Assembly (NCBI GenBank): GCA_964291215.2
Contig: OZ219791.1
Coordinates: 96,001-160,000 of the forward strand
Direction: 5' to 3'
Length of the DNA: 64,000 bases
From: Alphaproteobacteria bacterium
Lineage (GTDB): Bacteria; Pseudomonadota; Alphaproteobacteria; MPNO01; UBA830
Shown here: piece after piece, positions 1-64,000 of the stretch
Numbering within the stretch: the first letter of the stretch is position 1
How the letters are laid out: each line of letters begins with the position of its first letter
Made by a program: the position numbers and the translations under genes
The notes under the pieces: model-generated
What the model saw: the letters and a program-made list of their open reading frames with translations, nothing else
What the model was told of the DNA's origin: nothing
Databases searched by the model: none

Positions 1-677
1 AACAGCAAGTGGCTCCATGTCGTCACCGACGGAACCCTGACGTGCAAGTTCCCGCACCGCAAGCGCGGCCGAGAGGCAAGAGATCGGCATCATCCCGTGC
101 TACAAGGGCGTCCTAGGCCTCGTACATGGGCTATGACCAGTGTAGCCACCAGCTGTGCGGCAGCCACCTGCTGCGCGAACTGACCTTTGTCGTCGAGGCT
201 ACCGCTGGGCGCGACTGATGAAGAGCCTGCTCCCTGCCACAAGGTCAACAAGAGCGCATCCAAAACCCTGAACGACGCCGGGCCGTGCGCAAGCGCTACC
301 GCACCATCAGGGCGCCAGGGAACTGCCCGATATCCCGCCGCCGCCGAAAGGAAAACGTGGACGCAAGTCCGACGCGCACAACCTGCACGAACGTCTCGTG
401 AAACACGAAAAGTCAGTCCTGCGCTTCACAGACGACCCCAACGTCAGCTTCACCAACAATGCCGGAGAACAGAAGATCAGGATGGCAAAGGTCAAGGTGT
501 CCGGATGCTTCCGCTCCACGCAAAAGCATGGTGCCGGAGCTCAAGCTACCTCACCTCCATGGCCGCACTCGGCTACAACCCACTCGTCGCCACCCAGATC
601 GCCCTCGACGGAAAAGCCGCAGACATCATCAACGAGCACTACGACCAATCAGAACCCAACAAGGGGTGAGTAGATAC
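1..677 (+). mobile_element. IS66-family element, 3' part (degenerate, intron-free allele)
   Basis: Transposase remnants (HLLREL, FTNNAGEQKIRMAKVK..SGCFR). Right end GGGGTGAGTAGATAC at 663-677 matches the other IS66 copies. Intron target site gacgacc|ccaacg is empty at 431-443. Confidence 0.9.
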
Positions 678-1377
678 CCGTACGTCCGGTTTTCCCGGTT
701 CAAGCATCAGGCACCCACTTGGAGTTCGGTGCGGAGCCTTCCCACGCCATGGTCAAGGCTGACCCAGCCATACCCACGGCATCTCCGAGCGTTTGCTCCG
801 TCCTTCGGCCTTGCAGTCTGTCGGTCTGAGTACCGACTTGACCTGCCGCAGAGGCCACCTGAGCCCTGAGGTCCTCGCTCGGGACGGGTTGTGTTGTCCC
901 GCCCCTTAGGCGACCTCATCCGCCAGTCAGGAGGACTCCGCGTCCTTTCCCGTTTCCCGGTTATAGACGCGGTCCTTGACGGGTCGCTTCATCCTGTCTG
1001 TCCTCCTCACCTTCCGGTCTTTCACTGCTGATCTGTCCCGGATTGCCGCCGTCTGTACCCCGGGGAACCCGATGCGTGTTCCTCAGTTCTTCCGCATCGA
1101 CACTGGCCATCGGGTAGCAACCTTGGCGTTCACCGTCTATCCCACAAATCAGCTTCGTGTGGGTGGGGAATTTCGGGGCTTCCCGTTCGCTTTCGCCCTC
1201 CGGTTTGCTCGCCGCCCTGGCTGACCGAACCGGCTGGACACTGCGTTCCAGCCAGCCCACGACGGCTTCCTACGTCCCAGCTCGCTGGTCCAGGGTCGCC
1301 CCTGAACCAATGCTACGGCGCCAAACTGAGAATTGCGGGACTTTCACCCGCAAGATCAGCAGCTAGACTCGCTGCAC
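678..1377 (-). mobile_element. ORF-less group II intron variant A, 3' end cut in domain V by IS66
   Basis: Collinear with 56827-57677. 5' end GTGCAGCGAG at 1377 on the minus strand. IS66 abuts the domain V sequence ccgtacgtccgg. Confidence 0.8.
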
Positions 1378-1495
1378 GCTTGCCGCTCCCCAACGCTTCG
1401 CCTCACGACGCATGGTTCACGGAGGAAGTGGTGGTTAGCCTCTCTTCCTGCCGGGACTCTCACCCGGCGACATCCTACCAGTTAGCCTTGCGCTC
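1378..1495 (-). mobile_element. 5' end (domain I start) of an RT-type group II intron, divergent copy
   Basis: Homologous to 32655-32779. Terminus reads GAGCG instead of GTGCG. Confidence 0.7.
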
Positions 1496-1500
1496 CCACC

Positions 1501-2655
1501 ATGCCGAAAATCACCAAGAGAACCGTCGACGCCCTCGTCCCCGCCGAACGCGAGAGGGTCGTCTGGGACGACGACATCAAGAGCTTCGGCGTTCGCGCCC
1601 ATCCCTCGGGCCGCAAGGTCTATATCGTCAAGTACCGTCACGAAGGACGCGCCATCAAGACCTCCATCGGACCGCATGGCCCCATCACTCCGGCCGCCGC
1701 CAGGGCGCGCGCCGCGGAGATCGTCACCCTCGCCAGGACCGGGCGCGACCTCGAGGGCAGGATCCCGCGAAAGTCCGGCGGACCCACCATGGCCGACCTC
1801 GCCAAGCGTTTCATGGACGACTATGCCCCCGACCATCTCAAGCCCAGCACCGCCAGGCTCTACCGCGAAATCATCGACAAGCGCATTCTCCCCCGGCTCG
1901 GCAAGCGCCGGGTGGCCGATATCGGCCGGGCGGACGCCGCCGCCCTCCATCACGAGATGCGCGACGTTCCCGGCCACGCCAACCGCACCCTCGGCATCCT
2001 TTCCCGCATGCTGACCATGGCCGAGGTCTGGGAGATGCGCCCCGAGGGCGTCAACCCGTGCCGGTTCGTCAGGAAGTATCCCGAACACAAGCGCGAGCGG
2101 TTCCTGTCCGATGACGAGTACCGCCGCCTCGGCGCCGCGCTGCGCGATGCGGAGCGCGAGGGCTTCGCCTCGCCCGAGGCGGTCGCCGCGATCCGGTTGC
2201 TGATGCTGACCGGATGCCGAAGCGGCGAAATCCTCTCCCTGCGGTGGGACCATGTCGACCTCGACCGGGGCGAGTTGCGGTTGCCGGATTCGAAGACCGG
2301 AGCGAAGATCGTGCATCTCGGCGAACCCGCCGTCGCCGTGCTGCGCGGCATACGGCGCACCGGCGACGGCCCCTGGGTATTCCCCGGCCAGAAGCCGGGC
2401 GCCCATCTCGCCTTCCTGCACGGCCCATGGCATCGCATCCTGAAGCGCGCCGGCATCAAGGATCTGCGCATCCATGACCTCCGCCACAGCTTTGCCAGCG
2501 GCGGTCTGCTGGTCGGCAAGGGCCTGCCGATGATCGGCAAGCTGCTCGGACACAACAAGGTCCAGACGATCGCCCGCTATGCCCATCTCGCCAACGATCC
2601 CGTCAAGTCCGCCGCCAACAGGATCGCCACCAGAATCGCCGAGGTCGCGGGGTGA
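1501..2655 (+). CDS. Tyrosine recombinase/integrase with N-terminal arm-binding domain
   Basis: 384 aa. N-terminus KITKRTVDAL...WDDDIKSFGVR; catalytic LTGCRSGE, HDLRHSF, LLGH..IARY. Uninterrupted. Confidence 0.93.
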   Translation: MPKITKRTVDALVPAERERVVWDDDIKSFGVRAHPSGRKVYIVKYRHEGRAIKTSIGPHGPITPAAARARAAEIVTLARTGRDLEGRIPRKSGGPTMADLAKRFMDDYAPDHLKPSTARLYREIIDKRILPRLGKRRVADIGRADAAALHHEMRDVPGHANRTLGILSRMLTMAEVWEMRPEGVNPCRFVRKYPEHKRERFLSDDEYRRLGAALRDAEREGFASPEAVAAIRLLMLTGCRSGEILSLRWDHVDLDRGELRLPDSKTGAKIVHLGEPAVAVLRGIRRTGDGPWVFPGQKPGAHLAFLHGPWHRILKRAGIKDLRIHDLRHSFASGGLLVGKGLPMIGKLLGHNKVQTIARYAHLANDPVKSAANRIATRIAEVAG

Positions 2656-3003
2656 TATCGTCTTCCCGCCAAGTGTGGACTTCTGCCTCAGGGATGGAGG
2701 CTCAGCTCATGATACGCTTAGCTTGAGTGGGGATCAGGTAAAAAATTACAACGAGTTGGCGCCATACACGCGCAATCCTGCGCAGGGCTGCGTCAGGCCA
2801 TGACCTGTCTCCGACGGAGACGGCCCTCAGACGAATACCGTGGTACCGGCAGGCGAGAAAAAGCCGGTTCGGCAGGTCGTCGCTAGGCCGGCGATGCGCA
2901 CGTCGCGCTGCTTGGTGCCTCCTCAAGACGGACATAGCGCAGTTTCGCCGAGCAGAGCATGGGGGTATGTTTCGGCGGAGTGGCATTCTTGCTGGAGGGC
3001 AGC

Positions 3004-4986
3004 TTGAACAATGCCGACCTGAACTGGATCGCGAACTACATCTGGAGCATTGCGGACGATGTGCTGCGCGACCTCTATGTGCGCGGCAAGTATCGCGACG
3101 TGATCCTGCCCATGACGGTGCTGCGCCGCCTCGATGCGGTGCTGGAAGACGACAAGCAGGCCGTCCTCGACATGAAGGCCGCGCTCGACGGGGCCGGTGT
3201 GGTCGAACAGGACGCCGCCTTGCGCCAGGCCGCGGGCCAAGCTTTCTACAATAGCTCACCGTTCTCCCTGCGCGACCTGCGCGCCCGCTCCAATCCGCAG
3301 CAGTTGAGGGCTGATTTCGAAGCCTGGCTCGACGGCTTCTCGCCCAATGTGCAGGACATTCTCGACAGCTTCGAATTCCGCAACCAGATCCCGCGCCTCG
3401 TGAAGGCCGACGCGCTGGGCGCGTTGATCGAGAAGCTCACTTCTCCGGACGTCAACCTGAGCCCTGCCCCGATCAGGGACGGCGACGGCGCCGTCCGCCG
3501 CCCCGGCCTCGACAACCACGGCATGGGCACGATTTTCGAAGAACTGGTGCGCCGCTTCAACGAGGAGAACAACGAGGAAGCCGGCGAACACTGGACCCCC
3601 AGGGACGCCGTGCGCCTGATGGCGAAGCTCGTGTTCCTGCCCGTCGCCGACAAGATCGAGTCCGGCACCTACCTGCTCTATGACGGCGCCTGCGGCACCG
3701 GCGGCATGCTGACAGTAGCCGAGGAGACCCTGCAGGAGCTTGCAGCCGAACGCGGCAAGCAGGTCTCCACCCACCTCTACGGCCAGGAAATCAACGCCGA
3801 GACCTGCGCCATCTGCAAGGCCGACCTGCTGCTCAAGGGCGAGGGCGAAGCAGCCGACAACATCGCGGGCGGCCCGGAACATTCCACGCTCGCCAACGAT
3901 GCCTTCCCGTCCCGCGAGTTCGACTTCATGCTGTCCAATCCGCCCTACGGCAAGAGCTGGAAGACCGATCTCGAACGCATGGGCGGCAAGCAGGGAATGC
4001 GTGACCCGCGTTTCCTGATCGAACACGGCGGTGACCCGGAATATTCGCTGGTCACCCGCGTGAGTGACGGCCAGATGCTGTTCCTCGCCAACAAGCTCTC
4101 CAAGATGAAGCGGAGCACACCGCTCGGCAGCCGCATTGCAGAGGTGCACAACGGCAGTTCGCTGTTTACGGGCGACGCGGGCCAGGGCGAGAGCAACATC
4201 CGCCGCTGGATTATCGAGAACGACTGGCTGGAGGCCATCGTCGCCCTGCCGCTCAACCTGTTCTACAACACCGGCATCGCCACCTATGTGTGGGTGCTGA
4301 CCAACCGCAAGCCCGAACATCGGCGCGGCAAGGTGCAGTTGATCGACGCCACCGGCTGGCATCGCCCCTTGCGCAAGAATCTCGGCAAGAAGAACTGCGA
4401 ACTCGGCGAGGACGACATCGGGCGCATCTGCGACACCTTCCTCGCCTTCGAGGAAAGCGAGCAGAGCCGGATTTTCGACAACGCTGCCTTCGGCTACTGG
4501 AAGGTCACGGTCGAGCGGCCCTTGCGCATCGAGGGCATCGATCCGGGTTTTGCTTACAAGGCGTCCGAGATCAAGCTGCTCAAGGAGCACGGCACGCGGA
4601 GCGAGGCCGCCCCGCCTGTCATCCGGCAGATTCACATGCGGGGGACGGAACCCGACCCGCTGCGCGGCCTGTTTGAAACCACCGTCGAAGGCTGCTCGGC
4701 CATTGTGGAGTATGAGCCCGACACCGAGTTGCGCGATACCGAACAGATACCGCTTCAGGAGGATGGCGGCATCGAGGGGTTCTTCCGTCGCGAGGTCCTG
4801 CCCTATGCCGGCGACGCCTGGTATCGGGAGGACAGCGTCAAGACCGGCTACGAGATCAGCTTCAACCGCTACTTCTACAAACCGCAGCCGATGCGCTCGC
4901 TGGAGGAGATACGAGCCGACATCCTCGCGCTGGAGACGGAGGCCGAGGGGTTGCTCGACTCTATCATTGGCAAGGCCGACTCATGA
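3004..4986 (+). CDS. hsdM: Type I restriction-modification methyltransferase subunit M
   Basis: NYIWSIADDVLR start; GEHWTPRD; YDGACGTGGM; NPPY. Probable TTG start at 3004 after GGAGGG. Confidence 0.95.
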   Translation: MNNADLNWIANYIWSIADDVLRDLYVRGKYRDVILPMTVLRRLDAVLEDDKQAVLDMKAALDGAGVVEQDAALRQAAGQAFYNSSPFSLRDLRARSNPQQLRADFEAWLDGFSPNVQDILDSFEFRNQIPRLVKADALGALIEKLTSPDVNLSPAPIRDGDGAVRRPGLDNHGMGTIFEELVRRFNEENNEEAGEHWTPRDAVRLMAKLVFLPVADKIESGTYLLYDGACGTGGMLTVAEETLQELAAERGKQVSTHLYGQEINAETCAICKADLLLKGEGEAADNIAGGPEHSTLANDAFPSREFDFMLSNPPYGKSWKTDLERMGGKQGMRDPRFLIEHGGDPEYSLVTRVSDGQMLFLANKLSKMKRSTPLGSRIAEVHNGSSLFTGDAGQGESNIRRWIIENDWLEAIVALPLNLFYNTGIATYVWVLTNRKPEHRRGKVQLIDATGWHRPLRKNLGKKNCELGEDDIGRICDTFLAFEESEQSRIFDNAAFGYWKVTVERPLRIEGIDPGFAYKASEIKLLKEHGTRSEAAPPVIRQIHMRGTEPDPLRGLFETTVEGCSAIVEYEPDTELRDTEQIPLQEDGGIEGFFRREVLPYAGDAWYREDSVKTGYEISFNRYFYKPQPMRSLEEIRADILALETEAEGLLDSIIGKADS

Positions 4987-6371
4987 TTGACGGCGTCACG
5001 CCTTATCCGGCCTACAAGCCCTCCGGCATCGAGTGGCTGGGGGATGTGCCGGCGCATTGGGAAATTGAACGACTCAAATCCTCGGTGAAAAATGTTGTGG
5101 AGCATACAGCTGATCATAGTAAGGCAGGCCCTATCATCGCTTTGGAGAATGTAAAGAGCTGGACCGGTGGCATCAACGGCACCGCTTCAACTCCTTCATT
5201 TGACAGCCAATTAAAGCGCTTTCGGGCTGGCGATGTGCTGTTCGGCAAACTTCGTCCTTATTTGGCGAAGGTTGCCCGCTTGACGACAGACGGTCTTTGC
5301 GTCGGCGAGTTTCTGGTTCTTCGGCCCCGCCACGGGAACATCATGGAAGCGCACCTTGAGCACCTTTTCCGATCAAAGCCGATCATTGATACGATAAACA
5401 GTTCGACATTCGGGGCGAGGATGCCCCGTGCGGATTGGCAATTCATTGGAAGAATGCCGATCCCTTTCCCACCCCTTCCCGAACAAGCCGCCATCGCCCG
5501 CTTTCTCGACCACATGGACCGGCGCATCACCCGCTGCATCAGCGCGAAGGAGAAGCTGATCGCGCTGCTGGAGGAATACAGGCAGGCCGTTGTCAGCGAG
5601 GCCGTGACCGGCCGGTTTGACGTGCGCACCGGCAAGCCCTACCCGGCCTACAAGCCCTCCGGCATCGAGTGGCTGGGGGATGTGCCGGCGCATTGGGAAA
5701 TTGAACGACTCAAATCCTCGGTGAAAAATGTTGTGGAGCAGACAGCTGATCATAGTAAGGCAGGCCCTATCATCGCTTTGGAGAATGTAAAGAGCTGGAC
5801 CGGTGGCATCAACGGCACCGCTTCAACTCCTTCATTTGACAGCCAATTAAAGCGCTTTCGGGCTGGCGATGTGCTGTTCGGCAAACTTCGTCCTTATTTG
5901 GCGAAGGTTGCCCGCTTGACGACAGACGGTCTTTGCGTCGGCGAGTTTCTGGTTCTTCGGCCCCGCCACGGGAACATCATGGAAGCGCACCTTGAGCACC
6001 TTTTCCGATCAAAGCCGATCATTGATACGATAAACAGTTCGACATTCGGGGCGAGGATGCCCCGTGCGGATTGGCAATTCATTGGAAGAATGCCGATCCC
6101 TTTCCCACCCCTTCCCGAACAAGCCGCCATCGCCCGCTTTCTCGACGGGAAGATCGAGAAGGTCCGGGAAGGCGTCGCCCGGGCGCAAGGCGAGATCGAC
6201 CTGCTGCGCGAGTGGCGCACCCGGCTGATCGCCGATGTCGTCACCGGCAAGCTCGACGTGCGCGTGGCGACAGCCGAACTGCCGGAGACCGCCCCCCTTG
6301 CACCCGCCGACGGGACGGATGCTCCGGCGGATGACGCGCCCGCCCCCGATTCCCCGGATCGGGCGGCGTAG
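4983..6371 (+). CDS. hsdS: Type I R-M specificity subunit with two near-identical TRDs
   Basis: YKPSGIEWLGDVPAHWE and PPLPEQAAIARFLD each occur twice; C-terminal LIADVVTGKLDVR. Overlaps the hsdM stop (ATGA). Confidence 0.95.
   Translation: MIDGVTPYPAYKPSGIEWLGDVPAHWEIERLKSSVKNVVEHTADHSKAGPIIALENVKSWTGGINGTASTPSFDSQLKRFRAGDVLFGKLRPYLAKVARLTTDGLCVGEFLVLRPRHGNIMEAHLEHLFRSKPIIDTINSSTFGARMPRADWQFIGRMPIPFPPLPEQAAIARFLDHMDRRITRCISAKEKLIALLEEYRQAVVSEAVTGRFDVRTGKPYPAYKPSGIEWLGDVPAHWEIERLKSSVKNVVEQTADHSKAGPIIALENVKSWTGGINGTASTPSFDSQLKRFRAGDVLFGKLRPYLAKVARLTTDGLCVGEFLVLRPRHGNIMEAHLEHLFRSKPIIDTINSSTFGARMPRADWQFIGRMPIPFPPLPEQAAIARFLDGKIEKVREGVARAQGEIDLLREWRTRLIADVVTGKLDVRVATAELPETAPLAPADGTDAPADDAPAPDSPDRAA
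5007..6146 (+). repeat. 504-bp direct repeat inside hsdS (5007-5510 and 5643-6146)
   Basis: Offset 636 bp. Only one difference seen by eye (T5105 vs G5741). Confidence 0.9.
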
Positions 6372-6380
6372 GCCAGCGGG

Positions 6381-7031
6381 TTGACCGTGCCGCCGCCCGC
6401 CGCGCCGAAGCTCTACCACATCGTCCATGTGGACCGGTTGTCGTCGATTGTTGCCGACGGCGGCCTCCGGTGCGATGCGGCACTTCAGGCGCAGCCGCGA
6501 CCGGGGACGACCATCGGCATGAACGCGATCAAGCAGCGACGTTTGACCAATCCACTGGAATGCCAGCCCGGGCTCAATGTCGGCGACTGCGTGCCGTTCT
6601 ATTTCTGTCCGCGTTCCGTCATGCTCTTTGTGATCCACAGGGGAAATCATGGCGAACTTGCGTATCGCGGTGGCCAGGATCCCATCGTGCATCTGGAGGC
6701 CGACCTGCGCGAAACGGTCGACTGGGCCGAGCGGAACGGGCGGCGGTGGGCTTTCACCCTGTCCAATGCAGGCTCCCGGTACTTCCAGGACCGGTGCAAC
6801 CTGGCGCGACTCGACGAGATCGACTGGGATGCCGTCGAGGCGCGGGATTGGCGCGCCCCCAAGATTAAGGAGAGCAAGCAGGCGGAGTTCCTTGTCGAGC
6901 GGTCTTTCTCCTGGACGCTGGTTCAGCGCGTCGGCGCGCGCACGTTCGCGGCCCGCGACCGGGCGGCGGAGGCCCTGCGCGCCGCCGCTCATCAGCCTGC
7001 TGTCACGGTTCGGCAGGCGTGGTATTATTGA
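6381..7031 (+). CDS. darT: DarT DNA ADP-ribosyltransferase toxin (DUF4433)
   Basis: LYHIVHVDRL, VPFYFCPRSVML, FTLSNAG, and KQAEFLV with the catalytic Glu. Lies directly upstream of a macrodomain gene. Confidence 0.92.
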   Translation: MTVPPPAAPKLYHIVHVDRLSSIVADGGLRCDAALQAQPRPGTTIGMNAIKQRRLTNPLECQPGLNVGDCVPFYFCPRSVMLFVIHRGNHGELAYRGGQDPIVHLEADLRETVDWAERNGRRWAFTLSNAGSRYFQDRCNLARLDEIDWDAVEARDWRAPKIKESKQAEFLVERSFSWTLVQRVGARTFAARDRAAEALRAAAHQPAVTVRQAWYY

Positions 7032-7049
7032 TGCTGCAAGGGGACAGCG

Positions 7050-8102
7050 ATGATCCGCTTCAAGACGGGTGATATCCTCGCCGAAGATGCCGATGCGCTG
7101 GTCAACACCGTCAACTGCGTCGGGGTGATGGGACGCGGGATCGCGCTCCAGTTCAAGAGGGCGTTTCCCGAGAATTTCCGCGCCTATGCCGAGGCCTGCA
7201 AGCGGGAGGAAGTCCACCCCGGCCGCATGTTCGTCTTCGAGACGGACGCGCTCACCAATCCGCGTTTCATCGTCAACTTCCCGACCAAGCGCCATTGGCG
7301 CGCCAACAGCCGGATCGAGGATATCGATGCCGGGCTAGACGATCTTGCACGGGTGATCCGCGAGCGCGGAATCCGTTCGATCGCGGTGCCGCCGCTCGGC
7401 AGCGGTCTCGGCGGTCTGGATTGGCGCGAGGTGCGGCCGCGCATCGAGGCGGCCCTGCGCGGCCTCGACAATCTGGATACCGTCGTCTTCGAGCCAGACG
7501 GCACACCGGCGCTGATGGCGCACAGCCGCGAAGTTCCGACGATGACGCCGGGGCGGGCCGCGCTGGTCGGGCTGATGAACCGCTATCTGAACGGCCTCCT
7601 CGATCCCTCCATCACCCTGCTGGAAGTCCACAAACTGTTGTACTTCATGCAGGTCGCGGGCGAGCCGCTGAGGCTCCGCTACACAAAGGCCCTCTACGGG
7701 CCTTATGCCGAGAATCTGCGCCATGTCCTCAACGCGCTGGAGGGACACTTCATAACCGACTACGGCGACGGTGGCGACCGGCCCGACAAGCTGCTGGAAA
7801 TCGTCCCCGGCGCGGTCGAGGACGCCACCGAGGTCCTGGACCGTTCCCCCACGACGCGGGAGCGTTTCGAGAGGGTCGCCGATCTAGTCGACGGGTTCGA
7901 ATCGGCTTTCGGCCTCGAGCTGCTCTCGACGGTGCATTGGGTTCTCGAACACGAGGCGCCAGCGTCGTCGGAAGAGGTTATCGCGACAACCTACGCCTGG
8001 AACGAGCGCAAGAAGAGGTTCTTTCCCCGGCAGATCGAGTTGGCGGTTGGCGTGCTGACCGAAAAGGGCTGGACCGCCGGCCTCCATGCCGCCCAGCCAT
8101 GA
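7050..8102 (+). CDS. darG: DarG macrodomain antitoxin
   Basis: GDIL..ALVNTVNCVGVMGRGIA, NFPTKRHW, PPLGSGLGGL; C-terminal YGPYAENL..GLELLSTVHW domain. Confidence 0.92.
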   Translation: MIRFKTGDILAEDADALVNTVNCVGVMGRGIALQFKRAFPENFRAYAEACKREEVHPGRMFVFETDALTNPRFIVNFPTKRHWRANSRIEDIDAGLDDLARVIRERGIRSIAVPPLGSGLGGLDWREVRPRIEAALRGLDNLDTVVFEPDGTPALMAHSREVPTMTPGRAALVGLMNRYLNGLLDPSITLLEVHKLLYFMQVAGEPLRLRYTKALYGPYAENLRHVLNALEGHFITDYGDGGDRPDKLLEIVPGAVEDATEVLDRSPTTRERFERVADLVDGFESAFGLELLSTVHWVLEHEAPASSEEVIATTYAWNERKKRFFPRQIELAVGVLTEKGWTAGLHAAQP

Positions 8103-8226
8103 CCGCGGCTGCCGCAAGACAGGCTTCGAATGGACGGTTCAGCAAGGCGCCGGGCCGGGCGTTCCTTTTCACGCTGTCCTGGGTCAGGCCGAGGGCAGCG
8201 CCGCAAACCGGAAGGAGCTAACCGAG

Positions 8227-8454
8227 ATGACAGACTGGGAAACATGCCCGGCTGTGGAGCAGACGCCGGGGAAGGTCAGCGGTGCATGGGTTTTTGCCGG
8301 TACGCGGGTCCCGTTGTTCGCCCTTTACGAGAACCTCGCCAGCGGCGCCACGGTCGACGATTTCGTCGAGTGGTTTCCCGGTGTGGACAAGAAGAAGTTT
8401 CGCGCGGTGCTCGAACACGAAGCCCGGGCGTTGAGGACGGCGCTGGCGCGTTGA
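8227..8454 (+). CDS. DUF433-family antitoxin-like protein
   Basis: PGKVSGAWVFAGTRVP...GATVDDFVEWFP. Confidence 0.85.
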   Translation: MTDWETCPAVEQTPGKVSGAWVFAGTRVPLFALYENLASGATVDDFVEWFPGVDKKKFRAVLEHEARALRTALAR

Positions 8455-8777
8455 GACTCCTGCTCGACCAGGGAACGCCCGCGCCGCTGCGGCGTCATCT
8501 CCCGGCGCATTCCGTGGACACGCTGGCCGAGAAGGGCTGGTCCGACAAGGACAACGGCGAGTTGCTCGAACTGGCGGAGCGGGAAGGATACGAAATTCTC
8601 GTCACGACCGATCAGAGCCTTCGCTATCGGCAGAATCTGGAAGGCAGGAAGATCGGCATCGTCATTCTGCTTTCGACCAACTGGACGGCGATCAGCCGTC
8701 ATGTGCTGGAGATTGGACAGGCGATCGCGGCAGTGCGGCCGGACAGGGTTGTCGAGGTGCCCATTCAGGCAAAATGA
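8451..8777 (+). CDS. DUF5615 PIN-like toxin
   Basis: TTG start overlapping the DUF433 stop. RLLLDQ...DNGELLELAE...LVTTDQ. Confidence 0.82.
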   Translation: MRLLLDQGTPAPLRRHLPAHSVDTLAEKGWSDKDNGELLELAEREGYEILVTTDQSLRYRQNLEGRKIGIVILLSTNWTAISRHVLEIGQAIAAVRPDRVVEVPIQAK

Positions 8778-8778
8778 C

Positions 8779-11778
8779 ATGACAACCGACACCAGCGAAC
8801 GCGGCCTCGAACGGCTGATCTGCACGGCTCTGGCGGGCCATCCCTGCGAGCCGGAGGCGACGGACGCCGCCGGCGAACCGGCGGTCGGCTACGACGGTGC
8901 AGGCTGGGGCGGCGGGAGTTGGCACGACTACGACCGCGAGCATTGCATCGACCTGGCCCAACTCACTGCCTTCCTGCGCGCCACGCAGCCCGAGGCGGCC
9001 GAAGCCCTGACTCTCGACGAGGACGGCCCGATCCGGCGCAAGTTCCTTGCGCGGTTACAGGGCCAAATCGCGAAGCGGGGCACCGTCGGCGTGCTCCGGC
9101 GCGGACTCCGGCACGGCGCCCACGAGTTCGCGCTGTTCTACGGCGCGCCCTCGCCCGGCAACATGCAGGCACGGGAACGGTTCGAGCAGAACCGCTTCAC
9201 CGTCACCCGCCAGCTTCGCTACAGCCGCAGCGAGACGCAGCGGGCGCTCGACATCGTGCTCTTTGTCAACGGCCTCCCGGTCGTCACCTTCGAACTCAAG
9301 AACAGCCTCACCAAGCAGACCGTGGAGGACGCCGCCGAACAGTACCGGAGGGACCGCGACCCGCGCGAGAAGCTGTTCGTGCTTGGGCGCTGCATTGCGC
9401 ATTTCGCCGTGGACGACTCCGAGGTGCGTTTCTGTACCCATCTCCAGGGCAAGGCATCGTGGTTCCTGCCCTTCAATCGCGGCTGGCGCGACGGTGCCGG
9501 CAATCCGCCCAACCCACACGGGCTGAAGACCGATTATCTCTGGCGCGAAGTGCTGACTCGCGAGAGTTTGACCGATATCCTCGAAAATTACGCCCGGATC
9601 GTGGAGGAACGCGACAGGAAGACGGGACGCAGGACGCGCAACCAGACTTGGCCCCGCTACCACCAGCTCTATGCCGTCCGGCAGCTGTTGGCGGACGCAG
9701 CCGCCCGTGGCGCGGGCCAGCGCTACCTGATCCAGCACTCGGCCGGCAGCGGCAAGAGCAACTCCATCGCCTGGCTGACGCACCAGTTGATCGGCCTTTC
9801 CCGGGACGGCGCTCCTGTTTTCGATTCCGTCATCGTGGTCACCGACCGGCTCATCCTCGACCGGCAGATCAACGACACCATCCGGCAATACGCCCATATC
9901 GGCGCTACCGTCGGCCATGCCGACCGTTCGGGCGACCTGCGGCGCTTCATCGAGACCGGCAAGAAGATCGTCATCTCGACGGTGCAGAAATTCCCGTTCA
10001 TCCTCGACGAGATCGGCGACATGCAACGCGGGCGGCGGTTCGCCATCGTCATCGACGAGGCGCATTCCAGCCAGGGCGGGCGTACCAGCACGGCTATCGG
10101 ACAGGCTCTCGCCGAAGCGGGTGCGGGCGATGAAGAGACCTTCGAGGATCGAATCAACCGGCTGATGGAATCGCGCAGGCTGTTGCCCAACGCCAGCTAT
10201 TTCGCGTTCACGGCCACGCCCAAGAACAGGACGCTGGAGCTGTTCGGCGCGCCGGATCCGCAACCCGACGGAACGGTCAGGCACCGCGCCTTCCACAGCT
10301 ACACCATGAAGCAAGCCATCCAGGAAGGCTTCATCCTGGACGTGCTGGCGCATTACACGCCGGTTCTGAGCTACTACAGGCTTGCCAAGACTATTGCGGA
10401 CGACCCGGAGTTCGATACGAAGAAGGCGCAGAACAAGCTGCGGCGTTTCGTCGAGGGCCATGACCACGCCATCCGCCTCAAGGCCGAGATCATGGCGGAC
10501 CACTTTCACGAGCAGGTGCTGGCCCGCAACAAGATCGGTGGCGAGGCGCGGGCGATGGTCGTCACCAACGGAGTCGAGCGTGCGATCCGCTATTTCCATG
10601 CCCTTCGCGACTATCTGGAGGAACGCAGGAGTCCGCACCGCGCCATTGTGGCTTTCTCCGGCGAGCAGGAATTCGGCGGCACGACGGTCAGCGAAACGTC
10701 GCTGAACGGTTTTCCGGCCAGTCAGATTGCAGAGAAGATCCGGGAGCACCCCTATCGCTTCCTCGTCTGCGCCGACAAGTTCCAGACCGGCTACGACGAA
10801 CCGCTGCTGCACACCATGTATGTGGACAAGACGCTCTCCGGCATTCGGGCGGTACAGACTCTCTCGCGCCTCAATCGGGCCTACCCGAAGAAACACGATG
10901 TCTTCGTGCTGGATTTCCTGAACGACGCCGGGACCATTCACGCCGCGTTTGCGGACTACTACCGCACGACGATCCTGTCCGACGAGACCGATCCCGACAA
11001 GCTGCATGACTTGCAGGCGGATCTGGACGGCGCACAGGTCTACACGCCCGAACAGGTTGGGGATTTCGCGCACCGCTACCTCGCCGGCGCCGGACGCGAC
11101 CGGCTCGACCCGGTGCTCGACGAATGCGTTGCGGTCTACCTGAGGGCACTCGACGAGGATGGCCAGGCAGACTTCAAGGGCAAGGCCAAGGCATTCGTGC
11201 GAACCTACGGTTTTCTTTCCTGCATCCTGCCCTATACCAACGCTGGCTGGGAAACCCGGTCGATCTTCCTCAACTTCCTGATTCCCAAGCTGCCGTCCCC
11301 GCGCGAGGACGACCTGTCCAGAGGCATCCTGGACGCCATCGACATGGACAGCTACCGGATCGAGAAGCAGACCATGCAGAAGATCGCGCTTCCGGACGAA
11401 GACGTGGCGATCGATCCCCTGCCGCCAGGCGGGGCCAGCCGCCGGCTCGATCCCGACATGGATCGGCTCTCCAACATCGTGAGGCAGTTCAACGACCTGT
11501 TCGGCGGCATTCGGTGGGAAGACAAGGATCGCGTCGAACAATTGATCACCCGCACGATCCCCGGGCGCGTCGCCGCCAACGAGGCATACAGGAACGCCCG
11601 GAAGAATTCGGACACGGAAAACACCAGGATAGAATTCGACAAGGCCCTTCAGCAGGTGATCGTTTCGCTGATTAGCGACGACAACCAGCTATTCAAACAG
11701 TTCATGGACAACGAAGGCTTCAAGCGCTGGATGACCGACGTGACTTTCGAGTTGACGGCGCAAGCGGCAAGTCCATGA
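8779..11778 (+). CDS. hsdR: Type I restriction endonuclease subunit R
   Basis: DIVLFVNGLP..ELKN nuclease motif; HSAGSGKS Walker A; DEAH; FTATP; QTLSRLNR. About 1000 aa, intact. Confidence 0.95.
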   Translation: MTTDTSERGLERLICTALAGHPCEPEATDAAGEPAVGYDGAGWGGGSWHDYDREHCIDLAQLTAFLRATQPEAAEALTLDEDGPIRRKFLARLQGQIAKRGTVGVLRRGLRHGAHEFALFYGAPSPGNMQARERFEQNRFTVTRQLRYSRSETQRALDIVLFVNGLPVVTFELKNSLTKQTVEDAAEQYRRDRDPREKLFVLGRCIAHFAVDDSEVRFCTHLQGKASWFLPFNRGWRDGAGNPPNPHGLKTDYLWREVLTRESLTDILENYARIVEERDRKTGRRTRNQTWPRYHQLYAVRQLLADAAARGAGQRYLIQHSAGSGKSNSIAWLTHQLIGLSRDGAPVFDSVIVVTDRLILDRQINDTIRQYAHIGATVGHADRSGDLRRFIETGKKIVISTVQKFPFILDEIGDMQRGRRFAIVIDEAHSSQGGRTSTAIGQALAEAGAGDEETFEDRINRLMESRRLLPNASYFAFTATPKNRTLELFGAPDPQPDGTVRHRAFHSYTMKQAIQEGFILDVLAHYTPVLSYYRLAKTIADDPEFDTKKAQNKLRRFVEGHDHAIRLKAEIMADHFHEQVLARNKIGGEARAMVVTNGVERAIRYFHALRDYLEERRSPHRAIVAFSGEQEFGGTTVSETSLNGFPASQIAEKIREHPYRFLVCADKFQTGYDEPLLHTMYVDKTLSGIRAVQTLSRLNRAYPKKHDVFVLDFLNDAGTIHAAFADYYRTTILSDETDPDKLHDLQADLDGAQVYTPEQVGDFAHRYLAGAGRDRLDPVLDECVAVYLRALDEDGQADFKGKAKAFVRTYGFLSCILPYTNAGWETRSIFLNFLIPKLPSPREDDLSRGILDAIDMDSYRIEKQTMQKIALPDEDVAIDPLPPGGASRRLDPDMDRLSNIVRQFNDLFGGIRWEDKDRVEQLITRTIPGRVAANEAYRNARKNSDTENTRIEFDKALQQVIVSLISDDNQLFKQFMDNEGFKRWMTDVTFELTAQAASP

Positions 11779-11789
11779 CAAGTTCCGCC

Positions 11790-12203
11790 ACGCTATCCGA
11801 AAGGCCGTGCCGCCGTCCAGCGTCCAGAACCGGCACCCGCGCCATGCCGCCCTTCGGCGACAGGTCCACGGTCAGCGTGCATTCGATCCACCAGACCGAC
11901 GCTGACATGCCGGCATGGCCCGCACCTTCCAAGACTAAGTCGTGTGACGCCAAATGGATCCGCGACCTGATTGAACATCGCGATGCCGTCCCGATCATCC
12001 CCGACCGCGAAGGCGCGAAGACCAGGCACCCATTCTCCAAACCCTTGTATAAATTGCGAAATCGAATCGAACGCGCCTTCAACAAGCTCAAGCAGTTCCG
12101 CCGCATCGCCACCCGCTACGAAAAGCTCACTGCCAATTTCCTCGCCATGATCAAGATCGCTACTGTCAGGCTCTGGCTACGAATTTATGAGGCCACGGCC
12201 TAA
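11790..12203 (+). pseudogene. IS5-family transposase C-terminal remnant
   Basis: LYKLRNRIERAFNKLKQFRRIATRYEKL..NFLAMI motif. Left boundary approximate. Confidence 0.8.
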
Positions 12204-12218
12204 TAGCGTGGGTGTGCT

Positions 12219-12444
12219 ATGAGATTTGCTCTCGTCGACGGCCATCGTACCAATCCCCAACCCCGGGGGGGGGGGGGGGATATGCTGCTATTGCGGGCGC
12301 CGGATGATACCGAAGTGCGGTCGATATGTGCGTTGGCACTGGGCACATGAACGACATAGTAGCTGTGATCCTTGGCAAGAGGGTGAAACTGACTGGCATA
12401 TAGCATGGAAGGATTATTTTCCGGAAGGATTTCAAGAAATCTTG
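12219..12444 (+). pseudogene. CoiA-like N-terminal Cys/His domain, frameshifted at G15 and truncated by IS30
   Basis: MRFALVDG..[G15]..ICCYCGRRMIPKCG...WHWAH...CDPWQEGETDWHIAWK, read across two frames. Confidence 0.7.
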
Positions 12445-13651
12445 CCCCCGTTCCATAGTGAAGTGCAACACATGATGGGCTGTGGCCATGTGTTTTTAGA
12501 CGCATGATGTTGCGGAGCGGTAGCGGCGAGAGTTGCTGTACAAGATGAAGGGAGCTTGTTCATGTCCAAAGGCTACCGTCACCTACGAAGAGCGATGCCA
12601 GATTGAGGCAGAAAAGCGGTCTTTCACAAGGTGCGATTGCTCGGCAGCTAGGCCGATCAACAATTTTCCGGGAGATCAAGCGCAACACCGGGGGACGGGG
12701 TCACCGTCACAAGCAGGCGCAAAGGATGGCAGAAACGCGCCGCAGGACAGACTCGTCTGTTTCCTGGCGGTTGACGCCTCGGGTTGAAGCTCAGAAAAAG
12801 CTGCGGGAGGGCCCCGAGCAGCGGCCGTTTTCGACTGGAGGGCCGTGGGTCGGCAACGGATCCATGATCGCCGAAGATCGGAGAGCTGGGGGCGTCTTGT
12901 GGAAGAAGCTTCGGCGGCGCGGCAAGAAGCCGAACTGGAAGGGCGGATGCCATTCCGGCCGGGTGGACATTTCCGAGCGCCCTGCGGAGGCAAAGGAACG
13001 GATCGGCGACTGGGAACCATCATCGGCAAAGCTCACAGTGGAGCTGTCGTGTCGCTGGTTGATCGTGCCACGAAATACACCTTGCCGGGTGGACAGAAAG
13101 ACACGGTCGGTTCGGTCATGATCCGCCTGCTCGGCTCTGGTGCGCTATTGGTCCACACAATCACAACGGCAAGGAGTTCGCAGACCACAGGCGTGTCGCA
13201 CTTGACGCAGATTTCTTCTTCGCCTTTCCATTCCTGGGAGCGCGGCTTGAATGAGCACACCAACGGCCTGGTGCGGGAGTACTTCCCGAAGGGCACGGAC
13301 TTTCGCGCGATATGCAACGAAGATGTTCAGAAGGTACAGGATCGGATCAACACTCGGAAAGTCCCGGGATCGCTGACGGAGGTAATCTTGAAGTGAAACC
13401 GCGCTGACCATCTGCGCCATGTTCCGAAGCCGTAACGTGCAGCAGGGTCCATGCCGCGCGACGGCGGAATAGTGGCTTGAAGTCGACAAAGGCGTTGCAT
13501 AAGCTCGGTGTTGAAGGAACTGAAGCTGTTCCCAGGCGGAATCGAGAGGGGCAGAGGGGGAAATTTGCGCAACATCCGGCCCTCATCTCCGTTCGGGCTA
13601 CGCCCTCACTGCGATGCGGGCCGGATGTTGCACTTCAGACTGGAAGTGGGG
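12445..13651 (+). mobile_element. IS30-family element (degenerate)
   Basis: EERCQIEA..IARQLGRSTIFREIKRN, GDWE, SWERGLNEHTNGLVREYFPKG. Imperfect IRs CCCCCGTTCCATAGTGAAGTGCAAC / GTTGCACTTCAGACTGGAAGTGGGG. No matching TSD. Confidence 0.9.
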
Positions 13652-13983
13652 TCCATGTAGAACACCGCCAGAACGGGGCTTAGCAGATGCATGCAAAGCG
13701 GCATGTCCGACTTTTCCGGCTTGATCCGGTGACGCATGTCGAAAACCGCGATCTGTCCCGGTTTGACGCTACAGCCGCAGCCCTCGTTCCGGATCACCTC
13801 GGCCACGATCTCGTAGTCGTCCAGCCAGGTCACGCCCAGCCGCCGACGCCCCGACAAGAGGTTCTTCACCTCGGGGGAAAGCCGGTTGAAATCCTCGTCA
13901 CTCGGATACGGCGCCCGCAATTCCTCCAATCCGTCACTATCAAGATAGTCGTGTGGGTAATGACGCGTGGCCTTGTCAGACAT
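13652..13983 (-). pseudogene. Hypothetical Cys-containing protein, 3' truncated by IS30
   Basis: AGGAGAGG RBS before ATG (MSDKATRH...GCGC...PLCMH). Frame runs into the IS30 end. Confidence 0.55.
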
Positions 13984-14088
13984 CCCCAATCCTCTCCTGA
14001 TCGGTTCCCCAGCAGGATGACCGACAGATCGCCATCCCGTAAGCGTGGTGCGCGCCACGCTTGTTTTCAACGCCTGAACTGGGGCAGA

Positions 14089-14451
14089 ATGGACGGTATC
14101 AGCATAGAAGAGACGCCGGTGAAGAACCCCGAATGGGTCGACCAGGGCCCGCCCGAAAAGCCACAGCCCGAGCAAGTGTTTTTCGACGACCCCGCCATCG
14201 ACCGCGCCTTTGCCGTGACCATGGCACTTGCGACCGAGGTCTGGGTGCTGAAAGACAGGGTCATGGCCCTTGAAAGCGCGCTGGAAAAATCCGGCGCGAT
14301 AGATAAAAGTGCGCTCTCCGCCGAACCGGACAATGATGAACGCGCGGCGTGCGAGACCGAACGTCAGGCCTTCGTTGCGGGGCTTCTCGACAACCTCACG
14401 GGACTTCAAGCCTCGGCAGGTGCGCCGGAGAAGGAGGGCGACAATGGATGA
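14089..14451 (+). CDS. Hypothetical protein, coupled to the downstream methyltransferase
   Basis: FFDDPAIDRAFAVTMALATEVWVLKDRVMALE. Overlaps the next start. Start codon uncertain. Confidence 0.65.
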   Translation: MDGISIEETPVKNPEWVDQGPPEKPQPEQVFFDDPAIDRAFAVTMALATEVWVLKDRVMALESALEKSGAIDKSALSAEPDNDERAACETERQAFVAGLLDNLTGLQASAGAPEKEGDNG

Positions 14452-15496
14452 TCGCAGTTTCGTGGCTGCTCAGGACGTAATCCTGGACATGAAGAAACAC
14501 TGGACCACCCGGCTTTATCCTGCCCTGAAAGCCGAATTCGCCGAGCGAACGCGCGACAAGCCAGCTTCAAGCCGCCAAGAAGTCGCAGACCTCCTCGAAC
14601 CCACGATGACCTACCGCTATTTCGCCTGGATGGAACGGCACCTCCAGCGCATGAAATACTCGGGCCGCTATGGCCTTGTGCCCTATCACAGGGAACGCGC
14701 GACCGACCTGCGCGACACTCTGCCAGACATGTCTGGTGACCCACGGCTGGAGTTGAACCCCGATTTCAGGAACCCGATCTACTATGAAACCGTCGACATT
14801 CACCAACACCCGGGCGGCGTCTGGAGCGAACCGACCGCCGGATTTGTCTATGAACGCGGCGCCCGCTCGACCACGCCGATGCTTGGCTCAAGGCACCGAG
14901 ACATGCACGGTCGCCTCACCGACCGGGCCACCCGCGACGGTGTGCCGAAACGGATGCTTGACATGGGCTGTGGCTTCGGCAAGTCGACCCGGCCCTTCTA
15001 TGAGGAACTGCGCGACACCCAGGTGGAAGCCGTCGATCTTGCCGCACCCTGCCTGGAACTCGCGGCCGCCGACGCGGCGGCGGCCCAGGCCGAAAATGTG
15101 CGCTTCCGCCAGATGAACGCCTATGAGACCGACTACGAAGACGGCAGCTTCGACCTTGTCACCTCGACCATGCTCTTGCACGAAATGCCGCCCGAGGAGA
15201 CCGGCAAGACATTCACCGAATGCGCCCGCGTCCTTAAATCGGGCGGCTGCATGGTCCATCTGGATTTCTACATCCTGCCCGACGCCTTTGCCGCGTTCAC
15301 CCACTACGGCCACAGCCGCCGCAACAACGAGCCCTTCATGGTCCCGCTGGCCGAATTGGACGTGGCATCCGAATTAGAAGCGCGCGGCTTCACCAATATC
15401 TCCATTGAACCGTTCCAGGAAGCCGAAGGCGTTGATGTGAACAATAGCCCCTACTGGCGCTTTCCCTGGACCATCATCTCCGCTGACCGCCTGTAA
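14444..15496 (+). CDS. Class I SAM-dependent methyltransferase
   Basis: MLDMGCGFGKS, SFDLVTSTMLLHE, RVLKSGG. AGGAGG RBS. Confidence 0.88.
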   Translation: MDDRSFVAAQDVILDMKKHWTTRLYPALKAEFAERTRDKPASSRQEVADLLEPTMTYRYFAWMERHLQRMKYSGRYGLVPYHRERATDLRDTLPDMSGDPRLELNPDFRNPIYYETVDIHQHPGGVWSEPTAGFVYERGARSTTPMLGSRHRDMHGRLTDRATRDGVPKRMLDMGCGFGKSTRPFYEELRDTQVEAVDLAAPCLELAAADAAAAQAENVRFRQMNAYETDYEDGSFDLVTSTMLLHEMPPEETGKTFTECARVLKSGGCMVHLDFYILPDAFAAFTHYGHSRRNNEPFMVPLAELDVASELEARGFTNISIEPFQEAEGVDVNNSPYWRFPWTIISADRL

Positions 15497-15705
15497 CTGG
15501 CAGGCGCAAGCTACGAGGACAAACGCCGCCGCAGGTCGAATTCGCGTTGGTTGCGGCCGCGACAGGCGAGTCCCGATGGTCGCCGCGACCGCTTCATGAA
15601 CACCGCCAAGACAAGACGCGCCTCAACGCATTGAAATAAATATAAAAATTATCCCGTCCATCACGGGAGAGGCATTGGGCGACTGTCAGTTCTGTGAGAT
15701 GCCCT

Positions 15706-16768
15706 TAGTCATCTGGAACTGAAGTAAGTATAATTGTATGATGGCGGTCGGAGTGTGAACACGGAGGTCATGGCGATGCCACGGGACGGCCCTTGGCGGT
15801 GCTGGTCTTGAGTAATCGGTCGTATCTGGAGGCGCAGGTTCGCCGCCACCGTGTGGCGCGCTCGCTGTCGGCCGCATAATCCTGCGTTGCGCGGACGGGC
15901 TTGGCAACAAGGCGGTGGCCGCAGAGATCGGCGTGCACACCGTCGGCAAGTGGCGCAAGCGCTTTGTCAAGGACCGCATCGAGGGGCTGAGCCGGGACGC
16001 CCGCGGAGCATCGCGGACGAGAAGGTGGCGGAAGTGATCGAGCGCACGCTCACCTCGACGCCCGCGACCCACTGGTCGCTGCGCTCGATGGCGAAGGAGG
16101 CGGGGCTGACGTCGATCTGGCGCATCTGGGGCGCCTTCGGCCTGCACCGGGCCGAGACGTTCAAGCTCTCTCGTGATCCGCACTTCGTCGACAAGGTCCG
16201 CGACATCCTCTCGCCGCTGGATCGCGCGCTGGGCGTCGACGAAAAGAGCTAGGCCCGCACCCAGCCGGTCCTGCTGCCCGGCATCCCTGAGCGGCGCACC
16301 CATGACTACAAGCGCAACGGAACGACCTCGCTGTTCGCCGCGTCGCCACCGGCGCGGTCATCGGCAACAGACGCCACCGGGCCAAGGAGTTCCTCGACTT
16401 CCTCAAGGTGATCGACCGCAATGTTCCGGACGGCCTCGACATCCACATCGTCATGGACAACTACGCCACCCACAAGACCGCCGCGGTCAAAGCCTAGCTG
16501 GCTCGGCGGCCGCACTGGCACGTCCACTTCACGCCGACATCCGCCTCGTGCAGGTCGAGCGCTGGTTCGCCGAACTGACCCGCAAGCAGTTGCAGCGTGG
16601 CCGCTCGACCCTGCAACTCGAAACCGACATCCGGGCCTTCAACCCACAACGAAAATCCCAAGCCCTTCAAGTGGACAAAGTCCGCTGACGAAATCCTCGC
16701 CGCCGTCAAGCGCTTCTGTCTCCGCGTCGAACAAAACTTATGCCACGAACTTTAGATTCAGGTGATTA
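15706..16768 (+). mobile_element. IS630-family element type 1 (degenerate)
   Basis: HWSLRSMA, VDEKS, DIHIVMDNYATHK, VERWFAELT. Ends TAGTCATCTGGAACTGAAGT / ACTTTAGATTCAGGTGATTA. Confidence 0.85.
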
Positions 16769-16789
16769 GATTGGTAGATGACTTGTGTG

Positions 16790-16898
16790 CCAACTGCCGT
16801 TCTTGGGGCGTAGACGAACTCGAAGCGGTCCCACAAGGCTTCGTCCGGCGGGTAGGCCTCGTAGAGAGCGCCGGGCCGATGAGTGTTGAGATTGTCCA
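16790..16898 (-). pseudogene. Short fragment of an IS630 type 2-like transposase
   Basis: MDNLNTHRPGALYEAYPPDEALWDRFEFVY, similar to 39848-39950. Confidence 0.7.
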
Positions 16899-17076
16899 TG
16901 TCTACGCCGGTCGCGCCGAGCTCGGCGCCGCTTGGAAGGCCCGGACCAATGGCGAGGAGCCGTGCTACTATCTCAGCGTCCAACTCGACGACCCGAGCTT
17001 CCCCGAGCCCATCCGCGCGGCCCTGTTCGAGGAGGATGGGGCGGCCTTCCTGGTCTGGAACCGCCGGGAGGCGTAG
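16899..17076 (+). pseudogene. DUF736 C-terminal half
   Basis: VYAGRAELGAAWK...LSVQLDDPSFPEPIRAALFE, nearly identical to 26239-26547. Confidence 0.8.
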
Positions 17077-17124
17077 GTTTCACCTGCTGGATGAATTAAC
17101 CGTTGCGTCGGCGCTGTTATGTGA

Positions 17125-18311
17125 CCCCCGTTCCATAGTGAAGTGTAACACATGATGGGCTGTGGCCATGTGTTTTTAGACGCATGATGTTGCGGAGCGG
17201 TAGCGGCGAGAGTTGCTGTACAAGATGAAGGGAGCTTGTTCATGTCCAAAGGCTACCGTCACCTACGAAGAGCGATGCCAGATTGAGGCGTTACAGAAAA
17301 GCGGTCTTTCACAAGGTGCGATTGCTCGGCAGCTGGGCCGATCAACAATTTTCCGGGAGATCAAGCGCAACACCGGGGGACGGGGTTACCGTCACAAGCA
17401 GGCGCAAAGAATGGCAGAAACGCGCCGCAGGGCAGCCTCGTCTGTTTCCTGGCGGTTGACGCCTCGGGCTGAAGCTCAGAAAAAGCTGCGGGAGGGCCCC
17501 GAGCAGCGGCCGTTTTCGACTGGAAGGCCGTGAACGGATCCATGATCGCATTCATGAAGATCGGAGAGCCGGGGGCGTCTTGTGGAAGAAGCTTCGGCGG
17601 CGCGGCAAGAAGCCGAACTGGAAGGGCGGATGCCATTCTGGCCGGGTGGACATTTCCGAGCGCCCTGCGGAGGCAAAGGAACGGGTCGGCGACTGGGAGC
17701 CATCATCGGCAAAGCTCACAGTGGAGCTGTCGTGTCGCTCGTGCCACGAAATACACCTTGCTGGGTGGACAGAAAGACACGGTCGGTATGATCCGCCTGC
17801 TCGGCTCTGGTGCGCTATTGGTCCACACAATCACAACGGCAAGGAGTTCGCAGACCACAGGCGTGTCGCACTTGACGCAGATTTCTTCTTCGCCTTTCCA
17901 TTCTTGGGAGCGCGGCTTGAATGAGCACACCAACGGCCTGGTGCGGGAGTACTTCCCGAAGGGCACGGACTTTCGCGCGACATGCAACGAAGATGTTCAG
18001 AAGGTGCGGCTCAACACTCGGAAAGTCCCGGGATCGCCGACGGAGGTAATCTTGAAGTGAAACCGCCCTGACCATCTGCGTTCCAAAGCCGCAACGTGCA
18101 GCAGGGTCCATGCCGCGCGACGGCGGAATAGTGGCTTGAAGCCGACAAAGGCGTTGCATAAGCTCGATGTTGAAGGAACTGAAGCTGTTCCCAGGCGGAA
18201 TCGAGAGGGGCAGAGGGGAAAAATTTGTGCAACACCCGGCCCTCATCTCCGTTCGGGCTACGCCCTCACTGCGATGAGGGCCGGGTGTTGCATTTCAGAC
18301 TGGAAGTGGGG
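17125..18311 (+). mobile_element. IS30-family element (degenerate)
   Basis: Same family as 12445-13651. Flanked by TGA on both sides (possible 3-bp TSD). Confidence 0.9.
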
Positions 18312-18360
18312 TGATATAAAACCTCAGACTATAGGTTCTGTATTATGAGGTTTTGTATCA
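18312..18360. promoter_or_regulatory. Inverted repeat upstream of abiEi-1 (probable autoregulatory operator)
   Basis: TGATATAAAACCTCA (18312-18326) and TGAGGTTTTGTATCA (18346-18360) pair at 14/15, directly before the ATG. Confidence 0.65.
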
Positions 18361-18978
18361 ATGGCTCGGCCTCGCTCCCAGCGCCAGATCGCCCACGCCC
18401 TTCTGGAAAAGCGCGGAATCATGCGCCTGGCGGAGCTGCATGAGGCCGGTGTCACCGCAGCAACGGTCAGCCGTATGGAGCGGGACGGTGAAGTTATTCG
18501 GCTCTCACGGGGGCTATACCAACTCCCCGACGCCGCGCTTGATGTGAGCCACAGCCTCGCAGAAGCCGCCAAACGAACGCCGAAGGGCGTCGTTTGCCTC
18601 GTTTCCGCTCTCGCATTTCACGGCCTGACCGATCAACTGCCGAGAAGGGTCTGGATGGCGACCGGTAAGAAGGACTGGGCTCCAAAGCCTGACGGCGCAC
18701 CTATCCGCGTTGTTCGCTTCACCGAAAGCCTGCTCGCCGAAGGGGTCGAGACTTACATGATCGAGGGCGTTTCCGTAAAGGTGTTCGATGTCGCCAAGAC
18801 CGTCGCGGATTGCTTCAGGCACCGAAACAAGATCGGTCTCTCAGTCGCCATCGAAGGTCTCCAGGAGACGCTGCGCCAGCGCAAGGCGACGCCGGCGGAG
18901 ATTGCCAGGCAGGCAGAGCGGGGAGGCGTTTCCACTGTGATCCGGCCCTATCTTGAAGCGCTGACTGCCAATGCCTAA
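18361..18978 (+). CDS. abiEi: Type IV TA antitoxin AbiEi (wHTH)
   Basis: RLSRGLYQL, GVVCLVSALAFHGLT, KTVADCFRHRNKIG. Overlaps the AbiEii gene. Confidence 0.88.
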   Translation: MARPRSQRQIAHALLEKRGIMRLAELHEAGVTAATVSRMERDGEVIRLSRGLYQLPDAALDVSHSLAEAAKRTPKGVVCLVSALAFHGLTDQLPRRVWMATGKKDWAPKPDGAPIRVVRFTESLLAEGVETYMIEGVSVKVFDVAKTVADCFRHRNKIGLSVAIEGLQETLRQRKATPAEIARQAERGGVSTVIRPYLEALTANA

Positions 18979-19451
18979 AGAGATAAAGAACATTGGGGCG
19001 TCAGTGCGCGCCCGCCTTCTGAACCTTTCCAAGGCGAGCGGCCAGAGTTTCGACTTGGTGCTGACGCGCTTCGCGCTTGAGCGTCTTCTATTCCGGCTTA
19101 GCCAATCTCGCTACGCCGATCGCTTCGTGCTCAAGGGCGCGATGTTGCTGATGAGTTGGCTCGACGAGCCGCATCGCGGCACGCGCGACCTCGACTTGCT
19201 GGCGTTCGGGGATCCCAACGCCGACGCCATGCTCGCGACGTTTCGGGAAATCCTGGCACAAGATGCGGGCGACGGCGTGGTATTCGATGCGGATGCGCTG
19301 CGCGTCGATCGTATCCGCGAGGAACTCGAATATGGCGGCCTTCGACTCCGCACGACTGCGTCGATCAGCGGCGCACGGATCAACCTGATGATCGACATCG
19401 GATTCGGCGACGCGTTGGAGCCTGGCTCCGAGTTGATCGACTATCCGGTCA
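18971..19451 (+). pseudogene. abiEii: AbiEii nucleotidyltransferase toxin, 3' truncated
   Basis: SVRARLLN, ERLLFRL, FVLKGAML...RGTRDLDLL, IDIGFGD. Stops at the IS end at 19452. Confidence 0.85.
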
Positions 19452-21151
19452 CAAGGTGATCCCATGCTTGTTGATGTGATGTGATCGGAGTCCTGATCGC
19501 GGCGCGGGGCGCGATTGGTCGGCGTATCCGGGGCGAGCGAGAGGCCTTGGTTGCCGGGCTCGAAAGCTTGCGGTTTCTGTCGGGGAGAGAGACGCGGTCA
19601 GCCTGGTCTTGTGATTGCGTGCAGGACCTGCTTGCGCTTGTCGGCATGGTGGGAAGCTGTTGAAGGGTTTGGGCAGCTTGTTGCGGATGATGAGTGCGAG
19701 GGTGATCGCGTTGTTTGCGGGCGCGTTCGGAGCATGGAGTCGTCTTCGCGGAAGGTGGCATCGCGGACATGATGATGGCTCTCGACCCCCCGGTGTCCGC
19801 GATTCCATGCGAGCAACTGTTGCGGCGAGGCGCGTTCGGCCGAGGTCATGGCGTGTTCCGTATTTCCTGAATTCGACGCGCCGGGTGACGCGGAAGATCT
19901 GCCTGACATAGTTGATCATCTTCGCTAGCGGGGTGAAGATGGTGCGCTGGCGGCCATGCGCGGGCTTTTCGCTGTAGCGCTGGCGGTCTTCCAGTTGATG
20001 CTCTCTCGAAGGTGCGTTGCCCTTGACCATCAGTCCGCGCGACGGGTCTCGATGATCAGCCTCGCGGGTGGTGTGGAGCGCGTCGAGGGTGAGCAGACGG
20101 CCGTCGCGGCGTGGACGGCAGCGATCTCCCCGTCGTGACAGTTGAGGATCGAATGCCGGCCAGCGAGACCGTCTCGTAATGATCCTCGCCGGTGCGCTTG
20201 CCGTCGACCGCGTTGCCGACCTGCGGCTGCGCGCCGCATCCTCGATCCATCCCGGGTCGGTGTTCTGCAGCACCCGGTGCACGGTCGATTTGGAGACCGG
20301 CTTGTCCCTGTTCTTCCATGCTGCTCCAGCTCCTTCTGCGTCGTAGTGCGCCGCCGCAACCGTGCCGGTTCGCAAGCCAGCAAAATCACGCACAGCACCG
20401 AGGCGATGCGGTGCCCCTGCGCACGCCGGAAAGCGCCGCTGATAAATCGAGCGCAACTCCTGCGCCGACCAGTGGCGCCCGCAACTCCCACGCCACAGGA
20501 AGCGGCGAACGATCCCGCAGCCGACATCGCGACGCAGCGGAAACACGTAAAGATCCTTCGCCTCCCCGGTCGGTATAGCGCCCGCTGGCGCGCGCATAGC
20601 TCCTGCCAACGCACTCCCAGTTCGCCGCCTTGTACATGGTGCCGCTGAACTTCGTCGGCAAGACAAACGACTCCGCAACAAGCAACGGATGGCCGTACGC
20701 AGCCTCCCAGTCGCCGCCGCACCATCCGCGACAACGCAAACGAGGCAAGGCCCGGAAACGACCACCAGGAACAACAAACCTCGTGTTGTTCCCGGCAACC
20801 GCCTGAACTGTTCCTCGCGGCGCCAGCCAATCCAACGGGTGCGCAGCTGAGGGCGCCCGTCTGCCAGCCCGCAGCACCAATCCACCGCCCGCGCCAGGTA
20901 AACACGCAGACCTCGACCGGCAAACTGCTTGAAACCAAGATACGGTCAACAACACGGTTCCAGCGACATCAGGCCGCGCAAGGCGCACAACCACATCCCG
21001 GAGCGCAAAACCCTCCAGAGTCGTCTCAAAAAAATCCGCTGCCCCCACGACAACGGATACTATGTCGCTTCACAAAAAGCCAGCGAAAATGCGAATCATC
21101 CTGAACAAGCAAAACCGACCCTTCCAACAAACCTAGCGTGGGATCGCCGTG
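19452..21151 (-). mobile_element. ISAs1-family element with N-terminal DUF4338-like region (degenerate)
   Basis: NNTRF, YGHPLLVAESFV...GTMYKAANW (DUF4338-like); TLDALHT, VKGNA, RGHRGVE..HHVRDATFRED (ISAs1). IRs CAAGGTGATCCCATGCT / AGCGTGGGATCGCCGTG. Confidence 0.75.
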
Positions 21152-21310
21152 CTTCAAGCAGGTTCCGCCCTTGAATATCCAGCTCTCGCGCAGCGCATCG
21201 TGACTATGGATGCCCCAAAGGAGCCAGCCGAGCACATAGTCCTTTTCGACGACATGCGGGTTGAGCCCGAGCGCGCTCGCAGCGTCGATGATTTCGCGTT
21301 TGTCGATCAC
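21152..21310 (-). pseudogene. abiEii: Second AbiEii toxin, N-terminal ~53 codons only
   Basis: MIDKREI...VVEKDYVLGWLL...IFKGGTCLK, cut at the IS end. Confidence 0.82.
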
Positions 21311-22038
21311 GAGCCTGCCTCCTTCACCCAGCTTTCCGGCACCCACAGTCGCCAGCGCGAGACGAGCTTCGTGCATTCTAGCGCCGGATCGAGCCGGGCG
21401 TTGCCCTTGGTCAACCGCATGCGGCAATCCTCAGCCAGCGGGTCTCCGCGCCGTTCGGACAGAAAGCCAAGCCGCTTGAAGATGGCACCGTTGCCGAGTG
21501 CCTCGGCAGAGTCAATCAGCGCATCATTGTTGCGGTCCGGCCGCTTGAGGTAGGCGTCCAGGCAGTCGGAGACATGCTGGATTCCGCCGCCAAGACCGGG
21601 ATCGTCGAGCATGTCCACGATGGTGCGGTGAATGTCGGAGACCTGGATTTTTGAGCGCCCGCGCCAGACCGTACGGGTGCCGAAGATTCGAGATTCCGGA
21701 ATGTGATAGAGCGTAAACTGAGCGCCGTGGCGGACCTGGTGCTTTTCGCGCACCGTCTGCGCTGTCATCACAACGATATCGCGGAAAAGCTGTTCGGTAA
21801 GGTCCCAGTGCTCGGCGGCGGTCCGTCCACCGATATAGCCCGGCGCATAGAGAGCCGGGACGAGGATCCACGGGTCGTCGAGAACATGTTCGCTTTCAAG
21901 CGAGTCCAGCGCAGCCGGGACATAGCGGCCCCGCCCCACCCGCCGCAACCAGCCCTGCGTCGTCCAGCGGGAGAGCAGCTTCGAGGCGTCGGCACGATCA
22001 AGCGATAGAGTCCGCACAACATCGTCGATGCGGATCAC
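21307..22038 (-). CDS. abiEi: Second AbiEi-family antitoxin/regulator
   Basis: GWLRRVGRGRY, YIGGRTAAEHWDLTEQ, RTIVDMLDDP..GGG. The true start may lie slightly upstream. Confidence 0.82.
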   Translation of the reverse strand: MIRIDDVVRTLSLDRADASKLLSRWTTQGWLRRVGRGRYVPAALDSLESEHVLDDPWILVPALYAPGYIGGRTAAEHWDLTEQLFRDIVVMTAQTVREKHQVRHGAQFTLYHIPESRIFGTRTVWRGRSKIQVSDIHRTIVDMLDDPGLGGGIQHVSDCLDAYLKRPDRNNDALIDSAEALGNGAIFKRLGFLSERRGDPLAEDCRMRLTKGNARLDPALECTKLVSRWRLWVPESWVKEAGS

Positions 22039-22121
22039 ATCGCCGGCGGCCTGTATGACCGAAACGAGCCTGTGCCGGCCGCGCGGTATGGATGGTTGGT
22101 CTACGATCTTATATACTCTAA

Positions 22122-22239
22122 TGTTATTTTATCACATTTTATGTGAAAATAAGACATTTGAGTGTATATGCGATCAGGTGGCGAGTTAAGCAAGATCAGT
22201 ATACCATACAAGCGAAAATTCACGATTTTCGTGAATTTT
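22122..22239. promoter_or_regulatory. Two AT-rich palindromes in a divergent intergenic region
   Basis: Imperfect TTATTTTATCACAT-TTT-ATGTGAAAATAA (~22124-22152). Perfect AAAATTCACGA-TTT-TCGTGAATTTT (22215-22239). Confidence 0.6.
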
Positions 22240-22343
22240 TCTCATCGCAATGTTGATCCGCCTGCCGGCAGCCGGGAGGCAACGCTGTGGACAGGGACTG
22301 AAATCTGTTTGGGGGAACAAAATAGGTCCGATATCCTGACAAC

Positions 22344-23773
22344 ATGGAAAAAATCGGGGGCTCAATCCGGCTCAGCGCCGACGATCTCGTCGGCTACCTG
22401 AACTGCCATCACCTTTCCGGGCTGGACCGCGCTGTCGCCGAAGGCAAGCGCGCGAAGCCGAAGGTCTGGGACCCGCTGCTCGAGATTCTCTGGGAACGGG
22501 GATCGATTCACGAGCAGAACTATGTCGATCATCTGAAAGGCAGCGGGCTCGGCGTTATCAGGATCGACGGCGTCGATGTCACGGCTGCCGCTGTCGCCGA
22601 GACCCTTGCCGCGATGAAGGACGGCACCGAGGTGATCGTCCAGGATGCGCTCGCGCATGACGGCTGGGCCGGCCGCGCCGATATTCTGCGCCGCATCGAA
22701 ACGCCCAGCGCCCTGGGTGCATGGTCTTACGAAGCGATCGATACCAAGCTCGCCCGCGAGACCAAGGCGGGCACGGTGCTCCAGCTCTGCCTGTATTCCG
22801 ACCTGCTGCACGAGGCACAGGGCGCGCCGCCGGAATGGATGTACGTGATTGCGCCGTGGTCGGATTTCGAGCCGCAATGCTACCGCTTCGCTGACTGTGG
22901 CGCTTACTTCCGCCAGGTCAAAAACGGGTTGTTGCGCAGCCTGGCCGGACAGAGCGCGCCAGAAACCTATCCCGATCCGGTCGTGCACTGCGATATCTGC
23001 CGGTGGCGCGAGGATTGCGACCAGCGCCGGCGCGATGACGATCATCTGTGCCTCGTCGCCGACATCTCCAAACTCCAGATAAATGAACTGAAGGCACACG
23101 GGATCGCCACAACGCAGGATCTTGCGCAGATGGAACTGCCGCTCGCCTGGAAGCCGGAGCGCGGCTCGGCCGAAGCGATAACCCGCATTCGCGAACAGGC
23201 GCGGATTCAGTGGGAGGCCCGGCAGGCCGGCGAGCGCAAATGCGAGGTTCTGCCGCCCGAACACGGCTTCGGTCTGACGCGCCTGCCGGATCCGTCAAAA
23301 GGCGACATATTTCTCGACCTCGAAGGCGACCCGTTCGTCGGCGAGCACGGCCTCAAATATCTGTTCGGCTATCTCTACGAAGGCGAAGACGGACAATGCG
23401 TTTACGAGGGCGACTGGGCCTTTACCCGCGCTGAGGAAAAACAGGCCTTCGAACGGTTCGTCGATTTCGTGATGGCGCGGTGGGAGGCCTGTCCCGACCT
23501 TCACATCTACCATTACGTGCCCTACGAACCGGCCGCGCTCAAGCGCCTGATGGGCCGGTATGCCAGCCGGGAAGAAGAGATCGACCGGATGCTGCGGGCA
23601 GGGCTGTTCGTCGATCTTTATCAGGTCGTGCGGCACGCGGTGCGCACGAGCGTGGAAAGCTATTCGATCAAGCAGCTCGAACCGTTTTTCGGCTTCGAAC
23701 GCGATACCGCCCTCCCCGACACCAATGCGGCGCTCGCCAACCTGCAGGCCAATCTCGAACTCGATGACGCGAC
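22344..23773 (+). pseudogene. TM0106-family RecB-like nuclease, 3' truncated by IS630
   Basis: LSADDLVGYLNCHH, GRADIL..YEAIDTKLA...LQLCLY, CDICRWREDC, FLDLEGDP, HIYHY. The expected C-terminal part is replaced by IS sequence. Confidence 0.85.
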
Positions 23774-24118
23774 CTCGATCACTTCCGCCACCTTCTCGTC
23801 CGCGATGCTCCGCGGGCGTCCCGGCCGGGGCTCAGCCCCTCGATGCGGTCCTTGACAAAGCGCTTGCGCCACTTGCCGACGGTGTGCACGCCGATCTCTG
23901 CGGCCACCGCCTTGTTGCCAAGCCCGTCCGCGCAACGCAGGATTATGCGGCTCCGACAGCGAGCGCGCCACACGGTGGCGGCGAACCTGCGCCTCCAGAT
24001 ACGACCGATTACTCAAGACCAGCACCGCCAAGGGCCGTCCCGTGGCATCGCCATGACCTCCGTGTTCACACTCCGACCGCCATCATACAATTATACTTAC
24101 TTCAGTTCCAGATGATTA
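23774..24118 (-). mobile_element. IS630 type 1 left-end fragment
   Basis: Reverse complement of ~15706-16042. Confidence 0.85.
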
Positions 24119-24134
24119 GCATGGGATCGTCGTG

Positions 24135-25057
24135 CGGCACTCACGGTCCCATGACCGTCGAGCAGGCCCGGACCAAGGCGCGGGGTATCATCGCCGATGC
24201 GAAAGCTGGGCAAGACCCGTCCGCGGAGCACTCCCAGATGCGGAAGTCTCCGAAGATGAAGGAGCTCGGCCAGCGCTTCCTCGATGAGTACGTACCGACC
24301 CACTGTCGCCCTACGACCGAGAGAGAGTATCGGCGCTCGGTCGAGCTCTTCATCAACCCTGAGATCGGTACGCGGAAGGTCATCGATATCGAGCGTACCG
24401 ACATCGCCAAGCTGCACCATGGGTTGCGCGACAAGTCGTACCAAGCCAACCGCACGCTTGGCGTCCTTTCCAAGATGTTCAGTCTGGGGGAGATCTGGGG
24501 CCTTCGCCCAGACGGGTCGAACACCTGCCGACATGTGAAGAAATACAAAGAGGAAAAGCGCGAGCGATTTCTTTCCGACGAAGAGTATAAGCGGCTCGGT
24601 GAGGCGCTGTGCAAAGCCGAGGCTGAAAAGACAGAAACCCAATCAGCGATTGATGCAATCTGGCTGCTCATGCTCACAGGCTGCCGACTGAACGAGATTA
24701 TGACCTTGAAGTGGGCGTATGTTGATCTCGAAGCTAAAGAGCTACGTCTGCGCGACTCGAAAACGGGTGCCAAGACCGTTCATCTCGGCACGGCGGCAAT
24801 CGATCGGCTCAAGGTGATCAAGAGGTTTGAAGACAACGAATTCGTCATTATCGGGAAGAAAACCGGTGGACATTTGACGGACCTACAGCATCCGTGGTGG
24901 CGTATTCGGAAAACGGCCGGGCTTGACGATGTACGGCTCCACGACATTCGTCACTCCTTCGCCAGCCGTGGTCTCATCGTTGGCGAAGGCCTTCCAATGA
25001 TCGAAAAGCTGCTGGGACACTCGCAAGTACAAACGACAGCCCGCTATGCCATCTAGC
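24135..25057 (+). pseudogene. Second tyrosine integrase (paralog of 1501-2655), N-truncated with a terminal frameshift
   Basis: HGPMTVEQAR...ANRTLGVLS...LTGCRLNE...HDIRHSF...LLGH..ARY. The codon after Tyr lacks one base relative to int1. Preceded by a solo IS end at 24118-24134. Confidence 0.85.
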
Positions 25058-25123
25058 CAACGACCCGATCAAATCGGCGGCTGACCGGGTCGCTCAAACA
25101 ATCTCCGCATCATCCGCGGGTTC

Positions 25124-25516
25124 CTAGTGATCCAAGGGCCAGGCGTATCGATCGATCCTGACCTTCCGATCTGTGGTCAGGGTGATCTCCATCACGTCGT
25201 TGACGGGCTCGTCACCGGCCAACTGATCCAAGGCGAGCTCGAACAATACCCTTTGGACCTGCAGGCTCATGAGGCCAGGTGCGACATTCAGGCAGACAAG
25301 CCCGGCATGGATGTCCTCGCGGCCAACGAGAGATGTAAAGTCCGTCGTATTGTTGGTGACGAGCACATAGCCGTCTTCGACGGCGCGTCGAACGATGGTC
25401 CAATCCTTCTTCAATCGGAGACCGCGCCACGTGACGTGCGTCGACAAGGAGAAACCCCGATTCCGTGCGATTGCGACAAGATCAGGGCTCAGGCACTCGT
25501 CGATCAGAAACTTCAC
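25124..25516 (-). CDS. DUF5615 PIN-like toxin
   Basis: MKFLIDECLS...DWTIVRRAV...LVTNNTTDF. Confidence 0.82.
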   Translation of the reverse strand: MKFLIDECLSPDLVAIARNRGFSLSTHVTWRGLRLKKDWTIVRRAVEDGYVLVTNNTTDFTSLVGREDIHAGLVCLNVAPGLMSLQVQRVLFELALDQLAGDEPVNDVMEITLTTDRKVRIDRYAWPLDH

Positions 25517-26136
25517 GAGGCCTGCAGCAACTTGTCGAGCTCAACCTTTTTTGAGGCGCGCTGCTTGGTTTTCCGCCACTCCGGCTGCTGGCGTGGACGA
25601 CCGCGACGAGGGTACACCTCGGCGTAGATTGCGGCGGCAGTCACCTGCCCTTCGGTCAGCGTCGGGTAGGCCGCAAGAATCGCAGCAACTTGGTCCCCAT
25701 TGGCCAGCATTTCGGCAATGTCGTGAACTGCAATCCGCGTGCCCTTGAAGCACGGCACGCCGCCCAGAATGTCCTTGTCGCTCACGATCATTTTTCTGGC
25801 CTTCTCCAGCGATGTAATGCCTCGCTTCACATCATTCTTCATAGGGCGCACGTCGACGGAAACTGCGTCCTCTCGGACCGTCTTCGCCTCAGGATCGTCG
25901 AGGACATGGCGTACAAGCCGCCGCCGGCCTTCCAAGGTCAAGATCTCGGTCGTTTCATAGGCAAGCTTCAGGCCGACCAGCGCGTGTTTCAAAATCACGC
26001 GCGCGCCTTTGCGGCTCTTCACGGAGTTGCCCAACAGCCCTGCATCGATGATCCGATGCACCTGCTTCAACGGCACTCCTGTCACACAAGCTGCTTCATT
26101 GACCGACAGTGCTAGTTCTTCGGGCCTCATCGCCAT
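25513..26136 (-). CDS. HTH + DUF433 antitoxin-like protein
   Basis: LSVNEAA N-terminus; ILGGVPCFKGTRIAV...ILAAYPTLT. Overlaps the PIN start. Confidence 0.82.
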   Translation of the reverse strand: MAMRPEELALSVNEAACVTGVPLKQVHRIIDAGLLGNSVKSRKGARVILKHALVGLKLAYETTEILTLEGRRRLVRHVLDDPEAKTVREDAVSVDVRPMKNDVKRGITSLEKARKMIVSDKDILGGVPCFKGTRIAVHDIAEMLANGDQVAAILAAYPTLTEGQVTAAAIYAEVYPRRGRPRQQPEWRKTKQRASKKVELDKLLQAS

Positions 26137-26238
26137 AACCCTTCCTCTGATCTGGAAAGAATATAGGCGATTCCGATGAGGAATTCCAGTGCGAAAGGTT
26201 CGGCGCCGGCCCTCCATTCGATGGTTAAGATTCGTTAA

Positions 26239-26547
26239 TCACCCCTCCCGCCGGTTCCAAACGAGGAAAGCCGCGCCGTCTCCCTCGAACAGCGCCGCCC
26301 GGATCGGTTCTGGAAAGCTGGGATCGTCGAGCTGGACGCTCAGATAGTCGCGCGGTTCCTCGCCGTTGGACTTGGCCTTCCACGCGGCGCCGAGCTCGGC
26401 CCGGCCGGCATAGACGCGGAAGTCCGGTGCGCCCTCACTCTTCTTCTGGTCGTTGGCGACGATCCTCGCCTTGACGTTGACCGTCAGAGTCCGGATCGTT
26501 CCGACATAGCCGTCCTTGCCGGCCGTGAAGCTTCCAATGGTAGCCAT
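26239..26547 (-). CDS. DUF736 family protein
   Basis: MATIGSFT...GTIRTLT...APDFRVYAG..ELGAAW...LDDPSF. Confidence 0.9.
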   Translation of the reverse strand: MATIGSFTAGKDGYVGTIRTLTVNVKARIVANDQKKSEGAPDFRVYAGRAELGAAWKAKSNGEEPRDYLSVQLDDPSFPEPIRAALFEGDGAAFLVWNRREG

Positions 26548-27814
26548 CGTTCAGGTTTCCGTGCGTTGAGGTTAATCGAAGAAAAGAGTGCTTTGATGTA
26601 ACTGCTCACCCCCTGGTTTCGGCTTGATGTCGGGGTAGAGCAACGAACGGGTTTTCGTGGAGATTTGACACTGCAGGCCGATTCGTTTAGTGGTGGTAAT
26701 CGAGAACGACGGAGACCGCCAGTGGGCTACTTTGGATCGAAGGCGACGAGCGGGCTGTGCCAGCTGCTTCCGGGGCTCCAGCCCCCGCATGATCTGTATG
26801 TGGAAACGCATCTCGGAGGCGGCGCGCTGATGAAGCGCAAGGCCGGGTGATGGCGACGGGCGGCGCGCGAGGAGTTCGAAGCGGCCAAGGCGCTGCCGGC
26901 AAGGTGGCGGAAGAGGCCGTGATCCGCGTCCTCGTCATCCTGCTCGACATCATCATCGTCGTCCTTCTGGAGAAGACCACGCACGAGCCGGAACTCCGGT
27001 CTGCCGCCGTCACAGACGGACAAGAGCGTGCCGGGAGCAACGGCCCGAAGCCGAACCGGCAGATGGGCGACAACCTGCCATCGTCGAGGAGACGGTCGCG
27101 GCCTGCGACGCCTGCGGCGCCGACGGCCCCGTCGATCGGGAGCGCCGCACGACATCGTGTTCGAGGTCGTCGAGCGCCGAGATCAAGGAATGCCCGAAGT
27201 GCAAGGCCCGGGGCCGGTTCCCCGACAACATCCCGTGCAGTACGGCATCGGCATCCAGGCCCTCGTTATCAACCTGCTGGTCGCCCAGATGCTGTCCCTG
27301 CGCCGTGCCGTCGCGCTCGTGCAGGCGATATCAAGCTCTCCGAGGCCTCGGCTATGCTTTCACGATGCGTCATGGGAGGAGGCCGCCGTGGCGCACCTCC
27401 TGCAACGCCCGATGTCGACGATTTCGGATCAACAGCAAGTGGCTTCATGTCGTGGGACCCTGACGTGCAAGTTCCCGCACCGCAAGCGCGGGCAAGAGAT
27501 CGGCCCGTGCTACAAGGGCGTCCTGGGCCTCGTACATGGGCCAGTGTAGCCACCAGCGGCAGCCACCTGCTGCGCAAACTGACCTTTGTCGTCGAGGCTA
27601 CCGCGCGACTGATGAAGAGCCTGCTCCCTGCCACAAGGTCAACAAGAGCGCATCCAAAACCCTGAACGACGCCGGGCGCAAGCGCTACCGCACCATCAGG
27701 GCGCCAGGGAACTGCCCGACATCCCGCCGCCGCCGAAAGGAAAACGCATAGCAAACGCGCACAACCTGCACGAACGTCTCGTGAAACACGAAAACCTGCG
27801 CTTCATAGACAACC

Positions 27815-29437
27815 ATCGCGGTAGGGAACCGGGTTACCCCCCGCACAGAACCGGACGTGCGCTGTTCGCTCCTCCCCTGACGACAAGGCGCTGGTTTGGC
27901 CACGGGTGGCGGATGCTGGCTCAGTGGGCAGCGGCGAGGGTGTCTATGTCCCCGGTGAAGTCCTTTTGGGAGCGTCGCCGAAGGGCACGCAGCTGTTTGC
28001 ATTGGTGTATGAACTTCTGCAGGCTGCTTCCTGGAACGGCGTAGTAGCAGCCGTTGATAACTCACCACTTGGCCGTTTCGTGCCGGTTATCGTGCCACCG
28101 CCTGCGCAAGGCCTCCTTGATCCGCCGCAGGGTGCCCGTTTGCGACCGACCCTGAACCTGCCTTTCCTCGTCTGTTCGCAGAAGTGCGTCATGCCGAGGA
28201 AGTCGAACGTCTTGTCCACGCTTCCGGTGGTTCGCTCTGGCAAACCGACCGAACTCGATGATTTTCCGGGTGCAGTTCAAGTGGGCCAGTCTCTCCCCAA
28301 GGTCTCGGAGAAAGCGCCGCGCGTCGCTCAGATGCTGAAAGCCGCACACGAAGTCGTCCGCATAGCGGACAATGATCGTGTCGCCTCCAGCCATCCGCTT
28401 GCGCCAATGGTTCTGGAACCAGTCGCACGTAGTGCAGGTAGACGTTCGCAAGGCATGGCGCCGCCCCTTGCGGTGTTCCCTTGCCAGTCGGTCCCTTCCA
28501 TGACGCCGGCGTCACTTGATGATCAGACCCCCCGATCCGTTTCCCGAGCATCGCGACTAGATGGTCGCGGTCGAGATTGTCGAAGAACCCACGGATGTCG
28601 GCGTCAACGATCCAGTTGACCTTCCGCCGTTCCACCGTGACGGCATCGAGCGCATGATGCGTCCCGCGCCCCGGCCGGAAGCCGTAACTAAACCCGAGGA
28701 ACTCCGTCTCGCGGCACCAGAATCACACCGCCCGCTGAAGAATCTTGTCCGAGGCAAGCGGTCGTTGCCCTCCATCCTCCTTGGGTATGTAAACCCGCCG
28801 AGATGGAGGCGCCCGGTACGCACCCCTGTGCACACGGGCGTGCAGCAGTTCCACACCCTCCGCGTACGCTTGCCACACAACGCCCCGCCGCCGCGTCCTT
28901 CCTCAAGGAGTGGAACGCATCGTGCAGAACATCGACCGTCACGTGGTGGAGTAAAGACGCTCTTCCGGGTTCCTCTTCGCTACCTGCGTTCAGCCGCCTG
29001 TGACCCCCGCTTCTGCGCGCGGCGCGGGCCAACCGCATTGCCCTTGGCCTTCCCTCCAACAGCTCCGCAGGCTCCGAAGAACCCTTGTTCGCCGCCTTCA
29101 GCGGTACTATGGCCGAATCTGACTTCTCGTTCATCATCGGTTTACGGATTAGTTCCTTTCCTCTGCGGCCCCTCCACGACAGAGGGGCAAGACCTCCCAG
29201 GTCCCTGCTTCGGCGCGTGCCATGGTTCTCGGACCCCGCGGAGCCCCCCTCACCAACGCGGCTCGTTGCCTTCGGCCACGACCTCGGCACTCCGGTTTCA
29301 AAGCATCTCGTGGCTCAATAGCCTGGCCTGCCGCTCCCCAACGCTTCGCCTCACGACGCATGGTTCACGGAGAAAGTGGTGGTTAGCCTCTCTCGGGACT
29401 TGCACCCGGCCACATTCCACCAGTTTGCCTGGCGCAC
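27815..29437 (-). mobile_element. Group II intron R1 with degenerate RT ORF and no En domain
   Basis: 5' GTGCG, 3' ...CCTACCGCGAT. RT remnants VDADIRGFFDNL, GTPQG, RYADDF, FDFLG. Confidence 0.9.
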
Positions 29438-30932
29438 ATCGCGGTAGGGAACCGGGTTACCCCGGTCCCCCCCGCACAGAACCGGACGTGCGCTGTTCGC
29501 TCCTCCCCTGACGACAAGGCGCTGGTTTGGCCACGGATGCTGGCTCAGTGGGCAGCGGTGAGGGTGCCTACGTCCCCGGTGAAGTCCTTTTGGGAGCGTC
29601 GCCGAAGGGCACGCAGCTGTTTGCATTGGTGTATGAACTTCTGCAGGCTGCTTCCTGGAACGGCGTAGTAGCAGCCGTTGATAACTCACCACTTGGCCGT
29701 TTCGTGCCGGTTATCGTGCCACCGCCTGCGCAAGGCCTCCTTGATCCGCCGCAGGGTGCCCGTTTGCGAGATGGTTTGCGACCGACCCTGAACCTGCCTT
29801 TCCTCGTCTGTTCGCAGAAGTGCGCCATGCCGAGGAAGTCGAACGTCTCCGGTTTGCCCTGCTTCCGGCGGTTTGCTCTGGCAAACCGACCGAACTCGAT
29901 GATTTTCCGGGTGCAGTTCAAGTGGGCCAGTCTCTCCCCAAGGTCTCGGAGAAAGCGCCGCGCGTCGCCCAGATGCTGAAAGCCGCACACGAAGTCATCC
30001 GCATAATGATCGTGTCGCCTCCAGCCATCCGCTTGCGCCAGTGGTTCTGGAACCAGTCGCACGTAGTGCAGGTAGACGTTCGCAAGGCATGGCGCCGCCC
30101 CTTGCGGTGTTCCCTTGCCAGTCGGTCCCTTCCATGACGCCGGCGTCACTTGATGATCAGACCCCCCGATCCGTTTCCCGAGCATCGCGACCAGATGGTC
30201 GCGGTCGAGATTGTCGAAGGGGCGTCAACGATCCAGTTGACCTTCCGCCGTTCCACCGTGACGGCATCGAGCGCATGATGCGCCCCGGCCGGAAGCCGTA
30301 ACTAAACCCGAGGAACTCCGTCTCGCGGCACCAGAATCACACCGCCCGCTGAAGAATCTTGTCCGAGGCAAGCGGTCGTTGCCCTCCATCCTCCTTGGGT
30401 ATGTAAACCCCGGAGGCGCCCGCCCCTGTGCACACGGGCGTGCAGGCAGTTCCACACCCTCCGCATACGCTTGCCACACAACGCCCCGCCGCCGCGTCCT
30501 TCCTCAAGGAATGGAACGCATCGTGCAGAGCGTCGACCGTCACGTGGTGGAGTAAAGACGCTCTTCCGGGTTCCTCTTCGCTACCTGCGTTCAGCCGCCT
30601 GTGACCCCCGCTTCTGCGCGCGGCGCGGGCCAACCGCATTGCCCTTGGCCTTCCCTCCAACAGCTCCGCAGGCTCCGAAGAACCCTTGTTCGCCGCCTTC
30701 AACGGTACTATGGCCGAATCTGACTTCTCGTTCATCATCGGTTTACGGATTAGTTCCTTTCCTCTGCGGCCCCTCCACGACAGAGGGGCAATTGGAAGAC
30801 CTCCCAGGTCCCTGCTTCGGCCATGGTTCTCGGACCCCGCGGAGCCCCCGTTCGCCTCACCAACGCGGCTCGTTGCCTTCGGCCACGACCTCGGCACTCC
30901 GGTTTCAAAGCATCTCGTGGCTCAATAGCCTG

Positions 30933-46723: not shown

Positions 46724-46851
46724 AACAATGTCAAAGAGCGCCTCCCGCCGATGTCTCCCGGGGGAGAAAAGCGGCAGGTGGAAACCCGCTCCGCCGATAG
46801 CCCGGCCGCACGGGAACGGTGCTTATACGGCGTTCGCCCCGCCCTTGTCAA
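46724..46851 (-). promoter_or_regulatory. rrn promoter and boxA-like leader
   Basis: TTGACA (46851-46846), 18 bp spacer, TATAAG (46827-46822). GCTCTTTGACATTGT at ~46739-46725. Confidence 0.7.
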
Positions 46852-46904
46852 ACGGTTTTTTCGCCCGGCGCAAATTTTTTTGACAGACCGCCGCCGACCG
46901 CCGT

Positions 46905-49780
46905 CACGATGATCCCACGCTGCTAATCCGGCGATGACTGGCGAGATTTTTACAGTTTGCGTCGCGCTGCAATCGTGCCGCCAAGGCTCGATGGGACCTT
47001 CTCGGCACAAAAATTACGATCAAGGAGGCGATCTGTGATGAGCCGAGCCCCAACGCATTCGGATTTCGCGTCTCCGAATCAGGTAAGCGTTCGTTCGTGC
47101 GGTGAGGTGTTGTTGTTTTCGTCCGTTTGACGGGCTTTTGTCAGGGAGTTCCAGCGTCACCCGGAGCGGTTTCGTGCACCGGGATGCGCGGTGAGGGGCA
47201 CTGGCGCCATGCCGTGTTTTCCGCATTGGTTGCGGTTTTGTCCCGGCGCTGCGGAGGAGGAACTGAGCGCCATTCTGTGCCGGTTGCAGGGTTCAGCGAT
47301 TGAGGGTCCGCTTCCAGTCCTTGCGGAGCGGGCCAGATGTCCTTCTTCGGCTTCTGTCATGTCGGTCGTGGCGGCCGCTGGTTGTTCCGACGCGGCCGGC
47401 AGACGCCGCGGCGCGGGACCTCGACCAAGGTTTGGCAGGGCACGGGCGGGGTGTTGCAGCGCGCGGTCCATGCGGCGGTCGAGAAGCAGCGGCTCGCCGC
47501 ATGGTAGCGCATTTGCGGCGCCGCCAGGCGCCGAGGTAGTGTCAGCGGGCGGAGCTCGTCGAGAGTCTTCGGGGCGGCGGTGTGATCAGCTTCGGGGCTG
47601 GCGGCGGCAGAAGGCGCGGGCGATGGGGTTCGCTCCGTGATCGTCGCAGCAGCCGCATCTCCGCGACCATGAAGTCGCACCCGTGGCAGCGGCACTCGAC
47701 CTCGCCGCTTACGGCGGCGCCGCGAATCTCCGCCGCCTCTCCGGGCTCACGGAAACCAGGGCGACAGATCGCCGGGCCGCCGTTCTCCGCGCAGGCGCCA
47801 GCGCAGAACGTCGAGGCCGCTCCTCTCGACCGTGCCGTGTACATGACAGCCGTCCATGCTGTCGGAACCGAAGCCGGGTTTCCGCCCGGGCCCCTGACAG
47901 CCCTTTCCCCGAAATTGTTGTCCATGGTCGACGAACACGCGATGGTTGAGCGCAGCGGCCTGCCTTCCGGCGCCGCTTTCGGAAGCCTCGGCGCTTCCGC
48001 AAACAGCGACCGCAGTCTCCAGCGCCGCCTGCGCGGCCTCGAACGCCGCCGGAAGCAAGGCAGTCGAGCCGTGTTCAGGCGGCAGATCTCCGCGATCGAT
48101 CCATTCCCACCCCTCCAGCTGCGGCCGGCGCAGTCCGGAAAGTCGCGTCGACAATGCGCCCGGCAACAGCACAGGATGATGAAGGGCCACAGGCGCGCCA
48201 GCTTCTTGCAGGCGCCGTAGCGGCCGCAGACATGGGGGCCGTCCGCGAACAGCTTCGCCGCGACCTCGGCGCTGCGCGAGGGAGAGAACCGCGTCACGGC
48301 TGACCGATGTCTGGAGCCAGGCGCGACTTCCGGACCTCCCTCGGGGCCTGGATGCATCGGCATGGCGCAAACCCCGGTGCGCGAGGATCGCGTCCCGAAG
48401 CGGCTCGAACAGGGGCAGCATCTGGCTCGCTGGCCAGCGTTCCCGGCGAAAGCCCCTGGACGCGGCGCGCATGCACGCGCTCGTGCAGCACATGCGTCCA
48501 CACCCGAAGGCGGTGCCGGGAAACAGCCGCCACCGGTGAACCGGGGCAGTCACAGCCCCGGCGGACAATCCGCCGCTTTTGATCTCGATGATCCTGGTGC
48601 GAACCGTTGGCAACGCAGCACAAGCAGGCGTCCTCCGCCACCTCCAGCCGCCCTCCACCTCCTCGAGCGCCGGCGGCGGCCAGGAGTGCCGTGCTGCTGG
48701 CCGCGCTTCGATGACGCCCGCGGCCTCTTCTCGCTCTTGCGCCCGTACGACCTGTTCGAACGAAGCTTGTCGTTCTCCGACCCGACCCTTCAGAACCTTC
48801 ATCGCGGTCTTCAGGCCGGCATTCTCCATGCGCAGCGACACCACCGTCGACCGCTTCCGCGCGCCGGCCTCGGCAAGAAGCTGGCCCGGACGCGCAACCT
48901 CCTGCTTCAGCGCAAGAGACTGCTTCGCCGTCCGCCGAATTTCCCTGACCTCCGCACGGGCAGCTGCCAGCTTCTCGCGGTTGCTCTCGAAAATCGCCTT
49001 CAGGGAATTCGCGCGGCCCCTCCACCTCCTGCAAGCGCAGCTCCTCACAGCGCCCCTCCGCCGCCTCGGCTCGAATACGCTCGCGATCGTACAGGGACTT
49101 CCAGGTGGCCGAATCACGACACGACGACTGCGGCATGTCGCCAGCGGCGTCCGCACCCGATGATGACACGAAATCCTCGATGCACATGACCATGCACGAC
49201 CTGGTGGCACCGCCAAAAAAATTTACCAGTGCCCTTCTTCGAATTACCAAAACAAACCTCGGTGCAGATCGTCATCACCGCATGAACGAACGCTTACGAT
49301 TGCACTGGACGAACTGCTGGATGCGCTGCCGAAGAAGGGAAAGCCTGGTCGGGCGGACCGGGAAGCTGACTCGACGTTCCGGAAGATGCGCCGACAGCAT
49401 CCGGCCGTGGAGTCGGCGATCAACAATCTTGAGCAACGCGGCATGGACCGGGTCCTGTGGGGCGGACGGCTTTGCGCGGATGGTGGCGCTGCCCATGGTC
49501 GCCTTCAATGTCCACCGCCTGCTGTTGCACGGACGAGCCCGACGACGAAAACGCGCCGCCTGACGGCGGCGTCCCTCTACCCCACCCACCCGCCGGGAGC
49601 GGGAACGAAGCCGCTCGCCCAGCTTCTCGGCTGGAAGAGCCCTGATACCGCCGCGAATCAGCAGGAATCCTTCCGAAAACGGAGCGGGACCCGGAAGGGC
49701 GATCAAACCAGAAATTTCGCTGGAATCTCAGCCAAAACGGTCATTTCCGCGCGGGCACGAATTAGCATGGGATCGTCGTG
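46905..49780 (+). mobile_element. ISNCY/IS5-like element, interrupted and partly deleted
   Basis: IRs CACGATGATCCCACGCT / AGCATGGGATCGTCGTG. Near-perfect 9-bp flanking repeat GACCGCCGT / GGCCGCCGT. C-terminal remnant RRQHPAVESAINNLE..G.DGFARMVAL. Confidence 0.7.
47083..49247 (-). mobile_element. Second IS66-family element type (degenerate)
   Basis: LFEPLRDAILAH..LRHAD, CCRAHCRRDF, MDNNFGERAVRGP. Ends begin GTAAG / GTAAT. No TSD seen. Confidence 0.7.
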
Positions 49781-49790
49781 GGCCGCCGTG

Positions 49791-51309
49791 CAGGGCTATT
49801 CTGTTGTCGTCCCAGCGATCGGCGCATGCTGATTTTGGTCCGGGCATTCCGTTTTCGCCGTGGCAGTGTGCCGGCATGGTGACGCTTGCGACCCCGGATT
49901 CCCTCCTTCGCGAGGTGACGGTGCGCACGTGAGCACCGGCTCGGGGACCGCCTGGTCAAGGAGCATCACTACCTGCGGTTTCACGGCATCAAGGGTCTGC
50001 GCCATGTCGCCCTGCACGGCGAGACCTGGGTGGTCGGCTGGCGGCGCGTTCAAGCTTGCTGCACCGCTGGATCGCTGCGGAGCAGCAGTGCCTGCACGCG
50101 AACAATTCCCGGTTCGTTGGGGGGATGCCGAACCTGGCGTCCCGCGTGCTCGGCCTGAGCCTTCGACGGCTGGACATCGAGGCCGCGCGTTCCTCGCGGA
50201 GACGGTCGTCGAGCGCTTCGCCGGAACCTGCTATCGCGCGGCGAACTGGCGCTCGCTTGACGCTCGGTCGCGAGCGGCTCCGCGCGCTTCCGTCACCACG
50301 GCCAGGAGATCTTCATGTACGAACTGGGGCCGCCGGGACGCGATCCCGGAGAGCGCAGCACGACAGTGCCGGGCCTCGGCTGCGCAGCCTGTGCCCGGGC
50401 GAGGTGTGCCGCAAGCGCTATCCGCTGAGAACCATTCTCGCGGCTCGCCGGCTACCGCGGCGTGACCGCATTCGCCGCCCTCCAGGAACAGCTTTTGCGG
50501 CGGTGAACTCGTTCTTCAACCCGAAGCGCTGCACCGCACCCACACCTTCCACACCATCCTCGCCGACCTGCCGCCCGACCCTGCCCTGTGGACGGCCCGG
50601 CAGCAGACACGACGGCAAGGACATCCGCGGCGCCTCCAGCCGACGGCGGATGATGGGGTCGAGCCCGGCATGGTTCTCGGCCAGGCGAAGAGCAACGAGA
50701 TCCCCCTCGCCAGCAGCATCAACGTCACCGGCTGCATCGTCACCATGGACGCGATGCACGCTCAGCACGAGCGGCGGCTTCTCGAGCGCCGCATGTCGTC
50801 ACGGCGATCAGAAATAACCAGGAGACCATGCTCGACGACCTCAAGGCCATCGACTTCGAGGGCTCGTTCGAAACCCTCGACAAGGGCGCATCGAGCGCCG
50901 CCGCCGTGGTCGACATCTCCGGCGCCGAGCGGGACCGCTGCGCTGCTCTCCACGGTCGCCGCCATCCGCATCGAGCGCGAGATCTGCAAGACCAAAGAGA
51001 GCAGCGTCGAGACCACCTGGTGCCTCACCTCGCTCGGCCCCGAACGCCCCGAGATGCTTCTGGCGCGCGGGTCATGGAAAATCGACTCCGCCACGTACGC
51101 GATTTCACCTGCGACGAAGACCGCTGCAGGGTGCGCCGCGCAACCTCTTGACAAACGCCGCCATCCTGCGCTGCGGCGGACACTTCATGCCCGAGGCCAA
51201 CCGGCACTACGCCGCCCGGGATGCGCGCCATCCTCATCCCGCAGATAAACCTTCGCCCCTGACCCCGCGCCACAAGCCGGGAACGCGCCGGCGCAACAGG
51301 ACAGCTCTG
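49791..51309 (+). mobile_element. ISAs1-family element with DUF4338-like region (degenerate), second type
   Basis: IRs CAGGGCTATTCTGTTG / CAACAGGACAGCTCTG. NNSRF..PNLASRVLG, FAGTCYRAANW; DGKDIRGAS, KSNEIP, IVTMDAMHAQ, ENRLRHVRDFTCDED. Confidence 0.8.
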
Positions 51310-51556
51310 CTCGAACACTCGAAAAAGCGTGCCCGGCCTGATGCACCAGCCACTGAAACCGGCCCACAGTGAACCCGGGGTGCCATGCCAGGTCCCTGTC
51401 ACATCAGCAATCCACAGGCCCGACAAAAGAATGGTTCTGGACCGCCGTGCCCGCGCCTGCCATCGGCCGGCGAATTCCGCTACACTGGCGCCGTGCGCCG
51501 CCGCCCGCCCGCGAAGGGTCTCCGGGCCGCGGCGGCGCCGGGAGGACAGGATCACG

Positions 51557-53043
<1,487 letters not shown>

Positions 53044-53047
<4 letters not shown>

Positions 53048-53240
53048 TGTTATGTCAGCAATGATATGTCGTACATTTGGTGCTAGACTGTCCGTCCATT
53101 CGGGATGGAGGTCGGAGTATGAAACGCTACGTGGTGACCCTGGACGAACGGGCAGAACTTTCGGAGATCAAGGGCTCGCACCTGTCGCAAAAGGTAATCA
53201 ACGCCCTGCTTAACTGCGACGAGGGCGCGTTCAATGAATG
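53044..53240 (+). mobile_element. IS630 type 2 left-end fragment
   Basis: Matches the left end at 38997 onward. Cut by IS30. Confidence 0.88.
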
Positions 53241-55336
53241 CCCCACTTCCAGTCTGAAGTGCAACACCCGGCCCTCATCGCAGTGAGGGCGTAGCCCGAA
53301 CGGAGATGAGGGCCGGGTGTTGCGCAAATCTTTCCCCTCTGCCCCTCTCGATTCCGCCTGGAAACAGCTTCAGTTCCTTCAACATCGAGCTTATGCAACG
53401 CCTTTGTCGGCTTCAAGCCACTATTCCGCCGTCGCGCGGCATGGACCCTGCTGCACGTTGCGGCTACGGAACGCAGATGGTCAGGGCGGTTTCACTTCAA
53501 GATTACCTCCGTCGGCGATCCCGGGACTTTCCGAGTGTTGAGCCGCACCTTCTGAACATCTTCGTTGCATGTCGCGCGAAAGTCCGTGCCCTTCGGGAAG
53601 TACTCCCGCACCAGGCCGTTGGTGTGCTCATTCAAGCCGCGCTCCCAGGAATGGAAAGGCGAAGAAGAAATCTGCGTCAAGTGCGACACGCCTGTGGTCT
53701 GCGAACTCCTTGCCGTTGTGATTGTGTGGACCAATAGCGCACCAGAGCCGAGCAGGCGGATCATACCAACCGTGTCTTTCTGTCCACCCAGCAAGGTGTA
53801 TTTCGTGGCACGAGCGACACGACAGCTCCACTGTGAGCTTTGCCGATGATGGCTCCCAGTCGCCGATCCGTTCCTTTGCCTCCGCAGGGCGCTCGGAAAT
53901 GTCCACCCGGCCGGAATGGCATTTGCCCTTCCAGTTCGGCTTCTTGCCGCGCCGCCGAAGCTTCTTCCACAAGGCGCCCCCAGCTCTCCGATCTTCATGA
54001 ATGCGATCATGGATCCGTTGCCGACCCACGGCCCTCCAGTCGAAAACGGCCGCTGCTCGGGGCCCTCCCGCAGCTTTTTCTGAGCTTCAGCCCGAGGCGT
54101 CAACCGCCAGGGTAACTGCTCACCCCCTGGTTCCGGCTTGATGTCGGGGTAGAGTAACGAACGGGTTTTCATGGAGATTTGACACTGCAGGCCGATTCGT
54201 TTAGTGGTGGTCATCGAGAACGATGGGGACCGCCAGTGGGCTACTTTGGATCGAAGGCGACGAGCGGACTGTGCCAGCTGCTTCCGGGGCTCCAGCCCCC
54301 GCATGATCTGTATGTGGAAATGCATCCGGGAGGCGGCGCGCTGATGAAGCGCAAGGCCGGGCGGGGGAGTACCGGAAGATGCCGCCGGGCGAGCGCCAGG
54401 CGATGCTCGCGGCGAGGCCGGGTGATGGCGACGGGCGGCGCGCGAGAAGTTCGAAGCGACCAAGGCGCTGCCGGCAAGGTGTCGGAAGAGGCCGTCATCC
54501 GCGTCCTCGTCATCCTGCTCGACATCCTCATCGTCGTCCTTCTGGAGAAGACCACGCACGAGCCGGAACTCCGGTCTGCCGCCGTCACAGACGGACAAGA
54601 GCGTGCCGGGAGCAAGGGCCCGAAGCCGAACCGGCAGATGGGCGACAACCTGCCATCGTCGAGGAGACGGTCGCGGCCTGCGACGCCTGCGGCGCCGACG
54701 GCCCCGTCGAGCGCCGCACGACATCGTGTTCGAGGTCGCGCCGCGTCGATGCCGAGGAATGCCCGAAGTGCAAGGCCCGGTTCCCCGACAACATCCCGTG
54801 CAGTACGGCATCCAGGCCCTCGTCCCTGCTGGTCGCCCGGATGCTGTCCCTGCGCCGTCGCGCTCGTGCAGGCGATATCAAGCTCTCCGAGGCCTCGGCC
54901 ATGCTTTCACGATGCGTCATGGGAGGAGGCCGCCGTGGCGCACCTCCTGCAACGCCCGATGTCGACGATTTCGGATCAACGGCAAGTGGCTCCATGTCGT
55001 CGGGACGTGCAAGTTCCCGCACCGCAAGCAAGAGATCGGCCCGTGCTACAAGGGCGTCCTGGGCCTCGTACATGGCAGTGTAGCCACCAGCGGCAGCGAC
55101 CTGCTGCGCGAACTGACCTTTGTCGTCGAGGCTGCCGCGCGACTGATGAAGAGCCTGCTCCCTGCCACAAGGTCAACAAGAGCGCATCCAGGACCCTGAA
55201 CGAGGCCGGGCGCTACCGCACCATCAGGGCGCCAGGGAACTGCCCGACATCCCGCCAAAAGGAAAACGCATCGCAAACGCGCACAACCTGCACGAACGTC
55301 TCGTGAAACACGAAAACCTGCGCTTCACAGACGACC

Positions 55337-57802
55337 ATCGCGGTAGGGAACCGGGTTACCCCCCGCACAGAACCAGACGTGCGCTGTTCGCATCCGGCTC
55401 CTCCCCTGACGACAAGGCGCTGGTTTGGCCACGGATGCTGGCTCAGTGGGCAGCGGCGAGGGTGTCTATGTCCCCGGTGAAGTCCTTTTGGGAGCGTCGC
55501 CGAAGGGCACGCAGCTGTTTGCATTGGTGTATGAACTTCTGCAGGCTGCTTCCCGGAACGGCGTAGTAGCAGCCGTTGATAACTCACCACTTGGCCGTTT
55601 CGTGCCGGTTATCGTGCCACCGCCTGCGCAAGGCCTCCTTGATCCGCCGCAGGGTGCCCGTTTGCGAGATGGACCGACCCTGAACCTGCCTTTCCTCGTC
55701 TGTTCGCAGAAGTGCGTCATGCCGAGGAAGTCGAACGTCTTGCCCTGCCTACGCTTCCGGCGGTTCGCTCTGGCAAACCGACCGAACTCGATGATTTTCC
55801 GGGTGCAGTTCAAGTGGGCCAGTCTCTCCCCAAGGTCTCAGCGCCGCGCGTCGCTCAGATGCTGAAAGCCGCACACGAAGTCGTCCGCATAATGATCGTG
55901 TCGCCTCCAGCCATCCGCTTGCGCCAATGGTTCTGGAACCAGTCGTACGTAGTGCAGGTAGACGTTCGCAAGGCATGGCGCCGCCCCTTGCGGTGTTCCC
56001 TTGCCAGTCGGTCCCTTCCATGACGCCGGCGTCACTTGATGATCAGACCCCCCGATCCGTTTCCCGAGCATCGCGACCAGATGGTCGCGGTCGAGATTGT
56101 CGAAGAACCCACGGGCGTCAACGATCCAGTTGACCTTCCGCCGTTCCACCGTGACGGCGCATGATGCGCCCCGGCCGGAAGCCGTAACTAAACCCGAGGA
56201 ACTCCGTCTCGCGGCACCAGAATCACACCGCCCGCTGAAGAATCTTGTCCGAGGCAAGCGGTCGTTGCCCTCCATCCTCCTTGGGTATGTAAACCCCGGA
56301 GGCGCCCGGTACGCACCCCTGTGCACACGGGCGTGCAGGCAGTTCCACACCCTCCGCGTACGCTTGCCACACAACGCCCCGCCGCCGCGTCCTTCCTCAA
56401 GGAATGGAACGCATCGTGCAGAACGTCGACCGTCACGTGGTGGAGTAAAGACGCTCTTCCGGGTTCCTCTTCGCTACCTGCGTTCAGCCGCCTGTGACCC
56501 CCGCTTCTGCGCGCGGCGCGGGCTTTGGCCAACCGCATTGCCCTTCCCTCCAACAACTCCGCAGGCTCCGAAGAACCCTTGTTCGCCGCCTTCAGCGGTA
56601 CTATGGCCGAATCTGACTTCTCGTTCATCATCGGTTTACGGATTAGTTCCTTTCCTCTGCGGCCCCTCCACGACAGAGGGGCAAGACCTCCCAGGTCCCT
56701 GCTTCGGCCATGGTTCTCGGACCCCGCGGAGCCCCCGTTCGCCTCACCAACGCGGCTCGTGGGGTGTTGCCCACTCGGACGACCTCGGCACTCCGGTTTC
56801 AAAGCATCTCGTGGCTCAATAGCCTGGTCGGGTAGGCCACTGGCGCGCGCATCCTTAGGCGAAGGCTTTATCCGTCACCGCTCTTTCGATTGCGGGCGGG
56901 TTCGCAGAATCGCCATAGACCACGTTTCCAGCAGCCCCCCTAAAATTCCGTACGTCCGGTTTTCCCGGTTCAAGCATCAGGCACCCACTTGGAGTTCGGT
57001 GCGAAGCCTTCCCACGCCATAGTCAAGGCTGACCCAACCATACCCACGGCATCTCCGAGCGTTTGCTCCGTCCTTCGGCCTTGCAGTCTGTCGGTCGGTG
57101 CCGGTCTCTGCGTACCGGCTTGACCTGCCGCATAGGCTACCTGAGCCCTGAGGTCCTCGCTCGGGACGGGTTGTGTTGTCCCGCCCCTTAGGCGACCTCA
57201 TCCGCCAGTCAGGAGGACTCCGCGTCCTTTCCCGTCTCCCGGTTATAGACGCGGTCCTTGACGGGTCTCTTCATCCTGTCTGTCCTCCTCACCTTCCGGT
57301 CTTTCACTGCTGATCTGTCCCGAATTGCCGCCGTCTGTACCCCGGGGAACCCGATGCGTGTTCCTCAGTTCTTCCGCATCGACACTGGCCATCGGGTAGC
57401 AAGCAGACCCTTGGCGTTCACCGTCTATCCCACAAATCAGCTTCGTGTGGGTGGGGAATTTCGGGGCTTCGTCCAATCGTTCGCTTTCGCTACGGCCCTC
57501 CGGTTTGCTCGCCGCCCTGGCTGACCGGACCGGCTGGACACTGCGTTCCAGCCAGCCCACGACGGCTTTCTACGTCCCAGCTCGCTGATCCAGGGTCGCC
57601 CCTGAACCAATGCTACGGCGCCAAACTGAGAATTGCGGGACTTTCACCCGCAAGATCAGCAGCTAGACTCGCTGCACGCCTGCCGCTCCCCAACGCTTCG
57701 CCTGGCGCCTCACGACGCATGGTTCACGGAGAAAGTGGTGGTTAGCCTCTCTTCCTACCGGGACTTGCACCCGGCCACATTCCACCAGTTTGCCTGGCGC
57801 AC
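55337..57802 (-). mobile_element. Group II intron R3 (degenerate RT), containing ORF-less intron A
   Basis: GTGCG...CCTACCGCGAT termini; YADD remnant. Confidence 0.9.
56827..57677 (-). mobile_element. ORF-less group II intron variant A (851 bp)
   Basis: Same precise site as in R2. Retains the putative EBS1 loop at 57399-57404. Confidence 0.85.
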
Positions 57803-59444
57803 ATCGCGGTAGGGAACCGGGTTACCCCGGTCCCCCCGCACAGAACCGGACGTGCGCTGTTCGCATCCGGCTCCTCCCCTGACGACAAGGCGCTGATTTG
57901 GCCACGGGTGGCGGATGCTGGCTCAGTGGGCAGCGGTGAGGGTGTCTACGTCCCCGGTGAAGTCCTTTTGGGAGCGTCGCCGAAGGGCACGCAGCTGTTT
58001 GCATTGGTGTATGAACTTCTGCAGGCTGCTTCCTGGAACGGCGTAGTAGCAGCCGTTGATAACTCACCACTTGGCCGTTTCGTGCCGGTTATCGTGCCAC
58101 CGCCTGCGCAAGGCCTCCTTGATCCGCCGCAGGGTGCCCGTTTGCGAGATGGACCGACCCTGAACCTGCCTTTCCTCGTCTGTTCGCAGAAGTGCGTCAT
58201 GCCGAGGAAGTCGAACGTCTTGCCCTGCTTCCGGCGGTTTGCTCTGGCAAACCGACCGAACTCGATGATTTTCCGGGTGCAGTTCAAGTGGGCCAGTCTC
58301 TCCCCAAGGTCTCGGAGAAAGCGCCGCGCGTCGCCCAGATGCTGAAAGCCGCACACGAAGTCATCCGCATAATGATCGTGTCGCCTCCAGCCATCCGCTT
58401 GCGCCAGTGGTTCTGGAACCAGTCGTACGTAGTGCAGGTAGACGTTCGCAAGGCATGGCGATACAATCGCCCCTTGCGGTGTTCCCTTGCCAGTCGGTCC
58501 CTTCCATGACGCCGGCGTTCAGCCACTTGATGATCAGACCCCCCGATCCGTTTCCCGAGCATCGCGACCAGGTGGTCGCGGTCGAGATTGTCGAAGAACC
58601 CACGGGCGTCAACGATCCAGTTGACCTTCCGCCGTTCCACCGTGACGGCATCGAGCGCATGATGCGCCCCGGCCGGAAGCCGTAACTAAACCCGAGGAAC
58701 TCCGTCTCGCGGCACCAGAATCACACCGCCCGCTGAAGAATCTTGTCCGAGGCAAGCGGTCGTTGCCCTCCATCCTCCTTGGGTATGTAAACCCCGGAGG
58801 CGCCCGGTACGCACCCCTGTGCACACGGGCGTGCAGGTCAACCAGTTCCACACCCTCCGCATACGCTTGCCACACAACGCCGTCCACGCCCGCCGCCGCG
58901 TCCTTCCTCAAGGAATGGAACGCATCGTGCAGAGCGTCGACCGTCACGTGGTGGAGTAAAGACGCTCTTCCGGGTTCCTCTTCGCTACCTGCGTTCAGCC
59001 ACCTGTGACCCCCGCTTCTGCGCGCGGCGCGGGCTTTGGCCAACCGCATTGCCCTTCCCTCCAGCAACTCCGCAGGCTCCGAAGAACCCTTGTTCGCCGC
59101 CTTCAACGGTACTATGGCCGAATCTGACTTCTCGTTCATCATCGGTTTACGGATTAGTTCCTTTCCTCTGCGGCCCCTCCACGACAGAGGGGCAAGACCT
59201 CCCAGGTCCCTGCTTCGGCCATGGTTCTCGGACCCCGCGGAGCCCCCGTTCGCCTCACCAACGCGGCTCGTTGCCTTCGGCCACGACCTCGGCACTCCGG
59301 TTTCAAAGCATCTCGTGGCTCAATAGCCTGCCGCTCCCCAACGCTTCGCCTGGCGCCTCACGACGCATGGTTCACGGAGAAAGTGGTGGTTAGCCTCTCT
59401 CGGGACTTGCACCCGGCAACATTCCACCAGTTTGCCTGGCGCAC
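57803..59444 (-). mobile_element. Group II intron R4 (degenerate RT)
   Basis: Abuts R3 and R5 exactly. Has the most complete domain V/VI. Confidence 0.9.
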
Positions 59445-61105
59445 ATTGCGGTAGGGAACCGGGTTACCCCCCGCACAGAACCGGACGTGCGCTGTTCGCT
59501 CCTCCCCTGACGACAAGGCGCTGGTTTGGCCACGGGTGGCGGATGCTGGCTCAGTGGGCAGCGGCGAGGGTGTCTATGTCCCCGGTGAAGTCCTTTTGGG
59601 AGCGTCGCCGAAGGGCACGCAGCCGTTTGCATTGGTGTATGAACCCCTGCAGGGATTGACTGCTTCCCGGGACGGCGTAGTAGCAGCCGTTGATGACTCA
59701 CCACTTGGCCGTTTCGTGCCGGTTGTCGTGCCATCGCATGCGCAAGGCCCCCTTGATCCGCCGCAGGGTGCCCGTTTGCGAGACGGTTTGCGACCGACCC
59801 TGAACCTGCCTTTCCTCGTCTGTTCGCAGAAGTGCGTCATGCCGAGGAAGTCGAACGTCTTGCCCTGCTTCCGGCGGTTCGCTCTGGCAAACCGACCGAA
59901 CTCGATGATTGTCCGGGTGCAGTTCAAGTGGGCCAGCCTCTCCCCAAGGTCCCGGAGAAAGCGCTGCGCATCGCCCAGATGCTGAAAGCCGCACACGAAG
60001 TCGTCCGCATAATGATCGTGTCGCCTCCAGCCATCCGCTTGCGCCAGTGGTTCTGGAACCAGTCGCACGTAGTGCAGGTAAACGTTCGCGAGGCAGGGCG
60101 ATACAATCGCCCCCTGCGGTGTTCCCTTGCCCGTATCCGACCAGTCGGTCCCTTCCATGACGCCGGCGTTTAGCCACTTGATGATCAGACCCCCCGATCC
60201 GTTTCCCGAGCATCGCAATCAGGTGGTCGCGGTCGAGATTGTCGAAGAACCCGCGGGCGTCAACGATCCAGTTGACCTTCCGCCGTTCCACCGTGACGGC
60301 GTCGAGCGCGTGATGCGCCCCGGCCGGAAACCGTAACTAAACCCGAGGAACTCCGTTTCGTAGAGCGGCACCAGAATCACACTGCCCGCTGAAGAATTTT
60401 GTCCGAGGCAAGCGGTCGTTGCCCTCCATCCTCCTTGGGTATGTAAACCCTGGAGGCGCCCGGTACGCACCCCTGTGCACACGGGCGTGCAGGCAGTTCC
60501 ACACCCTCCGCATACGCTTGCCACACAACGCCCCGCCGCCGCGTCCTTCCTCAAGGAATGGAACGCGTCGTGCAGAGCGTCGACCGTCACGTGGTGGAGT
60601 AAAGACGCTCTTCCGGGTTCCTCTTCGCTACCTGCGTTCAGCCGCCTGTGACCCCCGCTTCTGCGCGCGGCGCGGGCCAACCGCATTGCCCTTGGCCTTC
60701 CCTCCAGCAACTCCGCAGGCTCCGAAGAACCCTTGTTCGCCGCCTTCAACGGTACTATGGCCGGATCTGACTTCTCGTTCATCATCGGTTTATGGAATAG
60801 TTCCTTTCCTCTGCGGCCCCTCCACGACAGAGGGGCGATTGAAAGACCTCCCAGGTCCCTGCTTCGGCCATGGTTCTCGGACCCCGCGGAGCCCCCCTCA
60901 CCAACGCGGCTCGCGGGGTGTTGCCCACTTGGACGACCTCGGCACTCCGGTTTCAAAGCATCTCGTGGCTCAATAGCCCGGCCTGCCGCTCCCCAACGCT
61001 TCGCCTGACGCCTCACGACGCATGGTTCACGGAGAAAGTGGTGGTTAGCCTCTCTTCCTGCCGGGACTTGCACCCGGCAACATTCCACCAGTTAGCCTGG
61101 CGCAC
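59445..61105 (-). mobile_element. Group II intron R5 (degenerate RT, more diverged)
   Basis: 3' end ...CCTACCGCAAT; GTPQGAIVSPCLANVYLHY. Its 5' end adjoins the IS66 sequence ccaacgtc. Confidence 0.9.
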
Positions 61106-61759
61106 CCAACGTCAACTTCACCAACAATGCCGGAGAACAGAAGATCAGGATGGCAAAGGTCAAGGTGTCCGGATGCTTCCGCTCCACGCAAAAGCATGGT
61201 GCCGGGGCTCAAGCTACCTCACCTCCATGGCCGCACTCGGCTACAATCATCACGTCGCCACCCGGATCGCCCTCGACGGAAAAGTCGCAGACATCATCAA
61301 CGAGCACTACGACCAATCAGAACCCAACTAGGGGTGAGTAGATACCCGCCAGGAAACAGACGAGGCGGCCCTGCGGCGCGTTTCTGCCATCCTTTGCGCC
61401 TGCTTGTGACGGTAACCCCGTCCCCCGGTGTTGCGCTTGATCTCCCGGAAAATTGTTGATCGGCCCAGCTGCCGAGCAATCGCACCTTGTGAAAGACCGC
61501 TTTTCTGCCTCAATCTGGCATCGCTCTTCGTAGGTGACGGTAGCCTTTGGACATGAACAAGCTCCCTCCATCTTGTACAGGAACTCTCGCCGCTGCTGGA
61601 CAGCTCCGCAACATCATGCGTCTAAAAACACATGGCCACAGCCCATCATGTGTTGCACTTCACTATGGAACGGGGGTGTAAAAAAATCTCCCGCACCAAC
61701 CCGCAACCCCGCAAAGCCCAGGTACTGTCTTGAAAAATCAGACAGAATTTAGCGTAAGA

Positions 61760-62149
61760 CTATCCTGCCGCCAGGCCGAAATGCGCCTCCCAGCGCCGCC
61801 GCGCGCGCATGATGTCGAGGAAGCGCCGGATGTTGGCGGCCGCCGCCGGCGTCCCCGCCAGCACCTGTTCGAAATGCCGCCGCGCCAGGCTGTCCTCCTC
61901 CTTCAGGAAGAAGGCGTGTGCGAGTTCGAGACGCACCCGCACCAGTTCCGAGCGGTCCACCAAGATGGCCCGGAACGCCGCAATCGCCTCGTCGAGCTTC
62001 CCGTCGCGGGCATCCCGGTCCGCGGCGGCCTGCGCGGCGGCAAGCGCCTCCATGCCCGCCCGGAACCGCGGGCCGGTCGCGTCCTGGCCGTGGGCCGCGG
62101 CGGCGAACAGGCACAGCCCGGCGGCAATGACGAGAGCGGGTATGCGCAT
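61760..62149 (-). pseudogene. Slam-like (surface lipoprotein assembly modifier) N-terminal TPR fragment
   Basis: Signal peptide; LDEAIAAFRAILVDRSELVRVRLELAHAFFLK..D.LARRHFEQVLAG...NIRRFL...RRWEAHFG. Stops where the barrel should start. Confidence 0.7.
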
Positions 62150-62208
62150 GAAAACCCCTGTCCGTGCAAGGGGAACCTCCGGCCGCCCGGAGGGCGCCGG
62201 AGGAAAGA

Positions 62209-62239
62209 AGGCCCCGGCCGCGCGAAGCGGCCGGGGCCT
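62209..62239 (-). terminator. GC-rich hairpin after the lipoprotein gene
   Basis: 13-bp stem AGGCCCCGGCCGC/GCGGCCGGGGCCT with a 5-nt loop, followed by TCTTTC on the minus strand. Confidence 0.6.
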
Positions 62240-62262
62240 GAACGCCGATGCTCGGGAGCAGG

Positions 62263-63993
62263 CTACTCTGCCGGCGCCTGTATCCTCGTCGAAAATCCGC
62301 CGGTGGCGCTCCCGTCCACGAAGTGGGCGATGAAGGTGCCTATCATGCCGGCCGGGCGGCCAGGGCCGCCCTGGTGGAAGGCTCCAGCCTGCCAACTGCC
62401 GGGCTTGTCGAAGGCGGTGCTGCCGCTGGAACCCGTGGCCAGGCCTTCGACATCGAAGCTGTCGTGCGCGCCCTCCGCGAGCTTGACGCTCCAGTTCTCG
62501 TTGACGGCATTCCCCTTGAAGTTGTCGATCTTGCCTCCCATTTTACGGGCGCCTTCCTCCCCGAACTTGGCGTTGAGCGTCACATCCGCCGTGAACCGTG
62601 CGGACTTCTGCCCCGTGTGCTCGCCGGCGTTGTAGAGCTTCAGCGCCGACAGGCCTAAGGCTTCGCCCTTGTAGGTGGCGGTGGCGGGCAGATTGGAGTT
62701 CACGCCTAAATCCCCGCGCTCGGGGGCAGGGCTGTCTGCGATGACATGGACCCTGGTTCTGGCGGTGTCATCTCCAGCCAGCCAGTACCCGTAGCGGGCA
62801 TATTCACTCCACTGCGTGTAGTGGGAGTTCCTCGGCGTTATCCAGTAGTAGCGATAGTGGCCCGCGTAGCTATCGTCGAATTCGTCGGCCGCCTTGAAGA
62901 ACAGCTTGCCGGTCAGCTTGCCGCCCGGGGCAGAGCATGTGCCCTGGCAATACAGCGTCCCCTTGACCCCCTTGTAATACTGGTCCCCGGAGATGTCGGT
63001 GGGATACGTCGTCAGGACCGTTCCATCCGAGCCGGTGAGTGAGGACAGGGGCATCCCGGCAAGGGGCAGGACATCGACATCCATGTTGTCGGTGCCGAAG
63101 GCCTTCTTCACGAGCATCCCATCCTTGGCGGCAATCTGCTCCCAGGTCATGACGCCGGCCGGGAGTTCGCCGTCGTCATACTTGTGATAGAACAGGGATC
63201 TCCGATCGGCGTTATCCCCGGTGGCGATGACCTTCGTCGGCGGAGTACTGCTGGCTGTTTTGAAGAGATTTGACGGCCTTTGAATCCACATAGCCGTGGA
63301 TTGGCCATCGTAACCGCCGGTGCGGGTCGAGCCGGAACGAGCTGTGGCCTCAGGCGACAAGGCAGCAAGCATCCGCCTCGCGGGCCTTGTTGAATCAAGG
63401 TTGTTGAAGCCAGCGGTGGTAGCGAGGGTTTCGCCGGCGCGGTCCTTGATTTCCGCCTCGGTATCGACCCTCGAGAAATAGTCTCCGATCGTGCCGGCCC
63501 CGGTCAGGGTCTTCTCGATGGCCTTGATCTCCGCTTTCACTGTTTCGACCTGACCCATGACCACCTTCTTCTGCGCCGCAAGGCCGGTCGTGCCGGCCGG
63601 CAGGGCGTTCAGGTCCGTCTGCGCCTTCTCGGCCGCCGTCAGCGCCGTCTTGGCGTCCGCCAGCGCCTTGTCGGCCGCCGCCTTCGCGGCCGCCACGAGC
63701 GCGGCGTTGGTCCGGACCACCGAGCTGTCGCCGCCTGTATAGTAGAGTTGCCGAGCGAATTGGGGCGGCTCGACCGCCTTCTTGACCGCGGCCAGCTGAT
63801 CTTCCGCTGTCTTCCTGGCCGTCATCGCCGCCGTCTCGGCTGCCGCGGCGGCGTCGTAGGCCGCCTGCGCCTTCTGGGCGTCCGTCATCTCCATCTGCTG
63901 GTTGCCCATCGCGACCGGCTTCTTCGACCCGCCACCGCAGCCCGCGAGCGCCAGACCCGCAGCGGCCAGCGCCGCCAAGGTCACATATTTCAT
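62263..63993 (-). CDS. Surface lipoprotein with Ala-rich stalk and TbpB-like C-terminal beta-barrel
   Basis: Lipobox LAG-C19. Ala/Lys coiled coil. C-terminal YGYWL, ATATYKGEALG, FTADVTLNAKF, GKIDNF, GSWQAGAF, GTFIAHF..GSATGGF. Confidence 0.8.
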   Translation of the reverse strand: MKYVTLAALAAAGLALAGCGGGSKKPVAMGNQQMEMTDAQKAQAAYDAAAAAETAAMTARKTAEDQLAAVKKAVEPPQFARQLYYTGGDSSVVRTNAALVAAAKAAADKALADAKTALTAAEKAQTDLNALPAGTTGLAAQKKVVMGQVETVKAEIKAIEKTLTGAGTIGDYFSRVDTEAEIKDRAGETLATTAGFNNLDSTRPARRMLAALSPEATARSGSTRTGGYDGQSTAMWIQRPSNLFKTASSTPPTKVIATGDNADRRSLFYHKYDDGELPAGVMTWEQIAAKDGMLVKKAFGTDNMDVDVLPLAGMPLSSLTGSDGTVLTTYPTDISGDQYYKGVKGTLYCQGTCSAPGGKLTGKLFFKAADEFDDSYAGHYRYYWITPRNSHYTQWSEYARYGYWLAGDDTARTRVHVIADSPAPERGDLGVNSNLPATATYKGEALGLSALKLYNAGEHTGQKSARFTADVTLNAKFGEEGARKMGGKIDNFKGNAVNENWSVKLAEGAHDSFDVEGLATGSSGSTAFDKPGSWQAGAFHQGGPGRPAGMIGTFIAHFVDGSATGGFSTRIQAPAE

Positions 63994-64000
63994 AATTCCC

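Follow-up and report, generated by a model that had tools for sequence, protein, structure and literature searches.

The insertion sequences (IS) and group II introns of an uncultured alphaproteobacterium carry one narrow class of mutation, deletions of 5–7 bp that recur at identical sites in many copies of a family. Each shared deletion likely arose once, at a near-random site, and was then likely transferred preferentially from deleted into intact copies by short-tract gene conversion; this deletion drive is the explanation we favour, with somewhat better than even confidence. The window studied is a stretch of 64,000 nt (contig OZ219791.1, positions 96,001–160,000, assembly GCA_964291215.2), the features of which are collected in Table 1. 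The genome of 6.15 Mb is assembled in two contigs, and about 32% of its 21-mers are repeated, paralogs included. Ten IS and intron families, with their fragments, make up ~0.9 Mb. Deletions were called genome-wide in 378 full copies of these 10 families, and five congeneric genomes were compared (G000–G004, of which G000 is the genome described here).

The size of the deletions is tightly confined. Those of 5–7 bp account for 7334 of the 9324 calls (79%), distinct deletions of 4, 5, 6, 7 and 8 bp number 10, 92, 238, 136 and 28, and genome-private deletions likewise peak at 5–7 bp (36 of 80). An earlier sequence-only reading had set the class at 5–9 bp, which is too wide. All seven examples that it quoted are present, five within the nested IS630-like pair and two in IS66-like copies (37526 against 492, and 37551 against 511). 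Its statement that every IS copy is hit applies to 373 of the 378 full copies, which have at least one such deletion, but not to a young 12-copy IS66-like element or a 2-copy IS256, both intact. On average a copy bears 4–35 deletions of 5–7 bp; in the window, 15 full-length copies from 10 families hold 317 deletions (260 of 5–7 bp) against 378 substitutions. In nearly every older copy the transposase or intron is dead.

Table 1. Features of the window (positions count from its first letter). The names IS66-like for F4, IS30-like for F1 (copy at 12445..13651) and ISAzo13-like for F7 are presumed from translations.
Feature	Position	Strand	Observation
IS66-like high-copy element F4, 3' part	1..677	+	shared deletions; ~180-200 genome copies
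Repeat F15	678..1379	.	12 deletions, 8 of 5-7 bp
IS30-like copy (F1)	12445..13651	+	13 deletions
IS630-like copy (F2)	15706..16769	+	20 deletions, 18 of 5-7 bp
IS30-like copy (F1)	17125..18311	+	14 deletions
abiEii stump, IS-broken control	18971..19459	+	frame open
IS, family F3	19499..21151	-	44 deletions
TM0106-like nuclease stump, IS630-broken control	22344..23773	+	open, gap-free vs related strains
IS630-like 5' fragment (F2)	23774..24118	-	
IS66-like F4 copy, as far as intron insertion site	26598..27814	+	37 gap events
Two nested group II intron/RT copies (F5)	27814..30933	-	first copy: 37 deletions
ISAzo13-like copy (F7)	33036..34174	-	15 deletions
IS256-family copy (F8)	34294..35547	-	15 deletions, one of 12 bp, the rest 5-7 bp
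IS66-like F4 copy, longest in genome	36066..37721	+	17 deletions
IS630-like copy (F9)	37735..38961	+	16 deletions
Nested IS630-like pair	38997..41231	+	the two differ by 11 internal gaps of 5-9 bp
Single rRNA operon	41406..46554	-	intact, single-copy
MITE-like repeat, 179 bp	46905..47082	.	103 full copies, almost spared
IS66-like copy (F12)	47083..49297	-	38 deletions; several junctions bridged by public-run contigs
Nest	53241..61676	.	split IS30-like copy, IS66-like F4, three intron copies
Nest, split IS30-like copy	53241-54111 + 61346-61676		
Nest, IS66-like F4	from 54112		
Nest, intron copies	55337-56827; 57802-59444; 59444-61105		34 deletions each in the second and third
Multicopy lipoprotein gene, control	62263..63993	-	open

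A two-contig assembly so rich in repeated 21-mers raises the prospect of consensus or polishing errors in repeats. Three public runs (X1, X2, X3) bear on this; they come from one study, their platform is without record, X1 may be the source sample, and k-mer contigs rather than raw reads were examined. At the level of these contigs an artefact is refuted, and we give it almost no credence. Contigs of X1 at single-copy depth match predicted genome-unique runs base for base (47649–47735 and 49566–49651), and gap-free contigs of all three runs bridge the junctions at 48005, 48044, 48105, 48428, 48578 and 48612, so the deletions are real, which the sequence-only reading had left in doubt. In G003, a genome assembled as one contig, repeat pairs totalling 16.7 kb differ by 262 substitutions and a single gap. 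Intact multicopy host genes also have an excess of 6-bp deletions, and they retain mainly in-frame 6-bp losses, a filtering that implies selection. Such patterns in long-read metagenome-assembled genomes are not always errors.

The excess in host genes also shows that it is repeated, and not mobile, DNA that is targeted, so the proposed restriction to mobile elements does not hold, whereas the proposal of a process directed at repeats does. Load in repeats is 28–199 times the single-copy expectation and, when deletion density is set against copy number, it climbs from 0.6/kb for repeats in 2 copies to 13/kb for those in more than 64. Single-copy DNA carries the same signature at roughly 1% of repeat density: in 807 kb of alignment, 105 stretches of 5–7 bp are missing in G000 vs 8 in G001, a count polarised by asymmetry alone, in which about 10 of the 105 could be duplications in G001. 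Plain drift is excluded as the cause of the repeat deletions, as had been argued from the broken genes; over 4244 bp, four single-copy genes broken by IS are free of such deletions, where an equal density would have spoken for drift, and the IS that broke them carry 8, 17, 24 and 16. The abiEii and TM0106-like stumps are open as far as the IS, int2 is collinear with intact integrases in a one-frame alignment over ~920 bp, and contigs of related strains differ over the TM0106-like region by 36–63 substitutions and 0 gaps. The genes int1, hsdM, hsdR, darG and OYE and the lipoprotein gene are long open frames, as claimed. The rRNA operon, offered as a further control, is indeed intact, but it is single-copy in this genome and therefore provides no multicopy control and no test of repeat targeting.

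Not all repeats are affected. Young or short ones are spared; the MITE-like repeat has 14 deletions of 5–7 bp over all of its full copies, and the lipoprotein gene family shows no 6-bp excess (3 bp: 7; 6 bp: 2). Within 160 bp of IS ends the density is 0.7–2.6/kb, and beyond 240 bp it is mostly 12–22/kb. Selection for mobilisable ends may be an alternative source of this end sparing.

The distribution of the deletions among copies points to transfer between them. Identical deletions recur across copies, including subfamilies 8–10% diverged, without the flanking SNPs. Four intron copies, each at its own site and with 92% identity to the main family, have 16–21 of their 24–31 deletions in common with it, while diagnostic SNPs stay unconverted 2–12 bp away on one side and 7–14 bp away on both sides at several sites; some of the deletions common to intron subfamilies lie <120 bp from the intron 3' end. 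Subfamily SNPs lean synonymous (41 vs 28), and the subfamilies therefore diverged partly while alive. Across 42 near-identical pairs there are 100 SNP differences vs 439 differences in deletion state, 429 of them known from other copies. The sequence-only reading had supposed independent cutting of each copy, which does not agree with endpoints common to copies or with overlapping variants at the chance level (125 vs 111 ± 11). Intermediate frequencies are much commoner among deletions (161/271) than among SNPs (288/1790; OR 7.6). Transfer appears to depend on identity: a copy at 90% shares 10 of 14 deletions and one at 86% has 0, the 86% threshold being that of one copy. Nearby SNPs reduce the odds of a deletion within ~18–35 bp, a weak effect with ratios of 0.87–0.95.

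A neutral history might also be considered, in which deletions from an old burst in a few founders were amplified by transposition in trans and redistributed by unbiased conversion. It would draw on the sparing of ends required for mobility and on the introns, many of which ride within an IS66-like element. SNP linkage decays within ~20 bp, therefore conversion is heavy; four-gamete violations together with this decay show non-tree-like sharing of variants, and SNPs are likewise mosaic in four IS families, so that SNP exclusion is not absolute. Ordinary gene conversion among IS is known. This history is disfavoured and seems improbable to us. It does not give the load in repeats, nor does it carry identical deletions without SNPs into independently inserted 92% subfamilies; near-identical young F7 copies differ in their subsets of common deletions; and host paralogs also show the effect. 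When modelled in a toy simulation, load stayed flat in copy number N under unbiased conversion and scaled with N under biased conversion.

The deletion drive would operate in two steps. In the first, a lineage-specific process removes 5–7 bp genome-wide; its signature is seen directly, and its chemistry may consist of two nicks 5–7 nt apart or the clipping of a 5–7 nt single-strand loop. In the second, copies at least ~90% identical and homologous on either side would pair into heteroduplexes containing mismatches together with loops of 5–7 nt. Mismatches, and loops no longer than ~4 nt, would be corrected or rejected by intact MutS/MutL, while 5–7 nt loops would escape MutS and be resolved towards the shorter strand; the transfer is observed, and its bias is what the model supposes. 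Each deletion could then spread through its family without erasing the SNP haplotypes, load would increase in step with the number of copies, and transposons would be disabled much as by fungal repeat-induced mutation. In the part of PMC2504288 available to us, bacterial mismatch repair is efficient on loops up to ~4 nt and poorer at 5–8, a limit that fits the different behaviour of loops of at least 5 nt and of SNPs and 1–4 nt loops. Escape from mismatch repair accounts for the lower size limit, not for the sharp drop above 7 or the direction of the bias.

The deletion ends give some indication of the first step. Each end has a weak preference (G at -5 and C at -3; inside, not-C, Y, C), which recurs among 26 single-copy events (p=0.002) and 21 events of G002 (p=0.013). 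The sequence-only reading proposed that mobile DNA is nicked or cut and rejoined through microhomology, with loss of one of two direct repeats; slippage of the kind seen in Candidatus Sodalis pierantonius would act similarly. Homology of at least 3 bp is enriched in repeats (23% vs 7.5%) and in single-copy gaps (47/105 vs 9%), and slippage therefore contributes a fraction of new events. As the main route, joining or slippage is largely refuted and very improbable. Removal of one of two direct repeats does not describe most deletions; 346 of 576 deletions of 4–12 bp (60%) have 0–1 bp of homology, and in the 15 window copies at least 2 bp is found at 107 of 271 deletions of 5–9 bp. The size is fixed at 5–7 bp, as against slippage deletions of 2–100 bp in Ca. 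Sodalis pierantonius in the part consulted of PMC4948707, and host paralogs are hit. Ku, LigD and AEP (PF01896) were each found in 0/5 genomes, with an AEP model that detected archaeal controls only and could miss bacterial AEPs; no ATP-dependent ligase was found. MutS and MutL, for the loss of which a search had been suggested, are intact, as are RecA and RuvC. Targeting by pAgo or NucS/EndoMS was also considered and rejected: Piwi is found in 0/5 genomes (short pAgos without a separate search), NucS was not found in G000, and no SNP peak occurs at lesions.

A dedicated system resembling fungal repeat-induced point mutation (RIP) could produce the same outcome if repeat pairing triggered a nuclease, through staggered cuts or excision of 5–7 nt, and conversion, biased or not, shared the products. 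New deletions would therefore arise much faster in repeats. Distinct 5–7 bp deletions number 466 in the full copies vs 70.5 expected from the single-copy rate (~6.6-fold), and the excess is ~20-fold in F2 and F3. Partial copies, constraint on single-copy non-coding DNA and erasure of age by conversion narrow this gap and may not close it; repeats may therefore also mutate faster. The fixed size and two-ended preference suggest an enzyme, there are thresholds of identity and length, and some congeners have the signature where others lack it. Nonetheless, single-copy DNA well away from repeats (median distance 5.2 kb) shows the signature too, the high-frequency skew and the crossing of subfamilies still require biased copying, deletions are not centred on polymorphic sites, and no candidate for the responsible gene or enzyme was found. 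A nuclease of this kind is on balance rather unlikely. An evolved, enzyme-driven defence is a tentative possibility: a prokaryotic counterpart of RIP might excise 5–7 bp and drive each deletion through all homologous repeats, killing IS and intron families, and a type II-C Cas9/Cas1-Cas2 locus might supply it independently of spacers.

The II-C locus also underlies the idea of a natural CRISPR drive, in which Cas9 with self-repeat spacers would cleave the intact copies, a copy that has escaped through its deletion then serving as repair template so that the deletion spreads, or in which Cas9 or Cas1-Cas2 acts independently of guides. II-C cas9/cas1 is present in G000, G002 and G004, which have the signature, and no copy was found in G001 or G003, which lack it; weak Cas9 cutting is survived by E. 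coli through homologous repair in the excerpt used of PMC4872102. However, this agreement across 5/5 congeners, with three positive, has a chance of 1 in 10, G001 is 93% complete, and cas9 of G004 aligns in two frames. None of the 194 II-C spacers (16 + 114 + 64), nor those of other arrays, match the 10 element references, the G000 repeats, 0.4 Mb of G002 or 0.16 Mb of G004, and no PAM-like flank motif was found at a fixed distance from lesions. Small deletions after Cas9 in E. coli required added NHEJ (same excerpt of PMC4872102), for which Ku and LigD were not found here. A CRISPR drive is thus a poor candidate.

At least two species of this genus have the signature, G002 showing the same size peak, and it is unseen in two others, G001 and G003, the core repair genes of which are the same. 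The cause is therefore mappable by comparative genomics. What is at stake is the crippling of full-length copies of ten families by one narrow mutation class scaling with copy number. If confirmed, the drive would offer a direct handle on bacterial limits to IS expansion and on biased heteroduplex repair, and an activity removing 5–7 bp without Ku or LigD would be new repair chemistry.

Biased gene conversion is a general process, and conversion among Wolbachia IS copies was reportedly described by Cordaux in 2009. The present case resembles it in homology-dependent copy-to-copy transfer, mosaic families and lesions that can spread; unlike ordinary IS conversion, it involves one size class, an apparent one-way bias and largely no neighbouring SNPs. 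Neither the proposed route of spread nor a bacterial repeat-directed inactivation comparable to RIP was found in the literature searched. Loop-removal activities exist, and the E. coli proteins for them had no identity in the accessible part of PMC2504288; the large-loop repair described there handles loops up to hundreds of nt, with no 5–7 nt window or repeat-wide effect. IEE and NHEJ or alternative end joining are comparable as bacterial activities linked to IS loss and joining at small homologies, according to part of PMC9943667; IEE there requires at least 4 bp of homology and an AEP domain, and here most junctions are without such homology and AEP was not found. As in the pseudogenes of symbionts, in the portions at hand of PMC4948707 and PMC6054270, small deletions are over-represented in a lineage-specific manner, some of them at short repeats, and in-frame sizes survive in genes. 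Deletions in Ca. Sodalis pierantonius and Ca. Burkholderia follow a power law with 3n bias or span 2–100 bp and affect all neutral DNA (same portions), whereas here neutral single-copy genes are nearly spared, sizes 5 and 7 stand out as much as 6, and 3 and 9 are rare. RIP of ascomycetes is similar in that repeats are hit regardless of content, in its dependence on length and identity, and in leaving dead transposon copies (PMC12543289, in part). RIP, by that partial account, is a process of the pre-meiotic cell in which Rid1/Dim2 change C to T in CpA/TpG context and make copies diverge; in this bacterial host the lesion is a 5–7 bp deletion common to copies, and C-to-T rates of 0.12–0.22 across all 16 contexts show no preference.

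The window is C2:96001–160000 of the source genome, G000, which comprises 6.15 Mb in two contigs, has 64% GC and a single rRNA operon, and is 99% complete. Its insertion sequence (IS) load is extreme. Repeated 21-mers account for about 32% of the genome (paralogs counted in), the ten IS and intron families with members in the window total 0.9 Mb, and one IS66-like family has about 180–200 copies. The IS30, IS630, IS66, and ISAzo13 names were read off translations and are presumed family assignments; the IS256 label comes from Pfam and the group II intron label from Rfam. The group II introns occupy the same IS66-like site as well as each other, in a nested, twintron-like arrangement, and therefore travel as passengers. 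In the IS30-like element, the 3′ non-coding part is almost devoid of deletions and contains a 30-bp perfect-stem hairpin. Permuted, two-piece tmRNA, as found in G000, is the usual form in alphaproteobacteria.

The deletions in these families fall within a narrow size window. In 378 full-length copies from the 10 families, with indels called against a scripted union reference per family, the mean per copy is 7–42 deletions and about one insertion or fewer; deletions common to all copies are invisible to such calling, and the references retain a few frame errors. The 763 distinct deletions include 466 of 5–7 bp (92, 238, and 136 of 5, 6, and 7 bp), whereas the neighbouring sizes of 4 and 8 bp number 10 and 28; weighted by copy, 7334 of 9324 calls are 5–7 bp. 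A lesser peak at 11–14 bp among distinct deletions would fit adjacent deletion pairs. Only 10 of the 466 remove whole tandem units, and the events are therefore deletions. The example deletions quoted in an earlier, sequence-only reading were all recovered in the window by copy comparison. That reading invoked microhomology-mediated repair, but 346 of 576 distinct 4–12 bp events have 0–1 bp of microhomology, which is not the pattern of MMEJ; microhomology of at least 3 bp occurs in 132 of the 576 (23% vs. 7.5% at random).

An assembly artefact, also considered in that reading, is ruled out by contigs from three public sequencing runs and by the near gap-free repeats of the related genome G003. 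The locus is present in all three runs (X1, X2, and X3, from one study, represented by k-mer contigs with the platform off record), of which X1 may be the source sample. Unique pieces in X1 have zero differences at a depth of 42–54, and genome-unique 31-mer runs predicted inside elements occur in X1 contigs at the same coordinates with a depth of 50 (47649–47735 and 49566–49651). Among the pieces listed (24 of 391), gap-free contigs with at least 31 letters on either side span deletion junctions 48005, 48044, and 48105 in X1; 48428, 48578, and 48612 in X2; and 48105 and 48612 in X3. Deletions without representation in the window, carried by 50 and 16 other copies, were seen in all three runs.

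The signature is low genome-wide and scales with copy number. In an 807 kb single-copy alignment to the related genome G001 (1.19 Mb taken of about 5 Mb; 6.9% divergence), 105 stretches of 5–7 bp are missing in G000 and 8 in G001. These gaps lie away from repeats, and 44 of the 105 are non-coding, in 130 kb. The 466 distinct events compare with a single-copy expectation of 70.5, a 6.6-fold excess that argues against the genome-wide process as the sole source. In four IS-broken genes that have orthologs in G001, zero 5–7 bp deletions occur over 4244 bp, whereas the IS that break them contain 65 together; the equal load in single-copy broken genes that would have spoken for general decay is not seen. 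A rise with copy number, which the earlier reading had put forward for checking, is evident in repeat tiles not belonging to the ten families (1830 of 1929 searched, 3851 made): gap density climbs from 0.6/kb for two-copy tiles to 13/kb where copies exceed 64.

The process is not restricted to mobile elements, contrary to what had been claimed. Distinct gaps in intact multicopy non-IS ORFs of up to 10% divergence are mostly 6 bp long (79), followed by 3 bp (41), 5 or 7 bp (8 together), and 9 bp (4), although one 11-member surface-protein family is the source of 52 of the 79. In ORFs diverged by 18–30%, the usual order is back (204 of 3 bp, 55 of 6 bp). The lipoprotein family of the window is an exception, with seven 3-bp and two 6-bp gaps. 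The excess in multicopy host ORFs and the copy-number rise therefore indicate a process that tracks repetition and is filtered by selection. Most in-frame 6-bp losses are borne by a multicopy cassette of large putative surface proteins (1300–2200 aa), labelled from their sequence, and calcium-binding-repeat-like proteins. The lipoprotein family has 7–10 copies, several adjoining an IS30-like end, which suggests spread by IS-assisted duplication.

Some repeats are spared: a 12-copy IS66-like element (L188) with about 0.2% divergence, one copy of which has 55 gap letters; a two-copy IS256; a 179-bp MITE; and the outermost 160 bp of the IS. L188 is young and intact, is in part 89% identical to a three-copy element of the related genome G004, and is probably the currently active one.

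Deletions are shared between copies after insertion, in a homology-dependent manner. Overlapping variants number 125 of 378, with 111 ± 11 expected by chance, and recurrent hotspots are therefore rejected as the origin of shared sites. An intron subfamily (four copies at four different sites, 92% identity, 102 diagnostic SNPs) has 16–21 deletions per copy in common with the main family while keeping diagnostic SNPs as close as 2–12 bp. Synonymous changes make up 41 of its 69 SNPs in the RT frame, and main-family polymorphisms lean likewise (49 of 92). Six intron copies only 1–4 SNPs apart differ in load, with 7 vs. 33–36 deletions. Of the 439 deletions that differ within 42 disjoint closest pairs (picked for at most 4 SNPs, with SNPs close to a deletion masked), 429 are found elsewhere in the family. 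In six of the ten families, the SNP and deletion distances between copies show almost no correlation. Linkage fades within about 20 bp, and deletions, compared with SNPs, skew to intermediate frequency (OR 7.6). Nearness in the genome is no guide to which deletions copies have in common (Jaccard 0.49 vs. 0.48). In a toy simulation, load grows with copy number under biased conversion only, and the observed load is 28–199 times the no-spread expectation.

Each deletion end weakly favours certain bases (G-5, C-3, not-C, Y, C), and TC stands at +1 in 91 of 225, where 44 would be expected. A strong motif or PAM is rejected by a cross-validated AUC of just 0.70, and left-end and right-end scores are uncorrelated. 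The motif, derived from G000 repeats and upheld in two independent sets, suggests the work of an enzyme but points to none in particular. Tests for a preference for hairpins or other folds, for imperfect repeats, and for GANTC gave no signal at deletions.

Related genomes differ in the signature. Repeat pairs of G002, whose 16S is 97% identical to that of G000, have 54, 72, and 33 gaps of 5, 6, and 7 bp, two of 4 bp, and one of 8 bp (non-independent counts from 400 kb, 40 kb of pairwise alignment), of which 59 distinct clean events remain. IS630 copies of G003 have 1 gap in 16.7 kb vs. 262 substitutions. In single-copy proteins compared with G000, two-codon vs. one-codon stretches missing from the partner number 12 vs. 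4 in G002 (64 orthologs), 9 vs. 0 in G004 (58), 3 vs. 4 in G003 (77), and 2 vs. 5 in G001, with 26 vs. 8 in G000 (534). G004 counts as a carrier on these small protein counts, because its repeat pairs have zero 5–7 bp gaps in the 7 kb compared. IS256 copies of a further genome, G030, are many but near-identical, hence uninformative on gaps.

Mismatch repair and recombination genes are intact. MutS, MutL, RecA, RNase HII, ExoVII, PolI, and RuvC are intact in five of five genomes, and Ku, Piwi, ATP ligase, Topo IB, and AEP were found in none, so that MutS/MutL loss, Ku, and pAgo, all earlier suggestions, find no backing. TnpB matches in G000 are below cut-off. EndoMS-type cutting at mismatches is rejected, with no NucS in G000 and no SNP peak. 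Searches found a second Y-family (ImuB-like) gene in G002–G004 and none in G000 and G001; it therefore does not track the signature. In the 24% of G001 compared, 205 genes are missing from G000 or broken there, and the 89 scanned include none named for DNA repair. A TSD survey for a 5–7 bp-duplicating transposase as cutter re-found known families with its greedy family finder.

Of fifteen candidate and repair gene families searched, type II-C Cas9 alone tracks the signature. Such a match over five related genomes is a 1-in-10 coincidence, however, and neither spacers nor PAM support it. CRISPR spacers as guides are rejected, as none match the repeats compared; one G004 spacer matches a single-copy G000 site at 28 of 29 positions and was taken as uninformative. 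The cas9 of G004 (L256) aligns in two reading frames, and may be broken or merely divergent. G030 has three copies of a Cas9 with 88% identity to the G000 protein, each of which breaks off at residue 860.

Features and their coordinates in the compared genomes
Feature	Genome	Coordinates
CRISPR array, 96 spacers, beside Cas4-Cas1 fusion and Cas3 (type I-G-like)	G000	C1:574174-581216
Type II-C array, 16 spacers, beside intact 1046-aa Cas9	G000	C2:2068488-2069579
Cas9 copies	G030	C3:216402-218972, C8:37874-40444, C15:207010-209580
cas9 (L256)	G004	C1:220946-224132
Surface-protein cassette	G000	C1:1117000-1125700, C2:918100-926200, C2:2933700-2941500
IS66-like element (L188)	G000	C1:332213-334773 and 11 other sites
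Two-piece tmRNA	G000	C1:1957012-1957350
IS30-like 3′ hairpins	G000	window 13569-13631, 18228-18292, 53261-53323
Group II introns	G000	window 27814-30933, 55337-61105
Lipoprotein gene	G000	window 61677-64000

The phenomenon is real, striking, and directed at repeats. Paired nicks or loop clipping could supply the deletions, and heteroduplexes would form between repeat copies. Loops of 5–7 nt may slip past MutS, going by the loop-size limits in PMC2504288, and the heteroduplex would be resolved toward the short strand. Known pathways account for neither the 7-bp ceiling nor the direction of the bias. No description of a 5–7 bp deletion load in bacterial repeats was found in full-text searches of largely open-access papers, judged by titles and abstract openings. 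A dedicated defence system behind the deletions is possible but less likely than not. The phenomenon is best filed as extreme, size-restricted biased gene conversion with an unusual deletion signature as its source. The fungal analogy of the sequence-only reading survives in the outcome, which is like that of RIP, but the process here is not RIP.

Follow-up and report, generated by a model that had tools for sequence, protein, structure and literature searches.

Deletions of 5–7 nt recur across copies of a group II intron, IS66 and other repeats in an alphaproteobacterial genome

A deletion process with a window of 5–7 nt acts genome-wide in the alphaproteobacterium of assembly GCA_964291215.2. 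It affects IS66 as well as further repeats and, at a low rate, generates new deletions in unique DNA. Each deletion is probably rare in origin and then passed on to copies still undeleted, through deletion-biased conversion of very short patches, as the distribution of the deletions and of the SNPs beside them suggests. The window analyzed here is a 64,000-nt stretch of contig OZ219791.1 with five intron copies (R1–R5). An earlier note on it had reported that three 7-nt deletions (a, b, and c) recur in these copies in combinations that simple descent cannot produce. The reported states and the occurrence of all four presence/absence combinations for every pair of sites were confirmed. The process itself proved to be neither intron-specific nor restricted to 7 bp, nor is it aimed at domain V.

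The element was identified as a group II intron by its DV and DVI hairpins, its GUGYG start, and an RT/maturase ORF. The ORF matched TIGR04416 with 262 bits, below the cut-off of 300, because it is broken. All copies in the window lie on the minus strand. R1 (27815..29437), a dead copy of SNP clade A with an Rfam RF02005 match at 29224-29402, carries deletions a and b. R2 (29438..32779, with a nested insert at 30933-32654) stands in tandem with R1 at the 5' exon junction of the latter and carries b and c. R3 (55337..57802, nested insert at 56827-57677) carries a and c, and R5 (59445..61105), of SNP clade B2 and ~3% divergent from R4, again carries a and b. R4 (57803..59444, RF00029 match at 57803-57875) has none of the three, and its DV and DVI are intact. 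Among the 61 catalogued sites of 5–7 nt in the intron, 34 are deleted in R1, 39 in R2, 40 in R3, and 33 in R5; R4 has lost 36 others.

In the minus-strand coordinates of R4, site a (57829..57835) forms one strand of the DVI stem, site b (57865..57871) the catalytic-triad strand of DV, and site c (57908..57914) the last codons of the RT/maturase ORF. The claim that the deletions strike domain V therefore holds for b alone, a lying in the DVI stem and c upstream, at the end of the ORF. RNA folding agrees with this for b: the DV hairpin forms in R4 and R3, where site b is present, and is gone in R1 and R2. Site a is present in R4 and R2. The genome contains 57 full intron copies. Of the 51 main-subfamily copies analyzed, 39 lack site a, 37 lack b, and 35 lack c; seven of the eight possible haplotypes were found. 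Microhomology allows the deletions to slide by 4 nt (a), 2 nt (b), and 3 nt (c).

Both intron arrays are inserted in IS66-family elements, likewise on the minus strand. The host of R1 and R2 (3' part 26598..27814, 5' part 32780-33019) shows the same deletion class, and the host of R3–R5 (3' part 54112..55336, 5' part 61106-61345), with 40 sites, is among the most deleted IS66 copies. A copy without intron (36065..37722, minus strand) has few deletions (17 sites), and over it lies an open frame matched by an IS66 transposase profile. The intron copies homed into IS66 independently: intron-bearing sites are strand-biased (34/41 vs 49/143 empty sites, p=3e-8), and the similarity of host elements is uncorrelated with that of the introns (rho 0.06, 35 composites). 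For this reason a and b most likely postdate insertion, as the earlier note proposed for b. Among the 12 closest intron pairs, one also has near-identical hosts. Neither replication orientation (load 30.2 vs 29.4, p=0.33) nor physical distance had a clear effect on IS66 deletions.

The sites a, b, and c are three of about 60 in the intron. The union of the copies aligns in one frame to an intact outgroup RT (55% identity, aa 29-535), so the gaps are deletions; the union of IS66 copies opened no reading frame, and polarity in IS66 was assumed from the intron. Gaps of 5–7 nt made up 1780 of 2183 in the 51 intron copies, and 27 were of 1–4 nt. Genome-wide, 423, 1019, and 598 contexts had gaps of 5, 6, and 7 nt, respectively, vs 58, 44, and 152 of 3, 4, and 8 nt. 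The SNPs are tree-like and the deletions mostly are not, which supports the view that simple descent is insufficient. With the indels mapped on a SNP tree, deletion sites required 5.96 changes (56 sites), SNPs 1.92 (48 sites), and shuffled deletions 9.73, the scoring tree having been made from the same SNPs whose homoplasy was counted. SNP haplotypes are clade-specific across 1.6 kb, while deletions cross clades, and identical length differences are common to paralogs against the SNP phylogeny. A clade of 10% divergence also has many identical deletions within its own flanking sequence, one of them without the base change common to A and B carriers; one of its copies looks chimeric. The IS66 SNP tree had little signal, and the random intron pattern on it was excluded as evidence.

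Private deletions were almost absent (1/61 sites in the intron, 4/56 in IS66), in contrast to private SNPs (50/100 and 95/179). Of the intron sites, 41/61 are deleted in 32 or more copies, and the classes of 16 or more copies comprise 52/61. Distinct deletion sites per copy (0.26-0.64/kb) are close to the rate in single-copy DNA, and site density levels off near 35-45/kb. By these frequencies and the polarity from the outgroup RT, deletions apparently spread more often than insertions. Indels common to such repeats are unreliable phylogenetic markers.

In 428 kb of single-copy DNA, 74 gaps of 5–7 nt were missing bases in this genome vs 6 in the sister genome G001. Single-copy non-coding DNA contained 19 such deletions in 35.6 kb (0.53/kb). 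Single-copy genes had 1-2.3/kb where most degraded, these being the only genes used from a noisy pseudogene class. High-copy repeats had 20-24/kb. Overall, the deletion load climbs with copy number from 0.3 to 24/kb. Compared at 1.5-3% SNP divergence, pairwise 5–7-nt indels increased over families of 2 to 80+ copies (0.53, 1.66, 2.45, 3.99, 6.66, 6.57, and 7.12/kb), whereas the 1–4-nt control stayed flat at 1.07-1.40 across the same range. The number of distinct deletions per distinct SNP was 0.058 in families of 2 copies and rose to 0.24 in those of 10-39 copies; under spread alone this ratio should not change.

In gene conversion, substitutions typically travel along from flanks of tens to hundreds of bases. 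When flanking SNPs were traced together with the deletions, mainly the nearest bases were associated and long SNP tracts did not travel along. In IS66, 15/40 SNPs within 4 nt of the junction were associated with it, and further out 3/30, 4/64, and 6/188; the nearest-haplotype test of co-conversion had too few informative cases there. Between intron clades, carriers had the donor-type base in 28/44 cases at 1-3 nt, 7/33 at 4-7 nt, and 8/86 at 8-15 nt, several of the 1–3-nt cases being alignment-ambiguous and copies of the same clade not independent. The own allele was kept in 78/86 cases at 8-15 nt, so there was no co-conversion over tens to hundreds of bases. Linkage between SNPs and deletions reached background beyond ~15 nt in the intron and at 4-8 nt in IS66. 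At one intron site, an adjacent base change was found in 48/49 carriers of clades A and B and in neither of two non-carriers (clades B1/B2). Nearby mismatches modestly lowered deletion uptake in the intron (0.42 vs 0.63).

The junctions show a one-sided sequence preference, S|RYS in this genome and |ATC in the second species G002. The former is weak (350/537 vs 36% null) and the latter strong (46/89 vs 3.9% null). About 400 motif matches occur per element, most of them unused, and the use of sites in the present genome is close to all-or-none: among 382 matches, 22 motif sites reach a frequency of at least 50%, and there is one singleton. Common sites carried the motif no more often than rare ones. 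Microhomology was enriched, being absent in 269/1014 junctions vs 72% in the null and at least 2 nt long in 477/1014 (null ~8%); the remaining classification, 0-1 nt, comprised 537. Hairpins flanking deletions were in slight excess only. G002, a separate assembly, shows the same signature with a 5–6-nt window, and one of its IS4 copies has 21 private 5–7-nt deletions in 1.7 kb with no donor visible now. The signature was not seen in single-copy DNA of G001 or in repeats of G004, while the samples of G003 and G001 held one repeat pair each, too few for calling absence in repeats. The genomes sampled for the signature all belong to one genus and offer a natural comparison between genomes that show the process and sequences that do not.

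Three public runs (X1–X3), which are assembled contigs of one study and at most three samples, contain both alleles of a and b, that is, 7-nt junctions alongside undeleted sequence. Deletion c was found as 7 nt in X3 and within a 13-nt gap in X1, and was not listed for X2. These runs contain only 0.26-0.39 of the words. No RNA data sets carrying the query sequence were listed, and the IS66 junction was not found in the metagenome scan.

Open reading frames for MutS, MutL, PolA, TopA, RNase HII, RecA, DnaQ-family, RecJ, XseA, DinB-like, and UvrD proteins are present in the genome (99% complete). Ku, type IB topoisomerase, RecT, ATP-dependent ligase, and Piwi were not found in it; neither was NucS, for which G002 gave weak matches only. 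None of the 16 families searched yielded a candidate for a dedicated repeat-defence gene. A TopA mutator was rejected as the cause, as TopA is intact, has no substitution at an invariant residue, and differs by two genome-specific changes, both conservative; the R-to-K variant, close to the R168-equivalent, was seen in 8/119 homologues as well.

A lineage-specific source makes rare 5–7-nt deletions throughout the genome, through a putative nicking-and-rejoining enzyme. In the proposed explanation, a deleted copy would then pair with an intact one, whose extra bases would bulge out and be lost. The more likely route would be excision of the bulge and ligation of the ends on the donor as a splint. 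Alternatively, short single-stranded donor fragments may anneal, with intact MutS/MutL clearing mismatches and loops of up to 4 nt and missing larger ones. The converted patch would exceed the deletion by just a few bases. Templating by a deleted donor is favored by the frequency spectrum and the association of SNPs at 1-4 nt, and opposed by the donor-less deletions of G002. With every copy acting as both source and target, the deletion load would rise in step with family size, and both introns and transposases would be disabled soon after spreading.

Of the two possibilities raised in the earlier note, spread over very short tracts fits best, and fixed hotspots alone fail here. Deletions could also recur without a deleted donor if pairing of any two copies exposed motif sites to a nuclease. 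We consider such repeat-induced recurrence unlikely, although it likewise predicts copy-number dependence and would account for the strong ATC motif and donor-less private deletions of G002, the growing ratio of deletions to SNPs, and the flanking SNPs that mostly stay behind. It does not sit well with the weak motif of the present genome at nearly all-or-none sites, with a motif no commoner at common than at rare sites, or with the adjacent base change that separates A/B carriers from the B1/B2 non-carriers. Plain mutational hotspots regardless of copy number, through slippage, alternative end-joining, or a TopA-type mutator, are very improbable and, taken alone, largely refuted for this genome. 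The de novo excess in single-copy DNA and the enriched microhomology favor them, as does E. coli topA R35P with ~100-fold more short deletions at hotspots (Bachar et al., PMC6954433). However, the low rates in non-coding DNA and degraded genes compared to young repeats, the flat 1–4-nt control, and the near absence of private deletions argue against them; in the clone listed in that paper the R35P deletions are of 1-4 bp, and the TopA change seen here is shared by other homologues.

Inheritance with shuffling through ordinary recombination over long tracts, or movement of entire IS66::intron composites by transposition, would explain why the deletions retain some tree signal (5.96 vs 9.73 changes), the single close intron pair with near-identical hosts, and the chimeric-looking copy of the divergent clade. 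The clade-specific haplotypes crossed by deletions, the rapid decay of linkage, the uncorrelated hosts, and the strand-biased insertion speak against it; the size window and the skew toward high frequencies would be left unexplained, and we give this reading very little credence. An assembly or polishing artefact mixing alleles among copies is equally hard to believe. The low word content of the public runs leaves some room for it, as does an analysis based on assembled sequence, but the junctions appear in contigs of those runs, the same size class occurs in single-copy DNA, a separate assembly has another window and motif, and mixing of alleles would also scramble the SNP haplotypes.

Deletion-biased very-short-patch spread would imply a putative activity, so far undescribed, that removes bulges or recombines over very short patches. 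It offers a possible way for bursts of IS and introns to die out by themselves, with no need for selection on individual copies, and for repeat-rich genomes to become smaller. More tentatively, it may represent a repeat-inactivation system of this genus, in which a putative enzyme with a 5–7-nt ruler and a lineage-specific preference cuts bulges from paired repeats. If so, dead copies would serve as templates that disable every related mobile element, newly arriving ones among them, to an extent proportional to family size, and the process would correspond to fungal RIP but act by deletion. In RIP, a dedicated enzyme introduces C-to-T changes during the sexual cycle. The outcome is alike, repeats being selectively mutated and disabled; the changes here are deletions, and a dedicated gene is only putative.

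No description of such fixed-size deletion spread among bacterial repeats was found in the literature searched, the comparisons below drawing on the available portions of each paper. Accounts of deletion bias in bacteria usually treat the deletions as independent events that follow a power law; in the present genome, deletions of one fixed size class are more numerous than substitutions in young repeats and increase with copy number. Danneels et al. (2018; PMC6054270) attributed short deletions in bacterial pseudogenes to alternative end-joining, with sizes following a power law, 1 nt being commonest, and a 3n excess. Microhomology at many junctions, the absence of Ku, and over-represented 6-nt deletions are common to both cases, but here the peak lies at 5–7 nt, 5 and 7 nt are also enriched, 3–4 nt are rare, and deletions are common to copies. 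The repeat-independent short deletions of topA R35P (1-7 bp, mostly 1-4; PMC6954433), made at hotspots by a DNA nicking-closing enzyme, are a model for the de novo step; they do not spread between copies there, and TopA in our genome is intact and has no distinctive alteration. In Wolbachia, gene conversion among dead IS copies (Cordaux 2009, cited in PMC3205602) likewise concerns non-functional mobile elements in an alphaproteobacterium; there, conversion maintains copies, judging by the title, and the available part of PMC3205602 holds no size-specific deletion spread. RmInt1-type En-minus introns (PMC4496777, PMC8914252) share the targeting of IS, the lagging-template insertion bias, and copies undergoing inactivation, with IS630 rather than IS66 as target and inactivation reported to occur by point mutation and fragmentation. 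Deletion-biased nonallelic gene conversion was described by Assis and Kondrashov (2012; PMC3280953) in Drosophila and primates, where a deletion in one paralog reaches others far faster than mutation, resulting in cooperative shrinkage, at a 3.4:1 bias and with no fixed size given in the available text. Similarly, deletions appear to spread here from one paralog to others, but in a bacterium, with a sharp 5–7-nt window, a one-sided motif, families of 50-180 copies, and patches of ~4 nt or less beyond the junction.

The source genome (G000; 6.15 Mb, 64% GC, two contigs) contains about 1.9 Mb of repetitive DNA, and the named homologues of its TopA are mostly of Rhodospirillales type. R1–R5, five minus-strand copies in the window, belong to a group II intron present in the genome as 57 full and 22 partial copies, most of which occupy a single site of an IS66-family element or stand in tandem there. 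Window positions 27815–32779 and 55337–61105 are tandem stacks of this intron, each newer copy lying at the preceding one's 5' exon junction; stacked neighbours can differ in SNP clade (R5 versus R4 and R3). Nested inserts in R2 (30933–32654) and R3 (56827–57677), both at intron position 119, start with GTGCAG, end in a sequence resembling domains V and VI (DV, DVI), contain short indels too, and look like group II introns devoid of an ORF; the one in R2 is nested in its turn. One partial intron copy (G000:C2:1641310–1643548) lies directly downstream of mutS, whose frame is open (981 aa). The window also holds the sole rRNA operon of the assembly (41242–46554; a single BLAST hit) and a type I restriction-modification locus (2959–11778) whose frames are open and in which hsdS has a gap-free, 99% identical internal duplication of 517 bp (4994–5510 and 5630–6146).

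The states of three 7-nt deletions near the intron 3' end (a, b, and c) in R1–R5 as assembled were those that the earlier note gave. Among 51 analyzed copies, with five clade C copies (~10% divergent, treated separately) and one nested chimera set aside, a was deleted in 39, b in 37, and c in 35, and seven of the eight haplotypes were seen. The claim that these deletions hit catalytic domain V holds for b only; a breaks the DVI stem and c lies at the end of the ORF. For a and b, deleted and undeleted alleles both occur in contigs of three public sequencing runs, which are not the source reads; c was seen in one run (X3) and falls inside a 13-nt gap in another (X1).

The union of the copies (1879 nt) aligns in one frame, with three stops left, to an intact outgroup reverse transcriptase (RT; 55% identity), so the gaps are deletions. 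Each copy carries 7–57 of them; 1780 of 2183 gaps measure 5–7 nt and 27 measure 1–4 nt, while many longer ones resemble adjacent pairs. Simple descent proved insufficient, as the earlier note had argued: on a SNP-only tree, 56 deletion sites required 5.96 changes per site (9.73 after shuffling) and 48 SNPs required 1.92, a comparison favouring the SNPs because the tree was built from them. One clade B2 copy (L022; G000:C2:3402931–3404765) has seven deletions, where near SNP-identical sisters have 33–36, and retains an RT frame open over 386 aa; it may have inserted most recently or be protected.

The same signature was found throughout the genome. Among clean indel contexts in 1500 of 3215 repeat tiles, 423, 1019, and 598 were of 5, 6, and 7 nt, and 58, 44, and 152 of 3, 4, and 8 nt; merging left 1014 distinct sites. 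Microhomology is enriched at the junctions, yet 537 of the 1014 sites have 0–1 nt, and 350 of these 537 show a one-sided preference, S|RYS (null 36%). IS66 elements (156 copies) show the same deletion sizes. Linkage between IS66 SNPs is near zero past 8 nt (r2 ~0.01) and higher below, which suggests that substitutions, too, either pass between copies in very short patches or originate in clusters.

A de novo source of such deletions exists in G000. Against its sister genome G001 (~93% identical; compared over 428 kb of aligned single-copy DNA from a 744-kb sample of its 5.0 Mb), 74 gaps of 5–7 nt were missing in G000 versus 6 in G001, and 1–4-nt gaps numbered 183 and 137. Non-coding single-copy DNA of G000 has 0.53 such deletions per kb, and its most degraded single-copy genes have 1–2.3 per kb. 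In 263 intact genes, 15 in-frame 6-nt deletions occurred in G000 and none in G001; the process thus shortens proteins by two residues.

To explain the load in repeats, spread between copies is probably required. Across 605 tiles stratified by copy number (pairs at 1.5–3% SNP divergence), pairwise 5–7-nt indels rose from 0.53/kb at two copies to 7.12/kb at 80 or more, and deletion load from 0.3 to 24/kb, while 1–4-nt indels stayed flat (1.07–1.40/kb). Counted per copy, distinct sites (0.26–0.64/kb) are about as dense as deletions in single-copy DNA; a single origin for each would therefore be enough. With rare variants overlapping common sites merged, private deletions were found at one of 61 intron sites and four of 56 IS66 sites, whereas half of all SNP alleles are private; each element has some 400 matches to the motif, and most of these carry no deletion. 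Recurrence induced by repeats, with no deleted donor needed, seems rather unlikely as the explanation. It would nevertheless accommodate an IS4 copy in a second species (G002) with 21 private deletions and no visible donor, the fourfold rise with copy number in distinct deletions per distinct SNP, the levelling off of deletion density near 35–45/kb, and the only modest reduction of intron uptake by nearby mismatches; both processes may be acting. The phenomenon is real, spans the genome, and occurs in two species; its most probable reading is that short deletions pass contagiously from one repeat copy to another.

The converted patch would be tiny: SNPs more than about 4 nt from a deletion are mostly left behind. 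In IS66, SNPs associated with deletions numbered 15 of 40 within 4 nt, then 3/30, 4/64, and 6/188; among these 15, ten are minor alleles that carriers lack and five are enriched in carriers, with alignment ambiguity in at least three of the five. Intron carriers, which are not independent copies, had the donor-type base in 28/44 cases at 1–3 nt, 7/33 at 4–7 nt, 8/86 at 8–15 nt, and 45/315 at 16–40 nt. At one intron site, a neighbouring base change (one that would create a stop in the undeleted frame) occurred in 48 of 49 clade A/B carriers, in neither of two B non-carriers, and in none of five clade C carriers.

With the leading strand assigned from GC skew, 52 of 57 introns were co-oriented, as were 34 of 41 occupied versus 49 of 143 empty IS66 sites (p = 3e-8). 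This agrees with the lagging-template insertion bias described for RmInt1 (PMC8914252). Intron similarity was uncorrelated with host IS66 similarity (rho 0.06, 35 composites); together with the strand bias, this indicates that copies homed independently. As homing needs DV, the DV and DVI lesions would have arisen after insertion, as the earlier note proposed for b. Private SNPs amount to 1.0/kb per intron copy.

A 400-kb sample of G002, a member of the same genus whose mutS is 72% identical, had 132 gaps of 5–7 nt (60, 65, and 7) in its repeat pairs versus 51 of 1–4 nt; 46 of 89 deletions start at ATC (null 3.9%), and deletions are common to copies contrary to SNP relatedness. Repeat pairs of G004, a further comparison genome, gave 1 versus 22, and the samples of G003 (another) and G001 comprised one repeat pair each. 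G002 is more distant from G000 than G004 and G001 are; the trait must therefore have had two origins, have been lost, or depend on triggering conditions. Two identical IS4-family copies in G002 (L199 and L198) lack these deletions; the genome also has relics that carry as many as 31 of them within 2.4 kb.

MutS and MutL have open frames in G000. Bacterial mismatch repair, efficient on loops up to ~4 nt (PMC2504288), could set the lower edge of the size window, and marks near donor ends are poorly inherited in recombineering (PMC3434165). These two effects account neither for the steep drop at 8 nt nor for the motif or the differences between lineages, all of which point to an enzyme; no candidate was found among 16 families searched in G000. 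Bulge excision on a donor splint would be somewhat preferable to filtered fragment annealing. Searches of the open-access literature found no account, for any bacterium, of deletions of fixed size that spread from repeat to repeat. Conceptually nearest is the deletion-biased nonallelic conversion described in animals (PMC3280953).
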